Below are positions 1-64,000 of a stretch of DNA of 64,000 bases, piece after piece. This DNA is from an uncultured bacterium. Lineage in GTDB: Bacteria; Chlamydiota; Chlamydiia; Chlamydiales; SM23-39. Positions within the stretch are counted from its first letter, which is position 1; every line of letters begins with the position of its first letter. The translations under genes and the position numbers were made by a program. The stretch lies in assembly GCA_963716985.1 (NCBI GenBank), contig OY970323.1:2001280-2065279 (forward strand), written 5' to 3'. The notes under the pieces were generated by a model. It did not search any database, was not told where the DNA came from, and saw nothing but the letters and a program-made list of their open reading frames with translations.

Positions 1-1
1 C

Positions 2-1084
2 CTATTCCCCAAAACCATTCCCATCGGTCTTGCCTTTGGCATCCAACTCGTCGTGATCGAAAACCACTCCTTCGAAGTGGCCACTTTCCGTAAAGAGTCC
101 GACTACCTAGACGGAAGACATCCTTCCCACATCGAATTTTCCGATGCCAGACAGGATGCGATGCGACGGGATTTTACGATCAACGGCATGTTCTTCGACC
201 CCGTTAAAGAAGAGGTGTTGGATTTTGTCGAAGGAAAAAAAGATTTACAGAAAAAACTCCTACGCGCCATTGGCGATCCCGTCTCGCGGTTTCATGAAGA
301 TCGCCTGCGCATGATGCGAGCGGTGCGGCTTTCGACTAGGTTCGGCTTTTCTATTGAAAAGAAGACAAAAGAGGCCATACAGCGTTTTTCTCACGAGCTT
401 TTTCCCTCCGTTGCCGTTGAGCGGATCTGGCAGGAGCTTGTCAAAATGGATCTCTATCCCCATTTGAAAGAAGGGCTTATCTCTCTTTTTGCATTGGGCC
501 TTCTTACTGCAATTTTTCCAAAGCTATCCGATCTATCGAAAGATGAAATTGAAAAAAGGCTTTCTCGACTCGATAACTTTCCGAAAGCAGCTCCGTTGAT
601 TGCAAAAATTCTAGAGCTCTTTCCCTCTTTTTCTTTGGAAGAAGAGATCCACCTGTGCCAGTTTTTCAAACTCTCCAACAGCGAGGTCCGCTTTGTTCTT
701 CTTATGAATGAGGCCAAAAACCTCACGGACGAAAAAACCTCTCTTCAAGAATGGGCCCATTTTTATGCAAAAGAGGAAAGCTCTCTTGCACTCGCAATCC
801 ACTTCCTCCATTTTCCTTTAGAGGAAAAAAAACGCTTACTTATTGCAGATGAAAAGAGAAAAAAAACTTTAGAAAAAGCCGTTCTTCGCATCCAAAAAAA
901 AGATCCCGTTTTGCAATCCGAATTCCTCAAAGCGCATGGCATCCCTCCCGGGAAAAAAATGGGCCTTCTTTTAAAAGAAGGGGAAAAGATTGCCATCGAA
1001 CAAAATCTAGACGATCCGTCCCAAGTGTTGGAAATGCTCAAGAAAACAGCTCTTTGGTCTCAAGAAGACAATGCATGTAAATGA
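2..1084 (+). CDS. cca: CCA-adding tRNA nucleotidyltransferase / poly(A) polymerase family (5'-truncated by window)
   Basis: Motifs EVATFR, DAMRRDFTINGMF and EDRLRMMRAVR; the frame stays open to the window start (LFPKTIPIGLAFG...). Confidence 0.85.
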   Translation, partial: LFPKTIPIGLAFGIQLVVIENHSFEVATFRKESDYLDGRHPSHIEFSDARQDAMRRDFTINGMFFDPVKEEVLDFVEGKKDLQKKLLRAIGDPVSRFHEDRLRMMRAVRLSTRFGFSIEKKTKEAIQRFSHELFPSVAVERIWQELVKMDLYPHLKEGLISLFALGLLTAIFPKLSDLSKDEIEKRLSRLDNFPKAAPLIAKILELFPSFSLEEEIHLCQFFKLSNSEVRFVLLMNEAKNLTDEKTSLQEWAHFYAKEESSLALAIHFLHFPLEEKKRLLIADEKRKKTLEKAVLRIQKKDPVLQSEFLKAHGIPPGKKMGLLLKEGEKIAIEQNLDDPSQVLEMLKKTALWSQEDNACK

Positions 1085-1177
1085 GGCAGGGCCTCCTTTG
1101 CGCGATCCCCCATCGACTCATCCAAGAGAGCTCTCGTGTGATTGCAACGGCATTAAAATACATTGCACATAAACCAC

Positions 1178-1186
1178 TGTTATAAT
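1178..1186 (+). promoter_or_regulatory. Putative extended -10 promoter element (TGTTATAAT) for the YVTN gene
   Basis: Perfect TGnTATAAT about 20 bp before ATG 1207; no well-spaced -35. Confidence 0.35.
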
Positions 1187-1206
1187 AATTTTTTTAGGAC
1201 AAAAAC

Positions 1207-2517
1207 ATGAAAACCTTTTCACAAGGCAAAAACATGGGAAAAAAGTTCATTGATATTTTTCAAATCTTTGAAAAAAAATTCTGTTGCAGCGTGCCGTTCT
1301 TTCTCGTTCTCCTATTGTTATCCTGCAGCAATGTTTTTGCAAATGCTCTTTACGTGGCAAATTCTTTCACCAATAACGTCCGCGTTGTCGACACAACGAC
1401 GAACACAATAGTTGGCCCTGCGATTGCCGTTGGAAATCACCCCTTTGGAATTGCGATGACCCCCGATGGTAGCTTTGCCTATGTGTCGTGCCTTGTAACG
1501 AATAACGTCTATGTCATTAACACGAAGACGAACACGGTGGTCGGGGCTCCAATTCCTGACGGCTCCGGACCCTACTTCGGAATAGTCGTTACCCCTGATG
1601 GGCGTTTTGTCTATGTAGCAAATTATACCGGCAATTCTGTCACTGTCATCAGTACGGCAACAAATAGCGTGATTGCTACGATCCCATCTGTTGGGGCCAA
1701 CCCTTTTGGAATTGCGCTTACCCCCGACGGAAAATTCCTCTATGTAGCAAATAATGGCGCTAACAATGTTACTCTCATCAATACAGCAACGAACACGGTG
1801 GTCGGTACGATAACTGTCGGTTTGAATCCATTCGGAATAACGATTGCCCCTAATGGACGTTTTGCTTATGTGGCAAATAGTAATAGCAGCACCGTTTCCG
1901 TCATTAGCACGATAACCAATATGGTAGTTGCCACGATACCTGTCGGTGTTTATCCCTATAGCCTTGCGGTTACCCCTGATGGACTCCATGTCTATGTGAC
2001 GGACTCCACTGCGGGTACTGTCAGTATTATCGATACTATGACAAATACAGTCATTGATCCTCCCATACCCGTTGGTGTTGGACCCACTCAAGTTGTGATT
2101 TCCCCTGATGGAAGTACTGTGTATGTGACAAATTATTTTAACCCCAGCACCGTCTCTGTCATCAGTACGGCAACAAATACGGTAGTTACCACAATCGGCG
2201 GTTTCTCTGAAGCCGATGCGATGGCGCTCAACCCTTTAGTGCCTCCTCTAGGTTTTATCGGCAGACAGAAAAAGAATGATTTTGGATTTGAATATGAAGT
2301 GGTCAATCATTTGGAGTGGACGGCAGGCCCAACCTATGGGCTCAATATCAGTGGTTATTTTCTTTATCGCAATGGAGTCAAAATTGCGACTCTGGATGGC
2401 TTCACATTTCAATATAACGATCGTTTCAGAAACAAAGGCAGCCACGCAACCTATACAATCACTGCATTTAATGCGGTTGGCCTTGAAAGCGCCCCTGTCA
2501 GTGTTAACGTCCCGTAA
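1207..2517 (+). CDS. Secreted YVTN/YncE-type beta-propeller protein with C-terminal Fn3-like domain
   Basis: Hydrophobic signal region, about 7 repeats of (P.GIA.TPDG.F.YVAN...N.VSVI.T.TNTVV), then a ~90-aa domain with W...GYFLYRNG...Y.ITAFN..G.ES; start may be 1234. Confidence 0.85.
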   Translation: MKTFSQGKNMGKKFIDIFQIFEKKFCCSVPFFLVLLLLSCSNVFANALYVANSFTNNVRVVDTTTNTIVGPAIAVGNHPFGIAMTPDGSFAYVSCLVTNNVYVINTKTNTVVGAPIPDGSGPYFGIVVTPDGRFVYVANYTGNSVTVISTATNSVIATIPSVGANPFGIALTPDGKFLYVANNGANNVTLINTATNTVVGTITVGLNPFGITIAPNGRFAYVANSNSSTVSVISTITNMVVATIPVGVYPYSLAVTPDGLHVYVTDSTAGTVSIIDTMTNTVIDPPIPVGVGPTQVVISPDGSTVYVTNYFNPSTVSVISTATNTVVTTIGGFSEADAMALNPLVPPLGFIGRQKKNDFGFEYEVVNHLEWTAGPTYGLNISGYFLYRNGVKIATLDGFTFQYNDRFRNKGSHATYTITAFNAVGLESAPVSVNVP

Positions 2518-2573
2518 GGAGATTGACGCATCATCGATAGGTCCAGCGGACCCCCTTGCTTTTTTAGGAAATC

Positions 2574-4445
2574 TTAACAGACGCGAATGACCATCAGGGT
2601 GATATCGTCATATTGAGGCATGCCTTTGGTGAATTCAGTGATCTCTTCGATGAGAGAGGCCGTCCATTCCTCCGATGTTTTTTTATCGTTGTAGAGCAAG
2701 AAGTTTTTCAGACGATTCCTTCCAAAGGCTTCTTTTTCCCGGTTGATGGCATCAAAAACTCCATCGGTATAAAGGAAGAGCAGATCTCCCTTTTCTAATG
2801 GAATCGACTGAAAGGGATAGGAATTTTCCGTTTCCACTCCCAATGCCATGGAAGAGGCTTGCAATTCGATGAGGGTGCGGTCCTTTTTTTTCAAGAAGGA
2901 AGGATAGTGGCCTGCGCTGGCATAGTGAAGGATCTTTTTTTTCGGGTCATACAATCCCATCCAAAGAGTGACAAAGATGCCGCTGTCCTGACTATCTTGG
3001 CAGAAGAGCTGATTGGTTTTCGAAAGAATTTCGGAGAGGTTGGAGGAGTCCTGAGCAAATGCGCGAACCATGCTGCGGATCGATAGAGAATAGAGGCAAG
3101 CGGATATGCCCTTGCCGGAGGTATCTGCCATCACCATTGCGATGGAATCTTTTTGGGAAAAAAGATCATAAAAATCTCCCCCCACTTCTTTTGCGGGAAG
3201 ATAGGAGCTTGCCACGTCAAATTCTTCAAAATTGGGAAGGTGGGAGCCAATGAGATTTTCCTGGATTTCGGTTCCGATTTTGAGCTCGTTTTGATAAATC
3301 TCCTTTTGCAGCATTTCCGCTTCGGCCCTATTTTGATGCTCGATGACGGAGTCGATCATGTGGTTGAAGGATTTTCCAAGAACGTTGATCTCAAAGCCCA
3401 AAGAATCCGGAACAAAACGAGCGCTTATATCTCCTCCGGAAACTCTTTCCATCGTCGCATACAAAGAGCGCAAAGGGCGGGAGACGCGCCAGACGATCAA
3501 CAGGGCAATGCCGCCTCCGATCACGACGAAGGATGCAAGAAGAAGAAAAATTTCCGTCCAGTAACGGCTGGCAATCAGATCGGAAAAAGAGCCCTCCTGA
3601 ATCGTTACCATAAGAGAGCCCTTCGGAATACGAAGGGCCTCGAGATTTGCCAGCAAATCCTGACCTTTTCCCATCTTGATAATATAGCCATCCTCCACCT
3701 TTTTCACGGGCTGAAGGGGAAGGTCTTTTCCCAGTGTTTTCCCTTCGAGCGAGGAAGAAGAGCTGACGATAATTTTATCTTGCTCATCTATGAAAGAAAG
3801 GTCCAGGTGGTAATAAAGAGGGATGGAAATCTGCAAGCTTTCAATCACAAAAGAAGCGGGAGCGGCAGAGATGAGCAGGCCCTTCGGCACGCCATTTTGA
3901 AAAATCGTTTTCGTTACGTAGAGGTGGTGGTCTTGATCATTCAGATCCTTGCCGAAGTAGGCAAAAGAGGTTTGAGAAAATGCCTTTTGCAAAAATTCAC
4001 TGCCGGAAAAATATGGATCGTTCTTTTCGCTCATGGAGGAAAAAACACATCTCCAGTTGCGGCCGTCTGGCACCAGATAAAAAACGTTTGAAGGAAGCGT
4101 CTGCTGCGAGGGCCAGCGATCCTTCCATTGAAGAATGAGCGCCTCTCTTGTCTCCTCCCAGTGCAGCGATTGGGCAACCAGTTCCAAGATTTCTTTTTGC
4201 AGCTCGATCGTTTTTTCAACGAAATGGGCCCTTCCCTCAACAAAAAACCCGAGAGAAATCAAGATATCTTTCACCTCTTCCTGATAGCGGTGCTTATAGT
4301 TCAAAAGGCTATGAAAAAAGAGCGGAAAGACAAGAAAGATCAGGCTCGCAAAAAAAACCCGAATCGCAAGCGAAAAGTGCAGACGCCTTTTCCCCTTCTC
4401 GCTCTTTTCAGAAAATTCTTTGGGCAATATTGAAAAATGCTTCAT
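2574..4445 (-). CDS. rsbU: RsbU-like sensor phosphatase (2 TM, periplasmic domain, HAMP, PP2C/SpoIIE)
   Basis: EVGGDFYD, ADTSGKG, LYTDGV and DDIT motifs; HAMP (RPLRSL...EINVLGKSFNHM); near eno as in Chlamydia. Confidence 0.85.
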   Translation of the reverse strand: MKHFSILPKEFSEKSEKGKRRLHFSLAIRVFFASLIFLVFPLFFHSLLNYKHRYQEEVKDILISLGFFVEGRAHFVEKTIELQKEILELVAQSLHWEETREALILQWKDRWPSQQTLPSNVFYLVPDGRNWRCVFSSMSEKNDPYFSGSEFLQKAFSQTSFAYFGKDLNDQDHHLYVTKTIFQNGVPKGLLISAAPASFVIESLQISIPLYYHLDLSFIDEQDKIIVSSSSSLEGKTLGKDLPLQPVKKVEDGYIIKMGKGQDLLANLEALRIPKGSLMVTIQEGSFSDLIASRYWTEIFLLLASFVVIGGGIALLIVWRVSRPLRSLYATMERVSGGDISARFVPDSLGFEINVLGKSFNHMIDSVIEHQNRAEAEMLQKEIYQNELKIGTEIQENLIGSHLPNFEEFDVASSYLPAKEVGGDFYDLFSQKDSIAMVMADTSGKGISACLYSLSIRSMVRAFAQDSSNLSEILSKTNQLFCQDSQDSGIFVTLWMGLYDPKKKILHYASAGHYPSFLKKKDRTLIELQASSMALGVETENSYPFQSIPLEKGDLLFLYTDGVFDAINREKEAFGRNRLKNFLLYNDKKTSEEWTASLIEEITEFTKGMPQYDDITLMVIRVC

Positions 4446-4469
4446 ACTATGGGAGTGGGCCTTTTTCGC

Positions 4470-5216
4470 ATGATAACAAAAAAAATTGAGAGTTTACAAC
4501 ACCCAATCGTCAAACACCTCGTCAAGCTCAGAGAAAATCGCGCTTGGAGAGAAGAGACAAAACGCGTGTTGATCTTTGGGAAAAAAATGGTGCGCGAGGT
4601 CGCACAAATCGCACCTATCCATACCCTTCTCGTCTCTTCCGACGACCTTGTAGAGGATTGGAAAAGCGACACTCTTTATCGCACATCTTCTTCGGTCATG
4701 AAAAAAATTACGGGGATGAGCGCACCGGAGGGCATTGCCGCAGAGGTATCCCTTCCCCCCTCGCAAGATCTATCGTGTAAAAACTACCTTCTGGTTCTCG
4801 ACAGAATTGCAGATCCCGGCAATATGGGAACGTTGCTCAGGTCCGCTCTTGCGCTCGGGTGGGAAGGAGCACTACTCCTTGAAGGATGCGTCGATCCTTT
4901 CCATGAAAAGGCCCTTCGTGCCTCTATGGGAGCGAGCTTTTTTTTGCCCCTCTGTTTTTTTTCCGAGCAAGATCTTGCCGACCTTCTCGCTAAAAAGGGA
5001 TTTCATGGATATCTCGCAGACCTGCAAGGCGAGGCGGTTTCCGATCTCTCCTTTACAGCTCCCCTGCTGCTCATTTTGAGCAGCGAGGCGCATGGCCCTT
5101 CTGCATTTGCCGAAAAATTGTGCCGAAAGGTGTGCATCCCTATGAAAAAAAACGTAGATTCGCTCAACGTCTCGGTCGCCGGCGGCATCCTGATGTATGA
5201 GATGAGGCGCGCATGA
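4470..5216 (+). CDS. TrmH/SpoU family RNA methyltransferase
   Basis: DPGNMGTLLRSA, SEAHG and DSLNVSVAGGI SPOUT motifs; ATG 4470 (MITKKIESL) preferred to 4437, which would overlap rsbU. Confidence 0.9.
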   Translation: MITKKIESLQHPIVKHLVKLRENRAWREETKRVLIFGKKMVREVAQIAPIHTLLVSSDDLVEDWKSDTLYRTSSSVMKKITGMSAPEGIAAEVSLPPSQDLSCKNYLLVLDRIADPGNMGTLLRSALALGWEGALLLEGCVDPFHEKALRASMGASFFLPLCFFSEQDLADLLAKKGFHGYLADLQGEAVSDLSFTAPLLLILSSEAHGPSAFAEKLCRKVCIPMKKNVDSLNVSVAGGILMYEMRRA

Positions 5217-6280
5217 GTCATTTCGACATCGAAGAAGATTTTTTTCGCGATCGCAAAGAGTATAAAAGAAAGCGAAAACGCAAACAGAGGCTCGACCGCT
5301 CCAAGTTCAAAAAAAGCGATCAGAAAACAGCTGAAAAAAAAGATCTTTCTGCCGATCTGTTGCGCGGAAGAGTTCTTTCCATCCAGGGAGAAGCCATACT
5401 CGTTGCCACTTCCGATGAGGAGTTTTTCTGCTCCCTTCGAGGCCTTTTGAAAAAGAAACGAACCGATCACAAAAACCTGCTCGCGGTCGGCGATTTTGTC
5501 CATTTTTCCAAAAATGATCTTGCCATCGAATACGTAGAAGAGAGGAGATCCTTTCTTTCGCGGCAGGATATGGTGAGAAAAAAGATGCAGATCATCGCCG
5601 TCAATATCGACCAGGTGCTCATCACCACCTCGATTGTAGAGCCCACCTTAAAGCCCTCTCTTGTGGACCGCTATATCATCGCGGCCAGAAAAGGAAATAT
5701 GAACGCTCTGATCATCGTCAATAAGATCGATCTTCTTCCGAAAGCTTCGGAAGAAGAAAAGTGGATCTATGAGGAGTTCGTCCGCACTTTTTCCGCTCTT
5801 GGCTACCCCCTCTTTTGCGTCAGCACCCGTACGGAGGAGGGAGTCGACAAGCTGGTTACCGCCATGAAAGATAAAGCCTCGGTATTTGCAGGCCAATCGG
5901 GCGTGGGAAAAACCTCTTTGATCAACTTCATTGAAAAGAAAAATCTCAAAACACTTTCCTTAACCAAAAAGACAAGAAAGGGAAGCCATGCCACCACAAA
6001 AGCAGAGCTCATTCCCCTAACAAACGGCGGCTTTTGCATCGACACTCCCGGCATTCGGAGCTTTGGCATATGGAAGCTGGAGAAAAAAGATCTCATCGAA
6101 CATTTCTTCGAGATGATTCCCTTTAGCAAAAAATGCCGCTATACCGACTGCTCGCACAGATCCGAGCCTCGGTGCATGGTCAGGAAAGCCGTAGAGAAGG
6201 GAGCCATCTCTTCCTTGCGTTTTGATTCCTATTTAAGTTTAATGGAAAGCATAGAACATCCAACGGAAGAAAGATTATGA
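5213..6280 (+). CDS. rsgA: Ribosome small subunit-dependent GTPase A
   Basis: Circularly permuted GTPase: [18 protein letters not shown], and C-terminal CRYTDCSH...C zinc finger. Confidence 0.95.
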
Positions 6281-7554
6281 GCGATATTTCCTCTCTTCAT
6301 GCAATTGAAATACTCGATTCTCGAGGCAATCCAACGGTAGAAGTGGTTTTGACCACGCAAAAGGGAACCGTTGTACGATCAAAAATTCCCTCCGGCGCAT
6401 CTACCGGCGCGCATGAAGCGATCGAACTGAGAGACAAAGATCCCAAAAGATATAGGGGCAAAGGAGTTCTCTTAGCTCTTTCTCACGTAAACGGACCACT
6501 TCATTCTCTTCTTTGCGGCCGATCCATCTTCGAGCAAGAGAAAAGAGATCTAGAGATGATTCAAGCCGATGGCACGCCCAACAAATCCCGCTTGGGCGCC
6601 AATGCCCTCTTGGGCGTCTCCCTTGCCATTGCCATGGCAGCAGCAGCGGAAAGAGGACAGCCTCTCTACCGCTATCTTCTTCAGGGAAAAGAAATCTGCC
6701 TTCCCTGCCCCATGATGAATATTCTCAACGGAGGCGCGCATGCCGACAATCTTCTCGAGATACAAGAGTTCATGATCCGCCCGATCGGAGCCTCTTCGTT
6801 CAAAGAAGCCGTGCGCATGGGAAGCGAGGTATTCCATACTTTACAATCGATTCTCAAGAAAAAGGGGTATGCTACAGCAGTCGGCGACGAGGGGGGCTTT
6901 GCACCCAAAATCTCTTCTGCCGAAGAAGCGCTCGATCTGATTTGTCTTGCCATTGAAACCGCAGGCTATCGTCTCAAACAAGAGATTTCTTTGGCGCTCG
7001 ACGTGGCGGCGTCGGAGTTTTTCGAAGGGGGAAAATACGTCGAGAAAAAGAAAGAAGCGCTTGGCTCTTCCTTTGCCAAACGCTCCTCCCAAGAGCAGAT
7101 CGACTATTTATCCTCTCTTTGCCGCAAATACCCGATCGATTCCATCGAAGACGGGTTGGATCAAAATGATTGGGATGGGTGGAAAAAGCTCACCGAACAG
7201 CTGGGCAAAAAAGTGCAAATTGTCGGTGACGACCTTTTCGTCACGAACAGCTCTTTTCTCAAAAAGGGCATCGAGACCAAGACAGCCAATGCCATCCTCA
7301 TCAAACTCAATCAAATCGGCACTCTTACCGAGACCATGCAAACCATCCACCTCGCCCAAAAAAATGGCTATAAAACCGTTATATCCCACAGATCGGGCGA
7401 AACGGAGGACACTTTTATTGCCGATCTTTCCGTTGCATGCAACGCCCGCCAGATCAAAACCGGCTCTCTTTGTAGATCCGACAGAGTCGCCAAATACAAC
7501 CGCCTTCTAGAAATTGAGGACGAGGTAGGGAAAGAGGCCAAATATTTTCGCTAG
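6277..7554 (+). CDS. eno: Enolase
   Basis: [38 protein letters not shown] and RVAKYNRLL. Confidence 0.98.
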
Positions 7555-7677
7555 ACTTTTATCTATCTTATATAGAAAGAGTTGTTCTTAAAAAAACCAC
7601 AGACTAAAAAATCCCCTTCGCTTCCTCTCATTGAAAAAAAATCCCCAACCTCTTATGGAAAGAAATAGGAGGGCAGA

Positions 7678-8055
7678 ATGTTGCATCTGATGGCGCTTTT
7701 TGGAGAGGCAGAGAGAGGGCCTCTTCACACTCCTGTGTTATTGCATTCGTTAGAAGATCTTCTCGAACGGGTGGGCATGCCACCCCAAGAAAGTTTGGGA
7801 GTATCTTTTGCCGTTCAAGCGCTTCTTTGCAAACACTCGCTTCTTTATTTTCGAGTAGACGAGGAGGGGTTTAGCAAAGAAGATTATCTCATTGGCCTTC
7901 ACCTGCTCTTACAGAAAAAAGAAAGACTCTCCGCCATCGGCCTTCCCAACGTTAGCGATGAAGAGATCATCCAAGCGGCAATTGCTCTTTGCGAAGAGAA
8001 CAAAGCGCTGCTTCTCACGACGGAAAAAGATTTTTATGATTATCTCACATCTTAA
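7678..8055 (+). CDS. Small conserved hypothetical protein (chlamydia-like; pattern resembles contractile tail sheath core)
   Basis: GGAGG RBS upstream; ALFGEAERG...YFRV.EEGF...GLP pattern recalled from a conserved chlamydial hypothetical protein. Confidence 0.7.
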   Translation: MLHLMALFGEAERGPLHTPVLLHSLEDLLERVGMPPQESLGVSFAVQALLCKHSLLYFRVDEEGFSKEDYLIGLHLLLQKKERLSAIGLPNVSDEEIIQAAIALCEENKALLLTTEKDFYDYLTS

Positions 8056-8684
8056 GAAAAATATTCTTCCGCTTTAGAAAGCCATGGTTCTTTTCCGATT
8101 TCCGTCTCGCCCCCATGACCCGGGATCACCCGCGTTCTTGGAGGAAGGAGAGAGAGCTTTTTGCAAGACCTCCACATTAACGAAGCGGAAGAGGTCGGCA
8201 GCGCAATCGTTCCGATGCATCCTTGGAAAAGGGTGTCGCCGGAGAGCAAAACCCTCTCTTCCGGAAGATAGAAACAGATGCTTCCCGGCGTATGGCCGGG
8301 AGTGTGCAAAACGCGAAGCAAAATTTTGCCCACGAAAAACTCCTCTCCATCTTTCAAAAAATGATCCGGCTTGCACCCCTCAACTTTTTTTACACTTGGA
8401 ATATGATCGCTTCCGGGATCTTCTAAATTCGGCGCATCTTTACGATGGATCCAGATCGGAAGTGATTTTTCCTTTTTAAAAAGACATGCCTCAAAAATAT
8501 GATCCCAATGAGAGTGGGTGAGTAAAACCTTCGTCAAAAGAAGTTGGTGCGCATCCGCAAAAGAAGGAACAGAGGAAAACGCCCCTTCCGCAGGATCGAC
8601 CACCACTGCCTCCTGTGTTTTTTCGCATCCTAAAAGGATGACGTTGTTTCGCAGAGGGCCGCATACGAATTTCTTTAAAATCAT
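8052..8684 (-). CDS. MBL-fold metallo-hydrolase (glyoxalase II-like)
   Basis: THSHWDH, HTPGHTPG, SGDTLF and PGHG motifs. Confidence 0.92.
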   Translation of the reverse strand: MILKKFVCGPLRNNVILLGCEKTQEAVVVDPAEGAFSSVPSFADAHQLLLTKVLLTHSHWDHIFEACLFKKEKSLPIWIHRKDAPNLEDPGSDHIPSVKKVEGCKPDHFLKDGEEFFVGKILLRVLHTPGHTPGSICFYLPEERVLLSGDTLFQGCIGTIALPTSSASLMWRSCKKLSLLPPRTRVIPGHGGETEIGKEPWLSKAEEYFS

Positions 8685-8763
8685 AAAAATGAGATCTTTG
8701 AATTCTTAAAATTCACTATACAAAAACAAGGAAAAACAACAAAGAATATCAGAACAAAAAAAG

Positions 8764-8837
8764 CGCACCGGAGAGGATTTGAACCTCTAACCGCCCGGTT
8801 CGTAGCCGGGTACTCTATCCAATTGAGCTACCGGTGC
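8764..8837 (-). tRNA. tRNA-Arg (anticodon ACG), 3' CCA not encoded
   Basis: Reverse complement GCACCGGTAGCTCAATTGGATAGAGTACCCGGCTACGAACCGGGCGGTTAGAGGTTCAAATCCTCTCCGGTGCG folds as a cloverleaf; anticodon stem CCCGG/CCGGG. Confidence 0.95.
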
Positions 8838-8999
8838 CTGTGGAAAGAGTATCATCCATGAGCTAGAGGGTTTAATTCAAGAAATTTTCCTGAAAAAAAT
8901 TCGCTATCTCAAGAAGAGAGCAAAGAAACTTAATTGCTCTCTTCAAAACAAGATTTAAAAAAATTTCTTTGCTCGCCACTCTGAGCCAAGAAAAAACTT

Positions 9000-10550
9000 C
9001 TATAGGATAGAGCAACAGCATTTGCTCTTCTTTTTCGCATCCTCCTGCGAGACCAGTGGATCTGCTTCATTGATGCGAACATTTGCTGCAGTGGCGGAAG
9101 TAGCCGCCACCACAGCATTACCACCTTCTCTGCCAAGGGCAGTAGGACGCAAAGACTCCCTTTTGACAGGAACATTCGCAGAAGCACTTGCGGGAGGTGC
9201 GGGGGCTGGCGTTTCTTTCGAAGGGCAAGAACTACCGCCTCCGCTACCGGTATCAGAGAGACGCGGAGCCTCCTCTTTGACAGGAACATCCGTAGAAGTA
9301 CTTGCGGGAGGTGCAGGAGCTGACGTTTCTGCTCTCTTTACAAATTCTTTCAAAAATTCACGAGACTCGAGACATCCTTGTGCGGCAGATTCTCCGAGCA
9401 AAGAGAAAGCTCTTTCCTTATCTTCTCCAATACCAATACCATAGAAAAGGCAAAGCGCTAACATGTGTTTTGCCAAGGAAAATCCCATGTCGGCAGATTT
9501 CTGGAAATGTCTCACAGCGTTCTCTTGTTTCAAATGGTACAAATGTCTTGTGAAACAGCAAAGTCCCAGAAAAAACTCTGCTCCTGCTAGCTTTTCGATA
9601 GCTAAACACAAATATTTACTCGCTTGTTTTTCCGATACTTCCGTTCCCCATCCATTAGCAAAGCAAAGCCCTAGATAAAGCTGTGCTCCCGGAATGGATC
9701 CTCTTGCAGCAGAAAACCTTTTGAAAGCCATCTCATACGATGGCGCAACTCCAATGCCCATGGCATAACAAAGACCTAATCGAAAGCATGTCTCAAAATC
9801 ATTTTTCTCTGCAGCTGATTTATATCTTAAAAAAGCTTCCGATTCACTGGACGAACCAACAAGGTCCTCATAAGACCATCCCAAAGCAGCTCTTTCTCGC
9901 TGCTCTTTGTTGAGAAAAAAGAAAAGGGCTTTTTGGAGATCTATTTCAGAATTTTTTTGTTCCGCAAGGGCTACACAAAGTTTTGCATTCAGATGTCCCT
10001 TTTTGGCAGCAGCTATGAAGTGTTTTTGCGCTTCTCGTGGATCTTTTGCAACTCCAAAGCCTTGCTCATAACATTTTCCCAAAGAAAATCGAGCATCGGG
10101 ATGGTCCTTCTCAACAGCTCTTAAAAGGTATTGAACAACTTCTGTTTCTGTCTTTTTGGCATCGGAAAGGAGAGTCTTTGAGCGTTGAAGACAATAAGCA
10201 ACCATGAATTGTGCTTCTTTATCTCTCCCAGCGGCTGCGATACGAAAGTTCTCAAGAGCACTGTCTCTATTTACGTTCACTCCATTACCATTCAAAAAAC
10301 ACAATCCTAATTCATGGTTTGCTAAAAGATATCGCAGACTGGCCGCTGAAGCGAACTGGGCAAAAGCAAGCTGTGGCTCTTTAATATAATAACATATGCC
10401 TAGTAAATATTGAGCTACTGCATCTGTTTTTTCTGCAGTTTGCAATAAATCAGTCGCTTGTTCGAATTCTTTTTCTTTTATTAAAGTTTTTGCCGCTTTA
10501 TGTAAATCGGTCAAAGCCGGACTACCCGGACTATTGGATGCTGTTGTCAT
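9000..10550 (-). CDS. Sel1-like repeat protein with low-complexity tail and C-terminal CaaX box (putative effector)
   Basis: Multiple A...LG.CY..G.GV..D...A...F..AA repeats; ends KKKSKCCCSIL*; ATG 10550 has a GAGG RBS. Confidence 0.85.
   Translation of the reverse strand: MTTASNSPGSPALTDLHKAAKTLIKEKEFEQATDLLQTAEKTDAVAQYLLGICYYIKEPQLAFAQFASAASLRYLLANHELGLCFLNGNGVNVNRDSALENFRIAAAGRDKEAQFMVAYCLQRSKTLLSDAKKTETEVVQYLLRAVEKDHPDARFSLGKCYEQGFGVAKDPREAQKHFIAAAKKGHLNAKLCVALAEQKNSEIDLQKALFFFLNKEQRERAALGWSYEDLVGSSSESEAFLRYKSAAEKNDFETCFRLGLCYAMGIGVAPSYEMAFKRFSAARGSIPGAQLYLGLCFANGWGTEVSEKQASKYLCLAIEKLAGAEFFLGLCCFTRHLYHLKQENAVRHFQKSADMGFSLAKHMLALCLFYGIGIGEDKERAFSLLGESAAQGCLESREFLKEFVKRAETSAPAPPASTSTDVPVKEEAPRLSDTGSGGGSSCPSKETPAPAPPASASANVPVKRESLRPTALGREGGNAVVAATSATAANVRINEADPLVSQEDAKKKSKCCCSIL
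9161..9330. repeat. Two ~55-bp imperfect direct repeats (114-bp spacing) encoding ET(S/P)APAPPAS.S..VPVK
   Basis: Copies at about 9161-9216 and 9275-9330. Confidence 0.75.
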
Positions 10551-11016
10551 AAAACCTCGTTTTTGAAAAGGAACTTCTCTAGTTAGAATCGTTATCACGA
10601 CTTTTTACGTTTTTTTCTCTAACCGAGAATTCCTTACTGTTAACATAAAAATTGATAGAGAGATCCACCTTGCGCATGCTGTTTTGGTTCTTAACGACGA
10701 ATGGCAGGAATCTAAAAACTCGCTATCGGCAAATATTCTAGCAATACTGCTTCCTTTTTTTCAGAATTTTTTAAATTCCGGATGAAAAAATCTTAACACA
10801 TCAGGTTGACTCCCTCGTTTCCACCTGCGAGAGAACTTCCTGCTTAACATTGGGTGCAAAGAAACTTTGCAATGAATTGGGATTCTCTAAACATCAAAAA
10901 TCCACGCCTCAACTAACGACAACACAGCAAGAAAAAGAACCTGGAAATTCTCGTGGGTGTCGAAACTGATTTTCATCTTCAGCGTATATCTTTCTACTTG
11001 TTAGGTACCATTTCGG

Positions 11017-12030
11017 TCATTTTTTGCTACTAAAAAGAGACGGCGAGGGAGGACTCTCAGTGCGATGACGAGGCTCCTTGGATTTAGAAAGGCGAAGGCT
11101 ATTTTCAGGCATTTCTGCCCCAGCAGGAGTAGGCGGAGATCCGGGGAGGAAAGGTATCACAACCTCATCAGGATTTTCTCCTGCTCCAGAACCAGCAGAG
11201 CGTGGGATAGGGGATAATACCAAACCTTCATGAGGAGGCATTTCTGCCCCAGCAGGAGTGACAGGTGACATAATCACAGCAGGAGGTGCGGTTGGTGACG
11301 AATGGTCGGAATATGGCGGCTTCTTTCGTACTGACGCAGTCATTGCATCACTCGCTCTAGTAGTATCTACAACAATTTCTTCGACGACAAGAGATTGTCT
11401 CTTACGCTTCTCGTCATTTTCAATGACTTCTGCTTCATCCCCTTTCGTTAATGCGGGAACAACAGCCGGCAGTTCAGAAGTGCTTGATGAAGCAGGATGG
11501 CCCTCTCTGAAACACAATCTCCCAATACCTCTGAGCCCAAGACCGGTAATAGGGATCATCCCAAGGGCGAGGGGCCAATAATTGACGAGCGAAGTTATAC
11601 CTTGTTGGCTCGGAGCTGCAAAAATCATATCGCGAAGAGGCGTTCCTAAAATAGCGGAAGTAATTCCGGGAGAAACCGGATTTGCCCAATAGCTGCGACC
11701 CATCACAGAAAGAGCAACGACTCCCACAACAAGACTTGTGAGAATAACGGGTTTTAAATACCCAACTTCAGACCATTTCGAGTTTTCAGGCTTATGATAA
11801 ACAGCAGAGATCTTCCTTTGAGCAAAATAAACAGGATTTCCAATGACCAGTTCTCCTACGAATGACAAAAGAATAAAAATACTACAAGAAATGCGATAGA
11901 CCGATCGCATGAGGGGACTCTTTTGAAGAAGCCCTGGGCTCCACATTCTTTTTGTCAGAGGGAACGAAAGAGAGTCGGATCGAAAAAAAGCCGGTAAGGT
12001 AGAGGATAAGCAAGGAGTAACTTGGCTCAT
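11017..12030 (-). CDS. Hypothetical membrane protein with Pro/Ser-rich disordered C-terminus (possible Inc-like effector)
   Basis: 2-3 hydrophobic segments in the N-terminal half; duplicated TPAGAEMP motif (11107-11130 and 11236-11259). Confidence 0.65.
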   Translation of the reverse strand: MSQVTPCLSSTLPAFFRSDSLSFPLTKRMWSPGLLQKSPLMRSVYRISCSIFILLSFVGELVIGNPVYFAQRKISAVYHKPENSKWSEVGYLKPVILTSLVVGVVALSVMGRSYWANPVSPGITSAILGTPLRDMIFAAPSQQGITSLVNYWPLALGMIPITGLGLRGIGRLCFREGHPASSSTSELPAVVPALTKGDEAEVIENDEKRKRQSLVVEEIVVDTTRASDAMTASVRKKPPYSDHSSPTAPPAVIMSPVTPAGAEMPPHEGLVLSPIPRSAGSGAGENPDEVVIPFLPGSPPTPAGAEMPENSLRLSKSKEPRHRTESPPSPSLFSSKK

Positions 12031-12095
12031 AAAAAATCCATTTGTAAAGGCATTGTAGAGATTTTACACGTTTCGGCAAAAAATAAAAATCTTTT

Positions 12096-13067
12096 TCACA
12101 AAAGATTTCTCTTCGAAGAGTCAGAAGAAGCCGTCAAAGAATGAAAGTTTTCCTCTCGAGAAATTCCCCTGCACGAATAAAATGCTCTCCTCCAAAAGGG
12201 AGTCCCGACCATTTTTAAAAACTCCAAGGGTGAGATTTGATAAACGTTGGAAGGCAAGATCTGTTTTTCTTCTTTGAAACGAAAGGTCTTTGTAAGATCT
12301 AGCTCTATGAAGGGATCGACTTTTTTCAACTCATAGCCATGCACGAAATCTTTGATGCTATAGGGATTCGACCATTCGTTTTCTATGAGTTTTTCCCAAT
12401 CATTTTCATTTTTATGGGCAGATGCTTTCATCTTTTTAAGGATCTCTTCTTTGGTGCGCACCCAGCTATAATGATGAATCATTGGCTCTCCATCGAGCCC
12501 CAAGACATGACGCATTTTTTTCTTCGCAGCATTGTAGAGTGCATGGCGGTCTCCTGGAGAAAGAAGAGCTTTTTTCTGCCAAGAACCCCGTCGAGCGAGC
12601 ACTGCGGAATCTTCCCGGCAAGAGGCCTGCATCTCTGGCGTGCGAAAATACCAATAGTTCGCAAGACGCATCGCATCATAGACGCGGTACTGCTCTGCGT
12701 CCAGCCATGCGGAGAACCTCTTTTCGTCGACAATTTCATCGGCATCCAAAAAAAGCAGATACTCACTTGTAGCAAAATGCTGCCCGATGATTCTGGAACA
12801 GTTGAACCAAAGATCCTTGCCGATTCTCTTTGTAAATTTTTCAGAAAGCAGCTTGGGCACAAAGGGAGATAAGAAAAATCGACATTCGGGAAACTGCTCA
12901 AAACAGTAAAAAAGAGCCTCTTTGTTTTCGGGAGTCCCGTCAAAAAAATGATCAAAGACAACGATGCCGATCTCGGAAGAAAAATTCTTGAGCGACTCAA
13001 TGCAGTGTTTTAAAAAACGAATTTCATTCGTACAGAAAGAAATGACAGAACCGATCGAATGGGACAT
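12096..13067 (-). CDS. Glycosyltransferase family 2-like protein
   Basis: N-terminal ...NE.RFLKHCIESL, LLFLDADE (DxD) and HHYSW. Confidence 0.75.
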   Translation of the reverse strand: MSHSIGSVISFCTNEIRFLKHCIESLKNFSSEIGIVVFDHFFDGTPENKEALFYCFEQFPECRFFLSPFVPKLLSEKFTKRIGKDLWFNCSRIIGQHFATSEYLLFLDADEIVDEKRFSAWLDAEQYRVYDAMRLANYWYFRTPEMQASCREDSAVLARRGSWQKKALLSPGDRHALYNAAKKKMRHVLGLDGEPMIHHYSWVRTKEEILKKMKASAHKNENDWEKLIENEWSNPYSIKDFVHGYELKKVDPFIELDLTKTFRFKEEKQILPSNVYQISPLEFLKMVGTPFWRRAFYSCRGISREENFHSLTASSDSSKRNLL

Positions 13068-13225
13068 AGGCGCTCAAATTGTTAAGAATTATTCCCGAAA
13101 AACCAAAAGAAAGCAACGTATAGCTTCTCTTCGTTTTACTCCAGAAATCGGAAGATGCAAAACTACTTGATCCTTCCTTTTAAAAAGAATAGTATGTGAT
13201 AGAAAAAAAAGAGGCAAAAAACTCT

Positions 13226-14584
13226 ATGCATATCGTCATATTGGGTGCAGGAGAGCTTGGCTGCCACCTTGCGCGCGTACTTGCAAACGAGGGATTGAGC
13301 GTTACGGTCATCGACAAAGATCTGAAAAACCTAGAAAAACTTTCTAAAGAAGCAGACATAGCCACGATCGTTGCTCCCGGAACCAAATGGAAAGCGCTTA
13401 GCGATCTGATCGAGGAGAATCCCTCTTTTTTCATCGCCCTGACCGGAAGCGATGAGGCTAATCTCGTCTCTTGCACAATTGCAAAAAACTTAGGCTTTCC
13501 CCATACCGTGGCAAGGGTCAAAGAGATCGGTTTTTTGAGCCGCTCGCGCCTGGACTTCGGAAGGCTTTTTTTTGTCGATCATTTCATCGGAGCCGAAGTT
13601 CTCACCGCACACGATATTTTAAAAAGCATTCTCAACTACGAAGATTTATCGGTCGAAAATTTTGCACACGGCACCATCCAGATGAGGACCTTTCTCATCC
13701 CGGAAAGCTGGCCGAATGAAAAAACCTATCTCAAAGATCTCTCTCTCCCTAAAGAAATCATCATCAGCTTGATTCGCAGAAGAAATCCTTCCGGCAAAGA
13801 GCATATCATCTTTCCTCATGGAGAGGATTGCATTCTTCCCAAAGACGAGGTGACCGTCATCGGAGAGACGCAAACCATGTACCGTATCCATCACCTCTTC
13901 AAATTCAAATCGCCTGAAAAACCCATCAAGTCCGTCGTGATCGTCGGCGGATCTCCCGTAGCGCTTCGACTCTCTTACATTCTCGAAAAGCTCGACATCC
14001 ACGTCAAGATCATCGAAAGAGATGAAAAACGGTGCGAAGAGCTTGCCGACCTTCTTCCCGAAAGCACGGTTCTGCATCATGATGTGCAGAACCTCAATTT
14101 TCTTCTTTCCGAAGGAGTGCAAAATGCAGGAGCTTTTCTCGCCTGCACGAACGTAGATGAGACCAATCTCTTGCTCGCACTTTTAGGAAAAAAATGCGGA
14201 TGCCCTAAGGTGCTGGCATTGATTTCCGACGTGAGTTTGGTTCCCGTCTTTCGAGATTTGGACATTACAGTCTCTATCTCAGAAAAAGTCAACCTTGCCA
14301 ATCGCATTCTTTCTCTTGTGCATGGGAAAAAAATTATTTCCATTGCTTCTCTTTGCGACAACCAGGCCAAGGTTCTTGAAATGAAGGTATCCCCCGAATC
14401 AGAGCTGGTAGGACTCCCCCTCTCCGATATCAGCTCGCGTCTGCCCAAAGACCTGCTGATTGCGGCCATCGAAAATCGAGGACGCATCATGATTGGCAAA
14501 GGCACGCGCATTCTTTCTCCCAATGATACGATTATCGTGGTGACAAGCGCCGAAAGAGTCCATGAATTGTCAGATCTTTTTTAA
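13226..14584 (+). CDS. trkA: Trk potassium uptake system regulatory subunit
   Basis: MHIVILGAGELG RCK-N motif, two RCK-N/C pairs, adjacent trkH; ATG 13226 preferred to GTG 13196. Confidence 0.92.
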   Translation: MHIVILGAGELGCHLARVLANEGLSVTVIDKDLKNLEKLSKEADIATIVAPGTKWKALSDLIEENPSFFIALTGSDEANLVSCTIAKNLGFPHTVARVKEIGFLSRSRLDFGRLFFVDHFIGAEVLTAHDILKSILNYEDLSVENFAHGTIQMRTFLIPESWPNEKTYLKDLSLPKEIIISLIRRRNPSGKEHIIFPHGEDCILPKDEVTVIGETQTMYRIHHLFKFKSPEKPIKSVVIVGGSPVALRLSYILEKLDIHVKIIERDEKRCEELADLLPESTVLHHDVQNLNFLLSEGVQNAGAFLACTNVDETNLLLALLGKKCGCPKVLALISDVSLVPVFRDLDITVSISEKVNLANRILSLVHGKKIISIASLCDNQAKVLEMKVSPESELVGLPLSDISSRLPKDLLIAAIENRGRIMIGKGTRILSPNDTIIVVTSAERVHELSDLF

Positions 14585-14595
14585 AAAGGAGATAA

Positions 14596-16248
14596 ATGAA
14601 CTATAAGCAGATCTCTCTCTTCTTAGGAAAATACCTCTTCTTCTTCTCTCTCATCCTTCTGCTTCCTTTGGGCGTGGCTCTTTATTACGACTTTGTGGCA
14701 GATTCGAAATTCTATCCGCAGCCGCATGCATCGCTTGCATTTTTTTTTACCACTCTCATCTCCCTTGCCCTCTCCCTCTTCTTTTTTTTGGCGAGAAGAG
14801 GCCCGAAAAGCGCGCTCGGAAGAAAAGAGGGCATACTACTCGTCGTTCTAATCTGGCTTATCTCCTGCTGGGTCGGGTCGCTTCCCTTTCTTTTCACGAA
14901 AACACTCTCCTCTCCCATCGATGCCTATTTTGAAACCATGTCGGGCTTTACCACGACGGGAGCGAGCGTTTTTCATCCCAAGGAGTATGACAGAGAGGGA
15001 AGAGAAATTCCCATCCATTATCAAAATCCGAAGGTTCCGGGGAAAACCTATGTCTTTTATGGGACCATCGCTCCGGTCAAAGATTCCAAAACGGGCAAGG
15101 TTCTTTATGAAGGAGTCGAAGCGGTCAGCAGGGGCGTGGTTTTTTGGCGCAGTATGATCCAATGGCTCGGCGGCATGGGCATCGTCGTTCTTTTTCTTGC
15201 CATCTTTCCCACATTGGCAGTCGGTGGAAAATTTCTCTTTCATCTCGAGGTGCCGGGCCCCATCAAGGAATCTCTTTCTCCCTTAATTAAGGATACGGCC
15301 TCGATTCTCTGGAAACTGTATATAAGTCTTACGATTGCGCAAATTTACCTCTTGATCTGGACCAATGACAGCATGCCCCTTTTTGACGCCTTTTGCATTA
15401 CCTTTTCCACGCTCTCCACGGGAGGATTTGCCGTCACCAACGGCAGCATTGGCAGCTATCACAATTTTCATACGGAATGGGTCGTGATCCTCTTCATGAT
15501 TCTCGGCAGCATCAACTTCAACCTCTATTTTCATCTAATACGCCGCAAACTCTACCAGATCTACGAACCCGACTTCCTCTTCTTCATATTAGTAACGCTC
15601 CTCGGCGGCATGGCAGTTTCATTTACTCTGATCGGAACTCCCCGCCAGTCTCTCGAAGGGGTGCAGCTAGGCATCTATTCCCTATCTTCCGCCTTTCGCG
15701 ACGGTTTTTTCCAGTCCGTTTCGGCGCAAACCACCACGGGATTTGCAACGACCAACTATGATTTGTGGCCCTATGCACCGCAGCTCTTTCTACTTCTTCT
15801 GATGTTCGTCGGCGGCATGGCAGGATCGACAGCCGGAGGTATTAAAACGTCGCGGTTTTACATTCTTTTCAAAATATTACGACATAAGCTCGAAGAGATT
15901 TTCCGCCCCGAAAAAGTTCTCAAACTCAAGATCGGCGGCAAGGAGATCGATGCGAAAACGGAAATCACCGTGCTTGCCTTTTTTACCGTTGTGATTCTCT
16001 TTGCAGCTCTCGGCGTTTGCATTCTTGTGGTCAATGGCGTCGATACCGAATCTGCCATGGGAGCGATTGCCTGCATGATCAACAACATCGGCCTTGGGTT
16101 TAGAGCCGGGGGACCTACCCAATCGTTTGCTTTCCTGCCGCCGCTATCGAAGATCGTCTCAATCTTCTGGATGCTTCTCGGAAGACTTGAATTTTTTGCC
16201 GTTTTAATGCTCTTTGTTCCCAGCTTTTGGAGAACGACAAAAAATTAA
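14596..16248 (+). CDS. trkH: Trk potassium uptake membrane subunit
   Basis: Pore loops FETMSGFTTTG, STLSTGGF, TTTGF and NNIGLG; GSTAGGIK; GRLEFF. Confidence 0.95.
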   Translation: MNYKQISLFLGKYLFFFSLILLLPLGVALYYDFVADSKFYPQPHASLAFFFTTLISLALSLFFFLARRGPKSALGRKEGILLVVLIWLISCWVGSLPFLFTKTLSSPIDAYFETMSGFTTTGASVFHPKEYDREGREIPIHYQNPKVPGKTYVFYGTIAPVKDSKTGKVLYEGVEAVSRGVVFWRSMIQWLGGMGIVVLFLAIFPTLAVGGKFLFHLEVPGPIKESLSPLIKDTASILWKLYISLTIAQIYLLIWTNDSMPLFDAFCITFSTLSTGGFAVTNGSIGSYHNFHTEWVVILFMILGSINFNLYFHLIRRKLYQIYEPDFLFFILVTLLGGMAVSFTLIGTPRQSLEGVQLGIYSLSSAFRDGFFQSVSAQTTTGFATTNYDLWPYAPQLFLLLLMFVGGMAGSTAGGIKTSRFYILFKILRHKLEEIFRPEKVLKLKIGGKEIDAKTEITVLAFFTVVILFAALGVCILVVNGVDTESAMGAIACMINNIGLGFRAGGPTQSFAFLPPLSKIVSIFWMLLGRLEFFAVLMLFVPSFWRTTKN

Positions 16249-16339
16249 GGCCTTTGATCAAAAAAAATAATCTTTCATGCACGATGTCCGGCTATTCTGC
16301 ATTGCGCGAATCGGAGAAACGCCCGCCAGGAATATTTGT

Positions 16340-16571
16340 AGCCCGAATTGGAAAAAGAACAATTTGTAACTTCTTGAACCAATCGAATGGTATCACCGCC
16401 TTTTCCACATCCAAGGCACTTGAAAAGATTTGTTCTGGGATCAAAAGAAAGGCTTGCGGTCGCACTGTCGTGGCCTCCGTAGCACATGGCCTTATTTCAA
16501 TTCCAAGGGATTTCGCAAGCTCCACTATAGGGAAGGGCCTTCGCTCTTGCTATTCGTTCTTTGTCGATCAT
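16340..16571 (-). pseudogene. Frameshifted remnant of CHC2 zinc-finger (DNA primase N-terminal) protein
   Basis: Three frames join to MIDKERIARAKALP/IVELAKSLGIEIR/MCYGGHDSATASLSFDPRTNLFKCLGCGKGGDTIRLVQEVTNCSF; the ATG overlaps the Fic stop (ATGA). Confidence 0.75.
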
Positions 16572-17713
16572 TTGTTTAATATCTTTATGTAGTTTCTGTA
16601 TTCATAAATTCTACCATAATTTTTTCTAGGAAGCTTTTGCGAAAGAATTTTTAATTCTATTAGTCTGTCTATGATTTTTTGCGCGCCAGCTCTTGTTTTG
16701 GTTCCGGTCCATTCCATAATTTTTATTACGTCTACGATAGGTTGTTGGTATAGGTTCCGCAAAACCTCTACTGCTGTTGTAGCCGCGATTTTTCCAAGTT
16801 TAAGGGTTTTTTCCATGTCTTTTTCGCGCAGATGTGTAATGTCAGATGCAGTCGAAATTGCAGAATTTGCAGTTGCTATAATGCCTTCAAGAAAAAAATC
16901 AATCCACTTGTCTACGCGTGCTGGATTACTGTGGTATCCTTGTAGTCGCTCGCAATATAATTCCTTGTTTTTTTTGAAAAAATCAGACAGATAAAGCAAT
17001 GGCAATTGAAGTAATTTTTCTTTCCAAAGAAAGAGAGTTATTAGAAGGCGTCCTGTTCTTCCATTTCCATCTGTAAAGGGATGCACCGTTTCAAATTGAG
17101 CGTGTAAAAGAGCGGCTTTAATGAGTGGCGGGTAGGTGTCATCGTCGGCGTTAATGAACGTTTCAATGTCTCCCATAGCTCTTGGAATCTCGTGAACTGG
17201 TGGTGGAACAAATAAAGCATTCGAAGGAGACATGCCACCAATCCAATTTTGGGTATATCTAAATTCTCCGGGAAATGATTTTTGAGTTGTGCATGCGCCA
17301 GTCATTAGATTGCTATGAAGTTCTTTGATAAATCGAACGGAGATGGGTAATGTTTTAAATCGCTCTGTGCCCTCGCGAAGAGCGTGAACGTAGAGAATGA
17401 TATCTTCTACGTCGGGAGCTTGGACATTCTTCGGGATTATTTCTGCTTCAATGGCATCGATCAGCGTTGCTTGAGTTCCTTCTATTTGACTCGAAGACGC
17501 CGCTTCTTTTCCGATAAACATCCGAATAAAAAGATCAGAATCGGGAAGAAGTTGGCTGATGCCATCGAGTTTTCCAATCAATCGCATTGCCTCCCCGTGT
17601 AATAGCTGTTGTTGAGATGAAAATCGAAACTCTTCTTGAATAGGGAAGGGCAGAGGAATGAAGGCTTTGAAACCTTCGGGTTGATTGACTAAGTATCCTA
17701 TTTTGTTCCACAT
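16568..17713 (-). CDS. Fic family protein (N-terminal inhibitory helix, C-terminal wHTH-like domain)
   Basis: Canonical HPFTDGNGRTGR; SSQIEG matches the (S/T)xxxE(G/N) inhibitory motif. Confidence 0.92.
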   Translation of the reverse strand: MWNKIGYLVNQPEGFKAFIPLPFPIQEEFRFSSQQQLLHGEAMRLIGKLDGISQLLPDSDLFIRMFIGKEAASSSQIEGTQATLIDAIEAEIIPKNVQAPDVEDIILYVHALREGTERFKTLPISVRFIKELHSNLMTGACTTQKSFPGEFRYTQNWIGGMSPSNALFVPPPVHEIPRAMGDIETFINADDDTYPPLIKAALLHAQFETVHPFTDGNGRTGRLLITLFLWKEKLLQLPLLYLSDFFKKNKELYCERLQGYHSNPARVDKWIDFFLEGIIATANSAISTASDITHLREKDMEKTLKLGKIAATTAVEVLRNLYQQPIVDVIKIMEWTGTKTRAGAQKIIDRLIELKILSQKLPRKNYGRIYEYRNYIKILNK

Positions 17714-17729
17714 ACGGCGCCAACATTTT

Positions 17730-17781
17730 ATTTTGTATATATCTAATATGTGAATGTATACAAAATGGTGTATTTTGTATA
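17730..17781. promoter_or_regulatory. Putative operator upstream of fic: palindrome TATACAAAAT-N5-ATTTTGTATA plus a third half-site
   Basis: Perfect 10-bp inverted repeat 17757-17766/17772-17781; an identical ATTTTGTATA at 17730-17739. Confidence 0.55.
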
Positions 17782-17848
17782 GTTCTTGTTGTTAAGTTGC
17801 TTTTAGTTAGGCTTTTGCGTGTTAATGTCGAGGATTGTTTTCAGATAG

Positions 17849-19912
17849 CCCAAGTTCGCCAGCCCTCATAGGAGAATCGGTCCGAAGTTAGGCCTATCCA
17901 TCACTACATCCTGAAATTTACAGGATTGTTTTTTGTGCTTTGAGAATCTGAGTTGACAATCCTAAAGCCTTGTAAATTTTCACCTGTTCACCTTCTGCTT
18001 TTGTTGTGCTCCGATGATAAAGAGTTTTACCCTCCTCTGTTTTTGCTTCTGTTGTTACTCTTATTCGGTTGCTCATTAGCGCACGGATAGTTTCCCAGTG
18101 ATAATTGATCCCTTGTTTTCCTAATTGATAAAAGCAGTTTTGTATGAGATGATAGGCTAATATCGTGATCCAAAGATGCCCATCAACGCGACGTTCTTTT
18201 TGATGGTATATTGGACGGAGTCCGAGTGATGATTTCATGAAGCGAAAAGCGTCCTCGACGCCTCTAAGAGTATTGTAAAGTCCCCATAGCTCTTTTGCAT
18301 CCATTCCAGTCAAATTTGTTCGTAAAAAGTAGCTCCCAGTAAGTTTTTCGCTCATTTTTGCATCAATAATTTCCCAGCTGACAGCAGTGGCAAGAGCTCC
18401 ATCTTCCGAAGCTTTTACTGTGATTTCATAACATCCGGAGATGCGCTTATGTTTTTCTTTTAACCGTCCTATTCGTTCAAGGACCTTTGGGTATTTTTTC
18501 CGCCCCTTAGGCTTGGCAAGACCCTTTGCGAGTTTTTTTAAATCTTCTTCAAAACGCTTTTTGAAAGATTGCTTCATCTGAGATGCAACAGCGGCTTTTG
18601 CTTCAGACTCGCAGTATAACCATTTTTCATCATCTCCTTCAGGACTCTTTACCAACGCGGCCTTCACGAGATCCTTGAGGTCATCGACAGGAACAAGTTC
18701 TCCATCAAGTTCGAGTGAGGGAGCGTCCTGTCTGGCGGATACTATGTAGGTGTACTTTTCTTCTTTCAGCCATCGAAGGTTATCCTCAGTAGAAATCCCT
18801 GCATCGAGAATAATAATAGGCTTGATTAGGCTTTGATGAGCATCGAGGCTTTTGATCATTTCTTGGAGTGTTTTAGGTTCAGAAGCATTGCCAGGGAAAA
18901 TTGCTGTGCGATTTAGAAACCCGTGCTCATTTATGACAAGCCCCATAGTGACCAATGGACAGTCAGTCCGCTTTTCTTTTGAAGGGCCATGCATCGCCTT
19001 GGAATTTAGCTGAGCCTGTCCTTCCATATAAGTGTTGGTGAGATCATATAATGCAATAGTGCTTTGATAACCGTGGAATCGTTGCCCAGCTGCTTCAAGA
19101 TGTTTTTCCAGAGAAACCTTGTGTTTTAACAACTTATCACTAATTCGATACAACTTATGGAGTGAAGATTTTTTGAAGTCAAAATCGAGCAACTCTTCAA
19201 GCCCACTTTTGTCACACAGCCATGTGTATGTGGCTCTCTCACTCTTAGGATTGGTGGCTCTTGCAATGATAGATCCGAGCGCTGTGGAGACTTCAGTCGC
19301 AGAAAGCCCAATTTTTTTCAGTTCTTTTGGCAGCTCAAGTTGATGAGCCATTTGCAAGAGCAAATGTTCAGTCCCAACAGTTCTTGGTTCAGATTTTTCT
19401 ATCGTATTTACATCAATGGTTAGGAAATCAGCCGTTACAACAGGACTTTTTATATCTATGACAGCCTCAGAAAGTTGACGAATTACCTGAGAGGCATAAT
19501 TTTGAGCCAAACGCTCCACCGCATCGGAATAGGGTATAAAGTTTTGTTGCCCTGAAACGATTTCTTCAATGCGTTGCGCAAGAAGAGTGTGTTCTGCCTC
19601 CGGAAGATCGATCTCCGACCCCATATAAAGGAGAACCTTCTGCCGCGGCCCTTTGTCAGTGCGTACAGATTCAACAAGGTAGAATGATGAGTATGACTTA
19701 CCGTTTTTGGAATCTTTTTTAGTGGTTTTTCGTATAAACATGCCAAGAGTATACGAAAGACGAAATCTTTTCGAAAGCGAAAAAATATTATTTTGTTAAG
19801 ACTCCATCACTACAAATGCCGTTTTAGACTTTTTTGAGATTTTTCTCCCATAGAGTGAAAAAAAAATCCGATAAAAACGCGATGAAATCGCTAAAAAGTT
19901 GGCGAACTTGGG
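17849..19912 (-). mobile_element. IS1634-family insertion sequence
   Basis: Perfect 13-bp terminal IR CCCAAGTTCGCCA (17849-17861) / TGGCGAACTTGGG (19900-19912); flanking direct repeat ATAG (or GATAG if the right end is 19911). Confidence 0.85.
17918..19741 (-). CDS. IS1634-family DDE transposase
   Basis: MFIRKT...YLVESVR...GPRQK N-terminus; LYDLTNTY, ILDAGIS and VEDAFRFMKS (D,D,E); LRPIYHQ. Confidence 0.9.
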   Translation of the reverse strand: MFIRKTTKKDSKNGKSYSSFYLVESVRTDKGPRQKVLLYMGSEIDLPEAEHTLLAQRIEEIVSGQQNFIPYSDAVERLAQNYASQVIRQLSEAVIDIKSPVVTADFLTIDVNTIEKSEPRTVGTEHLLLQMAHQLELPKELKKIGLSATEVSTALGSIIARATNPKSERATYTWLCDKSGLEELLDFDFKKSSLHKLYRISDKLLKHKVSLEKHLEAAGQRFHGYQSTIALYDLTNTYMEGQAQLNSKAMHGPSKEKRTDCPLVTMGLVINEHGFLNRTAIFPGNASEPKTLQEMIKSLDAHQSLIKPIIILDAGISTEDNLRWLKEEKYTYIVSARQDAPSLELDGELVPVDDLKDLVKAALVKSPEGDDEKWLYCESEAKAAVASQMKQSFKKRFEEDLKKLAKGLAKPKGRKKYPKVLERIGRLKEKHKRISGCYEITVKASEDGALATAVSWEIIDAKMSEKLTGSYFLRTNLTGMDAKELWGLYNTLRGVEDAFRFMKSSLGLRPIYHQKERRVDGHLWITILAYHLIQNCFYQLGKQGINYHWETIRALMSNRIRVTTEAKTEEGKTLYHRSTTKAEGEQVKIYKALGLSTQILKAQKTIL

Positions 19913-19996
19913 ATAGGAATAAAACGGTTTCACCCGATGCAGTAGGACATTGGACAAGACCTTAAGGTTATTTTTGATAAGCGGTAGAACAGCTTT

Positions 19997-22900
19997 TCAA
20001 TCCTTCAAATGGCCTTTCCTTTTCCATAAGAAAAACTTAGGCTTCAGATTTTTCGGAACTTTTTTAACTTTTACCGATAGCAATGGCTGGCGGCTATACA
20101 TCGGCACGCGTTTTTTGATATATGTGTCATCCAAGAAGAAGGGCAAGAAAAAGAAATCGCTTGCCAGGTTAAAAGAAGAGGAATCAAATCCTGGGACGGC
20201 AAATGGGAAGGAAACCGTTACAACCACCGGAGGCACCGGTGGAGGAGGGTTGACGCGGCAATCGTGAAGAATCGTCCCGTTCCAAATGAGAATACAGGGC
20301 ACGTTAGAGGGCAGATCGTGAGCCGTATTATCTCCTGATATTCCACTAAAAGTGGCCAAGAAATGGGCCCCTCCATAGACAAACCCGGTGGTTTGCACAT
20401 TAATGGGACTAGAAAAGCTTCCCACATCGCCGGTGAGCGCATTGAATGTTTCGTTGTTTGTCGCTTGGATGAGAGGAGTTACGCCGGTTCCATTTTCAAT
20501 CGATCCTATAGCCTGGAAATTGGGATTGAGCACAGTGATCGGACCTAGAATAATAATATTTCCTGCAACAATAATTAAATTGTTGATCGGGTCCATGGTA
20601 TTCATCAATGCAGTCCCGCTGCCGGTGTTGATCGACACCTCTTCAAGTGTAAAACCTACAGTGCCAATGATCTGTTGATAGGAAAAAGATCCTCCATTGG
20701 TTTGTACGCGAACATCGCTATTGGCCGAAAGAAACGTCGCTCCCGTTGGAAATGCAATGGGCGTGCCATAGGAGGTAAATTGGATGATCTGTCCCGTATT
20801 GACATTGGTCTGGTTTGCTGCAGAGTAGGACTGGTTATTGGCGGAGTAAACCGTATTGTTAATATTAATATCATGACTTGCCTGTATGCTCATTGCTCCC
20901 AATACAGTGGTACTGCTCGATCCAACTCCATTCAAATTCACATCATGAGCATTTGTCACGGAGAAATTTTGCATACTTTGACTTAAGGCAAGAGGATGGT
21001 TGATCGTGACATCCCCAACGCCTGCATCAATCGTAAATGAGTAAGGACCATTCACTTCTTGATCGATGAGGACATTTCCTCCATGAGAGTCGAGCTGAAG
21101 ATTTCCATTCAGAGTCGTATCGGAGGCCAAAGAGATCTGCTGGTTATTCGTAGAAATGGTTCCTCCAAGCGTGTTTAACCCACCTCCAGTTTGCGCAAAA
21201 GTTCCGTCGACCGAGAATGTGATGGCAGGATTGAAAGTCAAGAGCGTTGCATTGTTAATCGTAACGGTCCCTCCGCTTGTGGTCGTTACGTTGCTGTTGA
21301 AAAGGAATTGAGATCCGCTTAACCCAATGGATCCTGCAATGTTCAGAGCTCCGTTGAAAGTAGCAAGCGTTGCCAGATTCGACATGCTCAAGGAGTTGGC
21401 TTTAATTCCGAGCGACGTGAAATTATTTGCACTTCCGATTGTTACCGCATTTAAAGTCGTATTTCCGCCAATAGCTCCGTTGAGGTGGATATCTCCTAAC
21501 CCTGCGATCAGATCCAAATTCTCTGTTCCGGCAAGTCCGTTCACCGTTTGGCTTAGGGTAATTCCGGCAGTTCCAAGGCTCGTGTCGAATATTGTCAATC
21601 CAACGAGTATGAGCGGACTTACGAAGGAGATCGATCCGTGATGCGTGGTATAGGCTCCTGCAGCATAAAGAAACGGGGCCGTTCCGAGCTGCGTATAAGA
21701 GCCGTCAATATCCGTCACATTTGTGGCCACTCCGGTGATGAGCCCGGATACCGTGACGATGAGAGAGCCCAAGTTGGTTGTCGTGATCGCTGCATACCTA
21801 GCAAAGTTCGTTCCCGTCAAATTGATTCCCGCAGCTCCGTTTGTGTTGATCGTTGCCGTTAAAATAGGAGTTCCAATGGTCGTAGTGCCGCTGCCTTGCA
21901 GCTCTGCAATCGACGTTGCAGTTACATTATTTACTTGAGCGTTATATACACTATGAAGGGTGAGCGCACCCACACGGCTCACTCCCCCGATGGCACCGCC
22001 GATCGTTAGGTTTGCCGTAGAAGCGGTTCCTAACGTTAGATCCAAAGAAAAAGGACCGTCGACCGTGTTTAGAGAAATGGCCCCATTGCCGGCAGAAGAG
22101 TCCAGGGAAGCCGCAGCTGTGAGTGTGAGGGCGGAGTCGAATGTAATGCTAGCAAGTGCCGGTGTTGCATTGCTTGCCGCCACATTTCCTGCCAGAGAAA
22201 CATTTCCTGCGCCATTTTGTAAAAAGGCGCCGTTCGAAGTGATCGTCTTGCCCGCGGTGGTTGTGAATAGGCCGCTATTGGTGATCGTAATCGGACCTGT
22301 GCCGGTGGTCGTGACGTTGTCTAAAAAGCTAACTGTTGCTGCCGTTAAACTGATGCCGGATGCTCCGTTTGTATTGATGGCTGCGTTGAATGTGCTGCTG
22401 CTCGTTCCGGTCAATGCAATAGAAGCCGCTGTGATAGCTTGTGTGCTGACAGCTGCATTATTGACAATCGTCAAAGCGCCGAGCCTAGCAATTCCCCCGG
22501 TCGCTTGATGGAAGGTTAAGTTCCCCGTATTGGTATTGAGAGACAGATTTCCGGGGCCGTCGACCGTATTAGAGAAGTCCAGAGCATTCGAACTGGTATT
22601 CAACACCCCTGTGCCCACAGCGGAAAGGGGGCCTAAAAACTGCATGGCTCCGGTGGAGGTGATCGAAGAGGAGAGAATGACAGCGCCGGCGCCCGTTTGG
22701 GAAAAGGCCAATAGATTCGAGCCGTTAGCTCCTGCGTTAAAGGTCAGAGTGCCGGAGTTGTGAATGGTTACGTTAGCAGCTCCATGGGTTGTAAACGTAC
22801 CGTCCAAAGTAAATGCGCTTCCCGTCAAAGAAATCCCCGAAGCGCCGTTGGTATCAAGAGCGCCAATAAAATGGGTAAGGCCGCTTCCTGCCAATTGTGA

Positions 22901-25900
22901 AATCGACGATGCGGTGACAGCCTGCTGGGCCGTTACATTACCGGCCGTCTGTATAGTGATTGCGCCAAGACGGGCGCCGCTTCCTATATTGCCGGAGACC
23001 GTAATAGCACCGGTGCCGGAGGTCATGTCAAAGTCAAATCCCCCATCGACCGTGTTCAGAGAAATGGCCCCATTGCCGGTCGAGCTATCTAGTTTTGCCG
23101 CTGCAGTGAGCGTGATGCCGGAGCTAACGTTAGAGCCAAAGGTAATACTAGCCAAAGATGCGGTCGCATTGGTGGTCATGACAGTTCCTGCCAGAGAAAC
23201 ATTGCCAGATCCATTTTGTAAAAAGACGCCATTCGAAGTGATCGTCTTGCCCGCAGTGGTTGTGAGTAGGCCGCTATTGGTGATCGTGATCGGACCATTT
23301 GAGGTTGTTGTGACGTTGTCTAAAAAGCTAATTGTTGCTGCCGTTAAATTAATACCGGAGGATCCGTTTACATTTAGGGCTCCGTTGAATGTGCTATTGC
23401 TGCTTCCCGTAAGAGCAATAGAAGAAGCGGAGATGCCTTGCGCGGAGAGCGTTCCCGAACAGCTCATCGTTAGTGCATTCAACAAGCTGCAGGAGGCGGC
23501 CAGGGTCAGATTGCTAATGCCGGAAGCAGTAAGAGATAGGCTTCCGGGCCCATTGACCGTACTGTTTAATGTGATGCCACCGCCGGTCAATGAACCTAGG
23601 CCAAGCAACGGAACGACGACAGGCCCTTGAAATTGCATTGTGCTTGTGGCCGTAATCGAAGATGGGAGAGTTGTAGTCGCAGAGCCGACCGTTTGCGAGA
23701 AAGTAGAAAGCGCTGTGCCAATTGCACCTGCTTGAAAGGTCAAAGATCCCAAGTTATTGATGGTAACGCTATTATTGTTCGTTGTGAAGGGAGCGCCAAA
23801 AGTAAAGACACTTCCGGTAAGAGAAAGGGCGCCATTGGTGGTCAGAGCTCCATTAAAAGCAGTGGTGCCCGAGCCGTTGGACTGCGTCAGGGTAGAACCG
23901 GTCGTAACAGCTGCATTGGCAGTGGCGTTTTTGACATTTGTAATCAGGATCGCCCCAAGAACAGAAGATCCTCCGACAACATCTCCAAAGTTCAAAGAAC
24001 CTAGAGTGCCAAGGTTCAAACTCAAAGCTCCTGGACCATCTAAAGTGCTAGAGAAAGTGATGTTCTGCCCGCTTGCAGATGTGTCCAGAGAAGTTGGGTT
24101 CGAAAGAGAGGTGGGACTTGCAAAGGAGATAGCACCTCCGGCAGTCATCGATCCGGCTAAGGAAACAGAAGAGCTGACGCCACCGCTCGTTTGCGTACAT
24201 GCGCCTGCAATCGAATAGGTGGTTCCGCTCAGCGTCAAAAGACCCGAATTGGTCACGATCAGCGGTCCGGTATTTATTGTCGACACATTATTGTTCAGGG
24301 CAAATGCAGATCCGGTAAGATTGATACCGGAAGAGTTGGTCGTCGAAACAGCTCCGTCAAAAGTAGTCGTTCCGCTGCCGGCGCTTTGTGTAATCGAGGA
24401 TGCGCTCATATTTCCAAAAGCATGAAGATCTTGTACAGAAACAATGGTAAGGTTGCCAAGAGAATTAGTGGCACCTACATTGCCGGTAAGTATAATATTT
24501 TGATTACCGGCAGTCATCGAAACATCATTGGCTCCCGGACTATCCAGAGTGCTATGAAAAGTAATCAGCCCTCCGGTTAAGTTTTTAGAATTCAACACAA
24601 GAGGTCCATTGAGAGAAACAGCGCTCGTAAAATAAATGGGCTGATCCGTAGTTGTGATCGAACCTCCTACAAGCACACTACCGGGACCTATTTGGAGAAA
24701 TCCATTTGTTCCATTAATTGCAATCGAGGTTCCGTTTGCAATCGTAAGAGAGCCCGAATGGGCCAGATTCATACCTCCGCCGCTTGCCGCAATGGATCCG
24801 GTAAGATTGATTGTGACAGTATCTAGATCGAGTCCATATCCAAAAGAATCTGCCCCTGTTGCCGTAAGACCTGATTGAAAGTAAGTGGTCCCCGTTCCGG
24901 GACCCGTTTGCTGAAAGTAGCCCAAATCCGCAGTATTATCAACATGCACATTGCGTGCACTCAGAATAATAATGGCAGCTAAAGGAATCGTGTTTCCAAT
25001 TGGCCCAATGAAATACACGTCATGGCCGCAGGCATCGATGGTGAGCTTTCGTGGAGTCAGAATATTATCGCTATTCAAGGATTGGTTGAACGTGATATCG
25101 GCGCCTATGGGACAGGTAGAAAGGGTAATGTCATTGGTTAAAACAACGGAATTAGAAAAAGAAATGGGAACGCCTGAAGTGATGATATTGGTTCCCTGAT
25201 AAGTAATACTGCCGGTATTAATAATAATGGTCGTCGCATATACAGGACCAGTAACAGGAGGATTCACTGGAGGAACGGAAGTAAATGTGGCTATATTTAA
25301 GTTGTGGCCAACATCTCCGATCTGGCAATAGGTAATCGTCCCATTTTGCGCATCCAGGGTCAGATTTTGGCCCGGTCCGATCAGCCAGGGAATCGTAATC
25401 GCGCCTCCATTACTTTGAATCGTCAGGTTGGTCCCGGCATTCAACTCCATCTGTCCCGGGAAGGGCGCAGAGCAGGAACCATTAAAAGTAATTGCATTGC
25501 CACCGGAAGAAATGGTGGTTGTTGCTCCTGAATTAAAAAAGTAGCCTTCTGTAGGTAGTTGCCCAAGACCGGTATAATTTTGTGTGCTTGCCTTATAGAC
25601 CGTTCCCAGGAAGGTAATCGTGTTAGAAGCAGTTAGCGTAGTCGTCCCCGTAGCTCCCGCACCTGCAGATCCAAAATCGTGCCAAGAGATACTATCGCTC
25701 GTGATTGCAAAATTGTTAAAAGGGACGCTTCCGGCAATCACGTTGCCAAGCGTTACGCTCGTTGCATGACCGGTTGCCGTTGTAAGGGTCAGGCTTTTGC
25801 CTGACGTATTGGGATTCAGCGTTCCCGTAATGGAAATATTTCCAACGCCCGGAGTAGAGGTGATCGTGGTGATGGTCAAAGTCGACGTAGTGGTGACATT

Positions 25901-28900
25901 TCCGCCGGTCAAAGTAATATTGCTTCGATCCGTAGTAATATTGCCGCCAATGCTCATCGCTCCCGTTTCAAGGATCGCTCCCACCGTTTGCAATGTGCTC
26001 ATTTGAACAATATTGGCGCCCGTTGCGGTCAAACTGCTCAAAGGATTGGTGTTTCCGACTGTTCCATCGAATTGTATGCTTCCGCTTCCTGCTGTCAACG
26101 TAAGGGCTTGCGCGCCATTCAAGGTGCTAGAGAATGTGACGTTCTGGTTTGCGGCAGAGGTGTCCAGAGAAGTTGTGTTCGAAAGAGAGACGGGGCTTGC
26201 AAAAGAGATGGCCCCTCCGGCAGTCATTGCTCCGCTCAAAGAAACAGAAGGACTGCCGCCGCCGCTCGTTTGGGTGCATGCGCCTGCAATCGAATAGGTG
26301 GTTCCGCTCAGCGTCAAAAGGCCCGAATTGATCACAACCAGCGGTCCGCTGCTTGTTGTCGTGACATTGTTCAGCGTAAATGCAGATCCGGTAAGATGGA
26401 TCCCCGTAAGCGTGCTCGTTGATAGAGCTCCATTATAGGTTCCGCTTCCGGCATTTTGTGTCAAAGAAGCTGCTGTAATGGCAGCCGCAGTGACATTTCC
26501 GCTTTGTACCGTCACATCGATCAGAGGGATCGTTCCCCCGATCGCTCCTAGACCTATGCTTCCGACGCCGGCAGTGAGCGTTAAATCATAGCCTCCATTT
26601 ACGGTGGAAGAGAGGGTGATCGTATTGCCGCCCGAATTGAGCGCCACGCCATTGGTCAGGGTGATGGGAGATGCAAATGATAACAGTCCCACCGTAGAGA
26701 TCGGAGCTCCGAGAGAAACGGCAGAACCGCCGCCGCCGCTTGTTTGGGTAAAGCTGCTGCTCGATGTAATGGTAGAGCCAACAGGAATGGTAAGCGTTCC
26801 ACTATTAGTAATGGCAATCGGACCTAAATTGGTCGTTGTGATCGTGTTGTTCACATTAATGGTATTGCCGTTCACGCTAATGCCATCTGCCGTTGTGGTT
26901 GAGATCGTACCATCAAAAGTAGTGGTTCCCGTTGAGGCAAGGGTCAAAGGCCCTGCAATGGCCATACTGCCAAAAGAATGGATGTTATTGGCGCTGGACA
27001 CCTCAAGCTTTGTAGGAGGTGCTAGAAGGCCAACGGCCCCATTAAGATTTACATTGCCGGCACCGGCGGTGAGCGTCAAATCAAAAGCTCCGTCCACAGC
27101 TGCCAAATCGATATCTCCGCCGCCGCTATTTAAAGTCGTTGCATCCATTAAGGTGATCGGAGAGGCAAAGCTGATCAGAGCATTGTTTGTCGTAATGCTA
27201 GCGTCCAAATGGACGGCTCCCGTTCCATTTTGCTGGAAAGATCCTGCAAGATTGAAGGGACCGGCATTGACAAGCGTCAAAGTGCCGCTATTGGTAATCG
27301 TAACGGACCCTCCGCTTGTGGTCGTTACGCTGCTATTGAAAAGGAATTGAGATCCGCTCAAAGCAATCGGTCCTGCAATGTTCAAAGCTCCATTGAACGT
27401 AGCAAGCATTGCAAGGTTCGACATGCTCAAGGAGTTGGCTTTAATTCCGAGCGACGTGAAATTATTTGCACTTCCGATTGTTACCGCATTTACATTCTTT
27501 GTCCCGCCAATAGCTCCGTTGAGGTGGATATCTCCTCCCCCTGCGATCAGATCCAAATTTTCTGTTCCGGCAAGTCCGTTCACCGTTTGGCTTAGGGTAA
27601 TTCCGGCAGTTCCAAGGCTCGTATCGAATATTGTCAATCCAACCAGTACGAGCGGACTTACGAAGGAGATCGATCCATGGTGCGTGATATAGGATCCCGC
27701 AGCATAAAGAAACGGGGCCGTTCCGAGCTGTGTGTAAGAGCCGTCAATATTTGTTGTGTTCGTCGCCACTCCGGTGATGAGCCCGGATACCGTGACGATG
27801 AGCGAGCCCAAGTTGGTTGTCGTGATCGCTGCATATCGGACAAAGTTCGTTCCTGTCAAATTGATTCCCGCAGCTCCGTTTGTGTTGATCGTTGCCGTTA
27901 AAATAGGAGTTCCAATGGTCGTAGTGCCGCTGCCTTGCAGCTCTGCAATCGACGTTGCAGTTACATTATTTACTTGAGCGTTATATACACTATGAAGGGT
28001 GAGCGCACCCACACGGCTCACTCCCCCGATGGCACCGCCGATCGTTAGGTTTGCCGTAGAAGCGGTTCCTAACGTTAGATCCAAAGAAAAAGGACCGTCG
28101 ACCGTGTTTAGAGAAATGGCCCCATTGCCGGCAGAAGAGTCCAGGGAAGCCGCAGCTGTGAGTGTGAGGGCGGAGTCGAATGTAATGCTAGCAAGCGCCG
28201 GTGTTGCATTGCTTGCCGCCACATTTCCTGCCAGAGAAACATTGCCCGCTCCGTTTTGTAAAAAGGCGCCGTTCGAAGTGATCGTCTTGCCCGCGGTGGT
28301 TGTGAATAGGCCGCTATTGGTGATCGTAATCGGACCTGTGCCGGTGGTCGTGACGTTGTCTAAAAAGCTAACTGTTGCTGCCGTTAAACTGATGCCGGAT
28401 GCTCCGTTTGTATTGATGGCTGCGTTGAATGTGCTGCTGCTCGTTCCGGTCAATGCAATAGAAGCCGCTGTGATAGCTTGTGTGCTGACAGCTGCATTAT
28501 TGACAATCGTCAAAGCGCCGAGCCTAGCAATTCCCCCGGTCGCTTGATGGAAGGTTAAGTTCCCCGTATTGGTATTGAGAGACAGATTTCCGGGGCCGTC
28601 GACCGTATTAGAGAAGTCCAGAGCATTCGAACTGGTATTCAACACCCCTGTGCCCACAGCGGAAAGGGGGCCTAAAAACTGCATGGCTCCGGTGGAGGTG
28701 ATCGAAGAGGAGAGAATGACAGCGCCGGCGCCCGTTTGGGAAAAGGCCAATAGATTCGAGCCGTTAGCTCCTGCGTTAAAGGTCAGAGTGCCGGAGTTGT
28801 GAATGGTCACGTTGCCGGCACCGGTGGTAGTAAACGTACCATCCAAAGTAAATGCGCTTCCCGTCAAAGAAATCCCCGAAGCGCCGTTGGTATTAAGAGC

Positions 28901-31900
28901 GCCAATAAAATGGGTAAGGCCGCTCCCTGCCAATTGAGAAATCGAGGACGCGGTAACGGCCTGAAGCGTTACATTGCCCGCCGTTTGTATGGTGATTGCG
29001 CCAAGACGTGCAGTGCTTCCTATATTGCCGGAGGCGGAGGTCGAAATAGTTCCGGTCCCTGAGGTCATGTCAAAGGAAAATGCCCCATCGACCGTATGCA
29101 AAGAGATGGCCCCATTGCCGGTCGAGCTATCTAGTTTTGCGCTCGCGGTGAGCGTGATGCCGGAGCTAACGTTAGAGCCAAAGGTAATACTTGCCAAAGC
29201 TGGTGTTGCATTGGTGGTCGTGACATTTCCTGCCAGAGAAACATTTCCTGCGCCATTTTGCAAAAAGGCGCCATTCGAAGTGATCGTCTTGCCCGCGGTG
29301 GTTGTAAATAGGCCGGTATTGGCGATCGTAATGGGACCCGTCCCGGTGGTCGTGATGTTGTCTAAAAAGCTAATGGCAGCTCCTGCTAAATTGATGCCCA
29401 AGGATCCATTTGTATTGATTGCGCCGTTGAATGTGCTACTGCTCGTTCCCGTAAGAGCAATAGACGCGGCCGTGACGGCTTGTGTGCTGATCGTTCCATT
29501 ACAAGCGATGGACAGCGCTCCCAGGCGAGAAATCCCTCCAACAGCATTCGTGCATGTGATCGAACCTCCGCCTGTCGTCAAGAAAAGAGCAAAAGGTCCA
29601 TCGAGTGTGTTGTTACAATTAATGTTTCCCCCGCCCGTAGAGGTGTCCAGAGACGTGATTGCCATTAGGGTTACGGGCCCATTGAATGTAATGTTATTGG
29701 GCGTATTGTGCGTTTCGGTAATGGACCCTGCAAGTTGCACGCTTCCGGTACCCCCGGACTGGTTTTGGGTAAATGGACCGTCGACTGTGCAGATCGCGGA
29801 CGTGCTCAGCACCAGCGTTCCTGAAACCGTAAAAGTTGCGGGCCCCAAGTTCGCCGTGTTCAACGTATTATTCAGAGAGACGTTTTTCGTCGTCAAAACA
29901 AGTCCGGCAACACCACTAAAGTCCAGAGCCCCATTGAAAGTTGTTGTGCCCGTTCCGGCCGCTTGGCTCATGGAAGTAAGCGTCATCGCATTGGCAGTGA
30001 AATTATTCGTCGTATGAACGGTCACAGCGCCAAGTCGGGAAATTCCTCCGGCAATGCCCGTAAAGGTAATGTTGCCGCCTCCGGCCGTTAAATCAAGAGA
30101 TTGCGTTCCATTCACAGTATTTGAAAAAATGATATCTCCCACCTGGAGCAACGTACCGGTATTTAAGATCGTAGATCCCGTTAAAGTAATAGGCCTAAGT
30201 AAGGAAATGTCAAATCCATTCGTATTAATGGTCCCGGCAAGATTCGTAGAGCCGCTGCCCGTATCCGTAAATCCGCCGTCGGCGGAAATGATCACGCCGC
30301 CGGCGATTGTCAGAGTGCCGGAATGGCTGATGGAAACAGGGCCATTGCTTCCGTTTGCGGTTGTCACATTCGCATTCACTGCAAAATTTGTTCCCGTTAA
30401 ATTAACGCCTGAAGCGGTAGTGGTATTGACGGTGCCGTTAAAAGTTGTCGTTCCGCTGCCGGCGCTTTGCGTAAGAAAGCCCACAGCCATGGGAGCGGTT
30501 CCTGCCGTGGTCACATTATTTGCTTGTGGTATTGTAATCGATACTAAAGGATGAACCCCTCCGACTGCGCCCGTAAATGTAACGTTTCCTGTAGTTCCCG
30601 ATCGGAGTACAAGAGGTGTTGTTGCGGAAACGGCTCCGTTCAGCGTACCGGGAAAGCTAATCGTGGCTCCGGCGGGAGTTGCATTTGCATTGGTGCTATC
30701 AAGAGTAAAAGTTGAGGCTCCATTTACCTGCGTCGGCCCGTTCATGGTGATGGTTCCGCCGGCCGTAGTAATGTTGCCAAAAAGATTGATGAGAGTCGAT
30801 CCCGTGTAACTAACAAGTCCGGGAATTGTCGTCGATGTCTTGACCGTGCTGTCCTGGACAATCGTTGCAGCGGATATAGTCAGACTAGCCAAAGGTGTCG
30901 TAGCTCCGACAGCTCCCGTCAGTGTTGCCGTTCCGGTGCCGCAGGTGAGGGTAAGTGCATTCGCACCGTCAATTGTACTATTAAAGGTGGTAGTGAGATT
31001 GCTCGTCGAGGTAATAATGCTCGTTCCGGCAAGAGCAACTGCGGCCGGAAAGTTTAAGGGATTCGCTCCCGTCACCGTAATGTTGCTTCCTATCTGGATG
31101 GTTCCCGTACTGCTAGTAAAGGTAAGATTCGTTAACGCGGCTGTTGCTCCAACAGCTCCGCTCAGAGTAATCGTGTTCGAAACTCCGGTTCCATCTTTCA
31201 GAGTGAGAACAAACGCACCATTAATCGTGCTCGTAGATCCGCTGAACGTAATGTTATTGCCGGCAGGAGAGCCTCCGCCATTGGTCGTGTCTACCTGGAG
31301 GGTAGCGCCTAAAGTAACAGGACCGGTAAATGTAACAATTCCCGCGGCTGTAGTGAGACTTCCTCCCAGATTGATGGCAGTGGGCGCTGTGTAACTAATC
31401 GCTCCTGTAGTTTTGGCCGTACTACTCTGGGTAATCGTTGCCGCAGTTGCAGTTAGGCTAGTCAAAGGAGTTGTTGTTCCAACAGCTCCGCCCAATGTCG
31501 TGATGAACGCCCCTGTCCCACCATTCAATGTAAGGGCAAATGCTCCATTAATCGTGCTCGTAGATCCACTGAACGTAATGTTATTGCCGGCAGGAGAGCC
31601 TCCGCTATTGGTTGTGTCCACTTGGAGGGTAGCGCCTAAAGTAACAGGACCGGTAAATGTAACAATTCCCGCAGCTGTAGTGAGACTTCCTCCCAGATTG
31701 ATGGCAGTCGGTGCTGTGTAACTAATCGCTCCTGTAGTTTTGACCGTGCTGCTTTGGGTAATCGTTGCCGCAGTTGCAGTTAGGCTAGTCAAAGGAGTCG
31801 CTCCCCCAACAGCTCCGCCCAATGTCGTGATGAACGCCCCTGTCCCACCATTCAATGTAAGGGCAAATGCTCCATTAATCGTGCTCGTAGATCCACTGAA

Positions 31901-34900
31901 CGTAATGTTATTGCCGGCAGGAGAGCTATGGGTCGTGTCCACTTGGACAATTGCGTTCAAAGTAATGGGGCCGGTAAATGAAACGCTTCCCGCAGACGTA
32001 GTGAGATTTCCTCCCAGGTTGATGGCAGTCGGTGCTGTGTAACTAATCGCTCCTGTAGTTGCGACCGTTACCGTTGTGCTCTGGGTAATCGTTGCTGCAG
32101 TTGCAGTTAAGCTAGCTAGAGGCGTCGTCCCTCCAACTGCGCCTCCCAATGTAATCGTCCCCGCCGTTCCTCCCGTCAACCCAAGCGCAAAGGCGCCGTT
32201 GATCGTCGTCGAGCTTCCTGAGAAATTGATATTGGATCCAGCTGCGGTTCCCCCGCCATTTGTCGTATCGATCACCACACCGGCTGCCAATGTGACCGGA
32301 CCCGTCATCGTCACCGTGCCGCTGGTCGCTGTACTCGTAGTGATGTTGCCGCCCAGGCTGATACCAGTGCCTGAATAGCTCACCGCACCCGTCGTTTTAA
32401 CGGTCGAACTCTGGGTCACTGTTGATGCTGCGCTCGTAGCGCTCAAAGAAGTAATAGCAGTCGTTGCACCAACTGCACCGCCAAAGGTGATCGTCGCCGC
32501 ACCCGCCGTCGTAACGGTCAAATTGCGCGTATTGGCCGTTCCATCCGAATCGATCGTTGAATTAAAAGTCGCGCTGAAACCTGATGAGGGGCTAATCGTC
32601 ACGCTGGTTGCAGTCGCAGTCGGAGAATTGTTTAACAAAACAACGCGGCCGGCCGGGAAGGAAATGCTGCTATTCGTCGTCGTAACTGCAATGGTATTTT
32701 GTAGCTGGATCTGCCCGGTGGTCGCTGAAAAGTTCAAAGTCCCAATCGAGATCGTGCCTCTTAATACGGTGATTCCCGTCGTTGTATTGGTCAACGTGGC
32801 AATACTGCTGGTTGCCGCTCCATTGATGGGGCCCACTGTGATCGTGCCTGTTCCGGAGCTGGCTGTGAACGTCGAGGCGGCAGGGACTTGGATTGTGCCC
32901 GTTGTAAAGGTCAAGGCATTGTTATTGGTTGTAAATGTCGTGACTCCCGAGCTCAATTGAAAATTGGTCGCGGCGGTGTATGTTTGGGCATTGGCGTTAT
33001 AAGTTAAGCCATTGAAATTAATGGCGCCTAAACTCGTGAGTGCGGTAGCACCCGAAACGCCAGCAGAAGCTGCGCCGATGCTATTAACATTGATCGTTGC
33101 AGCGTTGGTTACAGTCAGAGTAGAGAGCGCCGACGACCCTCCAACTACGCCTCCCAGAGTCACCGTCCCTCCCGTTCCTCCATTCAACCCAAGCGCAAAG
33201 GCGCCGTTGATCGTCGTCGAACTTCCCGAGAAATTGATATTGGACCCGGCTGCTGTTCCTCCGCCATTTGTCGTATCGATCACCACACCAGCTGCCAATG
33301 TGACCGGGCCCGTCATCGTCACCGTGCCGGTGGCCGCTGTACTCGTGGTGATGTTGCCGCCCAGGCTGATGCCGTTGCCCGTGTAGCTCACTGCGCCCGT
33401 TGTTTTAACGCTCGAACTTTGCGTTAATGTGGTTCCGCTGTTTGCGGTTAGCGAAGCGATCGGCGTGATTCCTCCGACTGCTCCTCCTAGCGTAATCGTC
33501 CCCGCCGTGCCGCTCGTCAATCCAAGCGCAAAGGCACCGTTGATCGTCGTCGAAGATCCTGAGAAATTAATATTGGATCCAGCTGCGGTTCCTCCGCCAT
33601 TCGTCGTATCGATCACCACACCAGCTGCCAATGTGATAGGTCCTGTCATCGTTACCGTGCCGCTGGTCGCTGTACTCGTAGTGATGTTGCCGCCCAGGCT
33701 GATACCAGTGCCTGAATAGCTCACCGCACCCGTTGTTTTAACGGTCGAACTCTGGGTCACTGTTGATGCTGCGCTCGTAGCGCTCAAAGAAGTAATAGCA
33801 GTCGTTGCACCAACTGCACCGCCAAAGGTGATCGTCCCCGCACCCGCCGTCGTAACGGTCAAATTGCGCGTATTGGCCGTTCCATCCGAATCGATCGTTG
33901 AATTAAAAGTCGCGCTGAAACCTGATGAGGGGCTAATCGTCACGCTGGTTGCAGTCGCAGTCGGAGAATTGTTTAACAAAACAACGCGGCCGGCCGGAAA
34001 GGAAATGCTGCTATTCGTCGTCGTAACCGCAATGGTATTTTGTAGCTGGATCTGCCCGGTGGTCGCTGAGAAGTTCAAAGTCCCAATCGAGATCGTGCCT
34101 CTTAATACGGTGATTCCCGTCGTTGTATTGGTCAACGTGGCAATACTGCTGGTTGCCGCTCCATTGATGGGGCCCACTGTGATCGTGCCTGTTCCGGAGC
34201 TGGCTGTGAACGTCGAGGCGGCAGGGACTTGGATTGTGCCGGTTGTAAAAGTCAAGGCATTGTTATTGGTTGTAAATGTCGTGACTCCCGAGCTCAATTG
34301 GAAATTGGTCGCGGCGGTGTATGTTTGGGCATTGGCGTTATAAGTTAAGCCATTGAAATTAATGGCGCCTGAACTCGTGAGTGCGGTAGCACCCGAAACC
34401 CCCGCAGAAGCTGCGCCGATGCTATTAACATTGATCGTGGCGCTCGTAGCGCTCAAAGAAGTAATAGCAGTCGTTGCACCAACTGCACCGCCAAAGGTGA
34501 TCGTCCCCGCACCCGCCGTCGTAACGGTCAAATTGCGCGTATTGGCCGTTCCATCCGAATCGATCGTTGAATTAAAAGTCGCGCTGAAACCTGATGAGGG
34601 GCTAATCGTCACGCTAGTTGCAGTCGCAGCCGGAGAATTGTTTAACAAAACAGCGCGGCCGGCCGGGAAGGAAATACTGCTATTCGTCGTCGTAACTGCA
34701 ATGGTATTTTGTAGCTGGATCTGCCCGGTGGTCGCTGAAAAGTTCAAAGTCCCAATCGAGATCGTGCCTCTTAATACGGTGATTCCCGTCGTTGTATTGG
34801 TCAACGTGGCAATACTGCTGGTTGCCGCTCCATTGATGGGGCCCACTGTGATCGTGCCTGTTCCGGAGCTGGCTGTGAACGTCGAGGCGGCAGGGACTTG

Positions 34901-37900
34901 GATTGTGCCCGTTGTAAAGGTCAAGGCATTGTTATTGGTTGTAAATGTCGTGACTCCCGAGCTCAATTGAAAATTGGTCGCGGCGGTGTATGTTTGGGCA
35001 TTGGCGTTATAAGTTAAGCCATTGAAATTAATGGCGCCTAAACTCGTGAGTGCGGTAGCACCCGAAACGCCAGCAGATGCTGCGCCGATGTTATTCACAT
35101 TGATCGTTGCAGCGTTGGTTACGGTTAGGCTGGCGAGCGCCGACGACCCTCCAACTACGCCGCCCAAAGTCACCGTCCCTCCCGTTCCTCCATTCAACCC
35201 AAGCGCAAAGGCGCCATTGATCGTAGTCGAAGATCCTGAGAAATTAATATTGGATCCAGCTGCGGTTCCCCCGCCATTTGTCGTATCGATCACCACACCA
35301 GCTGCCAATGTGACCGGGCCCGTCATCGTCACTGTGCCGCTGGTCGCTGTGCTCGTGGTGATGTTGCCGCCCAGGCTGATGGCAGTTGGTGCGGTATAAC
35401 TAATCGCCCCTGTAGTTTTGACCGTGCTGCTCTGGGTAATCGTTGCTGCAGTTGCAGTGAGACTGGCCAAAGGAGTCCCTCCGCCAACAGCTCCCGTAAG
35501 TGTTGCTCCTCCGGTTCCGCAGGTGAGGGTAAGTGCATTGGCACCATTGATCGTGCTACTAAAGGAGATAGGGAAACTACTACCCGTTGAGTTGATGAGG
35601 CTTGTCCCGTTTACGCTCACCGCGGCCGGGAAGTTTAAGGAGCTTGCTCCCGTTAGCCTGATGTTGCTTCCAATTTGGATCGTTCCTGTACTGCTACTAA
35701 AACCAAGACCTGCTAATGCCGTAGTTCCTCCAACAGCACCACCCAAAGTAATCGTGTTCGTAGATCCACTATCTAAAAGAAGATTAAATGCACCATTAAC
35801 CGTGCTCGTAGATCCACTGAAAGCAATGCTATTGCCGCTGCCGGCAGGACCTACTCCATTGGTCGTGTCCACCAAGATGTTGTTTCCTAAAACAACGGGA
35901 CCGGTAAATGTAACGGTTCCTGCAGCTGTCGTGAGATTTCCTCCCAGATTGGTGGCAGTCGGTGCTGCGTAACTAATACCGCCTGTAGTTTTGACCGTGC
36001 TGCTCTGGGTAATCGTTGCTGCAGAAACAACAAGGCTACCTAAAGGTGTCGTGGCTCCGACAGCTCCGCCGAATGTCGTGGTAAACGCCCCCGTTCCCCC
36101 TAGCAGGGTAAGAGCAAATGTACCATTAATCGTGCTCGTAGATCCGGTGAAAGTAATGCTGTTGCCGGCAGGAGCGCTATTAGTCGTGTCCACCTGTACG
36201 GCAGTGCTCAGCGTAACAGGCCCGGTAAATGACACGCTTCCACCTGATGTGGTAAGATTTCCTCCCAGGTTGATGGCAGTGCCTGTGTAACTAATCGCTC
36301 CTGTAGTTGCGACCGTGCTATCCTGATTAATCGTTGCAGCAGAGACAACGGCGAAACTGGCCAAAGGTGTTGTGGCTCCGACAGCTCCCGTAAGTGTTGC
36401 CGTTCCGGTTCCGCAGGTGAGGGTAAGTTGATTGGCACCGTTGATCGTACTACTAAAAGTGGTGGTGAGGTTACTCGTTGAGTTGATGACGCTTGTCCCG
36501 ATTACGTTCACTGGAGTCGGGAAATTTAAGGGATTCGCGCCTGTCACCCTGATGTTGCCTCCTATCTGGATGGTTCCCGCGGGGCTAGTAAAGGTAAGAT
36601 TTGTTAACGCGGTTGTTCCTCCAACAGCTCCGCCCAGAGTAATTGTTGAGCTCGAAGCTCCGGTTGCGTCTTGCAGAGTGAGAGCAAATGCGCCATTAAT
36701 CGTGCTTGTAGAACCGCTGAATGTAATGTTATTTCCGGCACCAACGTTTTTGGTCGTGTCCACCATAAGGCTCGTTCCCAAAACAACAGGACCGGTAAAT
36801 GTAACGCTTCCGCCTGATGTAGTGAGATTTTGGTTCAGGTTAATGGCAGTAGGGGCAGTGAAGCTAATAGCTCCGATAGTTTTTACTGTGTTGCTTGGTG
36901 TAATCGTCGATCCGCTCACTGTAAGAGAACTCAAAGCAGCAGACGTGGAGGATCCTCCAACAATAGCGGAAAAAGTAACCACTCCCGCCCCGGCATTAAT
37001 GTTTAAAGAAGAGTTGGTCCCTTGGCTTTGCACCTGTCCGGTAAAACTCACAGCACCGCCGCTCGTATTAATGATCAAGTTTTTTTGCAATTGAACGAAT
37101 ACACTATCGTTAAAATCAACTGCTCCACCTCCGGAAGTAATCGTTACCGGATTGGTGATCACAGAAAGGTTGGCGAAGGTTGAAAAGACAATCGCCGCAT
37201 TATTGGTCTGTATATTGGCTCCAAGAGATACGGATGCAAAGAGGTCATTTCCCTGAAATGTTAGAGTTACTCCACCAGTTGTTATATTAATGGGCGCATT
37301 GGATTCTTGTGTGATGGTTTCCCCACACAATATCACATTCGAAGCTGCACCATTAATTTGCGTCGTTCCAATGGTAGTAGGTGTTGATGTGTCTGCACAG
37401 TAGAGAGGCAAGCTTCCCGAAGAGCCGGATACAATGTCAAGTGTACTTGGGTCTAAAAGCCAATCTCCCGGCTTTCCCGCAGGCGAAAGAGAATTAACCC
37501 ATCCGGTCATACAACCAAGATTTTTCCTGCCGGAGGTTTCGACAAAACCTCCATTTCCTCCTTTCTCTCCGCCGCGCGTGTAGATCTTGCCGTTGAAAAG
37601 CGTATTTCCATCCGACCAGAGAATGACCCGCCCGCCATTTCCTTCGGTTTTCGCATCCGCGAAGATGCACGATTCCGCATCCATGGAAGTGGAAAGGGAG
37701 TTGCGCAAAGGACCTTTTCCCTGATAACTTCCCCCAATAAAGACCTCTCCTCCCCCAAAAAGACCCGACGCATCGATCTTGGATTTTTGAAGAGAGATGT
37801 CCGCTCCCTCTAAAATGACCCGGCCTCCCTTCTCTCCGGAAACGTCTATTTTCCCGGAAATTTGTAGCTCCTCGCCATTGAGATGCACCTCTTTAGAAGT

Positions 37901-38695
37901 GATGAGGCTTCCATCGACAAGGCGGATCACGCCGTCGATCTCTTCGAGCGCGCTTGCCGGAGTAATGCCGTCGGTATTGACCACGGTCTTGATCGCTTTT
38001 TCGGCAGCTTTGAGAGAAAGCTCTACACTTCCATTCGCAGCTTGAATCTCTCCATAGTTTTCAATTAAAGCGTTTTTGAGCTCGCCCTCGACGGAAAACC
38101 GGATCAGGCCATCTCCCGTAAAATCCAAAACCACCTTTTCTGCGGAGGCGAGAACGACCTTGTCTGCATGTGCAATCAAAGAGCCCTTGTTATTAATAAG
38201 GGGTGAAAAAAGAGCAATAGAACCTTCAGCGAAAATAGATCCTTCGTTGGTGATAGAAGCGTTTTGATTTCCCGATTCTTGGAAAAAGCAATACTTTTCA
38301 TTTAAAAAATCCTCATCGAGAATGTTGAGCGTCGAGGCAATAAGAGAGCCGGTGTTGACGGTTGCGTTTTTACCAAAGTAGATTCCTTGGGGATTGACGA
38401 GGAAAAAGCGGCCATTGGCTTGAAGGTGGCCTAAAATTTTCGAGGGATCTTTTCCGACAACGCGGTTCAAGCAGCAACTTTTGGACGAGGGCTGGACAAA
38501 TGCGACGCTTTCGTTTTCTAAAATGTTGAATTTGTGGTAATTAATGATGGCTTTGTCAGATGTTTCGACTCGTAAATGGCCCGCATGGGGAGACGAAAAG
38601 TCCGCCCTTCCCGCTGCTACCTCTTTTTGTTCGGGCATAGACCAAAGAGAAGATGCGGAAATAATGAGAAGAATAATTTTGCGACTTTTTCTCAA
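19997..38695 (-). CDS. Giant two-partner secretion passenger (TpsA, filamentous haemagglutinin/HMW1-like), 6,232 aa
   Basis: Signal peptide; TPS domain (LNRVVGKDPS.I.G.L.ANG..FLVNPQGIYFG); GGFVETSG and GDWLLDP motifs of HMW1-type TpsA; about 5,800 aa of T/G/S/A/N-rich beta-helix repeats; TTG start overlaps the tpsB stop. Confidence 0.9.
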   Translation of the reverse strand: MRKSRKIILLIISASSLWSMPEQKEVAAGRADFSSPHAGHLRVETSDKAIINYHKFNILENESVAFVQPSSKSCCLNRVVGKDPSKILGHLQANGRFFLVNPQGIYFGKNATVNTGSLIASTLNILDEDFLNEKYCFFQESGNQNASITNEGSIFAEGSIALFSPLINNKGSLIAHADKVVLASAEKVVLDFTGDGLIRFSVEGELKNALIENYGEIQAANGSVELSLKAAEKAIKTVVNTDGITPASALEEIDGVIRLVDGSLITSKEVHLNGEELQISGKIDVSGEKGGRVILEGADISLQKSKIDASGLFGGGEVFIGGSYQGKGPLRNSLSTSMDAESCIFADAKTEGNGGRVILWSDGNTLFNGKIYTRGGEKGGNGGFVETSGRKNLGCMTGWVNSLSPAGKPGDWLLDPSTLDIVSGSSGSLPLYCADTSTPTTIGTTQINGAASNVILCGETITQESNAPINITTGGVTLTFQGNDLFASVSLGANIQTNNAAIVFSTFANLSVITNPVTITSGGGAVDFNDSVFVQLQKNLIINTSGGAVSFTGQVQSQGTNSSLNINAGAGVVTFSAIVGGSSTSAALSSLTVSGSTITPSNTVKTIGAISFTAPTAINLNQNLTTSGGSVTFTGPVVLGTSLMVDTTKNVGAGNNITFSGSTSTINGAFALTLQDATGASSSTITLGGAVGGTTALTNLTFTSPAGTIQIGGNIRVTGANPLNFPTPVNVIGTSVINSTSNLTTTFSSTINGANQLTLTCGTGTATLTGAVGATTPLASFAVVSAATINQDSTVATTGAISYTGTAINLGGNLTTSGGSVSFTGPVTLSTAVQVDTTNSAPAGNSITFTGSTSTINGTFALTLLGGTGAFTTTFGGAVGATTPLGSLVVSAATITQSSTVKTTGGISYAAPTATNLGGNLTTAAGTVTFTGPVVLGNNILVDTTNGVGPAGSGNSIAFSGSTSTVNGAFNLLLDSGSTNTITLGGAVGGTTALAGLGFSSSTGTIQIGSNIRLTGASSLNFPAAVSVNGTSLINSTGSSFPISFSSTINGANALTLTCGTGGATLTGAVGGGTPLASLTATAATITQSSTVKTTGAISYTAPTAISLGGNITTSTATSGTVTMTGPVTLAAGVVIDTTNGGGTAAGSNINFSGSSTTINGAFALGLNGGTGGTVTLGGVVGGSSALASLTVTNAATINVNNIGAASAGVSGATALTSLGAINFNGLTYNANAQTYTAATNFQLSSGVTTFTTNNNALTFTTGTIQVPAASTFTASSGTGTITVGPINGAATSSIATLTNTTTGITVLRGTISIGTLNFSATTGQIQLQNTIAVTTTNSSISFPAGRAVLLNNSPAATATSVTISPSSGFSATFNSTIDSDGTANTRNLTVTTAGAGTITFGGAVGATTAITSLSATSATINVNSIGAASAGVSGATALTSSGAINFNGLTYNANAQTYTAATNFQLSSGVTTFTTNNNALTFTTGTIQVPAASTFTASSGTGTITVGPINGAATSSIATLTNTTTGITVLRGTISIGTLNFSATTGQIQLQNTIAVTTTNSSISFPAGRVVLLNNSPTATATSVTISPSSGFSATFNSTIDSDGTANTRNLTVTTAGAGTITFGGAVGATTAITSLSATSAASTVTQSSTVKTTGAVSYSGTGISLGGNITTSTATSGTVTMTGPITLAAGVVIDTTNGGGTAAGSNINFSGSSTTINGAFALGLTSGTAGTITLGGAVGGITPIASLTANSGTTLTQSSSVKTTGAVSYTGNGISLGGNITTSTAATGTVTMTGPVTLAAGVVIDTTNGGGTAAGSNINFSGSSTTINGAFALGLNGGTGGTVTLGGVVGGSSALSTLTVTNAATINVNSIGAASAGVSGATALTSLGAINFNGLTYNANAQTYTAATNFQLSSGVTTFTTNNNALTFTTGTIQVPAASTFTASSGTGTITVGPINGAATSSIATLTNTTTGITVLRGTISIGTLNFSATTGQIQLQNTIAVTTTNSSISFPAGRVVLLNNSPTATATSVTISPSSGFSATFNSTIDSDGTANTRNLTVTTAGAATITFGGAVGATTAITSLSATSAASTVTQSSTVKTTGAVSYSGTGISLGGNITTSTATSGTVTMTGPVTLAAGVVIDTTNGGGTAAGSNINFSGSSTTINGAFALGLTGGTAGTITLGGAVGGTTPLASLTATAATITQSTTVTVATTGAISYTAPTAINLGGNLTTSAGSVSFTGPITLNAIVQVDTTHSSPAGNNITFSGSTSTINGAFALTLNGGTGAFITTLGGAVGGATPLTSLTATAATITQSSTVKTTGAISYTAPTAINLGGSLTTAAGIVTFTGPVTLGATLQVDTTNSGGSPAGNNITFSGSTSTINGAFALTLNGGTGAFITTLGGAVGTTTPLTSLTATAATITQSSTAKTTGAISYTAPTAINLGGSLTTAAGIVTFTGPVTLGATLQVDTTNGGGSPAGNNITFSGSTSTINGAFVLTLKDGTGVSNTITLSGAVGATAALTNLTFTSSTGTIQIGSNITVTGANPLNFPAAVALAGTSIITSTSNLTTTFNSTIDGANALTLTCGTGTATLTGAVGATTPLASLTISAATIVQDSTVKTSTTIPGLVSYTGSTLINLFGNITTAGGTITMNGPTQVNGASTFTLDSTNANATPAGATISFPGTLNGAVSATTPLVLRSGTTGNVTFTGAVGGVHPLVSITIPQANNVTTAGTAPMAVGFLTQSAGSGTTTFNGTVNTTTASGVNLTGTNFAVNANVTTANGSNGPVSISHSGTLTIAGGVIISADGGFTDTGSGSTNLAGTINTNGFDISLLRPITLTGSTILNTGTLLQVGDIIFSNTVNGTQSLDLTAGGGNITFTGIAGGISRLGAVTVHTTNNFTANAMTLTSMSQAAGTGTTTFNGALDFSGVAGLVLTTKNVSLNNTLNTANLGPATFTVSGTLVLSTSAICTVDGPFTQNQSGGTGSVQLAGSITETHNTPNNITFNGPVTLMAITSLDTSTGGGNINCNNTLDGPFALFLTTGGGSITCTNAVGGISRLGALSIACNGTISTQAVTAASIALTGTSSSTFNGAINTNGSLGINLAGAAISFLDNITTTGTGPITIANTGLFTTTAGKTITSNGAFLQNGAGNVSLAGNVTTTNATPALASITFGSNVSSGITLTASAKLDSSTGNGAISLHTVDGAFSFDMTSGTGTISTSASGNIGSTARLGAITIQTAGNVTLQAVTASSISQLAGSGLTHFIGALNTNGASGISLTGSAFTLDGTFTTTGAGNVTIHNSGTLTFNAGANGSNLLAFSQTGAGAVILSSSITSTGAMQFLGPLSAVGTGVLNTSSNALDFSNTVDGPGNLSLNTNTGNLTFHQATGGIARLGALTIVNNAAVSTQAITAASIALTGTSSSTFNAAINTNGASGISLTAATVSFLDNVTTTGTGPITITNSGLFTTTAGKTITSNGAFLQNGAGNVSLAGNVAASNATPALASITFDSALTLTAAASLDSSAGNGAISLNTVDGPFSLDLTLGTASTANLTIGGAIGGVSRVGALTLHSVYNAQVNNVTATSIAELQGSGTTTIGTPILTATINTNGAAGINLTGTNFVRYAAITTTNLGSLIVTVSGLITGVATNTTNIDGSYTQLGTAPFLYAAGSYITHHGSISFVSPLVLVGLTIFDTSLGTAGITLSQTVNGLAGTENLDLIAGGGDIHLNGAIGGTKNVNAVTIGSANNFTSLGIKANSLSMSNLAMLATFNGALNIAGPIALSGSQFLFNSSVTTTSGGSVTITNSGTLTLVNAGPFNLAGSFQQNGTGAVHLDASITTNNALISFASPITLMDATTLNSGGGDIDLAAVDGAFDLTLTAGAGNVNLNGAVGLLAPPTKLEVSSANNIHSFGSMAIAGPLTLASTGTTTFDGTISTTTADGISVNGNTINVNNTITTTNLGPIAITNSGTLTIPVGSTITSSSSFTQTSGGGGSAVSLGAPISTVGLLSFASPITLTNGVALNSGGNTITLSSTVNGGYDLTLTAGVGSIGLGAIGGTIPLIDVTVQSGNVTAAAITAASLTQNAGSGTYNGALSTSTLTGIHLTGSAFTLNNVTTTSSGPLVVINSGLLTLSGTTYSIAGACTQTSGGGSPSVSLSGAMTAGGAISFASPVSLSNTTSLDTSAANQNVTFSSTLNGAQALTLTAGSGSIQFDGTVGNTNPLSSLTATGANIVQMSTLQTVGAILETGAMSIGGNITTDRSNITLTGGNVTTTSTLTITTITSTPGVGNISITGTLNPNTSGKSLTLTTATGHATSVTLGNVIAGSVPFNNFAITSDSISWHDFGSAGAGATGTTTLTASNTITFLGTVYKASTQNYTGLGQLPTEGYFFNSGATTTISSGGNAITFNGSCSAPFPGQMELNAGTNLTIQSNGGAITIPWLIGPGQNLTLDAQNGTITYCQIGDVGHNLNIATFTSVPPVNPPVTGPVYATTIIINTGSITYQGTNIITSGVPISFSNSVVLTNDITLSTCPIGADITFNQSLNSDNILTPRKLTIDACGHDVYFIGPIGNTIPLAAIIILSARNVHVDNTADLGYFQQTGPGTGTTYFQSGLTATGADSFGYGLDLDTVTINLTGSIAASGGGMNLAHSGSLTIANGTSIAINGTNGFLQIGPGSVLVGGSITTTDQPIYFTSAVSLNGPLVLNSKNLTGGLITFHSTLDSPGANDVSMTAGNQNIILTGNVGATNSLGNLTIVSVQDLHAFGNMSASSITQSAGSGTTTFDGAVSTTNSSGINLTGSAFALNNNVSTINTGPLIVTNSGLLTLSGTTYSIAGACTQTSGGVSSSVSLAGSMTAGGAISFASPTSLSNPTSLDTSASGQNITFSSTLDGPGALSLNLGTLGSLNFGDVVGGSSVLGAILITNVKNATANAAVTTGSTLTQSNGSGTTAFNGALTTNGALSLTGSVFTFGAPFTTNNNSVTINNLGSLTFQAGAIGTALSTFSQTVGSATTTLPSSITATSTMQFQGPVVVPLLGLGSLTGGGITLNSTVNGPGSLSLTASGISNLTLAASCSLLNALTMSCSGTLSAQGISASSIALTGSSNSTFNGALNVNGSSGINLTAATISFLDNVTTTSNGPITITNSGLLTTTAGKTITSNGVFLQNGSGNVSLAGTVMTTNATASLASITFGSNVSSGITLTAAAKLDSSTGNGAISLNTVDGGFDFDMTSGTGAITVSGNIGSGARLGAITIQTAGNVTAQQAVTASSISQLAGSGLTHFIGALDTNGASGISLTGSAFTLDGTFTTHGAANVTIHNSGTLTFNAGANGSNLLAFSQTGAGAVILSSSITSTGAMQFLGPLSAVGTGVLNTSSNALDFSNTVDGPGNLSLNTNTGNLTFHQATGGIARLGALTIVNNAAVSTQAITAASIALTGTSSSTFNAAINTNGASGISLTAATVSFLDNVTTTGTGPITITNSGLFTTTAGKTITSNGAFLQNGAGNVSLAGNVAASNATPALASITFDSALTLTAAASLDSSAGNGAISLNTVDGPFSLDLTLGTASTANLTIGGAIGGVSRVGALTLHSVYNAQVNNVTATSIAELQGSGTTTIGTPILTATINTNGAAGINLTGTNFARYAAITTTNLGSLIVTVSGLITGVATNVTDIDGSYTQLGTAPFLYAAGAYTTHHGSISFVSPLILVGLTIFDTSLGTAGITLSQTVNGLAGTENLDLIAGLGDIHLNGAIGGNTTLNAVTIGSANNFTSLGIKANSLSMSNLATLATFNGALNIAGSIGLSGSQFLFNSNVTTTSGGTVTINNATLLTFNPAITFSVDGTFAQTGGGLNTLGGTISTNNQQISLASDTTLNGNLQLDSHGGNVLIDQEVNGPYSFTIDAGVGDVTINHPLALSQSMQNFSVTNAHDVNLNGVGSSSTTVLGAMSIQASHDININNTVYSANNQSYSAANQTNVNTGQIIQFTSYGTPIAFPTGATFLSANSDVRVQTNGGSFSYQQIIGTVGFTLEEVSINTGSGTALMNTMDPINNLIIVAGNIIILGPITVLNPNFQAIGSIENGTGVTPLIQATNNETFNALTGDVGSFSSPINVQTTGFVYGGAHFLATFSGISGDNTAHDLPSNVPCILIWNGTILHDCRVNPPPPVPPVVVTVSFPFAVPGFDSSSFNLASDFFFLPFFLDDTYIKKRVPMYSRQPLLSVKVKKVPKNLKPKFFLWKRKGHLKD
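21258..23420. repeat. Internal duplication in tpsA2, copy 1 (copy 2 at about 27297-29460)
   Basis: Offset 6,039 bp; the core (~21.8-22.8 kb) is essentially identical; antisense ORFs at 21960 and 27999 are near-identical. Confidence 0.85.
30840..35440. repeat. Tandem module array in tpsA2: 327-bp units, then 333-bp (A) and 669-bp (B) units
   Basis: Recurring offsets of 327, 669 and 1,341 bp among antisense ORF boundaries; repeated protein blocks. Confidence 0.85.
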
Positions 38696-40377
38696 AAAGG
38701 TTGCCCCGTTAATTTTATATAAACAAAGGGGCTCTTGCTGCTATCGCGGTGGTTCAAGGGAAAGCCTACATCCAGACTAAAGGTCAGAGAATAAGGGCCA
38801 TTCACTCTTAAACCCACCCCGGACCCCCATTCGAATGTGCTCTTTTCCGATTGAAGAAACACCCCGCCGTGGTCAACAAAGCCCGCAATTTGGACTATCT
38901 CCTTCCAACTTTTCTTTGCCATAAAAAATCTTTTATTGGCAAGAAAAGGAGGAGGAATGCGCAATTCCATGTTTACATAGTAGCCGCTATCCCCCAACGC
39001 ACTGGCCAGAGGAAAGCCGCGCACCGTATCAATGCCCCCAATGTAAATCACCTCGGGAAGCGTCAATTTATAGGGACTCCACTGTCCCGATCCATGCAGA
39101 TACAAATAACAGTTTCGCGGCAGTTGCTGGATGCGGTCGTAATCGGCATTCATTTTAAGAAAAAGGCCGCCGGCGCCATTTCTAGAGCAGCCGGAATCCA
39201 CGCTCCTAAGACCGCCAAGAAAATGGGGAATGCCATAGGACATGCGAAAGTTGAGATAATCTCTTCCCTTAGCAAGGCCATAATGATCGAAAAGAAAGCC
39301 CGCTGTCAAAACGCGCAGCTTGTCATAAGACGCCGTCGAGTGTAAGACAAAATTTCCGATCTGCTTGAAATCGAAATAGGAGAAAAAATCAACGCTCCAA
39401 AAAAGCCGCCTCATGATCGCGTGGCTCACCTTTAAGGTGGCAATGTCGGACCTTCCTCTTAGATCCAGAAATTTTAGCTCTTCGACCTTGAATTTTGAAA
39501 AGAGGTAGGAGCATTCAAGAAAGGTTCCTTTGGCATTCAGGGGAACGGTATAGGAAACGTCGGTAAAAAAAAGGGCTTCAATGGGAAATCCCACAACCTG
39601 CGCCACGGAAATTTTATCCCCATAAAAAAAGAGGCTGCCTCCATCAAAACGGCCGCCCACGCGCGCGTTGGTGGTAAGAAACCTTCCATAGTTGTTTCCG
39701 TTGAGATACAAATGTAGGGGCCGTCCATCATCAACCCGTAAAATGACGTCAGCCGTGCCAAACGCTTCGCCTCTCTCAAACACGGCTCCGGCTGCAAGAT
39801 CGCTATTTTCATTGAGCAGCATCAAGGAGCGTAAAAAATCGTTGTAGCGCAAAGGGTGTCCCTGCAAAGAAGAAAAATATTTCAAAATGAAGGGGGTGCT
39901 GTAATGCTTATTACCCTCTATAGAGATCTTCCCCAATTTCCCTTCAATGATCTCAATGGTGAGAATACCATCTCTAATTTCTTGCACAGGAGGATAGGCG
40001 CGCGCAAGGAAAAATCCTTTCTCTGCATATTTTTCATCGATGCGCCGGCAAAGCTCATAGATCTCTTTGATGCTCATTTCGCGATTCAGATCGCAGTCAA
40101 CCCAAGAGTATATTTCTTTTGTGGAGACGGACTCATTTCCCTGAATGCGCACCTCTTTAATCAGCACCTTCTTGTCTTCCGGCAAAGCAAGCCTTTCTTT
40201 GGGAATGTCAATCTGGATGGAGGGAACTTCTCGTTTCGGCTCTAAGGGCTTGCCCTCATACTCCTTTTCCAGCTGTCTTTCCACGATACCTGCAGAAGGA
40301 GTCGCGGGCGGAAGGGCAGAAAGAGCGGATGCAATCAATACAAACAGGACTAATAAAACAAAATTTTTCTTATGCAT
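38692..40377 (-). CDS. TpsB outer-membrane transporter (ShlB/FhaC/HecB family)
   Basis: Signal peptide, POTRA (Y.EKGFFLARAY.P.QEI.DG.L.I.IIEG), VRGF loop-6 motif (GGIDTVRGF), terminal Phe. Confidence 0.93.
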   Translation of the reverse strand: MHKKNFVLLVLFVLIASALSALPPATPSAGIVERQLEKEYEGKPLEPKREVPSIQIDIPKERLALPEDKKVLIKEVRIQGNESVSTKEIYSWVDCDLNREMSIKEIYELCRRIDEKYAEKGFFLARAYPPVQEIRDGILTIEIIEGKLGKISIEGNKHYSTPFILKYFSSLQGHPLRYNDFLRSLMLLNENSDLAAGAVFERGEAFGTADVILRVDDGRPLHLYLNGNNYGRFLTTNARVGGRFDGGSLFFYGDKISVAQVVGFPIEALFFTDVSYTVPLNAKGTFLECSYLFSKFKVEELKFLDLRGRSDIATLKVSHAIMRRLFWSVDFFSYFDFKQIGNFVLHSTASYDKLRVLTAGFLFDHYGLAKGRDYLNFRMSYGIPHFLGGLRSVDSGCSRNGAGGLFLKMNADYDRIQQLPRNCYLYLHGSGQWSPYKLTLPEVIYIGGIDTVRGFPLASALGDSGYYVNMELRIPPPFLANKRFFMAKKSWKEIVQIAGFVDHGGVFLQSEKSTFEWGSGVGLRVNGPYSLTFSLDVGFPLNHRDSSKSPFVYIKLTGQPF

Positions 40378-40470
40378 AACCTGATTCTACAAAGTTCACT
40401 TTTTTTTAAAAGCTAATTTTCAAAATTTTTGAAAAAAGGCGCTTCCTGTGCCATAAGAAAAACTTACGCT

Positions 40471-43400
40471 TCAGATTTTTTCGGGAACCTCTTTAACTGT
40501 TATCGATGGCAATGGCTGGCGGTAATAGATCGGCACGCGTTTTTTGATATATATGTCCTCCAAGAAAAAGGGCAGGAAAAAGAAATCGCTTGCCAGGTTA
40601 AAAGACGAGGAATCAAATCCTGGGACGGCAAATGGGAAAGAAACGGTTACAACCACCGGAGGCGGTGTGGGAGGAATCGTACAATTCTTAATGACAACCC
40701 CATTAAAGATGATCTTGCAGGGAGGATCGGCAAGAAGCCATTGGACCGTATGATCTATAGAGAATCCATCGAGATCGGCCAGACTCAGTCCCGGACCTCC
40801 TCCGACAATGATTTGGTTTGCGCTATGGACCAAAAGCGGGCTTGATAAAGATCCGACATTCCCGCCTTGCGCATCAAAAATAGGTGTATTATTGCAAATA
40901 ATCAGCTCGGACCCTGCGGTATTCAAGATGTCTTTCAGTGAGACAAGATGCGTGTTGATCGGATCGATCGAACCCGAAATGGTAATATTTCCCGCAGTAA
41001 CCATCAGATTGTTAATCGTTCCGCCGCTGGCAATGGTATTGAGAGCCGCGGTTCCCGTTCCAGTGCTGATGATGATATTTTCAAAAGTAGTCCCCAATAG
41101 GCTCACAAATGAAAAACTGCCATTGTTCGTGATCACCTGAAGATCATTGAACGCTCCTAAATGAATCGTGCCGTTTGTGAAAGCAATCGGACCACCAAAT
41201 GAAGTGAGATTGGTTTGCGAGCCGGTATTGAAAGTGAATTCATTGGCCGCAGAGTAAATCTGCGTGTTCGCATTATATACTGTGTTACCAAAGATGATAT
41301 TATGCGAAGCAGTCAGATTGAATGTTCCTGTAACGCCTGTGGCAACTGAGCCAACTCCCATTAAATTGATGTCATGCGCTGAGCTGACTGTGACATTTTG
41401 AAGCGCGACGTGATTTCCAATGAACCCATTGAAGATCGCATCGCCGCTTCCTGCTGCCACAGCAAGATTATAAGGTCCATCCACTTCTGCTACAGCGGCA
41501 TTGGCGCTGCCGCTCGTGATTGAAAGATCCCCGGTAAGGGTCAATAGAGATTGGAATTCAACGGGATGATTATTTGTGGCGAGTGTTCCTCCGCCAGAAA
41601 CATGGCCGCTGCCATTCTGCAAAAAGGCGCCGTCGATTGAAAAGTTAAAATTAGTGCCCAAAACAAGGGGACCGGAATTGGTAATGGTGAATGGTCCGCT
41701 TGTCAAGGTTGTGACATTGCCAAGAACATTAAAAGCAACGCCTGACATCGTTATGCCTGCCGCTAGGCTCGTATTCAGATCTCCAGAAATAGTGGCTGAA
41801 GTAGAAATTCCCGATAGACTGATGGAACCTGCTGTGATGGCCAAAGCATTGAATGTGCCCGCTGAATTGACTTGAAGAACGCCGAGCGTGCCCGCATTTT
41901 GATCCAATGCAATGGCGCCGAAGCCAGTGTTCAATGTTAAATTGTGCGATCCACTGACCGCCCTTATAAAAGTGATATTCCCTACGGTGGCTCCGGTATC
42001 GAGCGAAACGTTATGGCCCAGCACAACGGCCCCTGTGAAAAGAATCGAGTTTCCAGCCGTTGTGAAGTTATCGGCAAGCGATACATTGCCGCTATTCAGT
42101 TGCGTGAAGTTTCCTGTGATGTTAAAAGGAGCTCCTGTTGCAATCGTAAGAAGACCGGAATTGGTAATTTGTACCGGACCTCCGTTTAATGTCGCGACGG
42201 GGGCATTAAAAGTAAATTGGCTGCCCGTCAGATTGATTCCATTGTTAAGCGTGGTTGTTAGAGCACCATTGAAAGTGGTGAGTCCGCCGCCTTGGGATTG
42301 AACGAAGCAACCCGCCAAAACCGCTTGCAATGAAGCATTATTCGCACTTTGAATCGTGAGTGAATGAACGCCTGTGATACCTGCCGATACGGTGGTGTTT
42401 CCGCTTCCCGAAGCTAAAACGAGAGCCTGATTGCCAGTTATGGTACTAACAATGAGGATGGTTCCGCCATTGCTATTGATCGTCGTTGCATGGGTCAGGC
42501 TGAGTGCATTGTTAAATGTGATGTTCTCGTTATTTGTAATGAGAGTTCCTTCCAGCGAGATCGCGCCAGATCCGCTCTCCGTAAACGAACCTGAAATGCT
42601 GGTCGAGGCGCCGAAAATCAGGGTCGATGGCGCCGTGTGGGCAATGGTAAAAGATCCAAGTGTTGTGATGTCAGAGCCATTTAAAACAAAGGCAGCTCCA
42701 GAGAGATTGATATTGCCCGTTGTATTGAGATCGCCAGCCATCGTAGTCGTTCCGGCGCCTGCGCTTTGTATAATCGAGGCGGCTCGGATCGAGCTGGCGG
42801 TGATGTTGTTTGCATTTGTAAAGATGAGATCTCCCAGACGTGAAGATGAACCGGCTGCCCCAGTGATTACAATGTCAGCCGCTCCAGAATTAAGAGTCAG
42901 ATTTCCCGGCCCATTCAAGGTGGAGGAAAGCGTAATCGCCTGAGATGAAGCCGTCAAGAAAGGACTGCTGGAAACGGCAACGCCTTTACTAAAGAAAATG
43001 GGGCCATCGCTGGTCACCGAGCCGGTAAGAACTGAGGACCCTAGCCCATTTTGCGTAAAGCGCGCCAAAGAGCCGTCGGATAATGTGCAGGCTGCATTGA
43101 TGGTGAGAAGGCCTCCATTTGTCAAAATAATCGGTCCATTCGCTGTCGTTTGAACCGTATTGTTTAGAGTGATTGCATTCGCGTTAATCTGAATTCCACC
43201 CCCCGCACTAGTATTAGTTGTGCCATTTAAAGTCGTGGTTCCAGTGACAGCTCCCGATTGTTGCACAAAAGAGGTCGTTTTTAAGCCATTAAAAGTTACA
43301 TTATTTGCATTTGTAACGGTCACGATGCCGAGGCGCGTTGAGGATCCAACGCCCGCCAAAAATGAGATATCGCCATTTCCGCTGGTCAAGGTCAGCGTCC

Positions 43401-46400
43401 GGCCCGCTATATCACCATCAACAGTATTATGAACGGTGATCGCGCCTGTGCCAGAACCTGAATTCAGCACCATGTTGCCGTCTATTGTCATCGCCCCATG
43501 AAAGTCGATCGAGGCATTACTTGTGGTCACCGATCCGCTGATTTGAACCGATCCAGATCCGCTCTGGTTAAAGGGTCCGCTGGAAACAATCGTCCCTGAG
43601 GCTGTGCTGGTAAAAGTACCGCTATTATTTACGCTGATCGGGCCAGCGCTCGAAGTCGTCCAATTAGCTCCTCGGATGATATTCGTTCCTGTCAGGTTGA
43701 TGCCGGTTGACGTATGGGTCGTTACATTGCCGTTAATCATTGTTGTGCCACTACCTGCGCTTTGCGTCAGGGACGCGGCATTGACCGTTTGCATCGTCAC
43801 ATTATGGGCTGTAGGAATCGTGATCGCGCCAATCGCAGTTGTGGCCCCAATGTTTTGATTAAATAAGATATCGCCGCCAGAAACTCCCGAACCGGAACTC
43901 ACAGATAGACTGCCCGGCCCCTGAATGGTACTGGAAAATGTGATATCGCTATGGCTGGAGCTGGAATCAAAACTGCCGCCTGCCAGAAGTGTAATAGGAC
44001 TGGTAAAGGAAATTGTTCCTGCGCCCACGCTAGTGGCTGTCGTCGTCAGAGATCCAGCGAAATTGACCGGACCTGTCCCGTTTTGCGTATAGGACCCATT
44101 CACTGAGACACTGTTGATTGCATAGTCGGTAACTAAACCTGAATTAGTTAGGACAAAATTTCCACCATTGGTAGTCGTTATCGAACCGTTCAAAACAAAA
44201 TTAGTGCCGACAAGAGTGATGCCGGCGGCCCCATTCGTATTGAGAACTCCATTCACAGTGGCTGTTCCGGACGACGCGGATCCTCCCAACGTTGTGCTCA
44301 TATTGACAGCGCTGGCGCTGACTGACTGGCCAGTAACGTTATGCGAGCTTCTGATGGTGATGGTTCCAAGGCGCGATGACAATCCGGCATCGGCTTCTAG
44401 ATTAATATCGCCGCCTCCTGCCAGGAAGGTGATGTTACCTGAACCGTTTACGGCACTTTGAAAAGTAATCGGTTGATTCGCTGCCGAGGTATCGAGTGTT
44501 GTAGTACCGGAAAGAATCGTGGAGCTCGAAATTAAAATCGGCTGACCTGCCGTAATCGATCCTGAAAGCGCTACAGACGGACTAGGGCCGGAGCCGGTTT
44601 GGGTAAATCCTCCGGAGATACTTCCCGATCCTGCAAAAGTCAAGGTTCCTGAATTGATGACGCTTAGAGGACCGTTGTTCAATGTTTCAACAAAATTATA
44701 GAAGGCGAAGTTATTCCCGGTTAACGAAATACCAAAGTCGGTTGGAACGACGAGCGCGCCCTCGAAAGCGGTCGTTCCAAAACCTGAAAATTGATATAAA
44801 GAGTCAACGATCATCGTCGCAGCCGGTTCCAGCGTCATATTTAAAGCAGCATCGATCACAAGGCTCGCGAGTCGATGTCCTACTCCCACGTTCTGTTTAA
44901 AATCGATCGAGCCGCTTCCAGAATTTAAAGTCAGACCAAAAGCATCATCGACAACTCCATCCACGGTTCCGGAAAATGTGATATCCGCCCCCACGACTCC
45001 ATATGTGGAAATTGTACTGTTTGCACTCAGAACAACCGCGCCCACGCCTATGCTTGGAAAAGAGAGCGCCGTATCCGTTGAAACGATGTTGCCGGCTGCA
45101 TAGAGCGTTCCCGTATAAGTGAAAGTAAATGCATCGGCAAATGCATTCCCCAAAGTGAGATTAGTTCCTGTGAAAGACGCTGATGCAAATTTTCCTGCCC
45201 CTGACGTGCCGAGATCTCCGATTTGAATCGATCCCACTCCTGCATCCAGCACCAGATGGCGATGATCTCCAGTGTGCGCATTAATGGGTCCTAGAGAAAT
45301 ATTCGCACCACTCGTATTCATCGTCAGGTCGGTTCCTGTCCCGAGTAACAGACCATTCACTCCGACAAAGGCGATCGCGTGCACATGAGATGAGAATGTC
45401 GTTAACGCGCCTGCATTCATATCAAAAGTATTGGCGGAAGTGATGGTATAGGTTTGCGTGTTTGCATTATAGATTGTCCCGGTGAAATTTATTCCGCCGC
45501 TTGCCGTGAGAGTGGTTGCCCCGCTCACTCCCACTGCGAGCGCCGTTCCAACATCTGCAATCGAGATCGTGCTTCCGCTCGCAGTGAGCGAGCCTACCCA
45601 TGTGGTGCCGGGAAACGAACCAGCTCCAACGGCCTGCGAGAAGGTAATGTCTCCTACCCCAGCAGTAAGTGTGACATTTTCCGTACCCGCATTTCCGTCC
45701 ACTGTGTTACTAAAGACGATATCGCCATTTCCACCCGAGCTATCTAAGGTACCATCTAAACCGAAAATAACGGGTCCCGTACAAGAGATCCCTTCATTCG
45801 CAGTAAGGGGTCCTCCAAGCACGACCGGACCCGGACCATTTTGAATAAAAGCGCCAGAAACAGTCGTAAGGGTGGGACCCGATCCAGAAATCAAACCCTG
45901 ATTCGTAACAGTGAATGATCCCCCATTTGTAGTTGTAATACTTGTTGCCAGAGAACCTACCGTGAAATTATTGCCAATTAGAGTGAGCCCCGCAGGAGCG
46001 CTGGTCGCCAAACTTCCTAAAACATAAGATGTTCCTGTGAGAGAAGAGGCCGATTGGGTAATCGAGTCAGCAGTAATCGCCTGGACAGTGACATCGTTCG
46101 CGTTTGTGATTGTAAAAGCTCCGAGAGGCGTTGTTCCTCCAAAATCTCCCAAAACAACGATATTACCGGTGCTGCCAGCATTCAAAGTGATTGGCTCATA
46201 GCCATCGACTGTGCTGGCCGCTGAAAACTGGATCGTCCCTCCCCCTATGCTCGAATCAATGCTGATAGGCGCTATCAATGTAATGGAACTGGTTCCTGTA
46301 AAATGAATATCCCCATGGCCTGCAGTCGCATTTGTGGTGACGATCGCACACCCCAACTGCACGCTTCCCGAACCATTTTGTGTAAAGATGTCACCCGAAG

Positions 46401-49400
46401 AAATAGTCTTGTCTGCAGTAGTAGTCAGTGTGCCGCTGTTGTTGATTGAAATGGGACCCGAGCCTGTCGTCGTAACATTCTGCAGAAAAGTGAATGCAGA
46501 GCCGGTTAAATGGATTCCGCCGCTTCCGCTGGTCGAGATGCTGCCATTGAACAAAGAAGTTCCTGTGAGAGAAGAGGCCGATTGTGTTAAGGAGGAGGCC
46601 GTCACTGCCTGCGTTGTCAAATTGCCTACCGTTGAAATGGTCAAACTGCCCAGAGAGTGGATGCTTCCTGCGGCTCCTGCAATCGTGATATCGTTTGTTC
46701 CGGAAGAAAGGGTCAAATTACCTGGCCCATCGACTGTGCTAAAAAGAGTAATGGGTTGATTGGCAGCGCTGGTACTCAAAGAGCCTGTGGCAGAGGTAGG
46801 CACGCATAACGCCCCATGCAATTGTATCGCTCCACCCGCTGTGATCGAGCTGGAGAGCTGCGTCGTTCCACCAGTGCCGGTTTGGGTGAATGATCCGGCA
46901 ATCGAGCCTGTCGCTCCTACAGCAAATATTGTTGGGCCAGAGTTATTAATGGTTACTGACCCAACTCCTGTTGTTGTAAAAGTATTGTTAAATGTAAAGG
47001 ATGTTCCAAGAAGAGAAATGCCCGAACCGTTTGTACGCAAAGCTCCATTAAAAGTAGTTGTGCCGATTCCACTATTTTGATTGATAAAAGCAGAATAAAT
47101 GCCCTGTGTCGACACAGTTTGGGCATTTGTAATCGTAAAACCGGTTAATAAAGTGCCCAGGGTTCCTACATCGCCGCTCAGTGTGATGGTTCCTCCGGGC
47201 GCTGATAAAGTCAGTGCATGGGCCCCCTGGATTGTGCTGTCGAATGTAATCACAGCACTCGTGCTGCTAGCGGGTCCGGCATTTAATGAGACATCGGCGG
47301 TCAACGTGGTCGCACCGGTAAAATGGATCTGGTTTTCCGTCGCATTAATCGAACCGCCAAGATGCACCGTTCCCCCGACTCCGCTCTGGGTATAGGCGCC
47401 TGCCGCATTTGTCGCCACGCCAATGCCGATGGTCAAAAGGCCTGTGTTGATAAATGTAACGGGACCCGCGGATCCTGCTGATGTCGTGATGGCGCCATTT
47501 TGATTGATCGCGCCGCCGCTGATTGAAATGCCCAGAGCTCCTGTTGTAGTCATTGGACCTGTAATCGTGGTCGTTCCGGTGCTGGCTGATTGCGCAATCG
47601 AATCGGCATTGACCAGAGGATAGGTGATATTTCTGACAGTCGTGATGGTCAGAGCTCCGAGCGGGGTTGTGCCGCCCAGATTGGCTCCAAAAATGACATC
47701 TCTGGCTCCACCCAAACCGAAAGAATAATGCCCATTCACTGTGCTGGAAAGCGTGATATCCAGATTGCTTGTTGAAAGCGCTGTGTTTCCTGCGAGAGTG
47801 ATGGCATTGGCGAAGGAGATGCCTTGAGCGGCTGCTAAAGCACCGGAAAGGGAAACAGCCCCTCCTCCGCTTTGGGTAAAGGCGTCTGAAATGGAAGTAA
47901 GGCCTCCCAAAGTGAGAGAAAGAGGCCCGCTATTCGTAATGGAAAAGGGTCCCAAACCTGTCGTTATCACCGTACTATTGATCGTAAAATTGGTTCCCGC
48001 GAGGCTGATTCCACCGGCTTGATTCGTCGTCATGTTGCCAGAAATAGTGGTGGTTCCCGACCCAGCGCTTTGCGTAATCGAAGAAGCGACGATCACACCA
48101 GCTGTCACGTTGCCAGCTTGGGTAATGGCGAGAGCTCCGATGGGAAAAGAAATCGTTCCAACCGCACCTGAGAATGTGATGTTTCCTGTGCCCGGATTCA
48201 GAGACAGATCATGGGCTCCCGCATTGTCATTGGTCAAGTCCGCGCTGAAAAGGATATTCTGATTGGTTGTATGAGTGTCGAAACTGGTTGTTCCAATCAG
48301 TTCGACGCCTTGCGCAAATGAGATCGCCCCCACCGGAGAAAACGTTCCGGCGATTTGGGTAGAGCCCGCTCCCGTTTGCGTGAGAGATCCTCCAATCGAA
48401 TAAGCGGCATTATGAAAAGTAAGGAGTCCGGAATTATGCACAAGCAATGATCCGCTGGTGGTGACAGCATTATTAAATGTAAACGCCGAGCCGGTCAGAT
48501 TGATTCCTGAACCTCCGTTGACTGTCAATGCATTGAAGCTAGCGGCTCCGGCCAATTGGGTGATCGTCTGTGCATAAATGGGAGCCGAAGCGGTGACGTC
48601 ACCGCTCACAATCTGAATCCCCGTCAAAGGAGTTCCCACGGTGCCGACAGCTCCGCCAAAAGAGATGTTCGAGCTGCCAGCTGTGATAGACAGATTATGC
48701 GCACCTTGAATGGTACTTGCAAAAGAGACATCTCCACCGGTCGACACCGCTGAATCGAACGAAATATCACCGTCTAAAGTAACCGGGCCAGTAAATTCGA
48801 TCGCAGCGTTATTTGTGATCACGGTTCCGCCGATTTGGACACTTCCTGCGCCTGTTTGCTGAAAAGCTCCGGAGATATTAAATCCGCTGCCCGCTGCGAT
48901 CGTAAGCACACCGGAGTTATCAAGAACGAATGGACCATTGTTACCTGTTGAAAAAGCGCCCGATAAATTGATCGTAGGCGTTGTGATGCTGACCCCGCCC
49001 AAGGCTGTAGACGTAAGGCCAGACGCAAAGGCAGTGGTGCCTACTCCATTGGTGACTGCGAACGAGCCGACATCCATCGTGCTTGCCACAGTTACATCGG
49101 TTGGCGCATTGATGCTCAGAGAGGCAAGAGGAGCAATCGAGCCCACGGGAGCGTTAAAGACGACCGATCCATTGCACGGATCAAAATCGAATGACAGAGT
49201 ATCGACGCCAGCGGTATTCGCATCGACTGTACGGTTGAAGGTGACTGTTCCGCCGGCGCCGCAAGTAAAGGTGACAGCTCCACTGATGGCTACCGGTGTA
49301 GTATACGTTTGGCCGCTGATGGAATAATTACCAGAAAGAGTGACTGACGCTGTTGTTTGGACAGTGAAGGAACCGCTGGCATAGACGTTTGTGCCCGGAT

Positions 49401-52400
49401 TTGGAAAGTTAACTGGATAAGGATGAAACTGGGCATTTGATCCAGCTGTGAGGGACACATTATTTAAAAACGAACTATTCGACCCAAGTTGCGTAAAATA
49501 ATAATCGCCTACATCCGCATCGACCGTAAAATTTTTCCCCGTACCCAGAAGATTGGTCATCCTAATGGTGCCGCCGTTACTATCGATCGTAAGATCGTTG
49601 CTCAGATGAATCGTTCCGGTTGTGAAAGTAATGTTTCGTATATTGGAAGAGACGGTTGTGGCCGATCCGTTATTAAAATTAAAATTTCCTCCGGCTGAAT
49701 AGTTTTGCGTGCCGTTATTATAAGAAGTTCCCGTAAAGTTGATGTCCGTTGTCGCGGTCAGAGAAGCCGTGCCCGTCGCTCCCAGTCCAAGATTACCCGT
49801 TGAAATGTTATTGGCGCTGAACGTGAGATTATGGAAAGAAGTACTCGCGCCAACGCCTTGAAGAGTAATATTGCCTGTAGCTGTTTGTATGGTAAAATCG
49901 CGGCCCGCGACATCTCCATCCGTGCTGCCAGTAATCGAGATATTGCCAGATCCTCCACTTGTCGATAAAGCGAGCGCGGCTCCGACAATTACATTGCCCG
50001 TTAACGTAATATCGCTGGCATTGGTGGTGATATTTCCATTGAGGTGAATCGTTGTTGCAGTGTCGGCCACAGCACCGGTTGCGGATAGAGAATAATTTTG
50101 AAAGATCGTGCCGGCGCTGGAGATGGTCAAAAATCCCAGAGGAGACGAACCTCCGACAATCCCGTTAAAAGTCACATTTCCAGTAGACGCAGCAATAGTA
50201 AGAGAGGCGGGTCCGTTCACTGTGCTTGAGAATATGACATTACCACCATGACTCGTGAAAGTTGAAGGAAGCAAAACACTAATTGCGCTGGCATGGGAAA
50301 TATTGGCATGATTCGTCTCGATTGTTCCGCCAACATTGACCGGACCTGTCCCATTTTGAATAAAAGCGCCATCCAAAGTCACCGTGCTGGCTCCTGTTCC
50401 AGTGAGAAGGCCGCTATTGGTGATCGTCAGAGAACCATTGCTGCCGCTTTCTGTTGTGACAGTGCCGCTGCTTACAAAATTATGACCAATCAGGGTAATT
50501 CCGCCTATCGTGTTAGTGTACAAATTGCCATATAGAGTCGAAGTCCCCGACCCATTTTGTTGTGTAATTGAAGAAGCATAGATAGCTTGAATGGATGCAT
50601 CGTGAACATTTGTAATAGTACAGATGCCGAGAGGAGCTAAAAGCGTCCCAAGGTTACCAGATAACGTCAGATCTCCTGCTCCTACTGTAAGTGTGAGAGC
50701 ATAAGCACCGCCTACCGCGCTCGATAGCGTTAAGTCTCCGCCCCCCGAATTGAGGATTACTCCGTTTGTCAGTGTGATGGGTGAAGCAATTTCAAGTGAA
50801 GGAATTCCAATGGTTCCTGAAGCTGTAATATTAGATCCAAGAGAAACACTTCCTGCTCCTGTCTGAGAAAAAGTGGTGCTGGAAGTGATGGGTGCGGATG
50901 AAGCGATGGTTAATGTTCCGCTATTTGTGATGCCAATGGCGCCGCTGGTGGCGCTGACAGCGTGATTAAAGTTGATAGCCGCTCCATTGATACTGATCGC
51001 ACTTGCACTGAGAGTTCCATTAAAAGTCGAAGGCCCTGTCGCTGAAGTAATCGTAAATGGACCCGAAATTGAGGCGTTTGCACCGACAAGTATAGTCGCA
51101 GCGCTGTGTATTGTCAGGCTTGTTAAAGGCGCCGTATGACCCATCGTGCTATTCAAAGTCACGTTGCCCAGACCCGCCGTCACATCGAGGGTCATCGATC
51201 CATCAACCGCGCCGTTTAAAACAATATTGTTATCGCCGACTCCAGCATGAGAATCCAGGGAAACGGCCGCCGTAAGCGTGATCGCTGATGCAAAGGTCAT
51301 CGCATCAGTCAAGAGCTGCGCGTTGGTCGTTGTGATCGAACCGCCCAGAGAAACGCTTCCCGCGCCACTTTGCGTAATGGCGCCATTGATAGAAAAGACA
51401 GAGCCATTGGCAATGGTTAAAAGCCCGGTGTTCGTAAGGCTCACCGCTCCACCGCCGGTGGTCGCCACATTGTTATTGAAAGTGATGGCATTTCCAGTGA
51501 GAGCAATTCCCGAAGACGCCGACGTCGCCACAGCTCCGCTAAATGCCGCCGTTCCTGTGAACGGAGTTCCGGCCGCAATCGAACCCACAGTGATGCTGCT
51601 TGAAGCAGTGATATTATGCGCGCTTTGGAAAGTCAGCACGTTTAAAGGCGTAGATCCACCAACAGCCTGCGAGAAGGTAATGTTTCCTCCCCCAGCAGTA
51701 AGTGTGACATTTTCCGTCCCCGCATATCCGTCCACTGTGTTACTAAAGACGATATCGCCATTTCCACCCGAGCTATCTAAGGTACTATCTAAACCGAAAA
51801 TAACGGGTCCCGTACAAGAGATCCCTTCATTCGCAGTAAGGGGTCCTCCAAGCACGACCGGACCCGGACCATTTTGAATAAAGGCGCCAGAAACAGTCGT
51901 AAGGGTGGGACCCGATCCAGAAATCAAACCCTGATTCGTAACAGTGAATGATCCCCCATTTGTAGTTGTAATACTTGTTGCCAGAGGACCTACCGTGAAA
52001 TTATTGCCAATTAGAGTGAGCCCCGCAGGAGCGCTGGTCGCCAAACTTCCTAAAACATAAGATGTTCCTGTGAGAGAAGAGGCCGATTGGGTAATCGAGT
52101 CAGCAGTAATCGCCTGGACAGTGACATCGTTCGCGTTTGTGATTGTAAAAGCTCCGAGAGGCGTTGTTCCTCCAAAATCTCCTAAAACAACGATATTACC
52201 GGTGCTGCCAGCATTCAAAGTGATTGGCTCATAGCCATCGACTGTGCTGGCCGCTGAAAACTGGATCGTCCCTCCCCCTATGCTCGAGTCAATGCTGATA
52301 GGCGCTATCAATGTAATGGAACTGGTTCCTGTAAAATGAATATCCCCATGACCTGCAGTCGCATTTGTGGTGACGATCGAACACCCCAACTGCACGCTTC

Positions 52401-55400
52401 CCGAACCATTTTGTGTAAAGATGTCACCCGAAGAGATGGTCTTGCCTGCAGTAGTAGTCAGTGTGCCGCTGTTGTTGATTGAAATGGGACCCGAGCCTGT
52501 CGTCGTAACATTCTGCAGGAAAGTGAATGCAGAGCCGGTTAAATGGATTCCGCCGCTTCCGCTGGTCGAGATGCTGCCATTGAACAAAGAAGTTCCTGTG
52601 AGAGAAGAGGCCGATTGTGTTAAGGAGGAGGCCGTCACTGCCTGCGTTGTCAAATTGCCTACCGTTGAAATGGTCAAACTACCCAGAGAGTGGATGCTTC
52701 CTACGGCTCCTGCAATCGTGATATCGTTTGTTCCGGAAGAGAGGGTGAGACTGCCGGACAAATTTCCCGGCCCATCGATCGTATTGGCAAACGTAATATT
52801 TCGATTAGCGGCGCTAGTGTCTATAGATCCAATTCCCGAAACAACAACAGGTTCTTCGAATTGGACCGCTCCACCGGCTGTGATCGAACTGGAAAGGAGA
52901 GTACTTCCTGTTCCCATCTCTGTCAAAGCGCCGGATATATTCCCTGTAGCGGCTGAAATATAGGTAACGAGGCCGCTGTTCATGATAGTGAGCGGGCCTG
53001 CGGAAGCAATTGGATTATCAAAGGTAAAGGCGGTGCCTGTCAGAGAAATTCCAGAGCCTCCTGTTGCGTATAAAGCGCCGTTAAAAGTCGTTGCGCCTGT
53101 AACTGCGGTTGCTGTGGATTGGGTGATAAAAGTTGAATAAATAACCTGCGTCGAGACGAGGTTGGCGCTGGCAAAGGTCAAGCCAGCTAACGGAGTGCCG
53201 ACCGTACCCACTTGATTTTCTAATGTAATATTTCCCGCTCCGCTACTAAGGGTAAGGGCAAATGCACCCTGTACCGTTTGCTTCAAATCGATGTTCCCGG
53301 TGCCGGTTCCTGAATTAATCTGGGTCGAGCCGTATAATGTGATTGGACGATTAAAAGTAATGTTCGCGTTCGTTGTGGCAACGGATCCTGCAAGAGAAAC
53401 GGAGCCTGCTCCGTTTTGAAGCAACGCTCCGCCCAAAGAAATGTTACCCGCCGACGTGCTGATGAAGGTCCCGCCATTGGTAATGGTCAGAGAACCTGCT
53501 GTCGTAGTGATCGCTGCATCGCGTTCGATATCGCCAGTCGTAGTAATCGCGATGGCTCCCGATGTAGCAATCGCTCCCTTAAACCAGGTCTTTCCCGTAC
53601 TTGTTGTTTGAGTAATCGATGCGGCTTGAATACTTTGAGTCGTTAGACCATTTGCCCCGCTGATGCTCAGAGCGCCGATTGGAATTCCTGAGCCCACAGG
53701 CTGATCGAAAGTAACCGCGCCTCCGCCAGATTTCAATGTCAAGCTGTAGGCTCCATCAACAGTATTGAGCATGGTAATCGACCCCGTGCCCGCACTCACA
53801 TCAATGGTTGTGGGAGAGGCAATACTGACTGGCCCGGTAATCAGTACATTGCCGCCTACGGTGATAAGGTTGGACAAAAATAAAGGCCCTGTTCCGATTT
53901 GAGAAAGATTTCCAGAGCAGGTCACAACAATACCGCCCACCATGGCAGTGCTTGTTCCAGAATTATTATAGGTTATATTACCGCCGTTGGTCGTCGTCAC
54001 ATTGCCATTGCTGATGAAGTTATTCCCAGTGATATTGATTCCTCCGGCACCAACCAAAGCATTGCCATTGAGGATGAGCGTTCCTGTTCCTCCAGTAAGC
54101 GTTGCCGAATAAGCTGTGATCGCTTGCACCGTAATGTTTTGAGCAAAGACGATTAAAACATTGCCAAGCGCGCTGATCGATCCAATATCCTTGTCAACAT
54201 AGATGTTGCCTCCCGTGCCGGCATTCAGGGTCATATCGAATGGCCCGCCCACGCCACTATCAATGGTGCCGATAAAATGAATCTGTTTTGAAGCGGCTGC
54301 AGTGCTAATCGAAATGGCATGCGTCAAGGTCACAGCGCTCGTGAAGAGAACTTCATCACCGGATGTGATCGTATTTCCCATCAACACGGAGCCGGATCCA
54401 GTTTGCGAGAAGGGGCCGCTTAAGGTGAAGGTGCTCCCGGCTGGCATCGTGAGATTGCCGCTGTTGGCAACCTGAACTCCTCCGCCCGTTGTTGTTGTGA
54501 CTGTATTATTAAAGGTAAAGGCGCTTCCAGTTAGCGTAATCCCCGAAACATTCGAGGTATTGATAGCTCCATTAAACGTCGTTGTTCCCGTGCCGCTATT
54601 TTGAGACAGCGCTCCGACAGTAATCGCATGCGCCGTAACAATGTTTGCTGAGGAAATCGCCAAAGAGGCCAGCGGATTCGTTCCTCCGATGGCTCCGGTC
54701 AGCGTGATGCTCCCGCTTCCGGCAGCCAGAATCAGATTGCGCGTCAGCGAGGCATCGCCGTCGATCGTACTCGAAAAAATGATATTGGCCCCGGTTGCGC
54801 CAGTAGATATCGTCGCTGTCGGGATGTTGTTTACGACGACCGGGACGGGAAAGGTCAAAGAGGTATTGACTGTAGTCATGCTGCCTCCCAGGAAGATCTG
54901 GACGGAAGGAGAGAGTGTGAACGCATTGGAATAGAGATTGCCGGTAATCGTTAGAGTTCCACAAGTAAAGGAAACCGAAGAAAATTCCCCGTTATTGGAA
55001 GAGCCGATCTGACCCACTTGAATCGGCCCAGCAACCGCATTTAACGTCAATGTCCGTAAATTATTGGCCACCGCATGAACGGCTCCGAGAGTAATGGCCC
55101 CTCCCGCAGAGTTGATCGTAAGGTTTGTGCTGCTACTCAGTTCAATAGTAGTGGGAGAGACTGCAAACGTAATGGGATTGCCATTCGTGATAACCGTAGT
55201 CAAAGCCCCCGCTTTGAAATTGGCTGTAGCGCCGCTAATAGTTGTGCTGTTGAAATTGTAGTTTGTTCCATTGAAGTTGAGATTCGTCGTTGCCGGGAGA
55301 CTCGCGGCCCCCGTTACTCCTGCAGAACCCCCTGTACCTACATTTCCGAGAGAAATATTATTTGCACTCGTTACAGTCAGAGAGGAAAGAGGAGCAATGG

Positions 55401-58400
55401 TTCCTATGGCTCCATTCACAGAGACATCGCCGCCGCCGGCTGTCATTGAAATTGTTTGTGTGCCATCCAGAGTGCTGGAAAAAGTGATATTTCCATTATC
55501 TAAAGACGAGTCGAGAACGGTGGCTCCATTTAACGTCGCCGCGGATGCAAATGCAATCGCACCATGAGCCGTAGTAATATTCGCTCCGAGAAAAACAGCT
55601 CCGCTGTTCGTTTGGGAAAAGTTTCCATCGATCGTGAAGGTCACCCCCGGGCCGAATGTCGCCAAGCTGCTATTATTGATATTGAAGGCGCCCGTCCCCG
55701 TCGTTGTCACAGAATGGGGAAATTGAAAACTTGTGCCTGTAAGAGTGATGCCGCCCGCAGTTGTCGTTGAAAGGACTCCATTAAAAATCGAAGTTCCGCT
55801 CCCGGCTGTTTGCGTGATGCTCCCTGCAGAAATGGCCCCTGTAGTGATGTTATGCGCGCTTGTAAACGTAACTCCTGTCAACGGGGCAGCCCCGATGTTA
55901 TTTGTTGTAATATCTCCCGTTCCAGCTGAGAGGGTCAAAGCATAAGCGCCTGTGACGGTGGTTAAAGAAATATCTCCTGCACTGGACCCACTATTTAATA
56001 CCGTGTCGCCGGTTAAAGTGATCGGGCTTGTAAACTGGATCAACTGATTGATTGTCGTGATCGTTCCCAAGAGGTTGACCGAGCCGGCGGCTCCATTTTG
56101 CTCGAAAGCACCCGAGACAGAGGTGGTGATTGGCGAGACCAGAGTAACCGTGCCGCTATTTAATACGGTAAAACCTCCGCCGCTTGTCGTAATGATCGAT
56201 CCATTGATAGAAAGGTTTGTCAATGCAAGATTGATACCCGACGCGCCATTTGTATTCAGCGCTCCCAAAGTGGTGGTTCCGGTGCCTGCCACTTGCTGAA
56301 TGCGGGCAGCCGTGATCGCTTGTGTGGAGATGTTGAGGGCGCTACTGAAGATTAAATTGCCAAGGCGCGCCACACTGCCGGCAATGTCTCCGATCGTAAT
56401 ATTACCGCCACCCGCCGCGAGAGTAAGATTATTCGCTCCATCCAACGTACTGGAAAGCACGATAGAGTGCGAAGCGGCTGCGGTACTCAATGTTGCGGTT
56501 CCTCCTAATGTAATAGCTCCCGCGATCGAAATTCCCGTGCCTGCAATCGCTCCGCTAGCTGTAATCTGTCCGGCAAGAGAAACAGCTCCTCCGGTCTGGG
56601 AAACTGCCCCTCCGATGTTATAAGTCTTTGAAGGAGCAAACGATAGAGCACCTGAAACAGCCAGAGGGCCGCTGCCTGTCGTCGTTGTCGCATTGCCGCT
56701 AAAGGCAAACGCCGTACCCGTAAGACTAATTCCTCCCACTGTATGGGTGGTAATATCTCCGCTAAATGTGGTTGTTGCGCCGCCAACAAGCTGTGTAATC
56801 GAAGACGCAGTAATGGCTTGTGTAGATACGGTACCAGCTTGATTGATCGATAGATCCGAAAGAGGCGTTGTGTCACCGATATCCCCGACTAAATTGATAT
56901 TGCCGGTGCTGCCAGTGGATAATATGAGCGTTTGGGTATATGGAGCTGTTCCATCGATGGTACTGTGAAAAGTGATCGCACCGGTTCCGGTACCTGCATT
57001 AAACGTCGCTGCGCCAGCTAACGTGATCGGATTAGTAAAATAGATGGCCGCATTCGCAGTTAGAATCGTCCCTGAAAAGCTGACGGCGCCGCCGCCCGAT
57101 TGAGTGAATGCTCCGGCAAGAGAGGTCGAGCTGCCTGCGACGAGCGTCAATAGTGCGGAATTGGTGATGGTAAATGGACCGCCTGTTGTCGTAATTAAAT
57201 TTCCATTGATCGAAAAACTAGTCCCCCAGAGGTTCACTCCACCGGCTGCATTAGTATTGATATCGCCGGAATAAGTAGATGCTCCTGTCGCTGCCACTGT
57301 CTGATTGATCGATGCCGCCCTGACTCCTAAAGCATTCACAGCTGCCACACTATTGATCGTCAGAGCGCCGAGGCGCGTGAGGCTGCCCACTGCCATGTCG
57401 AACGAGATACTTCCCGTGCCCGCAGTCAAAGAAAGATCGCCGGGTCCATCGAGCGTATTCACGAAAATAATGTTGGCTCCTGTTCCTGTGCTTAAAGCCG
57501 TAGCGCCTGTCAGCGCCACCGCGCTTCCAAATTGAATCGACTGGCCGGTCGTGGTAATCGATCCGGCCGATTGCACAGCTCCCGCTCCACTTTCGGTAAA
57601 AGCGCCCGTCAACGTGAATGCCGCGGAAGAAGTAAGAATGAGGGTGCCGCCGACAGAAACGCTGACTATGCCCCCGCTTGTCGTATTGACCGTACTATTA
57701 AAAGTGGTGTTTGTATTGGTAATTGAAAGTCCGGCAGCCGTATTAATATCCACGGCGCCATTAAAGCTTGTGATACCCGTTCCGGCTAACTGGCTAAATG
57801 CCCCAAGCGTGAGAGCATTCGCTGTGAAATTATTTGCCGTGTTAACGGTCATCGTCCCAAGCCGCTTTGTGCCTCCGACAGCGCCCGAAAAACTGATATT
57901 TCCAAGATCAGCGCTCAAGGAAAGGTTTTGCCCGCCGGCGCCGGTTCCATTGACAGTACTCGAGAAAGTAATATTTCCCGTATCAGGTCCTGAGCTGAGA
58001 GCGATCGACGCGCTTAAAGCAACTGGTCCAAACATCTGAATGTTACCACCGCCCGTGGTGATATTGCCGTCGAGGTCAATCAGCGTCGAGCCCGAATAGA
58101 TCACTGCGCCGAATGTTGCAACAGACGAACTCTGCGAAATGTTTGCTCCCGTTGCACTGAGAGACGCCAAGGATTCGTTCGAACCAACGGCTCCCGTGAA
58201 TGTAATGGTTCCAGTTCCTGCCGTTAGAATCAGCGAGCGGGTATTCGCTATATCGCCGTCGAGCGTACTTAAAAAAGAAATGCTTGCGCCCGGAGATCCG
58301 GTTGAAATTGTGACGTTATTCGTTAGGATGACCGGCAAAGAAAATGTGATCGCCGTATTATTCGTTGTAATGTTTCCATTGATATAGATCGTAGTGGAAC

Positions 58401-61400
58401 CGTTGATAATAATGGTATTCGCGACAATCGTGCCGAGGTGCAAAATCCCACCCGTAATCTCGACTAAGTTAAACTCCCCTGCTGTTGCGGTGCCGATATT
58501 GCCAGTCTGCACTGTGCCCGTGCCGGCATTCAGAATCAGCGTGCTCAAAGCGTTTGTCGTGGCATCGACACTAGGAACGGTAATATTGCCATTGGAGGAA
58601 TTCATCGTCAGGGCGGTTCCGGAAGAGAGGTCAATCGTTCCTGATGGAACGTTCAGCGCCTGGCCGTTAGAAGTAAAAGTTGTCAATGCTCCTGAGTTCA
58701 TATTGAACGTTGTGCCCGCAGTATACGTTTGAGCATTGGCATTATAGGTCTGGCCATTGAAATTAATGGCGCCTGTAGAATTGAGGGAAGTTGAGCCACT
58801 GACACCCGCGGTGGAAACGATGCCAATATTGGAAAGCGTGATTGCGCTTCCTGACAGAGAAAGAGCGCTTAATGGCGTCGCCGCGCCAATGGCGCCGGAG
58901 ATTGTCACTGATCCTGACCCAGCCGTCAGAGTGAGCGTTTCAGCTCCATTGACCGTACTGGAAAAGCTGATCGTCGCCCCGCCGTAACCTCCGCCATGTG
59001 TGCTGTCCATCAATACGGAAGAGCTCAGGACAACCGGTCCGGTCATCGTGATGGTACTGCCGTTCGTGATTATATTGCCTTCGATATCAATCGGCGAACC
59101 TGTGTAGCTCACTGCTCCAGTCGTAGCTGCTGTTGAATTCTGGGTAACCGTTGATCCGCCGTTAGCGCTTAGAGAAGCAAGAGGAGTGCTTGCTCCGACT
59201 GCACCTCCCAGCATAATCGTACCCGCCGTACCGCTCGTCAACCCAAGCGCAAAGGCACCGTTGATTGTCGTCGAACTTCCTGAGAAATTGATATTGGATC
59301 CAGCTGCCGTTCCTCCGCTATTCGTTGTATCGATCGCCACTCCGGCTGCCAATGTGACCGGGCCCGTCATCGTCACCGTGCCGCTTGTAGCCGTGCTCGT
59401 AGTGATGTTGCCGCCCAGGCTGATGCCAGTGCCTGAATAACTCACCGCGCCCGTTGTTTTAACGGTCGAACTTTGCGTTAATGTGGTTCCACTGTTTGCG
59501 GAGAGAGAAGCAAGAGGCGTACTGGCCCCGACTGCGCCTCCTAGCGTAATCGTTCCGCTCGTTCCGCCCGTCAACCCAAGCGCAAAGGCACCGTTGATTG
59601 TCGTCGAGCTTCCTGAGAAATTGATATTGGATCCAGCTGTTGTTCCTCCGCCATTCGTCGTATCGATTACCACACCGGCTGCCAATGTGATAGGTCCTGT
59701 CATCGTCACCGTGCCGCTTGTAGCCGTGCTCGTAGTGATGTTGCCGCCCAGGCTGATGCCGTTACCTGTGTAGCTAATAGCGCCCGTCGTTTTAACGGTC
59801 GAGCTTTGCGTTAATGTGGTTCCACTGTTTGCGGTTAGCGAAGCTATAGACGTACTTCCCCCAACTGCGCCTCCCAATGTAATCGTCCCCGCCGTGCCGC
59901 CCGTCAACCCAAGCGCAAAGGCGCCGTTGATTGTCGTCGAACTTCCTGAGAAATTGATATTGGACCCTGCTGCGGTTCCTCCGCCATTCGTCGTGTCGAT
60001 GGCGACTCCGGCTGCCAATGTGACCGGGCCCGTCATCGTCACCGTGCCGCTTGTAGCCGTGCTCGTAGTGATGTTGCCGCCCAGGCTGATGCCGTTACCT
60101 GTGTAGCTAATAGCGCCCGTCGTTTTAACGGTCGAGCTTTGCGTTAATGTGGTTCCACTGTTTGCGGTTAGCGAAGCTATAGACGTACTTCCCCCAACTG
60201 CGCCTCCCAATGTAATCGTCCCCGCCGTGCCGCCCGTCAACCCAAGCGCAAAGGCGCCGTTGATTGTCGTCGAACTTCCTGAGAAATTGATATTGGACCC
60301 TGCTGCGGTTCCTCCGCCATTCGTCGTGTCGATGGCGACTCCGGCTGCCAATGTGACCGGGCCCGTCATCGTCACCGTGCCGCTTGTAGCCGTGCTCGTA
60401 GTGATGTTGCCGCCCAGGCTGATGCCGTTACCTGTGTAGCTAATAGCGCCCGTCGTTTTAACGGTCGAGCTTTGCGTTAATGTGGTTCCACTGTTTGCGG
60501 TTAGCGAAGCTATAGACGTACTTCCCCCAACTGCGCCTCCCAATGTAATCGTCCCCGCCGTTCCGCCCGTCAACCCAAGCGCAAAGGCGCCGTTGATCGT
60601 CGTCGAGCTTCCTGAGAAATTGATATTGGATCCAGCTGCCGTTCCCCCGCCATTCGTCGTGTCGATGGCGACTCCGGCTGCCAATGTGACCGGGCCCGTC
60701 ATCGTCACCGTGCCGGTGGCTGCTGTACTCGTAGTGATGTTGCCGCCCAGGCTGATACCAGTGCCTGTGTAACTAATAGCGCCCGTCGTTTTAACGGTCG
60801 AACTCTGGGTCACTGTGGTTCCACTGTTAGCGGTTAGCGAAGCGATCGGCGTGATTCCTCCGACTGCGCCTCCCAATGTAATCGTCCCCGCCGTGCCGCC
60901 CGTCAACCCAAGCGCAAAGGCGCCGTTGATCGTAGTCGAACTTCCTGAGAAATTAATATTGGATCCGGCTGCCGTTCCTCCGCCATTCGTTGTGTCGATG
61001 GCAACTCCGGCTGCCAATGTGACTGGGCCCGTCATCGTCACCGTGCCGCTTGTAGCCGTGCTCGTGGTGATGTTGCCGCCCAGGCTGATGCCGTTGCCCG
61101 TGTAGCTAATAGCGCCCGTCGTTTTAACGGTCGAACTCTGGGTCACTGTGGTTCCACTGTTTGCGGTTAGCGAAGCGATCGGTATGATTCCTCCGACTGC
61201 GCCTCCCAATGTAATCGTCCCCGCCGTGCCGCCCGTCAACCCAAGCGCAAAGGCGCCGTTGATTGTCGTCGAACTTCCTGAGAAATTGATATTGGATCCA
61301 GCTGCGGTTCCCCCGCCATTTGTCGTATCGATGGCGACTCCCGCTGCCAATGTGACCGGACCCGTCATCGTCACCGTGCCGCTGGTCGCTGTACTCGTAG

Positions 61401-63999
61401 TGATGTTGCCGCCCAGGCTGATACCAGTGCCTGAATAGCTCACCGCACCCGTCGTTTTAACGGTCGAACTCTGGGTCACTGTTGATGCTGCGCTCGTAGC
61501 GCTCAAAGAAGTAATAGCAGTCGTTGCACCAACTGCACCGCCAAAGGTGATCGTCCCCGCACCCGCCGTCGTAACGGTCAAATTGCGCGTATTGGCCGTT
61601 CCATCCGAATCGATCGTTGCATTAAAGGCCGCGCTGAAACCTGATGAGGGGCTAATCGTCACGCTGGTTGCAGTCGCAGTCGGAGAATTGTTTAACAAAA
61701 CAGCGCGGCCGGCCGGAAAGGAAATGCTGCTATTCGTCGTCGTAACCGCAATGGTATTTTGTAGCTGGATCTGCCCGGTGGTCGCTGAGAAGTTCAAAGT
61801 CCCAATCGAGATCGTGCCTCTTAATACGGTGATTCCCGTCGTTGTATTGGTCAACGTGGCAATACTGCTGGTTGCCGCTCCATTGATGGGGCCCACTGTG
61901 ATCGTGCCTGTTCCGGAGCTGGCTGTGAACGTCGAGGCGGCAGGGACTTGGATTGTGCCGGTTGTAAAAGTCAAGGCATTGTTATTGGTTGTAAATGTCG
62001 TGACTCCCGAGCTCAATTGGAAATTGGTCGCAGCGGTGTATGTTTGGGCATTGGCGTTATAAGTTAAGCCATTGAAATTAATGGCGCCTAAACTCGTGAG
62101 TGCGGTAGCACCCGAAACACCCGCAGATGCACCGCCAATACTATTGATATTGATCGTGGCGCTCGTGGCGCTCAAAGAAGTAATAGCAGTCGTTGCACCA
62201 ACTGCACCGCCAAAGGTGATCGTCCCCGCACCCGCCGTCGTAACGGTCAAATTGCGCGTATTGGCCGTTCCATCCGAATCGATCGTTGAATTAAAAGTCG
62301 CGCTGAAACCTGATGAGGGGCTAATCGTCACGCTAGTTGCAGTCGCAGCCGGAGAATTGTTTAACAAAACAGCGCGGCCGGCCGGGAAGGAAATACTGCT
62401 ATTCGTCGTCGTAACTGAAATGGTATTTTGTAGCTGGATCTGCCCGGTGGTCGCTGAAAAGTTCAAAGTCCCAATCGAGATCGTGCCTCTTAATACGGTG
62501 ATTCCCGTCGTTGTATTGGTCAACGTGGCAATACTGCTGGTTGCCGCTCCATTGATGGGGCCCACTGTGATCGTGCCTGTTCCGGAGCTGGCTGTGAACG
62601 TCGAGGCGGCAGGGACTTGGATTGTGCCGGTTGTAAAAGTCAAGGCATTGTTATTGGTTGTAAATGTCGTGACTCCCGAGCTCAATTGAAAATTGGTCGC
62701 GGCGGTGTATGTTTGGGCATTGGCGTTATAAGTTAAGCCATTGAAATTAATGGCGCCTAAACTCGTGAGTGCGGTAGCACCCGAAACACCCGCAGATGCA
62801 CCGCCAATACTATTGATATTGATTGTTGCAGCGTTGGTTACAGTCAGGGTGGAGAGCGGCGTCGTGCCTCCAGCTACGCCTCCCAGAGTCACCGTCCCTC
62901 CCGTTCCTCCATTCAACCCAAGCGCAAAGGCGCCGTTGATTGTCGTCGTACCTCCCGAGAAATTGATATTGGACCCGGCTGCTGTTCCTCCGCCATTTGT
63001 CGTATCGATCACCACACCAGCTGCCAATGTGACCGGGCCCGTCATCGTCACCGTGCCGGTGGCCGCTGTACTCGTGGTGATGTTGCCGCCCAGGCTGATG
63101 CCGTTGCCCGTGTAGCTCACTGCGCCCGTTGTTTTAACGCTCGAACTTTGCGTTAATGTGGTTCCGCTGTTTGCGGTTAGCGAAGCGATCGGCGTGATTC
63201 CTCCGACTGCTCCTCCTAGCGTAATCGTCCCCGCCGTGCCGCTCGTCAATCCAAGCGCAAAGGCGCCGTTGATCGTCGTCGAAGATCCTGAGAAATTGAT
63301 ATTGGACCCTGCTGCCGTTCCTCCGCCATTCGTCGTATCGATCGCCACACCGGCTGCCAATGTGACCGGGCCGGTCATCGTCACCGTACCGCTTGTAGCC
63401 GTGCTCGTAGTGATGTTGCCGCCCAGGCTGATGCCGTTGCCCGTGTAGCTCACTGCACCCGTTGTTTTAACGCTCGAACTTTGCGTTAATGTGGTTCCAC
63501 TGTTTGCGGTGAGAGAAGCGATCGGTATGATTCCTCCGACTGCGCCTCCCAATGTAATCGTCCCCGCCGTGCCGCCCGTCAACCCAAGCGCAAAGGCGCC
63601 GTTGATCGTAGTCGAAGATCCCGAGAAATTGATATTGGATCCGGCTGCCGTTCCTCCGCCATTTGTCGTGTCGATGGCGACTCCCGCTGCCAATGTGATA
63701 GGTCCTGTCATCGTTACCGTGCCGCTGGTCGCTGTACTCGTAGTGATGTTGCCGCCCAGGCTGATACCAGTGCCTGAATAGCTCACCGCACCCGTCGTTT
63801 TAACGGTCGAACTCTGGGTCACTGTTGATGCTGCGCTCGTAGCGCTCAAAGAAGTAATAGCAGTCGTTGCACCAACTGCACCGCCAAAGGTGATCGTCGC
63901 CGCACCCGCCGTCGTAACGGTCAAATTGCGCGTATTGGCCGTTCCATCCGAATCGATCGTTGAATTAAAAGTCGCGCTGAAACCTGATGAGGGGCTAAT
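40471..63999 (-). CDS. Giant TpsA-like passenger, >7,840 aa, 5' end outside window
   Basis: Open frame continues to the window edge (the 63924 'start' is a mid-repeat TTG); same repeat modules and same C-terminal cassette as tpsA2; the TPS domain itself is not visible. Confidence 0.85.
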   Translation of the reverse strand: MSPSSGFSATFNSTIDSDGTANTRNLTVTTAGAATITFGGAVGATTAITSLSATSAASTVTQSSTVKTTGAVSYSGTGISLGGNITTSTATSGTVTMTGPITLAAGVAIDTTNGGGTAAGSNINFSGSSTTINGAFALGLTGGTAGTITLGGAVGGIIPIASLTANSGTTLTQSSSVKTTGAVSYTGNGISLGGNITTSTATSGTVTMTGPVTLAAGVAIDTTNGGGTAAGSNINFSGSSTTINGAFALGLTSGTAGTITLGGAVGGITPIASLTANSGTTLTQSSSVKTTGAVSYTGNGISLGGNITTSTAATGTVTMTGPVTLAAGVVIDTTNGGGTAAGSNINFSGGTTTINGAFALGLNGGTGGTVTLGGVAGGTTPLSTLTVTNAATININSIGGASAGVSGATALTSLGAINFNGLTYNANAQTYTAATNFQLSSGVTTFTTNNNALTFTTGTIQVPAASTFTASSGTGTITVGPINGAATSSIATLTNTTTGITVLRGTISIGTLNFSATTGQIQLQNTISVTTTNSSISFPAGRAVLLNNSPAATATSVTISPSSGFSATFNSTIDSDGTANTRNLTVTTAGAGTITFGGAVGATTAITSLSATSATININSIGGASAGVSGATALTSLGAINFNGLTYNANAQTYTAATNFQLSSGVTTFTTNNNALTFTTGTIQVPAASTFTASSGTGTITVGPINGAATSSIATLTNTTTGITVLRGTISIGTLNFSATTGQIQLQNTIAVTTTNSSISFPAGRAVLLNNSPTATATSVTISPSSGFSAAFNATIDSDGTANTRNLTVTTAGAGTITFGGAVGATTAITSLSATSAASTVTQSSTVKTTGAVSYSGTGISLGGNITTSTATSGTVTMTGPVTLAAGVAIDTTNGGGTAAGSNINFSGSSTTINGAFALGLTGGTAGTITLGGAVGGIIPIASLTANSGTTVTQSSTVKTTGAISYTGNGISLGGNITTSTATSGTVTMTGPVTLAAGVAIDTTNGGGTAAGSNINFSGSSTTINGAFALGLTGGTAGTITLGGAVGGITPIASLTANSGTTVTQSSTVKTTGAISYTGTGISLGGNITTSTAATGTVTMTGPVTLAAGVAIDTTNGGGTAAGSNINFSGSSTTINGAFALGLTGGTAGTITLGGAVGGSTSIASLTANSGTTLTQSSTVKTTGAISYTGNGISLGGNITTSTATSGTVTMTGPVTLAAGVAIDTTNGGGTAAGSNINFSGSSTTINGAFALGLTGGTAGTITLGGAVGGSTSIASLTANSGTTLTQSSTVKTTGAISYTGNGISLGGNITTSTATSGTVTMTGPVTLAAGVAIDTTNGGGTAAGSNINFSGSSTTINGAFALGLTGGTAGTITLGGAVGGSTSIASLTANSGTTLTQSSTVKTTGAISYTGNGISLGGNITTSTATSGTVTMTGPITLAAGVVIDTTNGGGTTAGSNINFSGSSTTINGAFALGLTGGTSGTITLGGAVGASTPLASLSANSGTTLTQSSTVKTTGAVSYSGTGISLGGNITTSTATSGTVTMTGPVTLAAGVAIDTTNSGGTAAGSNINFSGSSTTINGAFALGLTSGTAGTIMLGGAVGASTPLASLSANGGSTVTQNSTAATTGAVSYTGSPIDIEGNIITNGSTITMTGPVVLSSSVLMDSTHGGGYGGATISFSSTVNGAETLTLTAGSGSVTISGAIGAATPLSALSLSGSAITLSNIGIVSTAGVSGSTSLNSTGAINFNGQTYNANAQTYTAGTTFNMNSGALTTFTSNGQALNVPSGTIDLSSGTALTMNSSNGNITVPSVDATTNALSTLILNAGTGTVQTGNIGTATAGEFNLVEITGGILHLGTIVANTIIINGSTTIYINGNITTNNTAITFSLPVILTNNVTISTGSPGASISFLSTLDGDIANTRSLILTAGTGTITFTGAVGSNESLASLSATGANISQSSSVATFGAVIYSGSTLIDLDGNITTGGGNIQMFGPVALSASIALSSGPDTGNITFSSTVNGTGAGGQNLSLSADLGNISFSGAVGGTKRLGTMTVNTANNFTANALTLGAFSQLAGTGITSFNGAVDINTAAGLSITNTNTTFNSTVNTTSGGIVSVSVGGTLILTSSAAFTLTGAFTESGAGAVQSAGSITTTGQSIQFGSAVALTGATALSTGTGANIIFVNTLDGPGDLSLTAGTGSISFDMAVGSLTRLGALTINSVAAVNALGVRAASINQTVAATGASTYSGDINTNAAGGVNLWGTSFSINGNLITTTGGPFTITNSALLTLVAGSSTSLAGAFTQSGGGAVSFSGTILTANAAIYFTNPITLAGAATFNAGTGTGAITFHSTIDGTAPYTQTLILSTGSTGNINLVGDIGDTTPLSDLSINQAGTVSTQAITASSITQLVGGATTTFSGDITTHTVGGISLTGTAFAFSGNATTTTGSGPLAVSGALSFAPSKTYNIGGAVSQTGGAVSLAGQITASGAIAGTGISIAGAITLGGTATLSTAAASHSIVLSSTLDGANNLTLAAGGGNITIGDIAGSVARLGNLIFSSALNISTQAITAARIQQVAGTGTTTLGALNTNGASGINLALTNLSINGSIITTSGGGFTVLNSGTVTLVSPITTSVSGAFEQNGAAGSVNLLGTITTINQLIQFTSPITLTGDTVLNSGSSAGDISLTTVTGAYALTLSAGTGDITTNNIGAAPLTGVTFTSAHNITTGAISAGSITQTAGSGTSIFNGVLSTTTAGGITLTGTSFQFPHSVTTTGTGAFNINNSSLATFGPGVTFTIDGNFSQTNSGAVFLGANITTAHGAIAFASAATLNGATVLDSSLDNGNITFSSTLDGTQTISMTAGGGDVSVNGAIGTIAPLSSLTVTSANNISLGNVGTGGSAGVTGAASLPATTNLNFNGTNYNFNSTTISGATANFKAGALTTVITNGNPITFAVSPTTIELSSSTNLTINSAGGAITLGAVHAVANNLRTLTLNAVAGPIQVGQIGSSNNGEFSSVSFTCGTLTITGNLYSNAFTLSPSVQIFLGGSMTTVNTSLTFPVPVVVNNIPTATISTGATGANIIFSSTIDGDASLTRNLILAAGSGSITLTGAIGGTNPLASLAISSANIVTAHAITVGALSQNSGTGTTTFNGAINTSNVSGITLTGSAFTFNNTVTTTTGGGVQVANSGNLTMPAGSTFTLSGPFSQTGSGSVLMGNTITSGDEVLFTSAVTLTHAISISTAAASKQIHFIGTIDSGVGGPFDMTLNAGTGGNIYVDKDIGSISALGNVLIVFAQNITVQAITAYSATLTGGTGTLILNGNALVGAGGINITGNNFISNGNVTTTNGGNITYNNSGTSTAMVGGIVVTCSGNLSQIGTGPLFLSNLITVGGNVLITGPVSIASPTTIDVSAGTGSITMLNTVDGAYSLTLKSGGGAVTFDQPVGSGIPIGALSISGANGLTTQSIQAASITQTTSTGKTWFKGAIATSGAIAITTTGDIERDAAITTTAGSLTITNGGTFISTSAGNISLGGALLQNGAGSVSLAGSVATTNANITFNRPITLYGSTQINSGTGTGNIDLKQTVQGAFALTLSSGAGNITLENQVGTVGTPLAGLTFASANLVSTQVIYSTFITQSTATAVTGATTFNGALYATGGSGISLTGTAFTFDNPIASAGPLTIMNSGLVTYISAATGNISGALTEMGTGSTLLSSSITAGGAVQFEEPVVVSGIGSIDTSAANRNITFANTIDGPGNLSGSLTLSSGTNDITIAGAVGSIHSLGSLTISTVGNLTTQAVTASSLTQSASSLTGTSLFNGSISTSGSGGIHLTGSAFTFLQNVTTTGSGPISINNSGTLTTTAGKTISSGDIFTQNGSGSVQLGCSIVTTNATAGHGDIHFTGTSSITLIAPISIDSSIGGGTIQFSAASTVDGYEPITLNAGSTGNIVVLGDFGGTTPLGAFTITNANDVTVQAITADSITQSASSLTGTSYVLGSLATSAPAGLTLIGNNFTVGPLATSITTTNGGSFTVTNQGLISGSGPTLTTVSGAFIQNGPGPVVLGGPLTANEGISCTGPVIFGLDSTLDSSGGNGDIVFSNTVDGYAGTENVTLTAGGGNITFSQAVGGSTPLNVLTFQSAHNITASSSITVGSIAAGTPFTGTAAFSGAVATSASSGIALTGNAITFNNNVATTGGGAVSLTNTGLLTIANGSVFSINGAITQSGAGSVSLGGSITTTNAQLLTDAMTFASAITLTAAVSLDSHAGVGDNNIVLNGAVDGSMTLDVTAGLGNVTLNSTMGHTAPLTSLTIHSAATILVGANASISGPFTITSATGPSTFNGTLSASAISINGAAINFNHAVSATSGAIGITNSGTLTIASSAPITSSTTFSQTGAGSVSLGSNITASGTIGIPSLEIASPITLTNGVILNSGGGDLTLSSAVGGAYALTLTVGAGDLTLSGNLGTLLAPLGICTITNVHDASIQAIYASSITQQNGSGTSTLYGNLYTNTIGGITLIGHNFVSSGTVTTESGSNGSLTITNSGLLTGTGASTVTLDGAFIQNGTGPVNVGGTIETNHANISHASAISVLLPSTFTSHGGNVIFSSTVNGPASLTIAASTGNVTFNGIVGGSSPLGFLTISSAGTIFQNYSLSATGAVADTATTIHLNGNITTNASDITLTGNVIVGAALALSTSGGSGNISITGSTDGDVAGRDFTIQTATGNITLQGVGASTSFHNLTFSANNISTGNLGLGATGTASLTATTDINFTGTSYNNGTQNYSAGGNFNFNNGSATTVSSNIRNITFTTGTIHLSNDLTIDSNGGTIRMTNLLGTGKNFTVDADVGDYYFTQLGSNSSFLNNVSLTAGSNAQFHPYPVNFPNPGTNVYASGSFTVQTTASVTLSGNYSISGQTYTTPVAISGAVTFTCGAGGTVTFNRTVDANTAGVDTLSFDFDPCNGSVVFNAPVGSIAPLASLSINAPTDVTVASTMDVGSFAVTNGVGTTAFASGLTSTALGGVSITTPTINLSGAFSTGNNGPFVLDNSGVLTIAAGSGFNISGAFQQTGAGSVQIGGTVITNNAAIEFTGPVTLDGDISFDSAVSTGGDVSFASTIQGAHNLSITAGSSNISFGGAVGTVGTPLTGIQIVSGDVTASAPIYAQTITQLAGAASFNALTVNGGSGINLTGSAFTFNNAVTTSGSLLVHNSGLLTFHNAAYSIGGSLTQTGAGSTQIAGTFSPVGAISFAQGVELIGTTSFDTHTTNQNILFSADLTNDNAGAHDLSLNPGTGNITFSGAVGTISFPIGALAITQAGNVTAGVIVASSITQSAGSGTTTISGNMTTNQAGGISLAGTNFTINSTVITTGLGPFSITNSGPLSLTLGGLTSISDAFTQSGGGAVSLSGALAAAQGISFANAITLAGNTALSTSNLDITLSSTVNGHYSFGLGGARDVIFGANLGGTTPLGALTITTVRNITYPLVNADSIAQSASTGTTTITGPMTTTGALGISISGGAINQNGAITTSAGSAGPVTFINTGLLTIGIGVATNAAGAYTQSGVGGTVHLGGSINATENQIHFTGATTLTADVSLNAGPASSTSAVITFDSTIQGAHALTLSAPGGTITLSGDVGTLGTLLTGFTITNAQTVSTQGIYSAFINQNSGIGTTTFNGALRTNGSGISLLGTSFTFNNTFTTTGVGSVTINNSGPTIFAVGATGSIAGSFTQTGTGGTTQLSSSITAGGAIQLHGALCVPTSATGSLSTSAANQPITLFSTVDGPGNLTLSSGTNDITIAGAAGSIHSLGSLTISTVGNLTTQAVTASSLTQSASSLTGTSLFNGSISTSGSGGIHLTGSAFTFLQNVTTTGSGPISINNSGTLTTTADKTISSGDIFTQNGSGSVQLGCAIVTTNATAGHGDIHFTGTSSITLIAPISIDSSIGGGTIQFSAASTVDGYEPITLNAGSTGNIVVLGDFGGTTPLGAFTITNANDVTVQAITADSITQSASSLTGTSYVLGSLATSAPAGLTLIGNNFTVGSLATSITTTNGGSFTVTNQGLISGSGPTLTTVSGAFIQNGPGPVVLGGPLTANEGISCTGPVIFGLDGTLDSSGGNGDIVFSNTVDGNAGTENVTLTAGVGDITFSQAVGAGSFPGTTWVGSLTASGSTISIADVGTALAVGVSGATTLTASGGINFTGTIYNANTQTYTITSANTFDMNAGALTTFSSHVHAIAFVGVNGLLLGTGTDLTMNTSGANISLGPINAHTGDHRHLVLDAGVGSIQIGDLGTSGAGKFASASFTGTNLTLGNAFADAFTFTYTGTLYAAGNIVSTDTALSFPSIGVGAVVLSANSTISTYGVVGADITFSGTVDGVVDDAFGLTLNSGSGSIDFKQNVGVGHRLASLVIDAALNMTLEPAATMIVDSLYQFSGFGTTAFEGALVVPTDFGISLTGNNFAFYNFVETLNNGPLSVINSGTLTFAGSGSISGGFTQTGSGPSPSVALSGSITAGQPILISSSTILSGTTTLDTSAANQPITFQSAVNGSGNITFLAGGGDINLEADAGLSSRLGTITIRSSHNVTGQSVSASAVNMSTTLGGSASSGTATVNGVLNTNGAAGITLVGTNFVLNGSITTTNGGNFVLTNSGLVTDYAINSVSVNGSYTQNGTGPVNFAGSLTTTATSVGAGTISFTSPITLLAGGSFDSSSSHSDITFSSTIQGPGSLSVSSGSGVSGGDILFNQNIGATTAIGAITIPTAHNVTMQTVNAASLTQSAGSGTTMINGNVTTHTSTGINLTGTNIIRGANWTTSSAGPISVNNSGTFTSTASGTIVSSGPFNQSGSGSVQISGSVTTSNASIDFHGAMTIDGNMVLNSGSGTGAITVHNTVDGDIAGRTLTLTSGNGDISFLAGVGSSTRLGIVTVTNANNVTFNGLKTTSFVQQSGAVTGTTTLNGTTNTSAGGGIQINANAITLNNTVQTTANGPIILTNGGLLTINAACTLSDGSLARFTQNGLGSSVLTGSVTSDGPIFFSKGVAVSSSPFLTASSQAITLSSTLNGPGNLTLNSGAADIVITGAAGSSSRLGDLIFTNANNITASSIRAASIIQSAGAGTTTMAGDLNTTGNINLSGAAFVLNGSDITTLGSFTIAHTAPSTLIFGASTSISGSFTESGSGAISLEGTLITNNENITFNNALSLTHATTINSNGGTILIVSTITGNQALVLASGSGNTTVSAGITGVHSLTIQSANNASLQAVLAGCFVQSQGGGLTTFNGALTTTLNNGINLTGSQFTFNAPVATLNGGPVQITNSGLLTIATGAPFNITGNFTQLNSGNVSLADNFTTAGNSILFTGAVVLGHNVSLDTGATVGNITFIRAVSGSHNLTLNTGFGAIALDQNAGTLGVLQVNSAGTFNALAITAGSISLSGISTSATISGDLNTSLAAGITMSGVAFNVLGNVTTLTSGPFTITNSGPLVLGTNFNFSIDGAFLQNGSGHVSGGGTLATNNHPVEFQSLLTLTGDLSITSGSANAAVAEVDGPYNLAVAAGSGDAIFNGFIGNHVALQNVTVSSAHDINLMGVGSVATGVTGTFNLTASHNIIFGNTVYNANTQIYSAANEFTFNTGSQTNLTSFGGPIAFTNGTIHLGAFNDLQVITNNGSFSFVSLLGTTFENIIISTGTGTAALNTIASGGTINNLMVTAGNITISGSIDPINTHLVSLKDILNTAGSELIICNNTPIFDAQGGNVGSLSSPLLVHSANQIIVGGGPGLSLADLDGFSIDHTVQWLLADPPCKIIFNGVVIKNCTIPPTPPPVVVTVSFPFAVPGFDSSSFNLASDFFFLPFFLEDIYIKKRVPIYYRQPLPSITVKEVPEKI
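45632..46713. repeat. Internal duplication in tpsA1, copy 1 (copy 2 at about 51665-52746)
   Basis: Offset 6,033 bp; near-identical ~1.08 kb. Confidence 0.85.
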
Positions 64000-64000
64000 C
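59150..64000. repeat. Tandem module array in tpsA1: 7x333 bp, 2x669 bp, 3x333 bp, partial 669 bp
   Basis: Antisense ORF starts at 59483, 59816, 60149, 60482, 60815 and 61148 (step 333), 62072/62741 (step 669) and 63158/63491. Confidence 0.9.

Follow-up and report, generated by a model that had tools for sequence, protein, structure and literature searches.

An uncultured soil or peat chlamydia carries a type Vb secretion locus in which, as we read it with reasonable though far from full confidence, one TpsB transporter exports two paralogous giant TpsA proteins that form C-terminally tethered, adhesive surface fibres. We analyzed a window of 64,000 nucleotides (positions 2001280-2065279), which lies near the end of the single contig of the 2,067,739-bp genome. 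The minus strand of the window carries three open reading frames, at 19997..38695, 38692..40377 and 40471..63999. On this strand, the genes are transcribed in the order tpsA1, tpsB and tpsA2. As the original prediction had proposed, two uninterrupted giant frames of 6,232 aa and 7,842 aa (the latter open at the window edge) surround one TpsB of 561 aa in a chlamydial genome. The two giant tpsA genes make up more than 2% of this small genome. At 61/64 per codon, the chance of 6,232 codons without a stop is about 1e-130. The many plus-strand frames of 150-347 aa inside both giant genes look like by-products antisense to a coding strand rich in Gly, Thr, Ser and Ala. Directly 3' of tpsA2 is a DDE transposase gene (17918..19741, minus strand; PF01609, 5.7e-15), which is the locus boundary and not an immunity gene. 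No RNA runs containing the tpsA1-tpsB-tpsA2 locus were found.

The tpsB gene (38692..40377, minus strand, ATG start) encodes an Omp85-type transporter with matches to ShlB (4.2e-16) and POTRA_2 (5.9e-16). Together with the TPS domain of tpsA2 (below), these matches confirmed the assignment to two-partner secretion. Among solved structures, the TpsB profile best matched CdiB (1.3e-15) and also matched FhaC (1.2e-6). A TVRGF stretch is found at aa 451-455, of which T451, R453 and G454 are invariant among 15 homologues. The tpsB stop and the TTG start of tpsA2 overlap by 4 nt. This is the sole intact tpsB at the giant locus. Further tps genes had been expected upstream, but only a 254-nt remnant of a tpsB 3' end (90% identical, with a 1-nt frame-breaking indel) was found there, directly upstream of the TTG start of tpsA1. 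The remnant is preceded by a Cpn60 gene that is 94% identical to the Cpn60 gene preceding the intact tpsB in the closest relative, L005. Since the second tpsB is reduced to this remnant, one intact pore is left for two passengers. The TPS regions of the two giants (A1 and A2) are 91-92% identical over ~190 aa. On this sequence evidence A1 and A2 appear to share one TpsB pore, which backs the earlier suggestion of two passengers on one pore.

The window holds the last 7,842 codons and the stop of tpsA1 (40471..64000, minus strand), in a frame that extends 820 codons past the window to the contig end, giving 8,662 open codons in total. The TPS domain of tpsA1 was looked for beyond the window and is present in the probable N-terminus at the contig start, where a 781-codon head with a TTG start lies in a 796-codon open frame running off base 1. 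Since the body is open to the contig end and a TPS-bearing start lies at the contig start, tpsA1 is probably a single gene of at least 9,443 aa (at least ~915 kDa), split by an assembly gap within near-identical repeats. A tandem array of a 333-nt (111-aa) unit, with 6.9 copies and 92% matches, occupies 59161..61470, and a second array of 2.8 copies occupies 62877-63813 (both minus strand). The protein autocorrelation of A1 peaks at lags 111 and 222. Cassettes of 0.6-2.2 kb with 94-98% DNA identity are shared both within and between A1 and A2.

Direct joining of the two contig ends leaves the frames 1 base out of register, and therefore the contig break falls within the repeat array. At the contig end, the first 240 nt of the tail are 98-100% identical to at least six other places, and one place in A2 is 100% identical over the 240 nt. 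Since the direct join is out of frame and the contig ends are not neighbouring repeat positions, A1 may be broken or represent two genes. These findings, the highly similar cassettes and the tpsB remnant upstream of A1 would fit a locus that is decaying or in part an artefact of assembly, with inflated or mis-joined genes and A1 perhaps a pseudogene without its own tpsB. We consider this highly unlikely, as the frames of 6,232, 8,662 and 781 codons are all stop-free, the repeat copies are 94-98% identical over most of their length instead of 100%, and other chlamydiae, assembled independently, show single frames of 6,258-10,804 aa that have the same ends. Moreover, short contigs from three to four metagenome runs of two studies (one of the runs may be the source sample) show 0 differences to the locus; both copies of internal duplications are covered with their distinct flanks, and a single contig spans the A1 stop and the tpsB start. 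The concern of repeat-induced misassembly raised in the original prediction partly applies, because the contig ends lie inside the A1 repeats: the length and continuity of A1 are provisional, while the stop-free frames, the independent assemblies and the metagenome contigs argue against misassembly of the locus.

The tpsA2 gene (19997..38695, TTG start) encodes a giant TpsA in full (6,232 aa, 610 kDa); all of its features lie on the minus strand. A probable Sec signal peptide at aa 1-19 (38639..38695) was recognized by eye from its basic residues, hydrophobic stretch and SLWS. Profile matches define an N-terminal secretion region with an NPxG turn at aa 18-428 (37412..38644), including the Pfam TPS domain at aa 46-247 (37955-38560; PF05860, 1e-29; TIGR01901, 1.4e-20). 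When the N-terminal 450 aa were compared with known TpsAs, EtpA was the best match (1.5e-75 over aa 18-428), followed by HMW1 (6e-33) and HxuA (8.3e-20), and by these matches the TPS domains of the giants are assigned to the EtpA/HMW1/HxuA class. The proximal repeat zone (~aa 430-2600; 30896..37405) consists of 109/111-aa units and ~223-aa cassettes according to the repeat analysis, and contains an array of 2.9 copies of a 327-nt unit (31210-32152); its aa 1200-2200 are 96-99% identical to A1 cassettes. In the distal repeat zone (~aa 2600-5812; 21260..30895), turns of ~21 aa build diverged super-repeats of ~160-175 aa, with an internal duplication of ~600 aa (27335-29137 and 21257-23053; 92-100% aa identity). 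The C-terminal module (aa 5813-6232; 20000..21259) comprises the last beta-helix cassette, a cap, a cysteine pair and a tail. The cysteines, C6134 and C6146, are 12 residues apart (20258..20296), and the tail (aa 6151-6232; 20000..20245) is proline-rich, then carries FPFAVPGFDSSxFNLASDxFF and has a basic end. The A1 counterpart of the module (40474..41733, minus strand) is ~49-52% identical to that of A2, and the A1 cysteine pair lies at 40681-40719 (minus strand).

The same arrangement was found in other chlamydiae. Of 27 related loci, 22 have a giant tpsA frame after tpsB, with 44-84% identity to A2 over its first 430 aa; 20 of these 22 frames run off the fetched DNA. This pairing of tpsB with a giant tpsA after it is conserved across one chlamydial order and occurs widely among environmental chlamydiae. 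All five named chlamydial genomes have the C-terminal module, terminal in frames of 6,258-9,966 aa; it was also present in 18 of 103 genomes from the family and in 69 of 400 sampled genomes of the phylum, where it ends frames of up to 10,804 aa. In a 9-sequence alignment (37-49% identity to A2), the cysteine pair (C322 and C334 in alignment numbering) is invariant, as are the tail residues F353, P356, G357, S361, F363-S367, F371, F375 and Y380. With the 105-aa tail as query, 56 representative clusters matched, in 54 of which the match is at the extreme C-terminus. The C-terminal module, with its invariant cysteine pair, proline-rich stretch and aromatic motif, is family-specific. Many environmental chlamydiae carry similar, unstudied giant tpsA genes; in the literature searched, within its limited reach, we found no published description of these giants, consistent with the suggestion of a possibly undescribed system.

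Neither giant gave a toxin, pretoxin or enzymatic domain in the Pfam and NCBIfam scans, and a regular-expression search found no VENN motif, so that the lack of a toxin or immunity cassette noted earlier held, with the transposase gene downstream. Beyond the TPS domain, the Pfam scans found no pore-forming or other domain in the giants. FHA repeats (PF13332, Fil_haemagg_2) were not detected, and neither an autotransporter barrel nor Chlam_PMP repeats were present. The great size, long beta-helix and conserved C-terminal region after a proline-rich stretch could also belong to a CdiA- or FhaB-like delivery system, in which the C-terminus would be kept periplasmic until the tip binds a target and an effector would then enter a bacterial or host cell; the FhaB prodomain is a loosely comparable C-terminal region following a proline-rich stretch. 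Polymorphic toxin domains are also listed in chlamydiae by Zhang et al. 2012 (PMC3482391). Such delivery is nevertheless most improbable, given the empty toxin, VENN/pretoxin and Fil_haemagg_2 searches, the transposase gene in place of an immunity gene, and a C-terminus that is conserved across families (37-52% identity) instead of polymorphic.

Structure modelling supported the predicted long beta-helical passengers. The AlphaFold2 model of the A2 shaft (aa 3030-3704; pLDDT 92.4) is all beta, an uninterrupted right-handed beta-helix whose best fold matches are Vag8 (Z 23.5), HMW1 (Z 20.6) and EtpA (Z 20.1; 578 residues aligned, rmsd 12.6). The A2 C-terminal module (pLDDT 77.6) is modelled as a beta-helix up to model residue 338, with fold matches to HMW1 (Z 20.4), EtpA (Z 19.6) and HxuA (Z 17.9), and its tail (pLDDT <50) does not fold alone. 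The A1 and A2 passengers are accordingly modelled as long beta-helices. By sequence, neither the C-terminal module nor the shaft repeats matched any solved structure.

Many TpsAs are released or cytolysins (PMC5422565), and the giants could likewise be released exoproteins, forming an extracellular or inclusion-lumen matrix or acting as ShlA/ExlA-like cytolysins, with the aromatic motif membrane-active or self-associating. An aromatic-rich tail that is unfolded alone in AlphaFold2 would be expected if a partner or membrane is needed for folding, and tpsB matches the ShlB Pfam family. We regard release as possible but rather unlikely, since the TPS domain falls in the EtpA/HMW1/HxuA class and not the ShlA/HpmA/FHA class, the Pfam scans gave no further domain, pore-forming or other, and the invariant cysteine pair and extreme C-terminal tail better match the HMW1/HxuA anchor.

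In the tethered-fibre model that we favor, A1 and A2 would first be exported by Sec, and the one TpsB would receive their near-identical TPS domains at its POTRA domains. The passenger chain would then thread the TpsB barrel and fold outside into a fibre of ~100-200 nm, as estimated from ~21-22 residues per turn and the canonical beta-helix rise of 0.48 nm per turn. Export would halt at the C-terminal disulfide loop, leaving the proline-rich, aromatic tail in the periplasm or pore, and the halted C-terminus would tether the fibre as in HMW1 and HxuA; it is by this analogy that we infer tethering by the cysteine pair and tail. During the extracellular stage, the tethered fibre would work as an adhesin or as a filament for host capture, an adhesive role that we likewise infer. 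The near-identical cassette arrays of the N-proximal third, cell-distal in the model, would be exchanged between A1 and A2, and such exchange may vary fibre length or surface.

Among known systems, HMW1/HMW1B/HMW1C of Haemophilus influenzae and HxuA/HxuB share with the giants the TPS-domain class, a beta-helical passenger and, close to the C-terminus, a cysteine pair ahead of a segment that does not fold alone. HMW1 and EtpA require a GT41 glycosyltransferase, whereas no HMW1C-type GT41 enzyme, and thus no counterpart of HMW1C or EtpC, was found in this 99.5%-complete genome, and N-x-S/T sequons were not clearly enriched (156 versus 147 +/- 11; 221 versus 199 +/- 11.5). Tethering of HMW1 requires the C-terminal 20 aa and the Cys1518-Cys1528 disulfide (PMC3983070); this type of anchor, which holds the C-terminus fast in the TpsB pore, is also present in HxuA, and the last 66 aa are invisible in the HxuA crystal (PMC5422565). 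The giants are 4-7 times longer than HMW1 (residue numbers up to about 1,530; PMC3983070), and their cysteine pair lies ~90 aa (~86-98 residues) from the end, versus within the last 20 aa in HMW1. They also differ from HMW1 and HxuA in that their shaft repeats and C-terminal module lack sequence similarity to any solved structure, and in the gene order, B then A. The missing glycosyltransferase, the position of the cysteine pair and the lack of a solved relative of the C-terminal module count against the tethered-fibre reading.

In etpBAC of enterotoxigenic E. coli, tpsB precedes tpsA, an order common to the chlamydial giant locus. EtpA is the best N-terminal match and a fold match of the shaft model; its solved chain has 1,564 residues versus 6,232 to at least 9,443 in the giants. 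To our knowledge, no flagella are described in chlamydiae of this kind. EtpA, by contrast, is a secreted protein that links flagella to host glycans (PMC5422565 and PMC10284417).

FhaB/FhaC of Bordetella resembles the giants in being a TPS adhesin, in its long beta-helix and in the proline-rich stretch of its C-terminal region, and FhaC is matched by the chlamydial TpsB profile. The C-terminal region of FhaB stays periplasmic and controls release (PMC4542190). FhaB differs in its TPS-domain family, which has an NPNL motif (PMC5422565), in its PF13332 repeats, and in its large prodomain versus the ~85-aa tail of the giants. CdiA proteins, at 180-650 kDa, are also giant TpsAs (PMC5422565), and CdiB is the best solved match of the chlamydial TpsB; the chlamydial locus differs in lacking a VENN motif, a polymorphic C-terminal toxin and an immunity gene.

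The only chlamydial TPS operon mentioned in the literature searched is that of Rhabdochlamydia helvetica, with low similarity to huxA/huxB, and the sentence describing it does not mention a giant passenger (PMC6490308). The chlamydial genome studied here has two further, conventional TPS loci in the order tpsA-tpsB, with tpsA products of 1,526 and 1,087 aa, which may be the counterparts of that hux-like operon. Chlamydial Pmp proteins, which are type Va autotransporters, are beta-helical surface adhesins. Since the same genome has nine autotransporter beta-domain matches, the giants do not replace the type Va autotransporters; like the Pmp adhesins they are beta-helical, as modelled, but instead of an autotransporter barrel they have a separate TpsB pore.

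The giant TPS locus lies on the minus strand and is read in the order tpsA1, tpsB, tpsA2. In the window, tpsA1 (40471-63999 and beyond) has 7,842 codons and is open at the window edge, tpsB (38692-40377) encodes 561 aa, and tpsA2 (19997-38695) encodes 6,232 aa from a TTG start. A 93-nt spacer separates the tpsA1 stop from the tpsB start, and the tpsA2 start overlaps the tpsB stop by 4 nt; operon linkage of the tpsA and tpsB genes, all on the same strand, was judged from this layout and from the recurrence of the pair, tpsB ahead of tpsA, at 22 of 27 related loci. Since the computed chance of 6,232 codons without a stop is about 1e-130, the giant stop-free frames cannot be chance. The source genome, G000, is one contig of 2,067,739 bp rated 99.5% complete, in which the window is G000:C1:2001280-2065279; the giant locus takes up about 2.4% of the 2.07 Mb.

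Directly downstream of tpsA2 are a DDE_Tnp_1 transposase gene (window 17918-19741, minus) and a gene for a Fic/DOC-family protein with a Fic_N domain (window 16568-17713, minus), and these stand where an immunity gene was looked for and is absent. The transposase may mark a rearrangement boundary. Elsewhere in the window, the minus strand also encodes a 323-aa ORF (12096-13067) whose sole match, to Glycos_transf_2, is marginal, a 337-aa ORF (11017-12030) with no Pfam match, a Sel1-repeat protein (9000-10598), and a 623-aa phosphatase with HAMP plus SpoIIE (PP2C) domains (2574-4445), which resembles the sensor phosphatase of RsbU type in the partner-switching pathway of chlamydiae.

Beyond the window, the tpsA1 frame stayed open up to the last base of the contig, for a total of 8,662 codons (the body). 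On the same strand, at the other end of the contig, a frame of 796 codons continues past base 1 and carries a TPS domain (PF05860, 6.6e-32), so that tpsA1 probably has the domain that the original prediction required of it. Counted from the TTG aligned with the tpsA2 start, this head has 781 codons, and its TPS domain is 91-92% identical to that of tpsA2 over about 190 aa. Head and body are probably one gene across a circular junction, which would encode at least 9,443 aa (79.5 + 835.6 kDa).

The junction itself is incomplete. A plain join of the contig ends misses the reading frame by 1 base, at least six other places match the first 240 nt of the body at 98-100% identity, and the end of the head resembles a different unit, which in tpsA2 is several hundred bases from the matching position. 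We looked for a direct overlap or a repeat-consistent adjacency between the contig ends and found none. From the out-of-frame join, the multi-copy body start and the different unit at the head end, we conclude that the contig broke within a repeat array and lacks part of the sequence there.

These contig ends, out of frame within repeats, are one point in favor of an unlikely rival reading, in which the locus is partly an artefact or holds a decaying gene, and misassembly induced by repeats had been named as a danger from the start. Much of 32000-48000 is covered by short Logan contigs, many of them with 0 differences, from two studies with four metagenome runs on soil, peat and sediment; parts of the searched stretch have no contig cover. 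One contig spans the tpsA1 stop and the tpsB start. The loose ends at 46713, 45626 and 36174 match exactly what flanks the second copy of each repeat, at 52747, 51629 and 31597. Because distinct flanks of each copy are seen in the metagenome contigs, both copies of the internal duplications exist in reads. The misassembly concern stands for the contig ends; the copy numbers in the cassette zone, where units are 94-100% identical, and the contig-end gap are uncertain. One of the four runs may be the source sample, and none of the 12 runs listed for the locus is an RNA run.

The chlamydial origin of G000, a premise of the original prediction, is well supported. At E <= 0.001, TpsB had 277 homologues. 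Identity was 55-67% among the 120 listed, which come from sources named Rhabdochlamydiaceae, Parachlamydiales and Chlamydiales, among others. Three full TLC nucleotide transporters were found in G000, and none of the 14 control genomes had a match. The GTDB family of G000 also holds genomes titled Chlamydiae or Parachlamydiales. OmcB (PF03504) had no match in G000, but as the controls also matched nowhere, this marker says nothing about the origin.

The tpsB-giant tpsA unit recurs among relatives. We compared 27 related loci from species-representative genomes, with titles such as Rhabdochlamydiaceae, Parachlamydiaceae and Chlamydiae bacterium. At 22 of the 27, the ORF behind tpsB shares 44-84% identity with A2 over its first 430 aa; 20 of these ORFs extend beyond the 10 kb that were fetched, and the other two close at 2,857 and 1,515 aa. 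The remaining five loci are partial or have no DNA downstream. No giant was found upstream of tpsB among the related loci. Three of the loci (L006, L011 and L026) belong to MAGs titled 'Verrucomicrobia bacterium' SZAS-9, -12 and -1, which carry the tpsB-giant tpsA unit and 3-4 full-length TLC transporters each; their chlamydial affiliation is probably not reflected in these titles.

The giants were also traced by their C-terminal module, which comprises their last 420 aa. It ends frames of 6,258, 6,581, 7,129, 7,459 and 9,966 aa in five of five named chlamydial genomes, and it is present in 18 of the 103 genomes of the G000 family. Across 400 genomes sampled from the phylum, the module profile matched 69, in frames of up to 10,804 aa, and all 69 carriers are labelled with the same genus, family or order as G000; in two well-sampled families the counts were 0/23 and 0/29. 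Giants are usually fragmented in short-read genome bins because of their repeats, and the carrier counts are floors since fragmented MAGs probably lose repeats. Databases label the 18 giant homologues looked up as either 'hypothetical protein' or 'filamentous hemagglutinin family protein', and the conserved module offers a simple sequence marker for finding the family.

The product of tpsB matched ShlB (4.2e-16) and POTRA_2 (5.9e-16) in Pfam and, among solved structures, CdiB (1.3e-15) and FhaC (1.2e-6). Omp85-type TpsB barrels carry a loop-6 VRG(Y/F) motif; here TVRGF occupies aa 451-455, and T451, R453 and G454 are invariant in 15 sequences. With the TPS domains of the passengers, the locus holds the parts list of type Vb (two-partner) secretion, and TpsB-dependent export of both giants is predicted.

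The suspicion that further tps genes lie upstream proved right as to a trace of a second tpsB and wrong as to a working gene. Directly upstream of the tpsA1 start, outside the window, is a 254-nt remnant of a tpsB 3' end (G000:C1:2343-2594, minus), 90% identical to the intact copy and broken in frame by a 1-nt indel; where the rest of the gene would be, there are about 390 nt of unrelated sequence. Upstream of the remnant is a Cpn60 gene that is 94% identical to the Cpn60 gene preceding the intact tpsB at L005, the locus of the closest relative, whose TpsB is 94% identical to the one here. The Cpn60-tpsB order at L005, with the remnant behind Cpn60 here, therefore indicates that the ancestral order was Cpn60, tpsB, tpsA; the present order is Cpn60, tpsB remnant, A1, tpsB, A2. 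No conserved accessory gene precedes tpsB in nine relatives' neighborhoods, where the upstream genes encode Cpn60, NamZ, GT4, an M20 peptidase, a P-type ATPase, an amidase or a protein of unknown function.

Two conventional TPS loci in tpsA-tpsB order lie outside the window at G000:C1:247639-253940 and 438390-443364, with TpsA proteins of 1,526 and 1,087 aa and TpsB proteins of 579 and 573 aa. Because the TPS domains of the two giants are near-identical and the conventional TPS regions are 30-36% identical to them, the simplest reading would be that one pore is common to A1 and A2. The conventional loci may be counterparts of the hux-like operon of Rhabdochlamydia helvetica, a TPS operon to which one sentence in PMC6490308 refers.

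At the N-terminus, A2 carries a TPS domain at aa 46-247 (PF05860, 1e-29) and matches the NPxG haemagglutinin N-terminal domain (NCBIfam TIGR01901 adhes_NPXG, 1.4e-20). Read by eye, the putative signal peptides of A1 and A2 have basic residues and a hydrophobic stretch followed by SLWS or SLWA. Against PDB sequences, the N-terminal 450 aa of A2 gave five matches at E <= 0.001, all to EtpA (1.5e-75, aa 18-428), HMW1 (6e-33) or HxuA (8.3e-20). [quoted passage not shown]

Both giants are rich in Thr (17-18%), Gly (13-15%), Ser (11-12%) and Ala (11%). Behind the TPS domain, the proximal zone (about aa 430-2600 of A2 and the first 2,400 or so aa of the A1 body) is built from 111-aa units plus cassettes of about 223 aa, and includes a tandem array of 333 nt x 6.9; the distal zone is made up of super-repeats, about 160-175 aa each, that have diverged and show a sub-period of 21 residues. 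Neither Pfam nor NCBIfam has a model matching these repeats, and weak Pfam rows (DUF4320 at 2.2e-8 with no stretch passing, LEA_2 and Ig_TMEM131L_3) were dismissed as compositional. Internal duplications occur in A2 (window 21257-23053 and 27335-29137, about 600 aa, 92-100% identity) and in A1 (window 45626-46713 and 51629-52776, about 200 aa, 99% identity).

The long beta-helical passengers of the original prediction find support in segment models. AlphaFold2 predicted aa 3030-3704 of A2, from a 19-row alignment, as all-beta with a pLDDT of 92.4 and a pTM of 0.83. The best fold match of this shaft model was the Vag8 passenger (Z 23.5, 348 aligned, rmsd 4.1); next came the secretion domain of HMW1 (Z 20.6, 240 aligned, rmsd 2.8), then EtpA (Z 20.1, 578 aligned, rmsd 12.6). 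The shaft-segment profile had 0 matches to PDB sequences at E <= 1. A canonical beta-helix rises 0.48 nm per turn, and at about 21-22 residues per turn this would put the fibers at about 140 nm and at least 210 nm in length. If lengths are instead scaled from HxuA (96.3 kDa and 120 Å in PMC5422565), they would be about 75 nm and at least 115 nm; both pairs are estimates only.

A1 and A2 did not arise by a recent duplication of the whole gene. The two C-terminal modules share about 49-52% identity, and in a tree of nine sequences A1 groups with the copy of another genome (support 90/98), not with A2. By contrast, DNA identity is 93-98% at the 5' ends of the two genes and in cassettes of 0.6-2.2 kb, and this identity, set against the diverged C-terminal modules, points to gene conversion between the two genes.

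We aligned the last 420 aa of nine giants from six genomes, and identity to A2 was 37-49% across the alignment. AlphaFold2 predicted a beta-helix up to model residue 338 (pLDDT 77.6 for the module); residues 339-420 had pLDDT below 50, so that a tail of only about 85 aa lies beyond the helix. In a VIA search the helix matched HMW1 (Z 20.4), Vag8 (20.2), EtpA (19.6) and HxuA (17.9). A Foldseek search of the model against the PDB gave nothing at E <= 0.001, just generic beta-helices, the best ESM Atlas score for the 420 aa was 0.78, under the usable level, and the module profile had 0 matches to PDB sequences at E <= 1. Invariant in all nine giants is a PC...C pair of cysteines with a spacing of 12 residues (in A2, C6134 and C6146), followed by a PP-rich stretch, the invariant motif FPFAVPGxDSSxFNLASDYFF and a variable basic end. 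When the 105-aa tail was searched against 1.84 billion proteins, it matched 56 representative clusters, at the extreme C-terminus in 54 of them and in proteins of up to 7,137 aa.

This end of the protein bears on whether the giants are held at the cell or are a released matrix protein or cytolysin. According to PMC3983070, tethering of HMW1 requires the C-terminal 20 aa and a Cys1518-Cys1528 disulfide, and the C-terminus is not surface-accessible. HxuA, as PMC5422565 describes it, has the same anchor, a disulfide loop that locks the C-terminus in the TpsB pore, and its last 66 aa are invisible in the crystal. The distance of the cysteine pair from the C-terminal end differs between HMW1 and the giants. 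Because the giants share with HMW1 and HxuA the TPS class, an invariant cysteine pair near the C-terminus and a tail unfoldable alone, we favor fibers that would be tethered at the C-terminus. A putative disulfide-loop anchor of the HMW1/HxuA type would hold the C-terminus in the TpsB pore, and the recombining N-proximal cassette zone would then be placed distal to the cell.

For such a tethered fiber in an obligate intracellular bacterium, host adhesion is the likeliest, still putative, role. We offer a broader picture tentatively, as one that may well prove wrong: a phylum-specific surface appendage in a large order of uncultured environmental chlamydiae, made of 0.6-1.1-MDa beta-helical fibers of about 100-200 nm that would be exported and then held by TpsB via a C-terminal disulfide-loop anchor, and that would be the main host-capture organ of the extracellular stage. 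Here, one pore would serve two diverged paralogues, which would exchange N-proximal cassette arrays by gene conversion and so vary distal length and surface (antigenic or host-range variation). Research on how chlamydiae attach has concentrated on cultured species and their Pmp autotransporters, OmcB and type III effectors, and TPS adhesins are unstudied in the phylum Chlamydiota. If the giants are surface fibers, they would be a ready target for cryo-electron tomography and for metaproteomics of environmental chlamydiae, and would test the scaling limit of the energy-free TPS folding mechanism.

Among known systems, the three-gene HMW1C/EtpC type was considered and rejected. The GT41 glycosyltransferase (PF13844) had no match in the 99.5%-complete G000 (2 of the 14 control genomes matched), and the window holds no HMW1C/EtpC-type gene; since GT41 is absent and the sequon excess is not clear, strict HMW1/EtpA membership is disfavored. 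In a delivery system like that of CdiA or FhaB, a C-terminal effector would pass into another cell. As first noticed, VENN motif, toxin domain and immunity gene are all absent: the VENN and Pfam/NCBIfam searches were negative, and the neighbor is a transposase. Together with the conserved C-terminus, this argues against toxin delivery. Unlike CdiA of the CdiA/CdiB/CdiI system, the giants have a C-terminus conserved across families, without a VENN/pretoxin boundary. Scans that covered A2 in full and A1 as far as it lies in the window found no FhaB-type Fil_haemagg_2 repeats, and the tail beyond the helix, at about 85 aa, is no large prodomain.

The giants also differ from chlamydial Pmp proteins, as they are without Chlam_PMP repeats or a C-terminal autotransporter barrel. 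The Chlam_PMP repeat had no match anywhere in G000, and nine autotransporter beta-domain matches elsewhere in the genome, in frames of 271-2,024 aa, point to a type Va repertoire that escapes the Pmp repeat model. We found no description of giant chlamydial TpsAs in the openly accessible main texts searched, among them PMC6490308, PMC9723776, PMC2811131 and PMC3482391. The 2017 review (PMC5422565) gives a TpsA range of about 100-650 kDa; A2 (610 kDa) is at the top of this range, and A1 and relatives of 9,000-10,800 aa are above it. We rate the machinery as familiar and, as new, the unmodelled repeats, the family-specific C-terminal module, the extreme size and two passengers that would share one pore.

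What the first reader, a model, noticed from the sequence alone, without database searches (positions are those of the whole stretch)
19997..20300. Shared C-terminal cassette: C-X11-C loop, Pro linker, aromatic block, polybasic end
Seen: both giants end in PC(X11)C (Cys codons 20294/20258 and 40717/40681), then PPP.VVVTVSFPFAVPGFDSSSFNLASDFFFLPFFL.D.YIKKRVP.Y.RQPL and a Lys/Arg-rich end. This block is almost identical between the genes while the preceding ~300 aa have diverged. Known: HMW1 and Pseudomonas CdrA are retained in their TpsB pore by a C-terminal disulfide loop. Inference: a cysteine-hook anchor plus a new periplasmic retention or sorting signal.
Basis: partly seen in the sequence, partly recalled or inferred. 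Interest (0 to 1): 0.72.

Follow-up and report, generated by a model that had tools for sequence, protein, structure and literature searches.

The report
Chlamydial giant adhesin tail anchor

Summary
The cassette is real, with one error: gene B has no polybasic end, because a 2-nt frameshift stops it early. It is a conserved TpsA tail with no Pfam, NCBIfam or PDB sequence match. It has 104 profile hits among 1.84 billion representatives (one false), occurs in 51 of 400 genomes of the phylum, and mostly follows one TpsB clade (28 of 34 same-contig pairs).

Layout: beta-helix cap with C-x11-C hairpin, Pro linker (7-38 aa), aromatic motif F.VPG..S..FNLASD(Y/F)(Y/F)F, a P(I/M)YY strand, then a variable end.

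The motif is under purifying selection (10 synonymous, 0 amino-acid changes against the sister genome). The A/B near-identity reflects a later DNA exchange.

The Cys pair covaries strictly, so it is likely a disulfide. But AlphaFold puts it in the folded cap, it lies 34-323 aa from the C-terminus, 10 of 99 homologues lack it, and this closed genome has no DsbA/DsbB.

Best reading (0.55): cap outside, linker through TpsB, aromatic motif as anchor. An HMW1/CdrA-type cysteine hook is the main rival (0.2). New variant of a known kind.

The parts
19997..38695 (-). Gene A: giant TpsA, 6232 aa, signal peptide, TPS domain, beta-helix repeats, conserved tail
   Evidence: ORF; PF05860 E 3e-30; overlaps the TpsB stop by 4 nt
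20258..20620 (-). A: last beta-helix rungs and cap (aa 6026-6146), ending in the disulfide-flanked hairpin
   Evidence: AlphaFold pLDDT 95-98 for model residues 1-120; residues 1-123 align to EtpA 8vba 930-1079, Z 9.8, rmsd 3.0, 114 aa
20258..20296 (-). A: C6134-x11-C6146 hairpin
   Evidence: strands at model residues 110-113 and 116-120; 78 of 99 homologues have this pair, 9 a shifted pair, 10 none
20210..20257 (-). A: Pro-rich linker (aa 6147-6162), inferred to cross the TpsB pore
   Evidence: Cys2-to-PG length 7-38 aa, median 22, n=101; mean column conservation 0.38
20120..20209 (-). A: aromatic motif (aa 6163-6192), the inferred anchor
   Evidence: columns L 97/101, F 94/100, G 87/102; 20 identical, 10 synonymous, 0 changed codons vs G001
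20090..20113 (-). A: terminal KRVPMYSR strand (P[IM]YY-type), shared even with the short Cys-less TpsA subclade
19997..20077 (-). A: Lys/Arg-rich end, not conserved
   Evidence: out of frame in B; about 200 nt downstream of the stop in G001; net charge >= +4 after the YY strand in only 32 of 101 homologues
38692..40377 (-). TpsB transporter, 561 aa, member of a distinct clade
   Evidence: ShlB and POTRA_2; clade members E<1e-100, other TpsBs about 1e-11 to 1e-34, 5 genomes in between
40471..63999 (-). Gene B: second giant TpsA, open past the window edge (8662 aa open to the contig end; its likely N-terminus is at the contig start)
40681..40719 (-). B: C-x11-C hairpin, diverged from A except PC, I, NG, I and C
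40549..40638 (-). B: aromatic motif, exchanged with A
   Evidence: A vs B 25 identical, 3 synonymous, 2 changed codons, while the cap is 23/29/74
40471..40490 (-). B: +2 nt frameshift and early stop that remove the basic end

Best explanation
This is a conserved C-terminal module of Chlamydiota giant two-partner-secretion proteins that likely keeps the exported filament tethered to its TpsB pore, with the cysteine pair predicted to staple the folded beta-helix cap, the proline linker likely threading the pore, and the aromatic motif likely acting as the anchor. Shown: the conservation, the order of the parts, purifying selection, the link to one TpsB clade, the dispensable basic end, and the A/B exchange. 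Predicted: both cysteines sit at the end of the folded beta-helix. Inferred: the protein is exported N-terminus first and folds outside. The 7-38-residue linker (median 22, about 60-70 A if extended) spans the barrel. The aromatic motif and the P(I/M)YY strand stop in the lumen or on the POTRA groove and halt release. No LapG-type release switch is encoded.
For: Module at the C-terminus of TpsA-sized ORFs: 104 clusters, 103 after dropping P0098, 50 of 103 >= 1000 aa; 51 of 400 phylum genomes, 3 of them marginal. Of 34 same-contig pairs, the clade TpsB lies directly upstream in 28, the tail gene lies directly upstream of such a TpsB in 4, and 2 are unclear. The three other TPS-like proteins in G000 lack the motif. 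Motif selection: 10 synonymous, 0 amino-acid changes, versus 67/69 upstream. The Cys pair ends the pLDDT 95-98 region and the tail is at 60-73; both cysteines fall in the span aligned to the last EtpA rungs. Nine homologues move the first Cys 7 residues upstream, onto a predicted cap strand, which fits a fold-based staple. The motif persists in the 10 Cys-less homologues, which fall in about five places on a weak quick tree. G000 has no DsbA, DsbB or VKOR, while the same search finds DsbA/DsbB in Chlamydiota G063, G064 and G344. Precedent for C-terminal periplasmic anchors and for an amphipathic-segment groove on POTRA2: PMC5422565 passages.
Against: Retention is inferred from position and precedent only. 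Co-occurrence with one TpsB clade could be plain operon inheritance. The shortest linkers (7-13 aa, 6 of 101) cannot span the membrane unless the motif sits inside the barrel. Cys loss tracks DsbB loss (23 of 31 Cys-pair genomes have DsbB, 3 of 15 Cys-less ones; kin inflate this), so the bond may form in the periplasm, where it could block the pore. A short-TpsA subclade using the same TpsB clade keeps the terminal R.APIYY strand but not the aromatic motif. Three clusters (P0081, P0083, P0099) end soon after the linker without the motif. AlphaFold models the folded end state, not the transit state.
Confidence: 0.55

Rival explanations
1. HMW1/CdrA-type cysteine hook: the C-x11-C loop oxidises in the periplasm and jams under TpsB, so loop, linker and motif all stay periplasmic and the motif is a secondary signal.
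For: Strict Cys covariation: 88 of 99 homologues have a pair, none has Cys1 alone. The association with DsbB is 23/31 vs 3/15. The TPS domain's plasmid matches are filamentous-haemagglutinin-N-terminal and MBG/YDG-domain TpsA genes. Disulfide anchors are described for HMW1, HxuA and CdrA (PMC5422565, PMC13405001 and PMC11898600 passages).
Against: The pair is predicted within the folded cap and lies 34-323 aa from the C-terminus (median 71), before the linker. In HxuA the anchor is in the unresolved last 66 aa, and in CdrA the LapG site of the retention module is about 49 aa from the end. It is lost in 10 of 99 homologues and in the hairpin of 10 short-clade proteins. Eight Cys-pair genomes, this one included, have no detectable DsbB. 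PMC8151025 says small loops should not block type V translocation in general.
Confidence: 0.2
2. The tail is a transient periplasmic control element, like the Bordetella FhaB prodomain (recalled): it times folding or export and is then degraded or cleaved, releasing the filament.
For: The motif is low-confidence in isolation (pLDDT 60-73), as a partner-binding element might be. It is followed by free-length, free-charge ends (0-271 aa).
Against: No LapG (the control rang in Caulobacter). No conserved cleavage-like motif stood out in the column table. No sequence link to the CdiA YP secretion-arrest region.
Confidence: 0.12
3. The whole module is exported, and the aromatic motif works outside the cell: it packs on the cap, joins filaments, inserts into the outer leaflet or binds the host.
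For: Aromatic-rich segments can bind membranes, and short-linker members exist.
Against: AlphaFold with 53 rows does not fold the motif onto the cap. Host-binding parts usually diversify, whereas this motif stays under purifying selection and is recognisable across at least seven families.
Confidence: 0.1
4. Neutral gene conversion between A and B explains everything.
For: A and B are closer in the motif (25/3/2 codons) than A is to its G001 orthologue (20/10/0), although A's cap is far closer to G001; DNA identity runs past B's stop.
Against: The motif is kept in about 100 distant clusters and shows only synonymous change between orthologues. Conversion explains the A/B similarity, not the conservation.
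Confidence: 0.02

Closest known systems
Haemophilus HMW1/HMW1B and HxuA/HxuB C-terminal disulfide anchor
   Same: Type Vb pair with a TPS domain and a beta-helix filament; a small C-terminal Cys loop; inferred surface retention (PMC5422565 passages).
   Different: Here the Cys pair is predicted to close the folded cap, and a Cys-free linker plus a conserved aromatic motif of 55-90 aa follow it. The pair is dispensable in the family, and the genome lacks DsbA/DsbB.
Pseudomonas CdrA/CdrB (cysteine hook, LapG release)
   Same: Giant surface TpsA with a conserved C-terminal module and a variable repeat stalk (PMC13405001 passages).
   Different: No LapG. CdrA itself was not fetched, so no direct sequence comparison was made. 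Two plasmid TpsAs (one MBG-annotated) end in a Cys-containing helical tail that does not match this profile.
ETEC EtpA
   Same: Best structural match for the last rungs and cap (8vba, Z 9.8, rmsd 3.0, 114 aa); operon order tpsB-tpsA.
   Different: The match covers model residues 1-123 only; the linker and motif have no structural match. EtpA is described as secreted (PMC11463764 passages).
CdiA YP (Tyr/Pro) secretion-arrest region
   Same: A non-disulfide, aromatic/Pro-rich segment thought to halt export in the TpsB pore (PMC9086364 passages); a functional analogue.
   Different: No detectable homology: score -2.1 bits, rank 6 of 3094 positions, 99.7% of shuffles as good. It is internal in CdiA and terminal here; no FHA-2 domain was found (whose controls did not ring).

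Membership tests
Two-partner secretion (type Vb) TpsA/TpsB | N-terminal TPS domain after a signal peptide | tested here: met
   PF05860 E 3e-30 at aa 46-245 of A; signal peptide judged by eye
Two-partner secretion (type Vb) TpsA/TpsB | Adjacent TpsB with POTRA domains and ShlB-type barrel | tested here: met
   PF08479, PF03865, PF01103 in 40377-38692
Two-partner secretion (type Vb) TpsA/TpsB | Beta-helix passenger | tested here: met
   last 120 aa before the linker modelled as beta-helix, best matches EtpA and FHA
HMW1/HxuA/CdrA cysteine-hook anchor | Conserved, covarying Cys pair near the C-terminus | tested here: met
   88 of 99 have a pair, 10 none, 1 (a TpsB fusion) only Cys2
HMW1/HxuA/CdrA cysteine-hook anchor | Loop lies beyond the folded filament, in the terminal periplasmic segment | tested here: not met
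   predicted inside the cap, before the linker, 34-323 aa from the end; model-based
HMW1/HxuA/CdrA cysteine-hook anchor | Periplasmic DsbA/DsbB to oxidise the loop (expected, not proven even for HMW1 per PMC8151025) | tested here: not met
   none in the 99.5% complete G000; found in Chlamydiota controls; an unknown oxidase is not excluded
HMW1/HxuA/CdrA cysteine-hook anchor | Cys mutation releases the protein from the cell | not testable with these tools
   needs the bench
CdrA/LapG-regulated adhesin | LapG protease in the genome | tested here: not met
   PF06035 0 of 1; control rang in Caulobacter
CdiA YP secretion-arrest domain | Sequence homology to the YP region | tested here: not met
   HMM and PSSM scans of one CdiA; a single sequence only, no profile-profile test
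Any Pfam/NCBIfam C-terminal TpsA family (e.g. DUF3739, recalled) | Profile match to the tail | tested here: not met
   Pfam: no match over 1 of 53 members or better than E 0.017; NCBIfam: 11 members, best E 0.081 to an unrelated family

The most novel reading that the evidence does not exclude
A disulfide-independent, sequence-specific plug: Chlamydiota evolved their own TpsB clade and a short aromatic peptide that docks in the barrel or POTRA groove. It anchors surface filaments of up to about 10,800 residues even in genomes without DsbA/DsbB. That would be a third way of holding a TpsA on the cell, beside cysteine hooks and CdiA-type arrest, and a portable tag for surface display.
Probability: 0.35. 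Interest if true: 0.72.

Novelty: new variant of a known kind. Interest (0 to 1): 0.5.

Why it matters
How TpsA proteins stay on the cell is known for a few systems, mostly through a C-terminal disulfide loop. This family separates the disulfide from the conserved terminal motif and supplies natural variants (canonical pair, shifted pair, no pair, short linker, short-TpsA subclade) that make the question directly testable with a mini-TpsA. It also marks a giant-adhesin system in about an eighth of sampled Chlamydiota genomes, for which my four chlamydia-directed literature searches found no description. It gives a 93-position profile that finds the ends of these repeat-broken giant genes in metagenome assemblies.

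Tried and rejected
1. Homology to the CdiA YP region, a resemblance I recalled: rejected on one CdiA sequence.
2. Homology to the Azospirillum giant TpsA end, which has a similar look: hhalign probability 0.1. Its own search gave 7 proteins, five near-identical Azospirillum-type and two more distant.
3. The polybasic end as a signal: rejected.
4. B's early stop as a long-read error: not supported.
5. PDB sequence searches: 0 hits with A2, 1 chance hit with A4. ESM Atlas: no usable hit, which shows neither absence nor novelty. tblastn of the tail against plasmids: no match.
6. Complex prediction of TpsB with the tail: tool not available, no verdict. Foldseek 'pdb': machine busy, no result. A TpsB model was submitted but had not finished.
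7. An alignment for folding a natural TpsB-tail fusion came out scrambled and was dropped.
8. Expression: no RNA holder listed.
9. Earlier findings of the scan: nothing by sequence, words or place.
10. The Cys/DsbB tally script mis-picked 2 hairpins (L003, L023) and stopped at L082. Those two and the last 8 rows were read by eye.
11. Ruhe 2018 and Cooley 2016 were not held; they and Buscher 2006 are known here only through reviews. No supplements were read, and genome-paper supplements could list these genes.

Full report
Setting. The window is the last part of a single-contig 2.07 Mb genome (99.5% complete). I infer Chlamydiota from the titles of related loci. Of 17 loci found among the GTDB species genomes, 5 are titled Parachlamydiales, 2 Rhabdochlamydiaceae, 1 Simkania, 1 Chlamydiales, 3 Verrucomicrobia and 5 only 'bacterium'. 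On the minus strand lie gene B (ending 40471), a TpsB (40377-38692; ShlB and POTRA_2) and gene A (38695-19997; 6232 aa; TPS domain E 3e-30). B stays open to the contig end. A TpsA N-terminus 75% identical to A's lies at the contig start, behind a broken TpsB remnant, so the locus looks like a tandem duplication.

Observation. The shared block has 42 identical, 5 synonymous and 4 changed codons of 51, against 46/80/167 upstream. Two details are wrong. First, B has two extra bases and stops at KEVPEKI, so only A has the basic end; a contig from run X2 shows the same DNA across 40200-40517. Second, the Cys loop is outside the near-identical block: 8 of its 13 residues differ.

A family, not a local quirk. 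The last 200 aa of A matched 11 of 61 genomes, one of them marginal. A profile from 11 tails matched 37 of 400 genomes of the class, and a 53-row profile matched 51 of 400 of the phylum, three marginally. Among 1.84 billion representatives the short profile found 104 proteins; I dropped P0098 as false, and 50 of the other 103 are 1000 aa or longer. Open frames reach 10,804 aa. Pfam, NCBIfam and PDB sequence searches gave nothing meaningful.

The order of parts is constant: last beta-helix rungs, a cap segment A.F.G..D.T(V/I)H...NPP, the hairpin C.I.FNG..I.DC, a Pro-rich linker of 7-38 aa (median 22, n=101), the motif F.VPG..S..(F/Y)NL(A/S)(S/N)D(Y/F)(Y/F)F, an acidic-Tyr stretch, a P(I/M/L)(Y/F)(Y/W) strand, and a free end of 0-271 aa. 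Three clusters end without the motif (P0081, P0083, P0099).

Selection and exchange. Against the orthologue in G001, the 30-codon motif shows 10 synonymous and 0 amino-acid changes; the region more than 130 aa upstream of Cys1 shows 67 and 69. A and B are closer in the motif (25/3/2) than A is to G001 (20/10/0), though A's cap is far closer to G001 (79/32/19 versus 23/29/74). So the copies exchanged this block after the two genomes split, and selection acts as well. The basic end is expendable: in G001 its DNA lies about 200 nt behind the stop, 29 of 101 homologues end within 5 aa of the YY strand, and only 32 have net charge of +4 or more there.

The cysteines. Of 99 homologues covering the hairpin, 78 have the canonical pair, 9 pair Cys2 with a Cys seven residues further upstream, 1 has three Cys, 10 have none, and 1 (a TpsB fusion) has Cys2 only. 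That pattern points to a disulfide. AlphaFold, with 53 rows, gives a beta-helix at pLDDT 95-98 through residue 120 of the model. Cys109 and Cys121 flank a hairpin, the shifted position 102 lies on a cap strand, and the linker and motif fall to 60-73. Residues 1-123 align with the end of EtpA (Z 9.8, rmsd 3.0, 114 aa). Cys2 lies 34-323 aa from the C-terminus (median 71). The Cys-less rows fall in about five places on a quick, weakly supported tree (8 of the 10 were long enough to include).

G000 has no DsbB, DsbA-like or VKOR match, and tblastn with 7 chlamydial Dsb proteins found nothing better than E 0.07. The family search does find them in G063, G064 and G344. Against my reading, the pair tracks DsbB: 23 of 31 genomes with the pair have DsbB versus 3 of 15 without (partly read by eye, kin not independent, some genomes incomplete). 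So the bond may often form in the periplasm.

The transporter. TpsB matches are bimodal: a clade at E<1e-100, and other TpsBs near 1e-11 to 1e-34, with 5 genomes in between. Of the 36 non-own tail-positive genomes, 33 have the clade; two of the three exceptions were marginal tail hits that vanished with the larger profile. Of 19 clade-positive genomes with no tail at first, 14 matched the larger profile; 0 of 10 more complete genomes with only other TpsBs did. In 34 same-contig pairs the clade TpsB lies directly upstream of the tail gene in 28. Ten of the new matches are short TpsAs (about 680-1150 aa) with a Cys-less hairpin and a different tail that still ends in R.APIYY. The three other TPS-like proteins of G000 lack the motif. 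No LapG is encoded.

Mechanism. From passages of PMC5422565: TpsA proteins are bound unfolded by POTRA domains, probably exit N-terminus first, and in HMW1 and HxuA stay locked by a C-terminal disulfide loop. PMC13405001 and PMC11898600 (passages) give the CdrA hook and LapG site. PMC8151025 (passages) notes that small loops should not block type V export and that the role of Dsb in TpsA anchors is untested. Here the order is reversed: disulfide first, linker second, conserved motif last. I therefore infer that the cap folds outside, the linker crosses the barrel, and the aromatic motif with the YY strand is the stop (0.55). The cysteine hook (0.2), a transient processed element (0.12) and an extracellular role (0.1) remain.

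Known relatives and novelty. It is a member of type Vb secretion. It likely works like HMW1, HxuA and CdrA retention, but fails the hook's positional test. It resembles the CdiA YP arrest region in concept (PMC9086364 passages) but not in sequence. Four searches directed at chlamydial two-partner systems (listings only) and one at TpsA retention showed no description of this family. Subscription journals and supplements were not covered.

Verdict. A real, selected and apparently undescribed Chlamydiota TpsA tail; a new variant of a known kind; mechanism inferred; interest 0.5.

Noticed in passing
L008:587-2365 (P0002), L010:726-1358 (P0063), P0097: Three separate in-frame fusions of a partial TpsB to the TpsA tail, as if the whole giant gene had been deleted between them; real deletions or assembly chimeras.
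   Followed up: partly
G000:C1:1-2598 and contig end: Gene B seems to cross the contig origin inside its repeat array, with a frame change at the join; a frameshifted 3' remnant of TpsB (89% DNA identity over 306 nt) precedes it.
   Followed up: partly
window 32130-35440 (gene A) versus gene B repeats: A and B share repeat blocks of up to 2.2 kb at 94-98% DNA identity, and the last 600 nt of the contig match window 33792-34391 exactly: ongoing exchange or assembly collapse.
   Followed up: partly
whole genome G000: No DsbA, DsbB or VKOR detected in a closed chlamydial genome; 21 of 51 tail-bearing relatives also lack a DsbB match, which is odd for a group known (recalled) for disulfide-crosslinked envelopes.
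   Followed up: partly
L076-L088: Short TpsA subclade (about 680-1150 aa) on the same TpsB clade, mostly with a Cys-less hairpin, an acidic linker and a different motif ending R.APIYY.
   Followed up: partly
window 16568-19741: A DDE transposase (19741-17918) and a Fic-family gene (17713-16568) lie between gene A and trkH; in G001 the orthologue sits next to trkH without them.
   Followed up: no
G000:C1:249363-253940, 440104-443364, 1822048-1824078: Three further TPS-like proteins with unrelated ends; the first two have their own TpsB downstream.
   Followed up: partly
window 19997-38695: 156 of 524 Asn in gene A are in N-X-S/T sequons; no search for an HMW1C-like glycosyltransferase was made.
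   Followed up: no
L113:11866-17519 and L114:9923-16295: Two alphaproteobacterial plasmid TpsAs end in a similar Cys-x10/11-Cys helical tail, are followed by caspase-family genes and lie near type VI secretion genes.
   Followed up: no
window 9000-12030: A Sel1-like repeat protein ending in a CCCSIL prenylation-like motif (10598-9000) and a Pro/Ser-rich orphan (12030-11017), judged by eye as possible host-directed proteins.
   Followed up: no

Follow-up and report, generated by a model that had tools for sequence, protein, structure and literature searches.

Which process could keep an array of modules almost identical in DNA inside two giant paralogous genes that have otherwise diverged strongly? 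The question is raised by a locus of an uncultured environmental chlamydia, in which the genes tpsA1 and tpsA2 flank a single tpsB, all on the minus strand (Table 1). Within the window, that is, the whole stretch of 64,000 nucleotides analysed here, motif parsing recognises A units of 109-111 aa and B units of 223 or 227 aa in both tpsA genes. A sequence-only reading of the window had seen in them two letters arranged in different orders, and had proposed that recombination between the genes shuffles a combinatorial stalk.

Table 1. Features of the locus, in window coordinates
Feature	Position	Strand	Details and evidence
tpsA2	19997..38695	-	Two-partner secretion (TPS) exoprotein, 6,232 aa, 610 kDa; ORF list and translation
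tpsB	38692..40377	-	Omp85-type transporter, 561 aa; Pfam
tpsA1	40471..64000, continuing past the window	-	C-terminal 7,842 aa in the window; ORF to contig end 8,662 aa
tpsA2 A/B array	32084..35437	-	Motif parsing, identity matrix
tpsA2 array units	A2' 35108-35437; B3 34439-35107; B4 33758-34438; A5 33425-33757; A6' 33098-33424; B7 32417-33097; A8 32084-32416	-	Motif parsing
tpsA1 A/B array, in-window part	59146..64000	-	Motif parsing, identity matrix, Tandem Repeats Finder (TRF)
tpsA1 in-window units	B5 63820 onward, cut by the window; A6 63487-63819; A7 63154-63486; A8' 62827-63153; B9 62158-62826; B10 61477-62157; A11-A17 59146-61476	-	Motif parsing
Older, diverged A-like units after the tpsA2 array	31100..32083	-	A9 and A10 of tpsA2; identity matrix, TRF
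Diverged B-like module directly 3' of the tpsA1 array	58144..58839	-	49% aa identity to B

The TPS domain (PF05860) is found in tpsA2 at aa 46-245 (Pfam, E 7.7e-30; score 105 bits, cut-off 33.5), and the start codon of this gene, a TTG, overlaps the stop of tpsB. The latter, the only gene of the locus for such a transporter and one of three ShlB-type genes in the genome, matches ShlB (E 4.2e-16, 59.8 bits) and POTRA_2 (E 5.9e-16, 58.5 bits). The N-terminus of tpsA1, with its TPS domain, lies at the contig start, outside the window; a genome search with the domain recovered both tpsA genes (111.1 and 110.6 bits), each of which also has a start codon. Cut by the contig ends, tpsA1 exceeds 9,400 aa and comes to ~9,770 aa or 0.95 MDa, and the two genes occupy ~2.3% of the DNA in a 2.07-Mb genome. 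An AlphaFold2 model of a B unit and its flanking residues, built on a 12-row alignment, shows a continuous right-handed beta-helix (mean pLDDT 86.1), and VIA-align places its residues 1-288 close to Vag8 (Z 17.9), the HMW1 secretion domain (Z 17.6, rmsd 3.9, 248 aligned), EtpA (Z 17.0) and pertactin (Z 16.8); A'-B-A modelled from a single sequence gave a poor result (pLDDT 50.7). The TPS domain, the adjacent Omp85 TpsB and the predicted beta-helical passenger together point to two-partner secretion (type Vb), and the two giant exoproteins, whose secretion we infer, would share the one TpsB and probably form beta-helical fibres or adhesins on the cell surface.

Motif parsing reproduced exactly the order read earlier inside the window, A-B-B-A-A-B-A in tpsA2 and B-A-A-A-B-B-A7 in tpsA1. 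In tpsA1, the A runs have a TRF period of 333 (6.9 copies at 59161-61470 and 2.8 copies at 62877-63813), and past the window, out to the contig end, the array continues with A4', A3, A2, A1 and the partial unit b0. The high-identity tract of tpsA2 spans ~32114 to 35388 (blastn), and the two genes align at the offsets already noticed, 27,719 (2,251 nt at 94.4%) and 29,729 (1,322 nt at 95.9%). The description of the units as near-identical suits the B units, with 96.6-100% DNA identity in 21/21 pairs among seven units regardless of gene, and the A units preceding B, here marked with a prime; it fits the remaining A units less well, the 18 array A units ranging from 75 to 100%, with top cross-gene pairs at 99.4%, 96.9% and 94.0%. 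Outside the array the genes are indeed strongly diverged: the C-terminal 1,600 aa of the proteins share 38% identity, and blastn found no further DNA match of at least 400 nt at E<1e-30. Two short exceptions are the final ~190 nt of both genes, 91% identical, and their initial ~1 kb, 92.6% identical, the tpsA1 part of which stands at the contig start, outside the window.

The reach of this comparison depends on the assembly. The single contig starts and stops within tpsA1, and its ends cannot be joined in frame, so the tpsA1 array is incompletely assembled. One metagenome protein, P0028, bridges the gap, being identical to the N-terminal part over 772/772 aa and differing from the contig-end ORF by 10 mismatches in 700 aa; its final 43 aa have no counterpart in this genome, and since one tool lists it without a source, like the window's own proteins, it is perhaps not a separate sample. 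Its array order equals that of the genome over eight units. One of its B units has a different 5' signature, the tpsA2-type TINV in place of the TINI in the genome's tpsA1, and this would be a polymorphism due to conversion if the protein came from another strain.

In a metagenome-derived assembly, mis-joined or collapsed repeats might explain some of the order of units, or the tpsA2-like units within tpsA1. The break of the contig falls within the tpsA1 array, and the partial B at its end has 100% identity to B4 of tpsA2, which could be assembly cross-talk instead of conversion. No metagenome run was found that contained more than 0.34 of the sampled words, none gave long reads, and in four runs the contigs in the array reached at most ~800 nt, too short for unit order. 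Against this, the tpsA2 array is contiguous with unique sequence flanking either side, and contigs from three metagenome runs bridge its A6'-to-B7 junction by ~110 nt. The B units of each gene bear their own 5' signature, the first ~30 nt sorting by gene at five informative sites that divide tpsA1 from tpsA2 copies, and the A units differ by 0-25%, a pattern typical of genuine tandem arrays. Furthermore, P0028 repeats both the order and the junction between N-terminus and array. An assembly artefact is an unlikely explanation.

When the window, the contig remainder and P0028 are put together, the full tpsA1 string reads A'-BB-AAA-A'-B-AA-A'-BB-A7, beside A'-BB-A-A'-B-A in tpsA2. The strings seemed different because the window cuts tpsA1; both arrays begin with a hybrid A' unit, follow one order, A'-BB-A(n)-A'-B-A(n), and are positionally homologous, differing in the length of the A runs (one and one in tpsA2, three and two in tpsA1) and in one extra A'-BB-A7 block of tpsA1. 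With only 7 and 20 units, the comparison with a random shuffle is descriptive rather than statistical. Four reciprocal best cross-gene unit pairs are collinear (tpsA2/tpsA1: B4/b0 at 100%, A5/A1 at 94.0%, A6'/A4' at 99.4% and B7/B5 at 98.8%); not collinear are A8 of tpsA2, nearest to A11 (89.5%, against 85.6% for A6), and B3 of tpsA2, nearest to B7 of its own gene (98.7%).

Evidence that DNA has passed between the genes is of several kinds. The longest exact inter-gene tracts measure 870, 755 and 413 nt and all lie on the collinear path, at offsets of 32,069 and 31,403; each crosses a unit border, so that exchange does not proceed module by module. The B units are mosaic: 101/190 pairs of informative sites are incompatible under the four-gamete test, and none of 10,000 site permutations clustered the sites as strongly as observed. 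Downstream of their gene-specific start, from nt 138, most sites pair the copies by position across genes (B3/B9, B4/B10 with b0, B7/B5). As the sequence-only reading had expected, A units do not group by gene in the per-unit phylogeny, where the gene label needs three changes and a single origin occurs in 0% of 200 bootstrap trees. Moreover, upstream of where tpsA1 starts there is a sharply bounded 251-nt remnant of the tpsB 3' end, 92% identical, which like the 91%-identical gene ends is an independent sign of inter-paralogue DNA transfer.

The inter-gene recombination first proposed is therefore borne out as DNA exchange, but not as free shuffling of modules. The latter would have single A and B modules recombining freely within and between the genes, with a unit order varying between cells or strains, and several observations are in its favour, namely units that do not cluster by gene, mosaic B units, strings that look different when read inside the window alone, and the occurrence of all four junction types (A-A, A-B, B-B and B-A). 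The complete tpsA1 string nevertheless follows the tpsA2 order, the only second instance, P0028, keeps it, and the exact tracts run across unit borders. Free shuffling would also break the link between the subtype of a unit and its context. A special tail (...LNGGTGGTV...TVTNAA) with a length of 109-110 aa marks 4/4 A units that precede B and 0/12 that precede A; both B units preceding B have 223 aa and all four complete B units preceding A have 227 aa, and the contig-end partial b0 ends in the ASTV tail typical of the 227-aa form. By identity (99.4% and 96.9%) and in the tree, the A' units group across genes. The junction motifs read earlier as a grammar do occur in the stated form, but both, TIN(V/I)N and TQSS.VKTTG, already belong to the next B or A unit as its opening residues, and the supposed grammar seems to consist of context subtypes inherited with their neighbours, with no rule at free junctions. 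Taken together, free shuffling is improbable, and a stalk of two letters in different orders finds no support in the complete strings.

In a genome of the same genus (G001), the locus reads groEL-tpsB-tpsA, with no intervening tpsA1; its tpsA is a tpsA2 orthologue (82% identity over the C-terminal 1,000 aa, against 42%), and a tpsA1 orthologue was not found there. The paralogues are therefore much older than the tracts they share. Among 41 genomes searched, high-identity B units occur in this genome only, where all seven B matches of at least 97% fall inside tpsA1 and tpsA2; the next matches stand at 49% in the same genome and at 31-45% in four others. The diverged module next to the tpsA1 array can be aligned with B-like modules from other genera, and B is an old module type. 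The A-like units that follow the tpsA2 array (TRF period 327, 2.9 copies) have 57-66% DNA identity to array A units and 82% to each other. Protein-level selection does not account for the identity of the B units, since 15 of their 25 variable codons vary synonymously only.

We therefore regard concerted evolution as the likely reading, combining tandem gain and loss of A units with gene conversion between the paralogues in a predicted beta-helical stalk. Whole A units would be gained or lost in tandem runs by slipped or unequal exchange, and a multi-unit block would have been duplicated once. Gene conversion of RecA type (recA is present in the genome) would transfer tracts several hundred and up to ~900 nt long, both inside each gene and from one to the other, ignoring module borders, and would homogenise the young array while the rest of both genes drifted to ~38% protein identity. 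The last coil of a unit would be inherited together with its neighbour, giving the appearance of a junction grammar. Each unit gained or lost may change the stalk length by a few nm. The proposal that a crossover could fuse the tpsA1 N-terminus to the tpsA2 C-terminus and delete tpsB has the geometry in its favour, with direct repeats on the same strand, long identical tracts and recA, but no such product was observed.

A dedicated variation system, in which the array is selected to alter stalk length or surface epitopes through cassette-style conversion between the paralogues, could draw on the very long identical tracts inside otherwise old paralogues and on the TINV/TINI difference of P0028 if that is from a different strain, but it is very unlikely, given that both genes are full-length and no silent truncated donor cassettes of the pilE/pilS, vlsE or msp2 type were found, that a shallow look at the ORF list showed no recombinase, invertase or special site beside the array, and that the unit differences, being mostly synonymous, give no sign of diversifying selection.

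Concerted evolution of this kind has counterparts in other surface proteins. In the streptococcal Alp/Rib and staphylococcal Sdr/Clf proteins, unequal crossing-over and gene conversion homogenise long, near-identical DNA repeats of paralogues, and the copy number of the repeats varies; they are anchored to a Gram-positive wall and have a single repeat type, whereas here two types are interleaved in a putative type Vb beta-helix of a chlamydia. The repeats of FHA, HMW and EtpA are short (~19-20 aa) and old, in contrast to the present super-modules of 111 and 223 aa, which have 94-100% DNA identity and are common to two genes. The general plan is nevertheless alike, as Bordetella FhaB/FHA, Haemophilus HMW1/HMW2 and E. 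coli EtpA are described in a review (PMC5422565) as an N-terminal TPS domain followed by a long beta-helix of imperfect tandem repeats, and the B-module model matches the HMW1 and EtpA structures. In gene arrangement the locus resembles that of Haemophilus ducreyi, where LspA1 and LspA2 are likewise two very large paralogous TpsA proteins, with one TpsB, LspB, encoded directly upstream of the second gene (the 'lspB-lspA2' operon of PMC5422565). The available text of that review does not describe a shared modular array with tract-wise conversion for them, and tpsA1 is far larger, beyond the 100-650 kDa range that it gives for TpsA proteins (PMC5422565, 2017).

CdiA, with its orphan cdiA-CT/cdiI cassettes, also varies through homologous recombination with nearby partial copies, as far as the same review describes it (PMC5422565), but what it swaps is the C-terminal toxin and its immunity gene, whereas here the stalk would be exchanged and the C-termini of tpsA1 and tpsA2 are homologous. 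Regular-expression searches of both proteins for the CdiA pre-toxin motif (VENN, [EQ]LYN, VDNN, VSNN) found none, and no Pfam family was detected in the last 667, 3,067 or 2,999 aa scanned, an unknown toxin fold being possible. In the same phylum, the Pmp proteins of Chlamydiaceae (type Va) are likewise a paralogous, repeat-rich, beta-helical surface family, and their GGA[ILV] motifs also occur here, in 17 and 28 copies in the two proteins. However, the scanned segments, which left out the middle of tpsA1 (window 49471-64000), gave no Pmp or autotransporter barrel match in Pfam at E<=0.01, and export here would proceed by a separate TpsB.

For annotation, the locus carries a warning, as the array breaks the assembly, splits tpsA1 across the contig ends and makes a unit order limited to the window misleading. 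Environmental chlamydiae are known almost solely from genomes, and their attachment to hosts is poorly understood. It is an unlikely idea that the array serves such an intracellular bacterium as a device for varying length and surface, in which frequent conversion and unequal exchange between two co-expressed fibres with a common transporter would yield, in one population, stalks of many lengths with mosaic surfaces, and occasional deletions of 28-32 kb would fuse the genes, remove tpsB and switch the system off; if true, this would be a recombination-driven on/off and length switch of which neither type Vb secretion nor chlamydiae have a described case. On the likely reading of concerted evolution, the locus offers a clean natural case of that process within otherwise old paralogues.

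The window covers bases 2,001,280-2,065,279 of a single contig of 2,067,739 bp (44.4% G+C), on which two exoprotein genes, tpsA2 and tpsA1, lie on either side of the gene for an Omp85-type transporter, tpsB. Pfam identifies an N-terminal TPS secretion domain in tpsA2 and, in tpsB, the families POTRA_2 and ShlB. Since the genome as a whole holds four TPS-domain matches versus three ShlB-type transporters, the locus comprises two TpsA genes per one TpsB. Two further, smaller two-partner secretion loci are present in the source genome (G000, contig C1) at G000:C1:253041-253697 and 442480-443157, with open frames of 1,526 and 1,087 aa and TpsB genes at 247759-248742 and 438507-439472. A gene for a GroEL-type chaperonin (G000:C1:3286-4977, minus) is located immediately upstream of the large locus, as it is in a related MAG. 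Close homologues with a named source belong to Parachlamydiales, Rhabdochlamydia-like and Verrucomicrobia MAGs, and a full-text literature search returned no paper on two-partner secretion arrays in chlamydiae.

Genes of the two-partner secretion locus (window positions)
Gene	Position	Strand	Product
tpsA2	19997-38695	minus	6,232 aa, 610 kDa
tpsB	38692-40377	minus	561 aa
tpsA1	40471 to past the window end	minus	

The frame of tpsA1 remains open up to the final contig base (8,662 aa), and on the same strand a second open frame, which is 796 aa long and includes a TPS domain, runs off the contig at its first base. Both contig ends (G000:C1:1 and 2067739) are inside tpsA1, with no in-frame join between them; the contig looks complete, yet annotation will break tpsA1 into two genes. 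The ends are bridged by P0028, a metagenome protein of 1,841 aa from a public collection (ENA), encoded on a single 6,810-nt contig. Its residues 1-772 are identical to the contig-start frame and are followed by the units A'-B-B-A-A-A-A'-B, where A is a module of 109-111 aa, B one of 223 or 227 aa, and A' the form of A that precedes B; from the second B onward it aligns collinearly with the frame at the contig end, with differences at 10 of 700 aa. By this bridge, ~325 aa (about 975 nt) of the array appear to be absent from the assembly, in which tpsA1 is represented by 9,434 aa (914 kDa), and the full protein would measure about 9,770 aa. The absent piece would comprise the remainder of A', a B unit of 223 aa and 16 aa of the B that follows. 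A tblastn search with the last 43 aa of P0028 (best E 0.65) gave no counterpart in the genome, which rules out that this tail is encoded elsewhere in it; a frame-shifted B unit was likewise rejected, the best agreement being 9/43 residues. P0028 may be a non-independent sample.

Parsing on two motifs reproduced exactly the unit strings and sizes of the sequence-only reading, which had concluded that the modules stand in different orders in the two genes. That difference arises because the window cuts tpsA1, and the arrays, once extended by the rest of the contig and by P0028, share one order: with all units included, tpsA1 is A'-B-B-A-A-A-A'-B-A-A-A'-B-B-A7 and tpsA2 is A'-B-B-A-A'-B-A. Both open with a hybrid A', which at its 5' side passes gradually into older upstream repeats, and continue with BB, an A run, B and another A run, tpsA1 having longer A runs and one extra A'-BB-A7 block. 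Reciprocal best pairs between the genes (tpsA2 unit first) follow in order as B4/b0 (100%, b0 being the truncated B of the contig end), A5/A1 (94.0%), A6'/A4' (99.4%) and B7/B5 (98.8%). The longest exact inter-gene tracts, of 870, 755 and 413 nt, all lie on the collinear path and all cross a unit border. The offsets of this path, 32,069 and 31,403, are two A units apart. The inter-gene offsets of 27,719 (2,251 nt at 94.4%) and 29,729 (1,322 nt at 95.9%), from which shuffling had been proposed, were both recovered and are secondary diagonals of the collinear pattern; they were the visible ones because the primary diagonal is mostly beyond position 64000.

Identity at the DNA level is 96.6-100% among all pairs of B units and 75-100% among A units. 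Across the six complete B units there are 20 informative sites, for which 101 of the 190 site pairs are incompatible, and the incompatibility is clustered along the B sequence (as low in 0 of 10,000 permutations). The first ~30 nt sort by gene in every B unit; beyond this start, most informative sites pair by position across genes (B3, B4 and B7 of tpsA2 with B9, with B10 and b0, and with B5 of tpsA1, respectively). Protein-level selection cannot account for the identity of B, since 15 of its 25 variable codons differ only synonymously. One B unit of P0028 has the tpsA2-type 5' signature at a position where tpsA1 of G000 has its own type, which, if P0028 represents another strain, would be a conversion polymorphism. 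These patterns argue that inter-gene exchange is real, but tract-wise; of the earlier proposal that recombination shuffles a combinatorial stalk, the recombination is retained and the combinatorial shuffling is not.

A junction grammar had also been proposed, in which units before B end in TIN(V/I) and units before A in TQSS.VKTTG. Both motifs are present, but TIN(V/I)N and TQSS.VKTTG, as the opening residues of B and A, are uninformative by themselves and do not amount to a rule. A distinct 31-aa tail and a length of 109-110 aa are found in 4/4 A units before B and in 0/12 A units before A. B units measure 223 aa where another B follows (2/2) and 227 aa where an A follows (all four complete units), with b0 showing the same ending as the latter. 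Between the genes, pre-B A' units show 96.9-99.4% identity, and the tree places them in one group that spans both genes, as block inheritance predicts. Co-adaptation between neighbouring coils may contribute to this context dependence, though it is not required.

Strain and read variation was sought in public data. Parts of the stretch were present in 11 of the 12 sequencing runs listed, all available as contigs of metagenomes sampled from soil, peat or sediment (best word share 0.34). Four runs mapped on window 31000-42500 yielded array pieces of at most 697-812 nt, too short for unit order, and the lack of depth in some bins of B3 and B4 does not imply absence. Apparent joints in the runs either reflect cross-mapping of similar units (for example record 9, where one side has 15 mismatches) or have short sides, and no conclusion was based on them; a loose end at 40443 can be read as the tpsA2 3' end mapped onto the homologous tpsA1 end. 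In protein databases, the best match was 44-50% identical among proteins of 1,958-5,000 aa (24 matches), and P0028 was the only close one among those of 614-1,957 aa (10 matches); with P0028 as the query, a scan of metagenome contigs returned 13 loci, whose identity of 33-53% makes none of them a close match.

Outside the arrays the genes are strongly diverged, as had been noted from the sequence: no inter-gene DNA match of at least 400 nt was found there, islands at the two gene ends excepted, and protein identity is 38% over the C-terminal 1,600 aa. Inter-gene identity outside the array reaches 92.6% over the first ~1 kb and 91% over the last ~190 nt. The two old paralogues thus carry three islands of recent identity, one at each end of the gene and one in the array. 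A 251-nt remnant of the tpsB 3' end (G000, about bases 2341-2594, minus), 92% identical, with one 1-nt indel and a sharp left boundary, immediately precedes the tpsA1 start codon, which shows that the tpsA1 5' end was copied from a tpsB-tpsA junction at a time when the gene bodies had long since diverged. In a same-genus genome (G001, 99% complete), the order is groEL-tpsB-tpsA without a gene between groEL and tpsB, and this segment (7860-16383 of its contig L001) lacks tpsA1. Only a tpsA2 orthologue was found in G001, 82% identical over the C-terminal 1,000 aa; the tpsA1 query gave 42%. The L001 tpsA breaks off at the contig edge within older A-like repeats, its C-terminal part being on a separate contig (G001:C51); the split probably falls at an array of its own.

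High-identity B units are confined to tpsA1 and tpsA2 among the 41 genomes searched, G000 included; four of the 40 other genomes had B-like modules, distant ones only. B-like modules that have diverged to 31-49% identity are found repeatedly in both proteins and also in three other genera, so B is an old module type, recently expanded here. Internal duplications are also found outside the arrays, in tpsA2 (21251-23422 vs 27290-29464, 2.18 kb, 93.0%) and in tpsA1 (45626-46713 vs 51659-52746, 1.09 kb, 98.3%), with a spacing of about 6,035 nt in both despite the divergence of the genes.

The B module with 31 flanking residues per side was modelled from a 12-row alignment as an all-beta chain (mean pLDDT 86.1); a single-sequence AlphaFold2 model of A'-B-A was discarded (pLDDT 50.7). 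VIA-align matched the B model over its whole length to the right-handed beta-helix passengers Vag8 (Z 17.9), the HMW1 secretion domain (Z 17.6), EtpA (Z 17.0) and pertactin (Z 16.8); a Foldseek search against PDB gave nothing at E<=0.001, the beta-helix being visible only by VIA-align. The whole-length match implies that B is more stalk and not a globular insert, so that, by inference from the model, every extra A or B unit would extend the fibre by a few nanometres. A weak Pfam match to DUF4320 (E 3e-7) and a sub-threshold Ig-like match on the array were treated as noise from low-complexity beta strands. Neither a VENN motif nor a Pfam toxin domain was found in the scanned tpsA1 and tpsA2 sequence, and the genes were therefore not filed as CdiA. 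The two C-termini share a proline-rich, then hydrophobic motif (PVVVTVSFPFAVPGFDSSSFNLASDFFFLPFFL...; window 19997-20200 and 40471-40660), in a region of ~190 nt with 91% DNA identity. This motif, for which no Pfam family match was found, may serve in anchoring or retention.

The two arrays form direct repeats separated by 28-32 kb, their identical tracts are as long as 870 nt, and the genome has recA. The geometry thus allows the fusion of the tpsA1 head to the tpsA2 tail that had been envisaged at the outset: a crossover would yield a tpsA1-tpsA2 fusion without tpsB, and two other TpsB genes are found in the genome outside the locus. No instance of such a fusion was found in the available data, which could not have revealed one. 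The locus is best read as a case of a known phenomenon, in which the repeat arrays of paralogous surface proteins evolve in concert, and is unusual among such arrays in protein size and in phylum.
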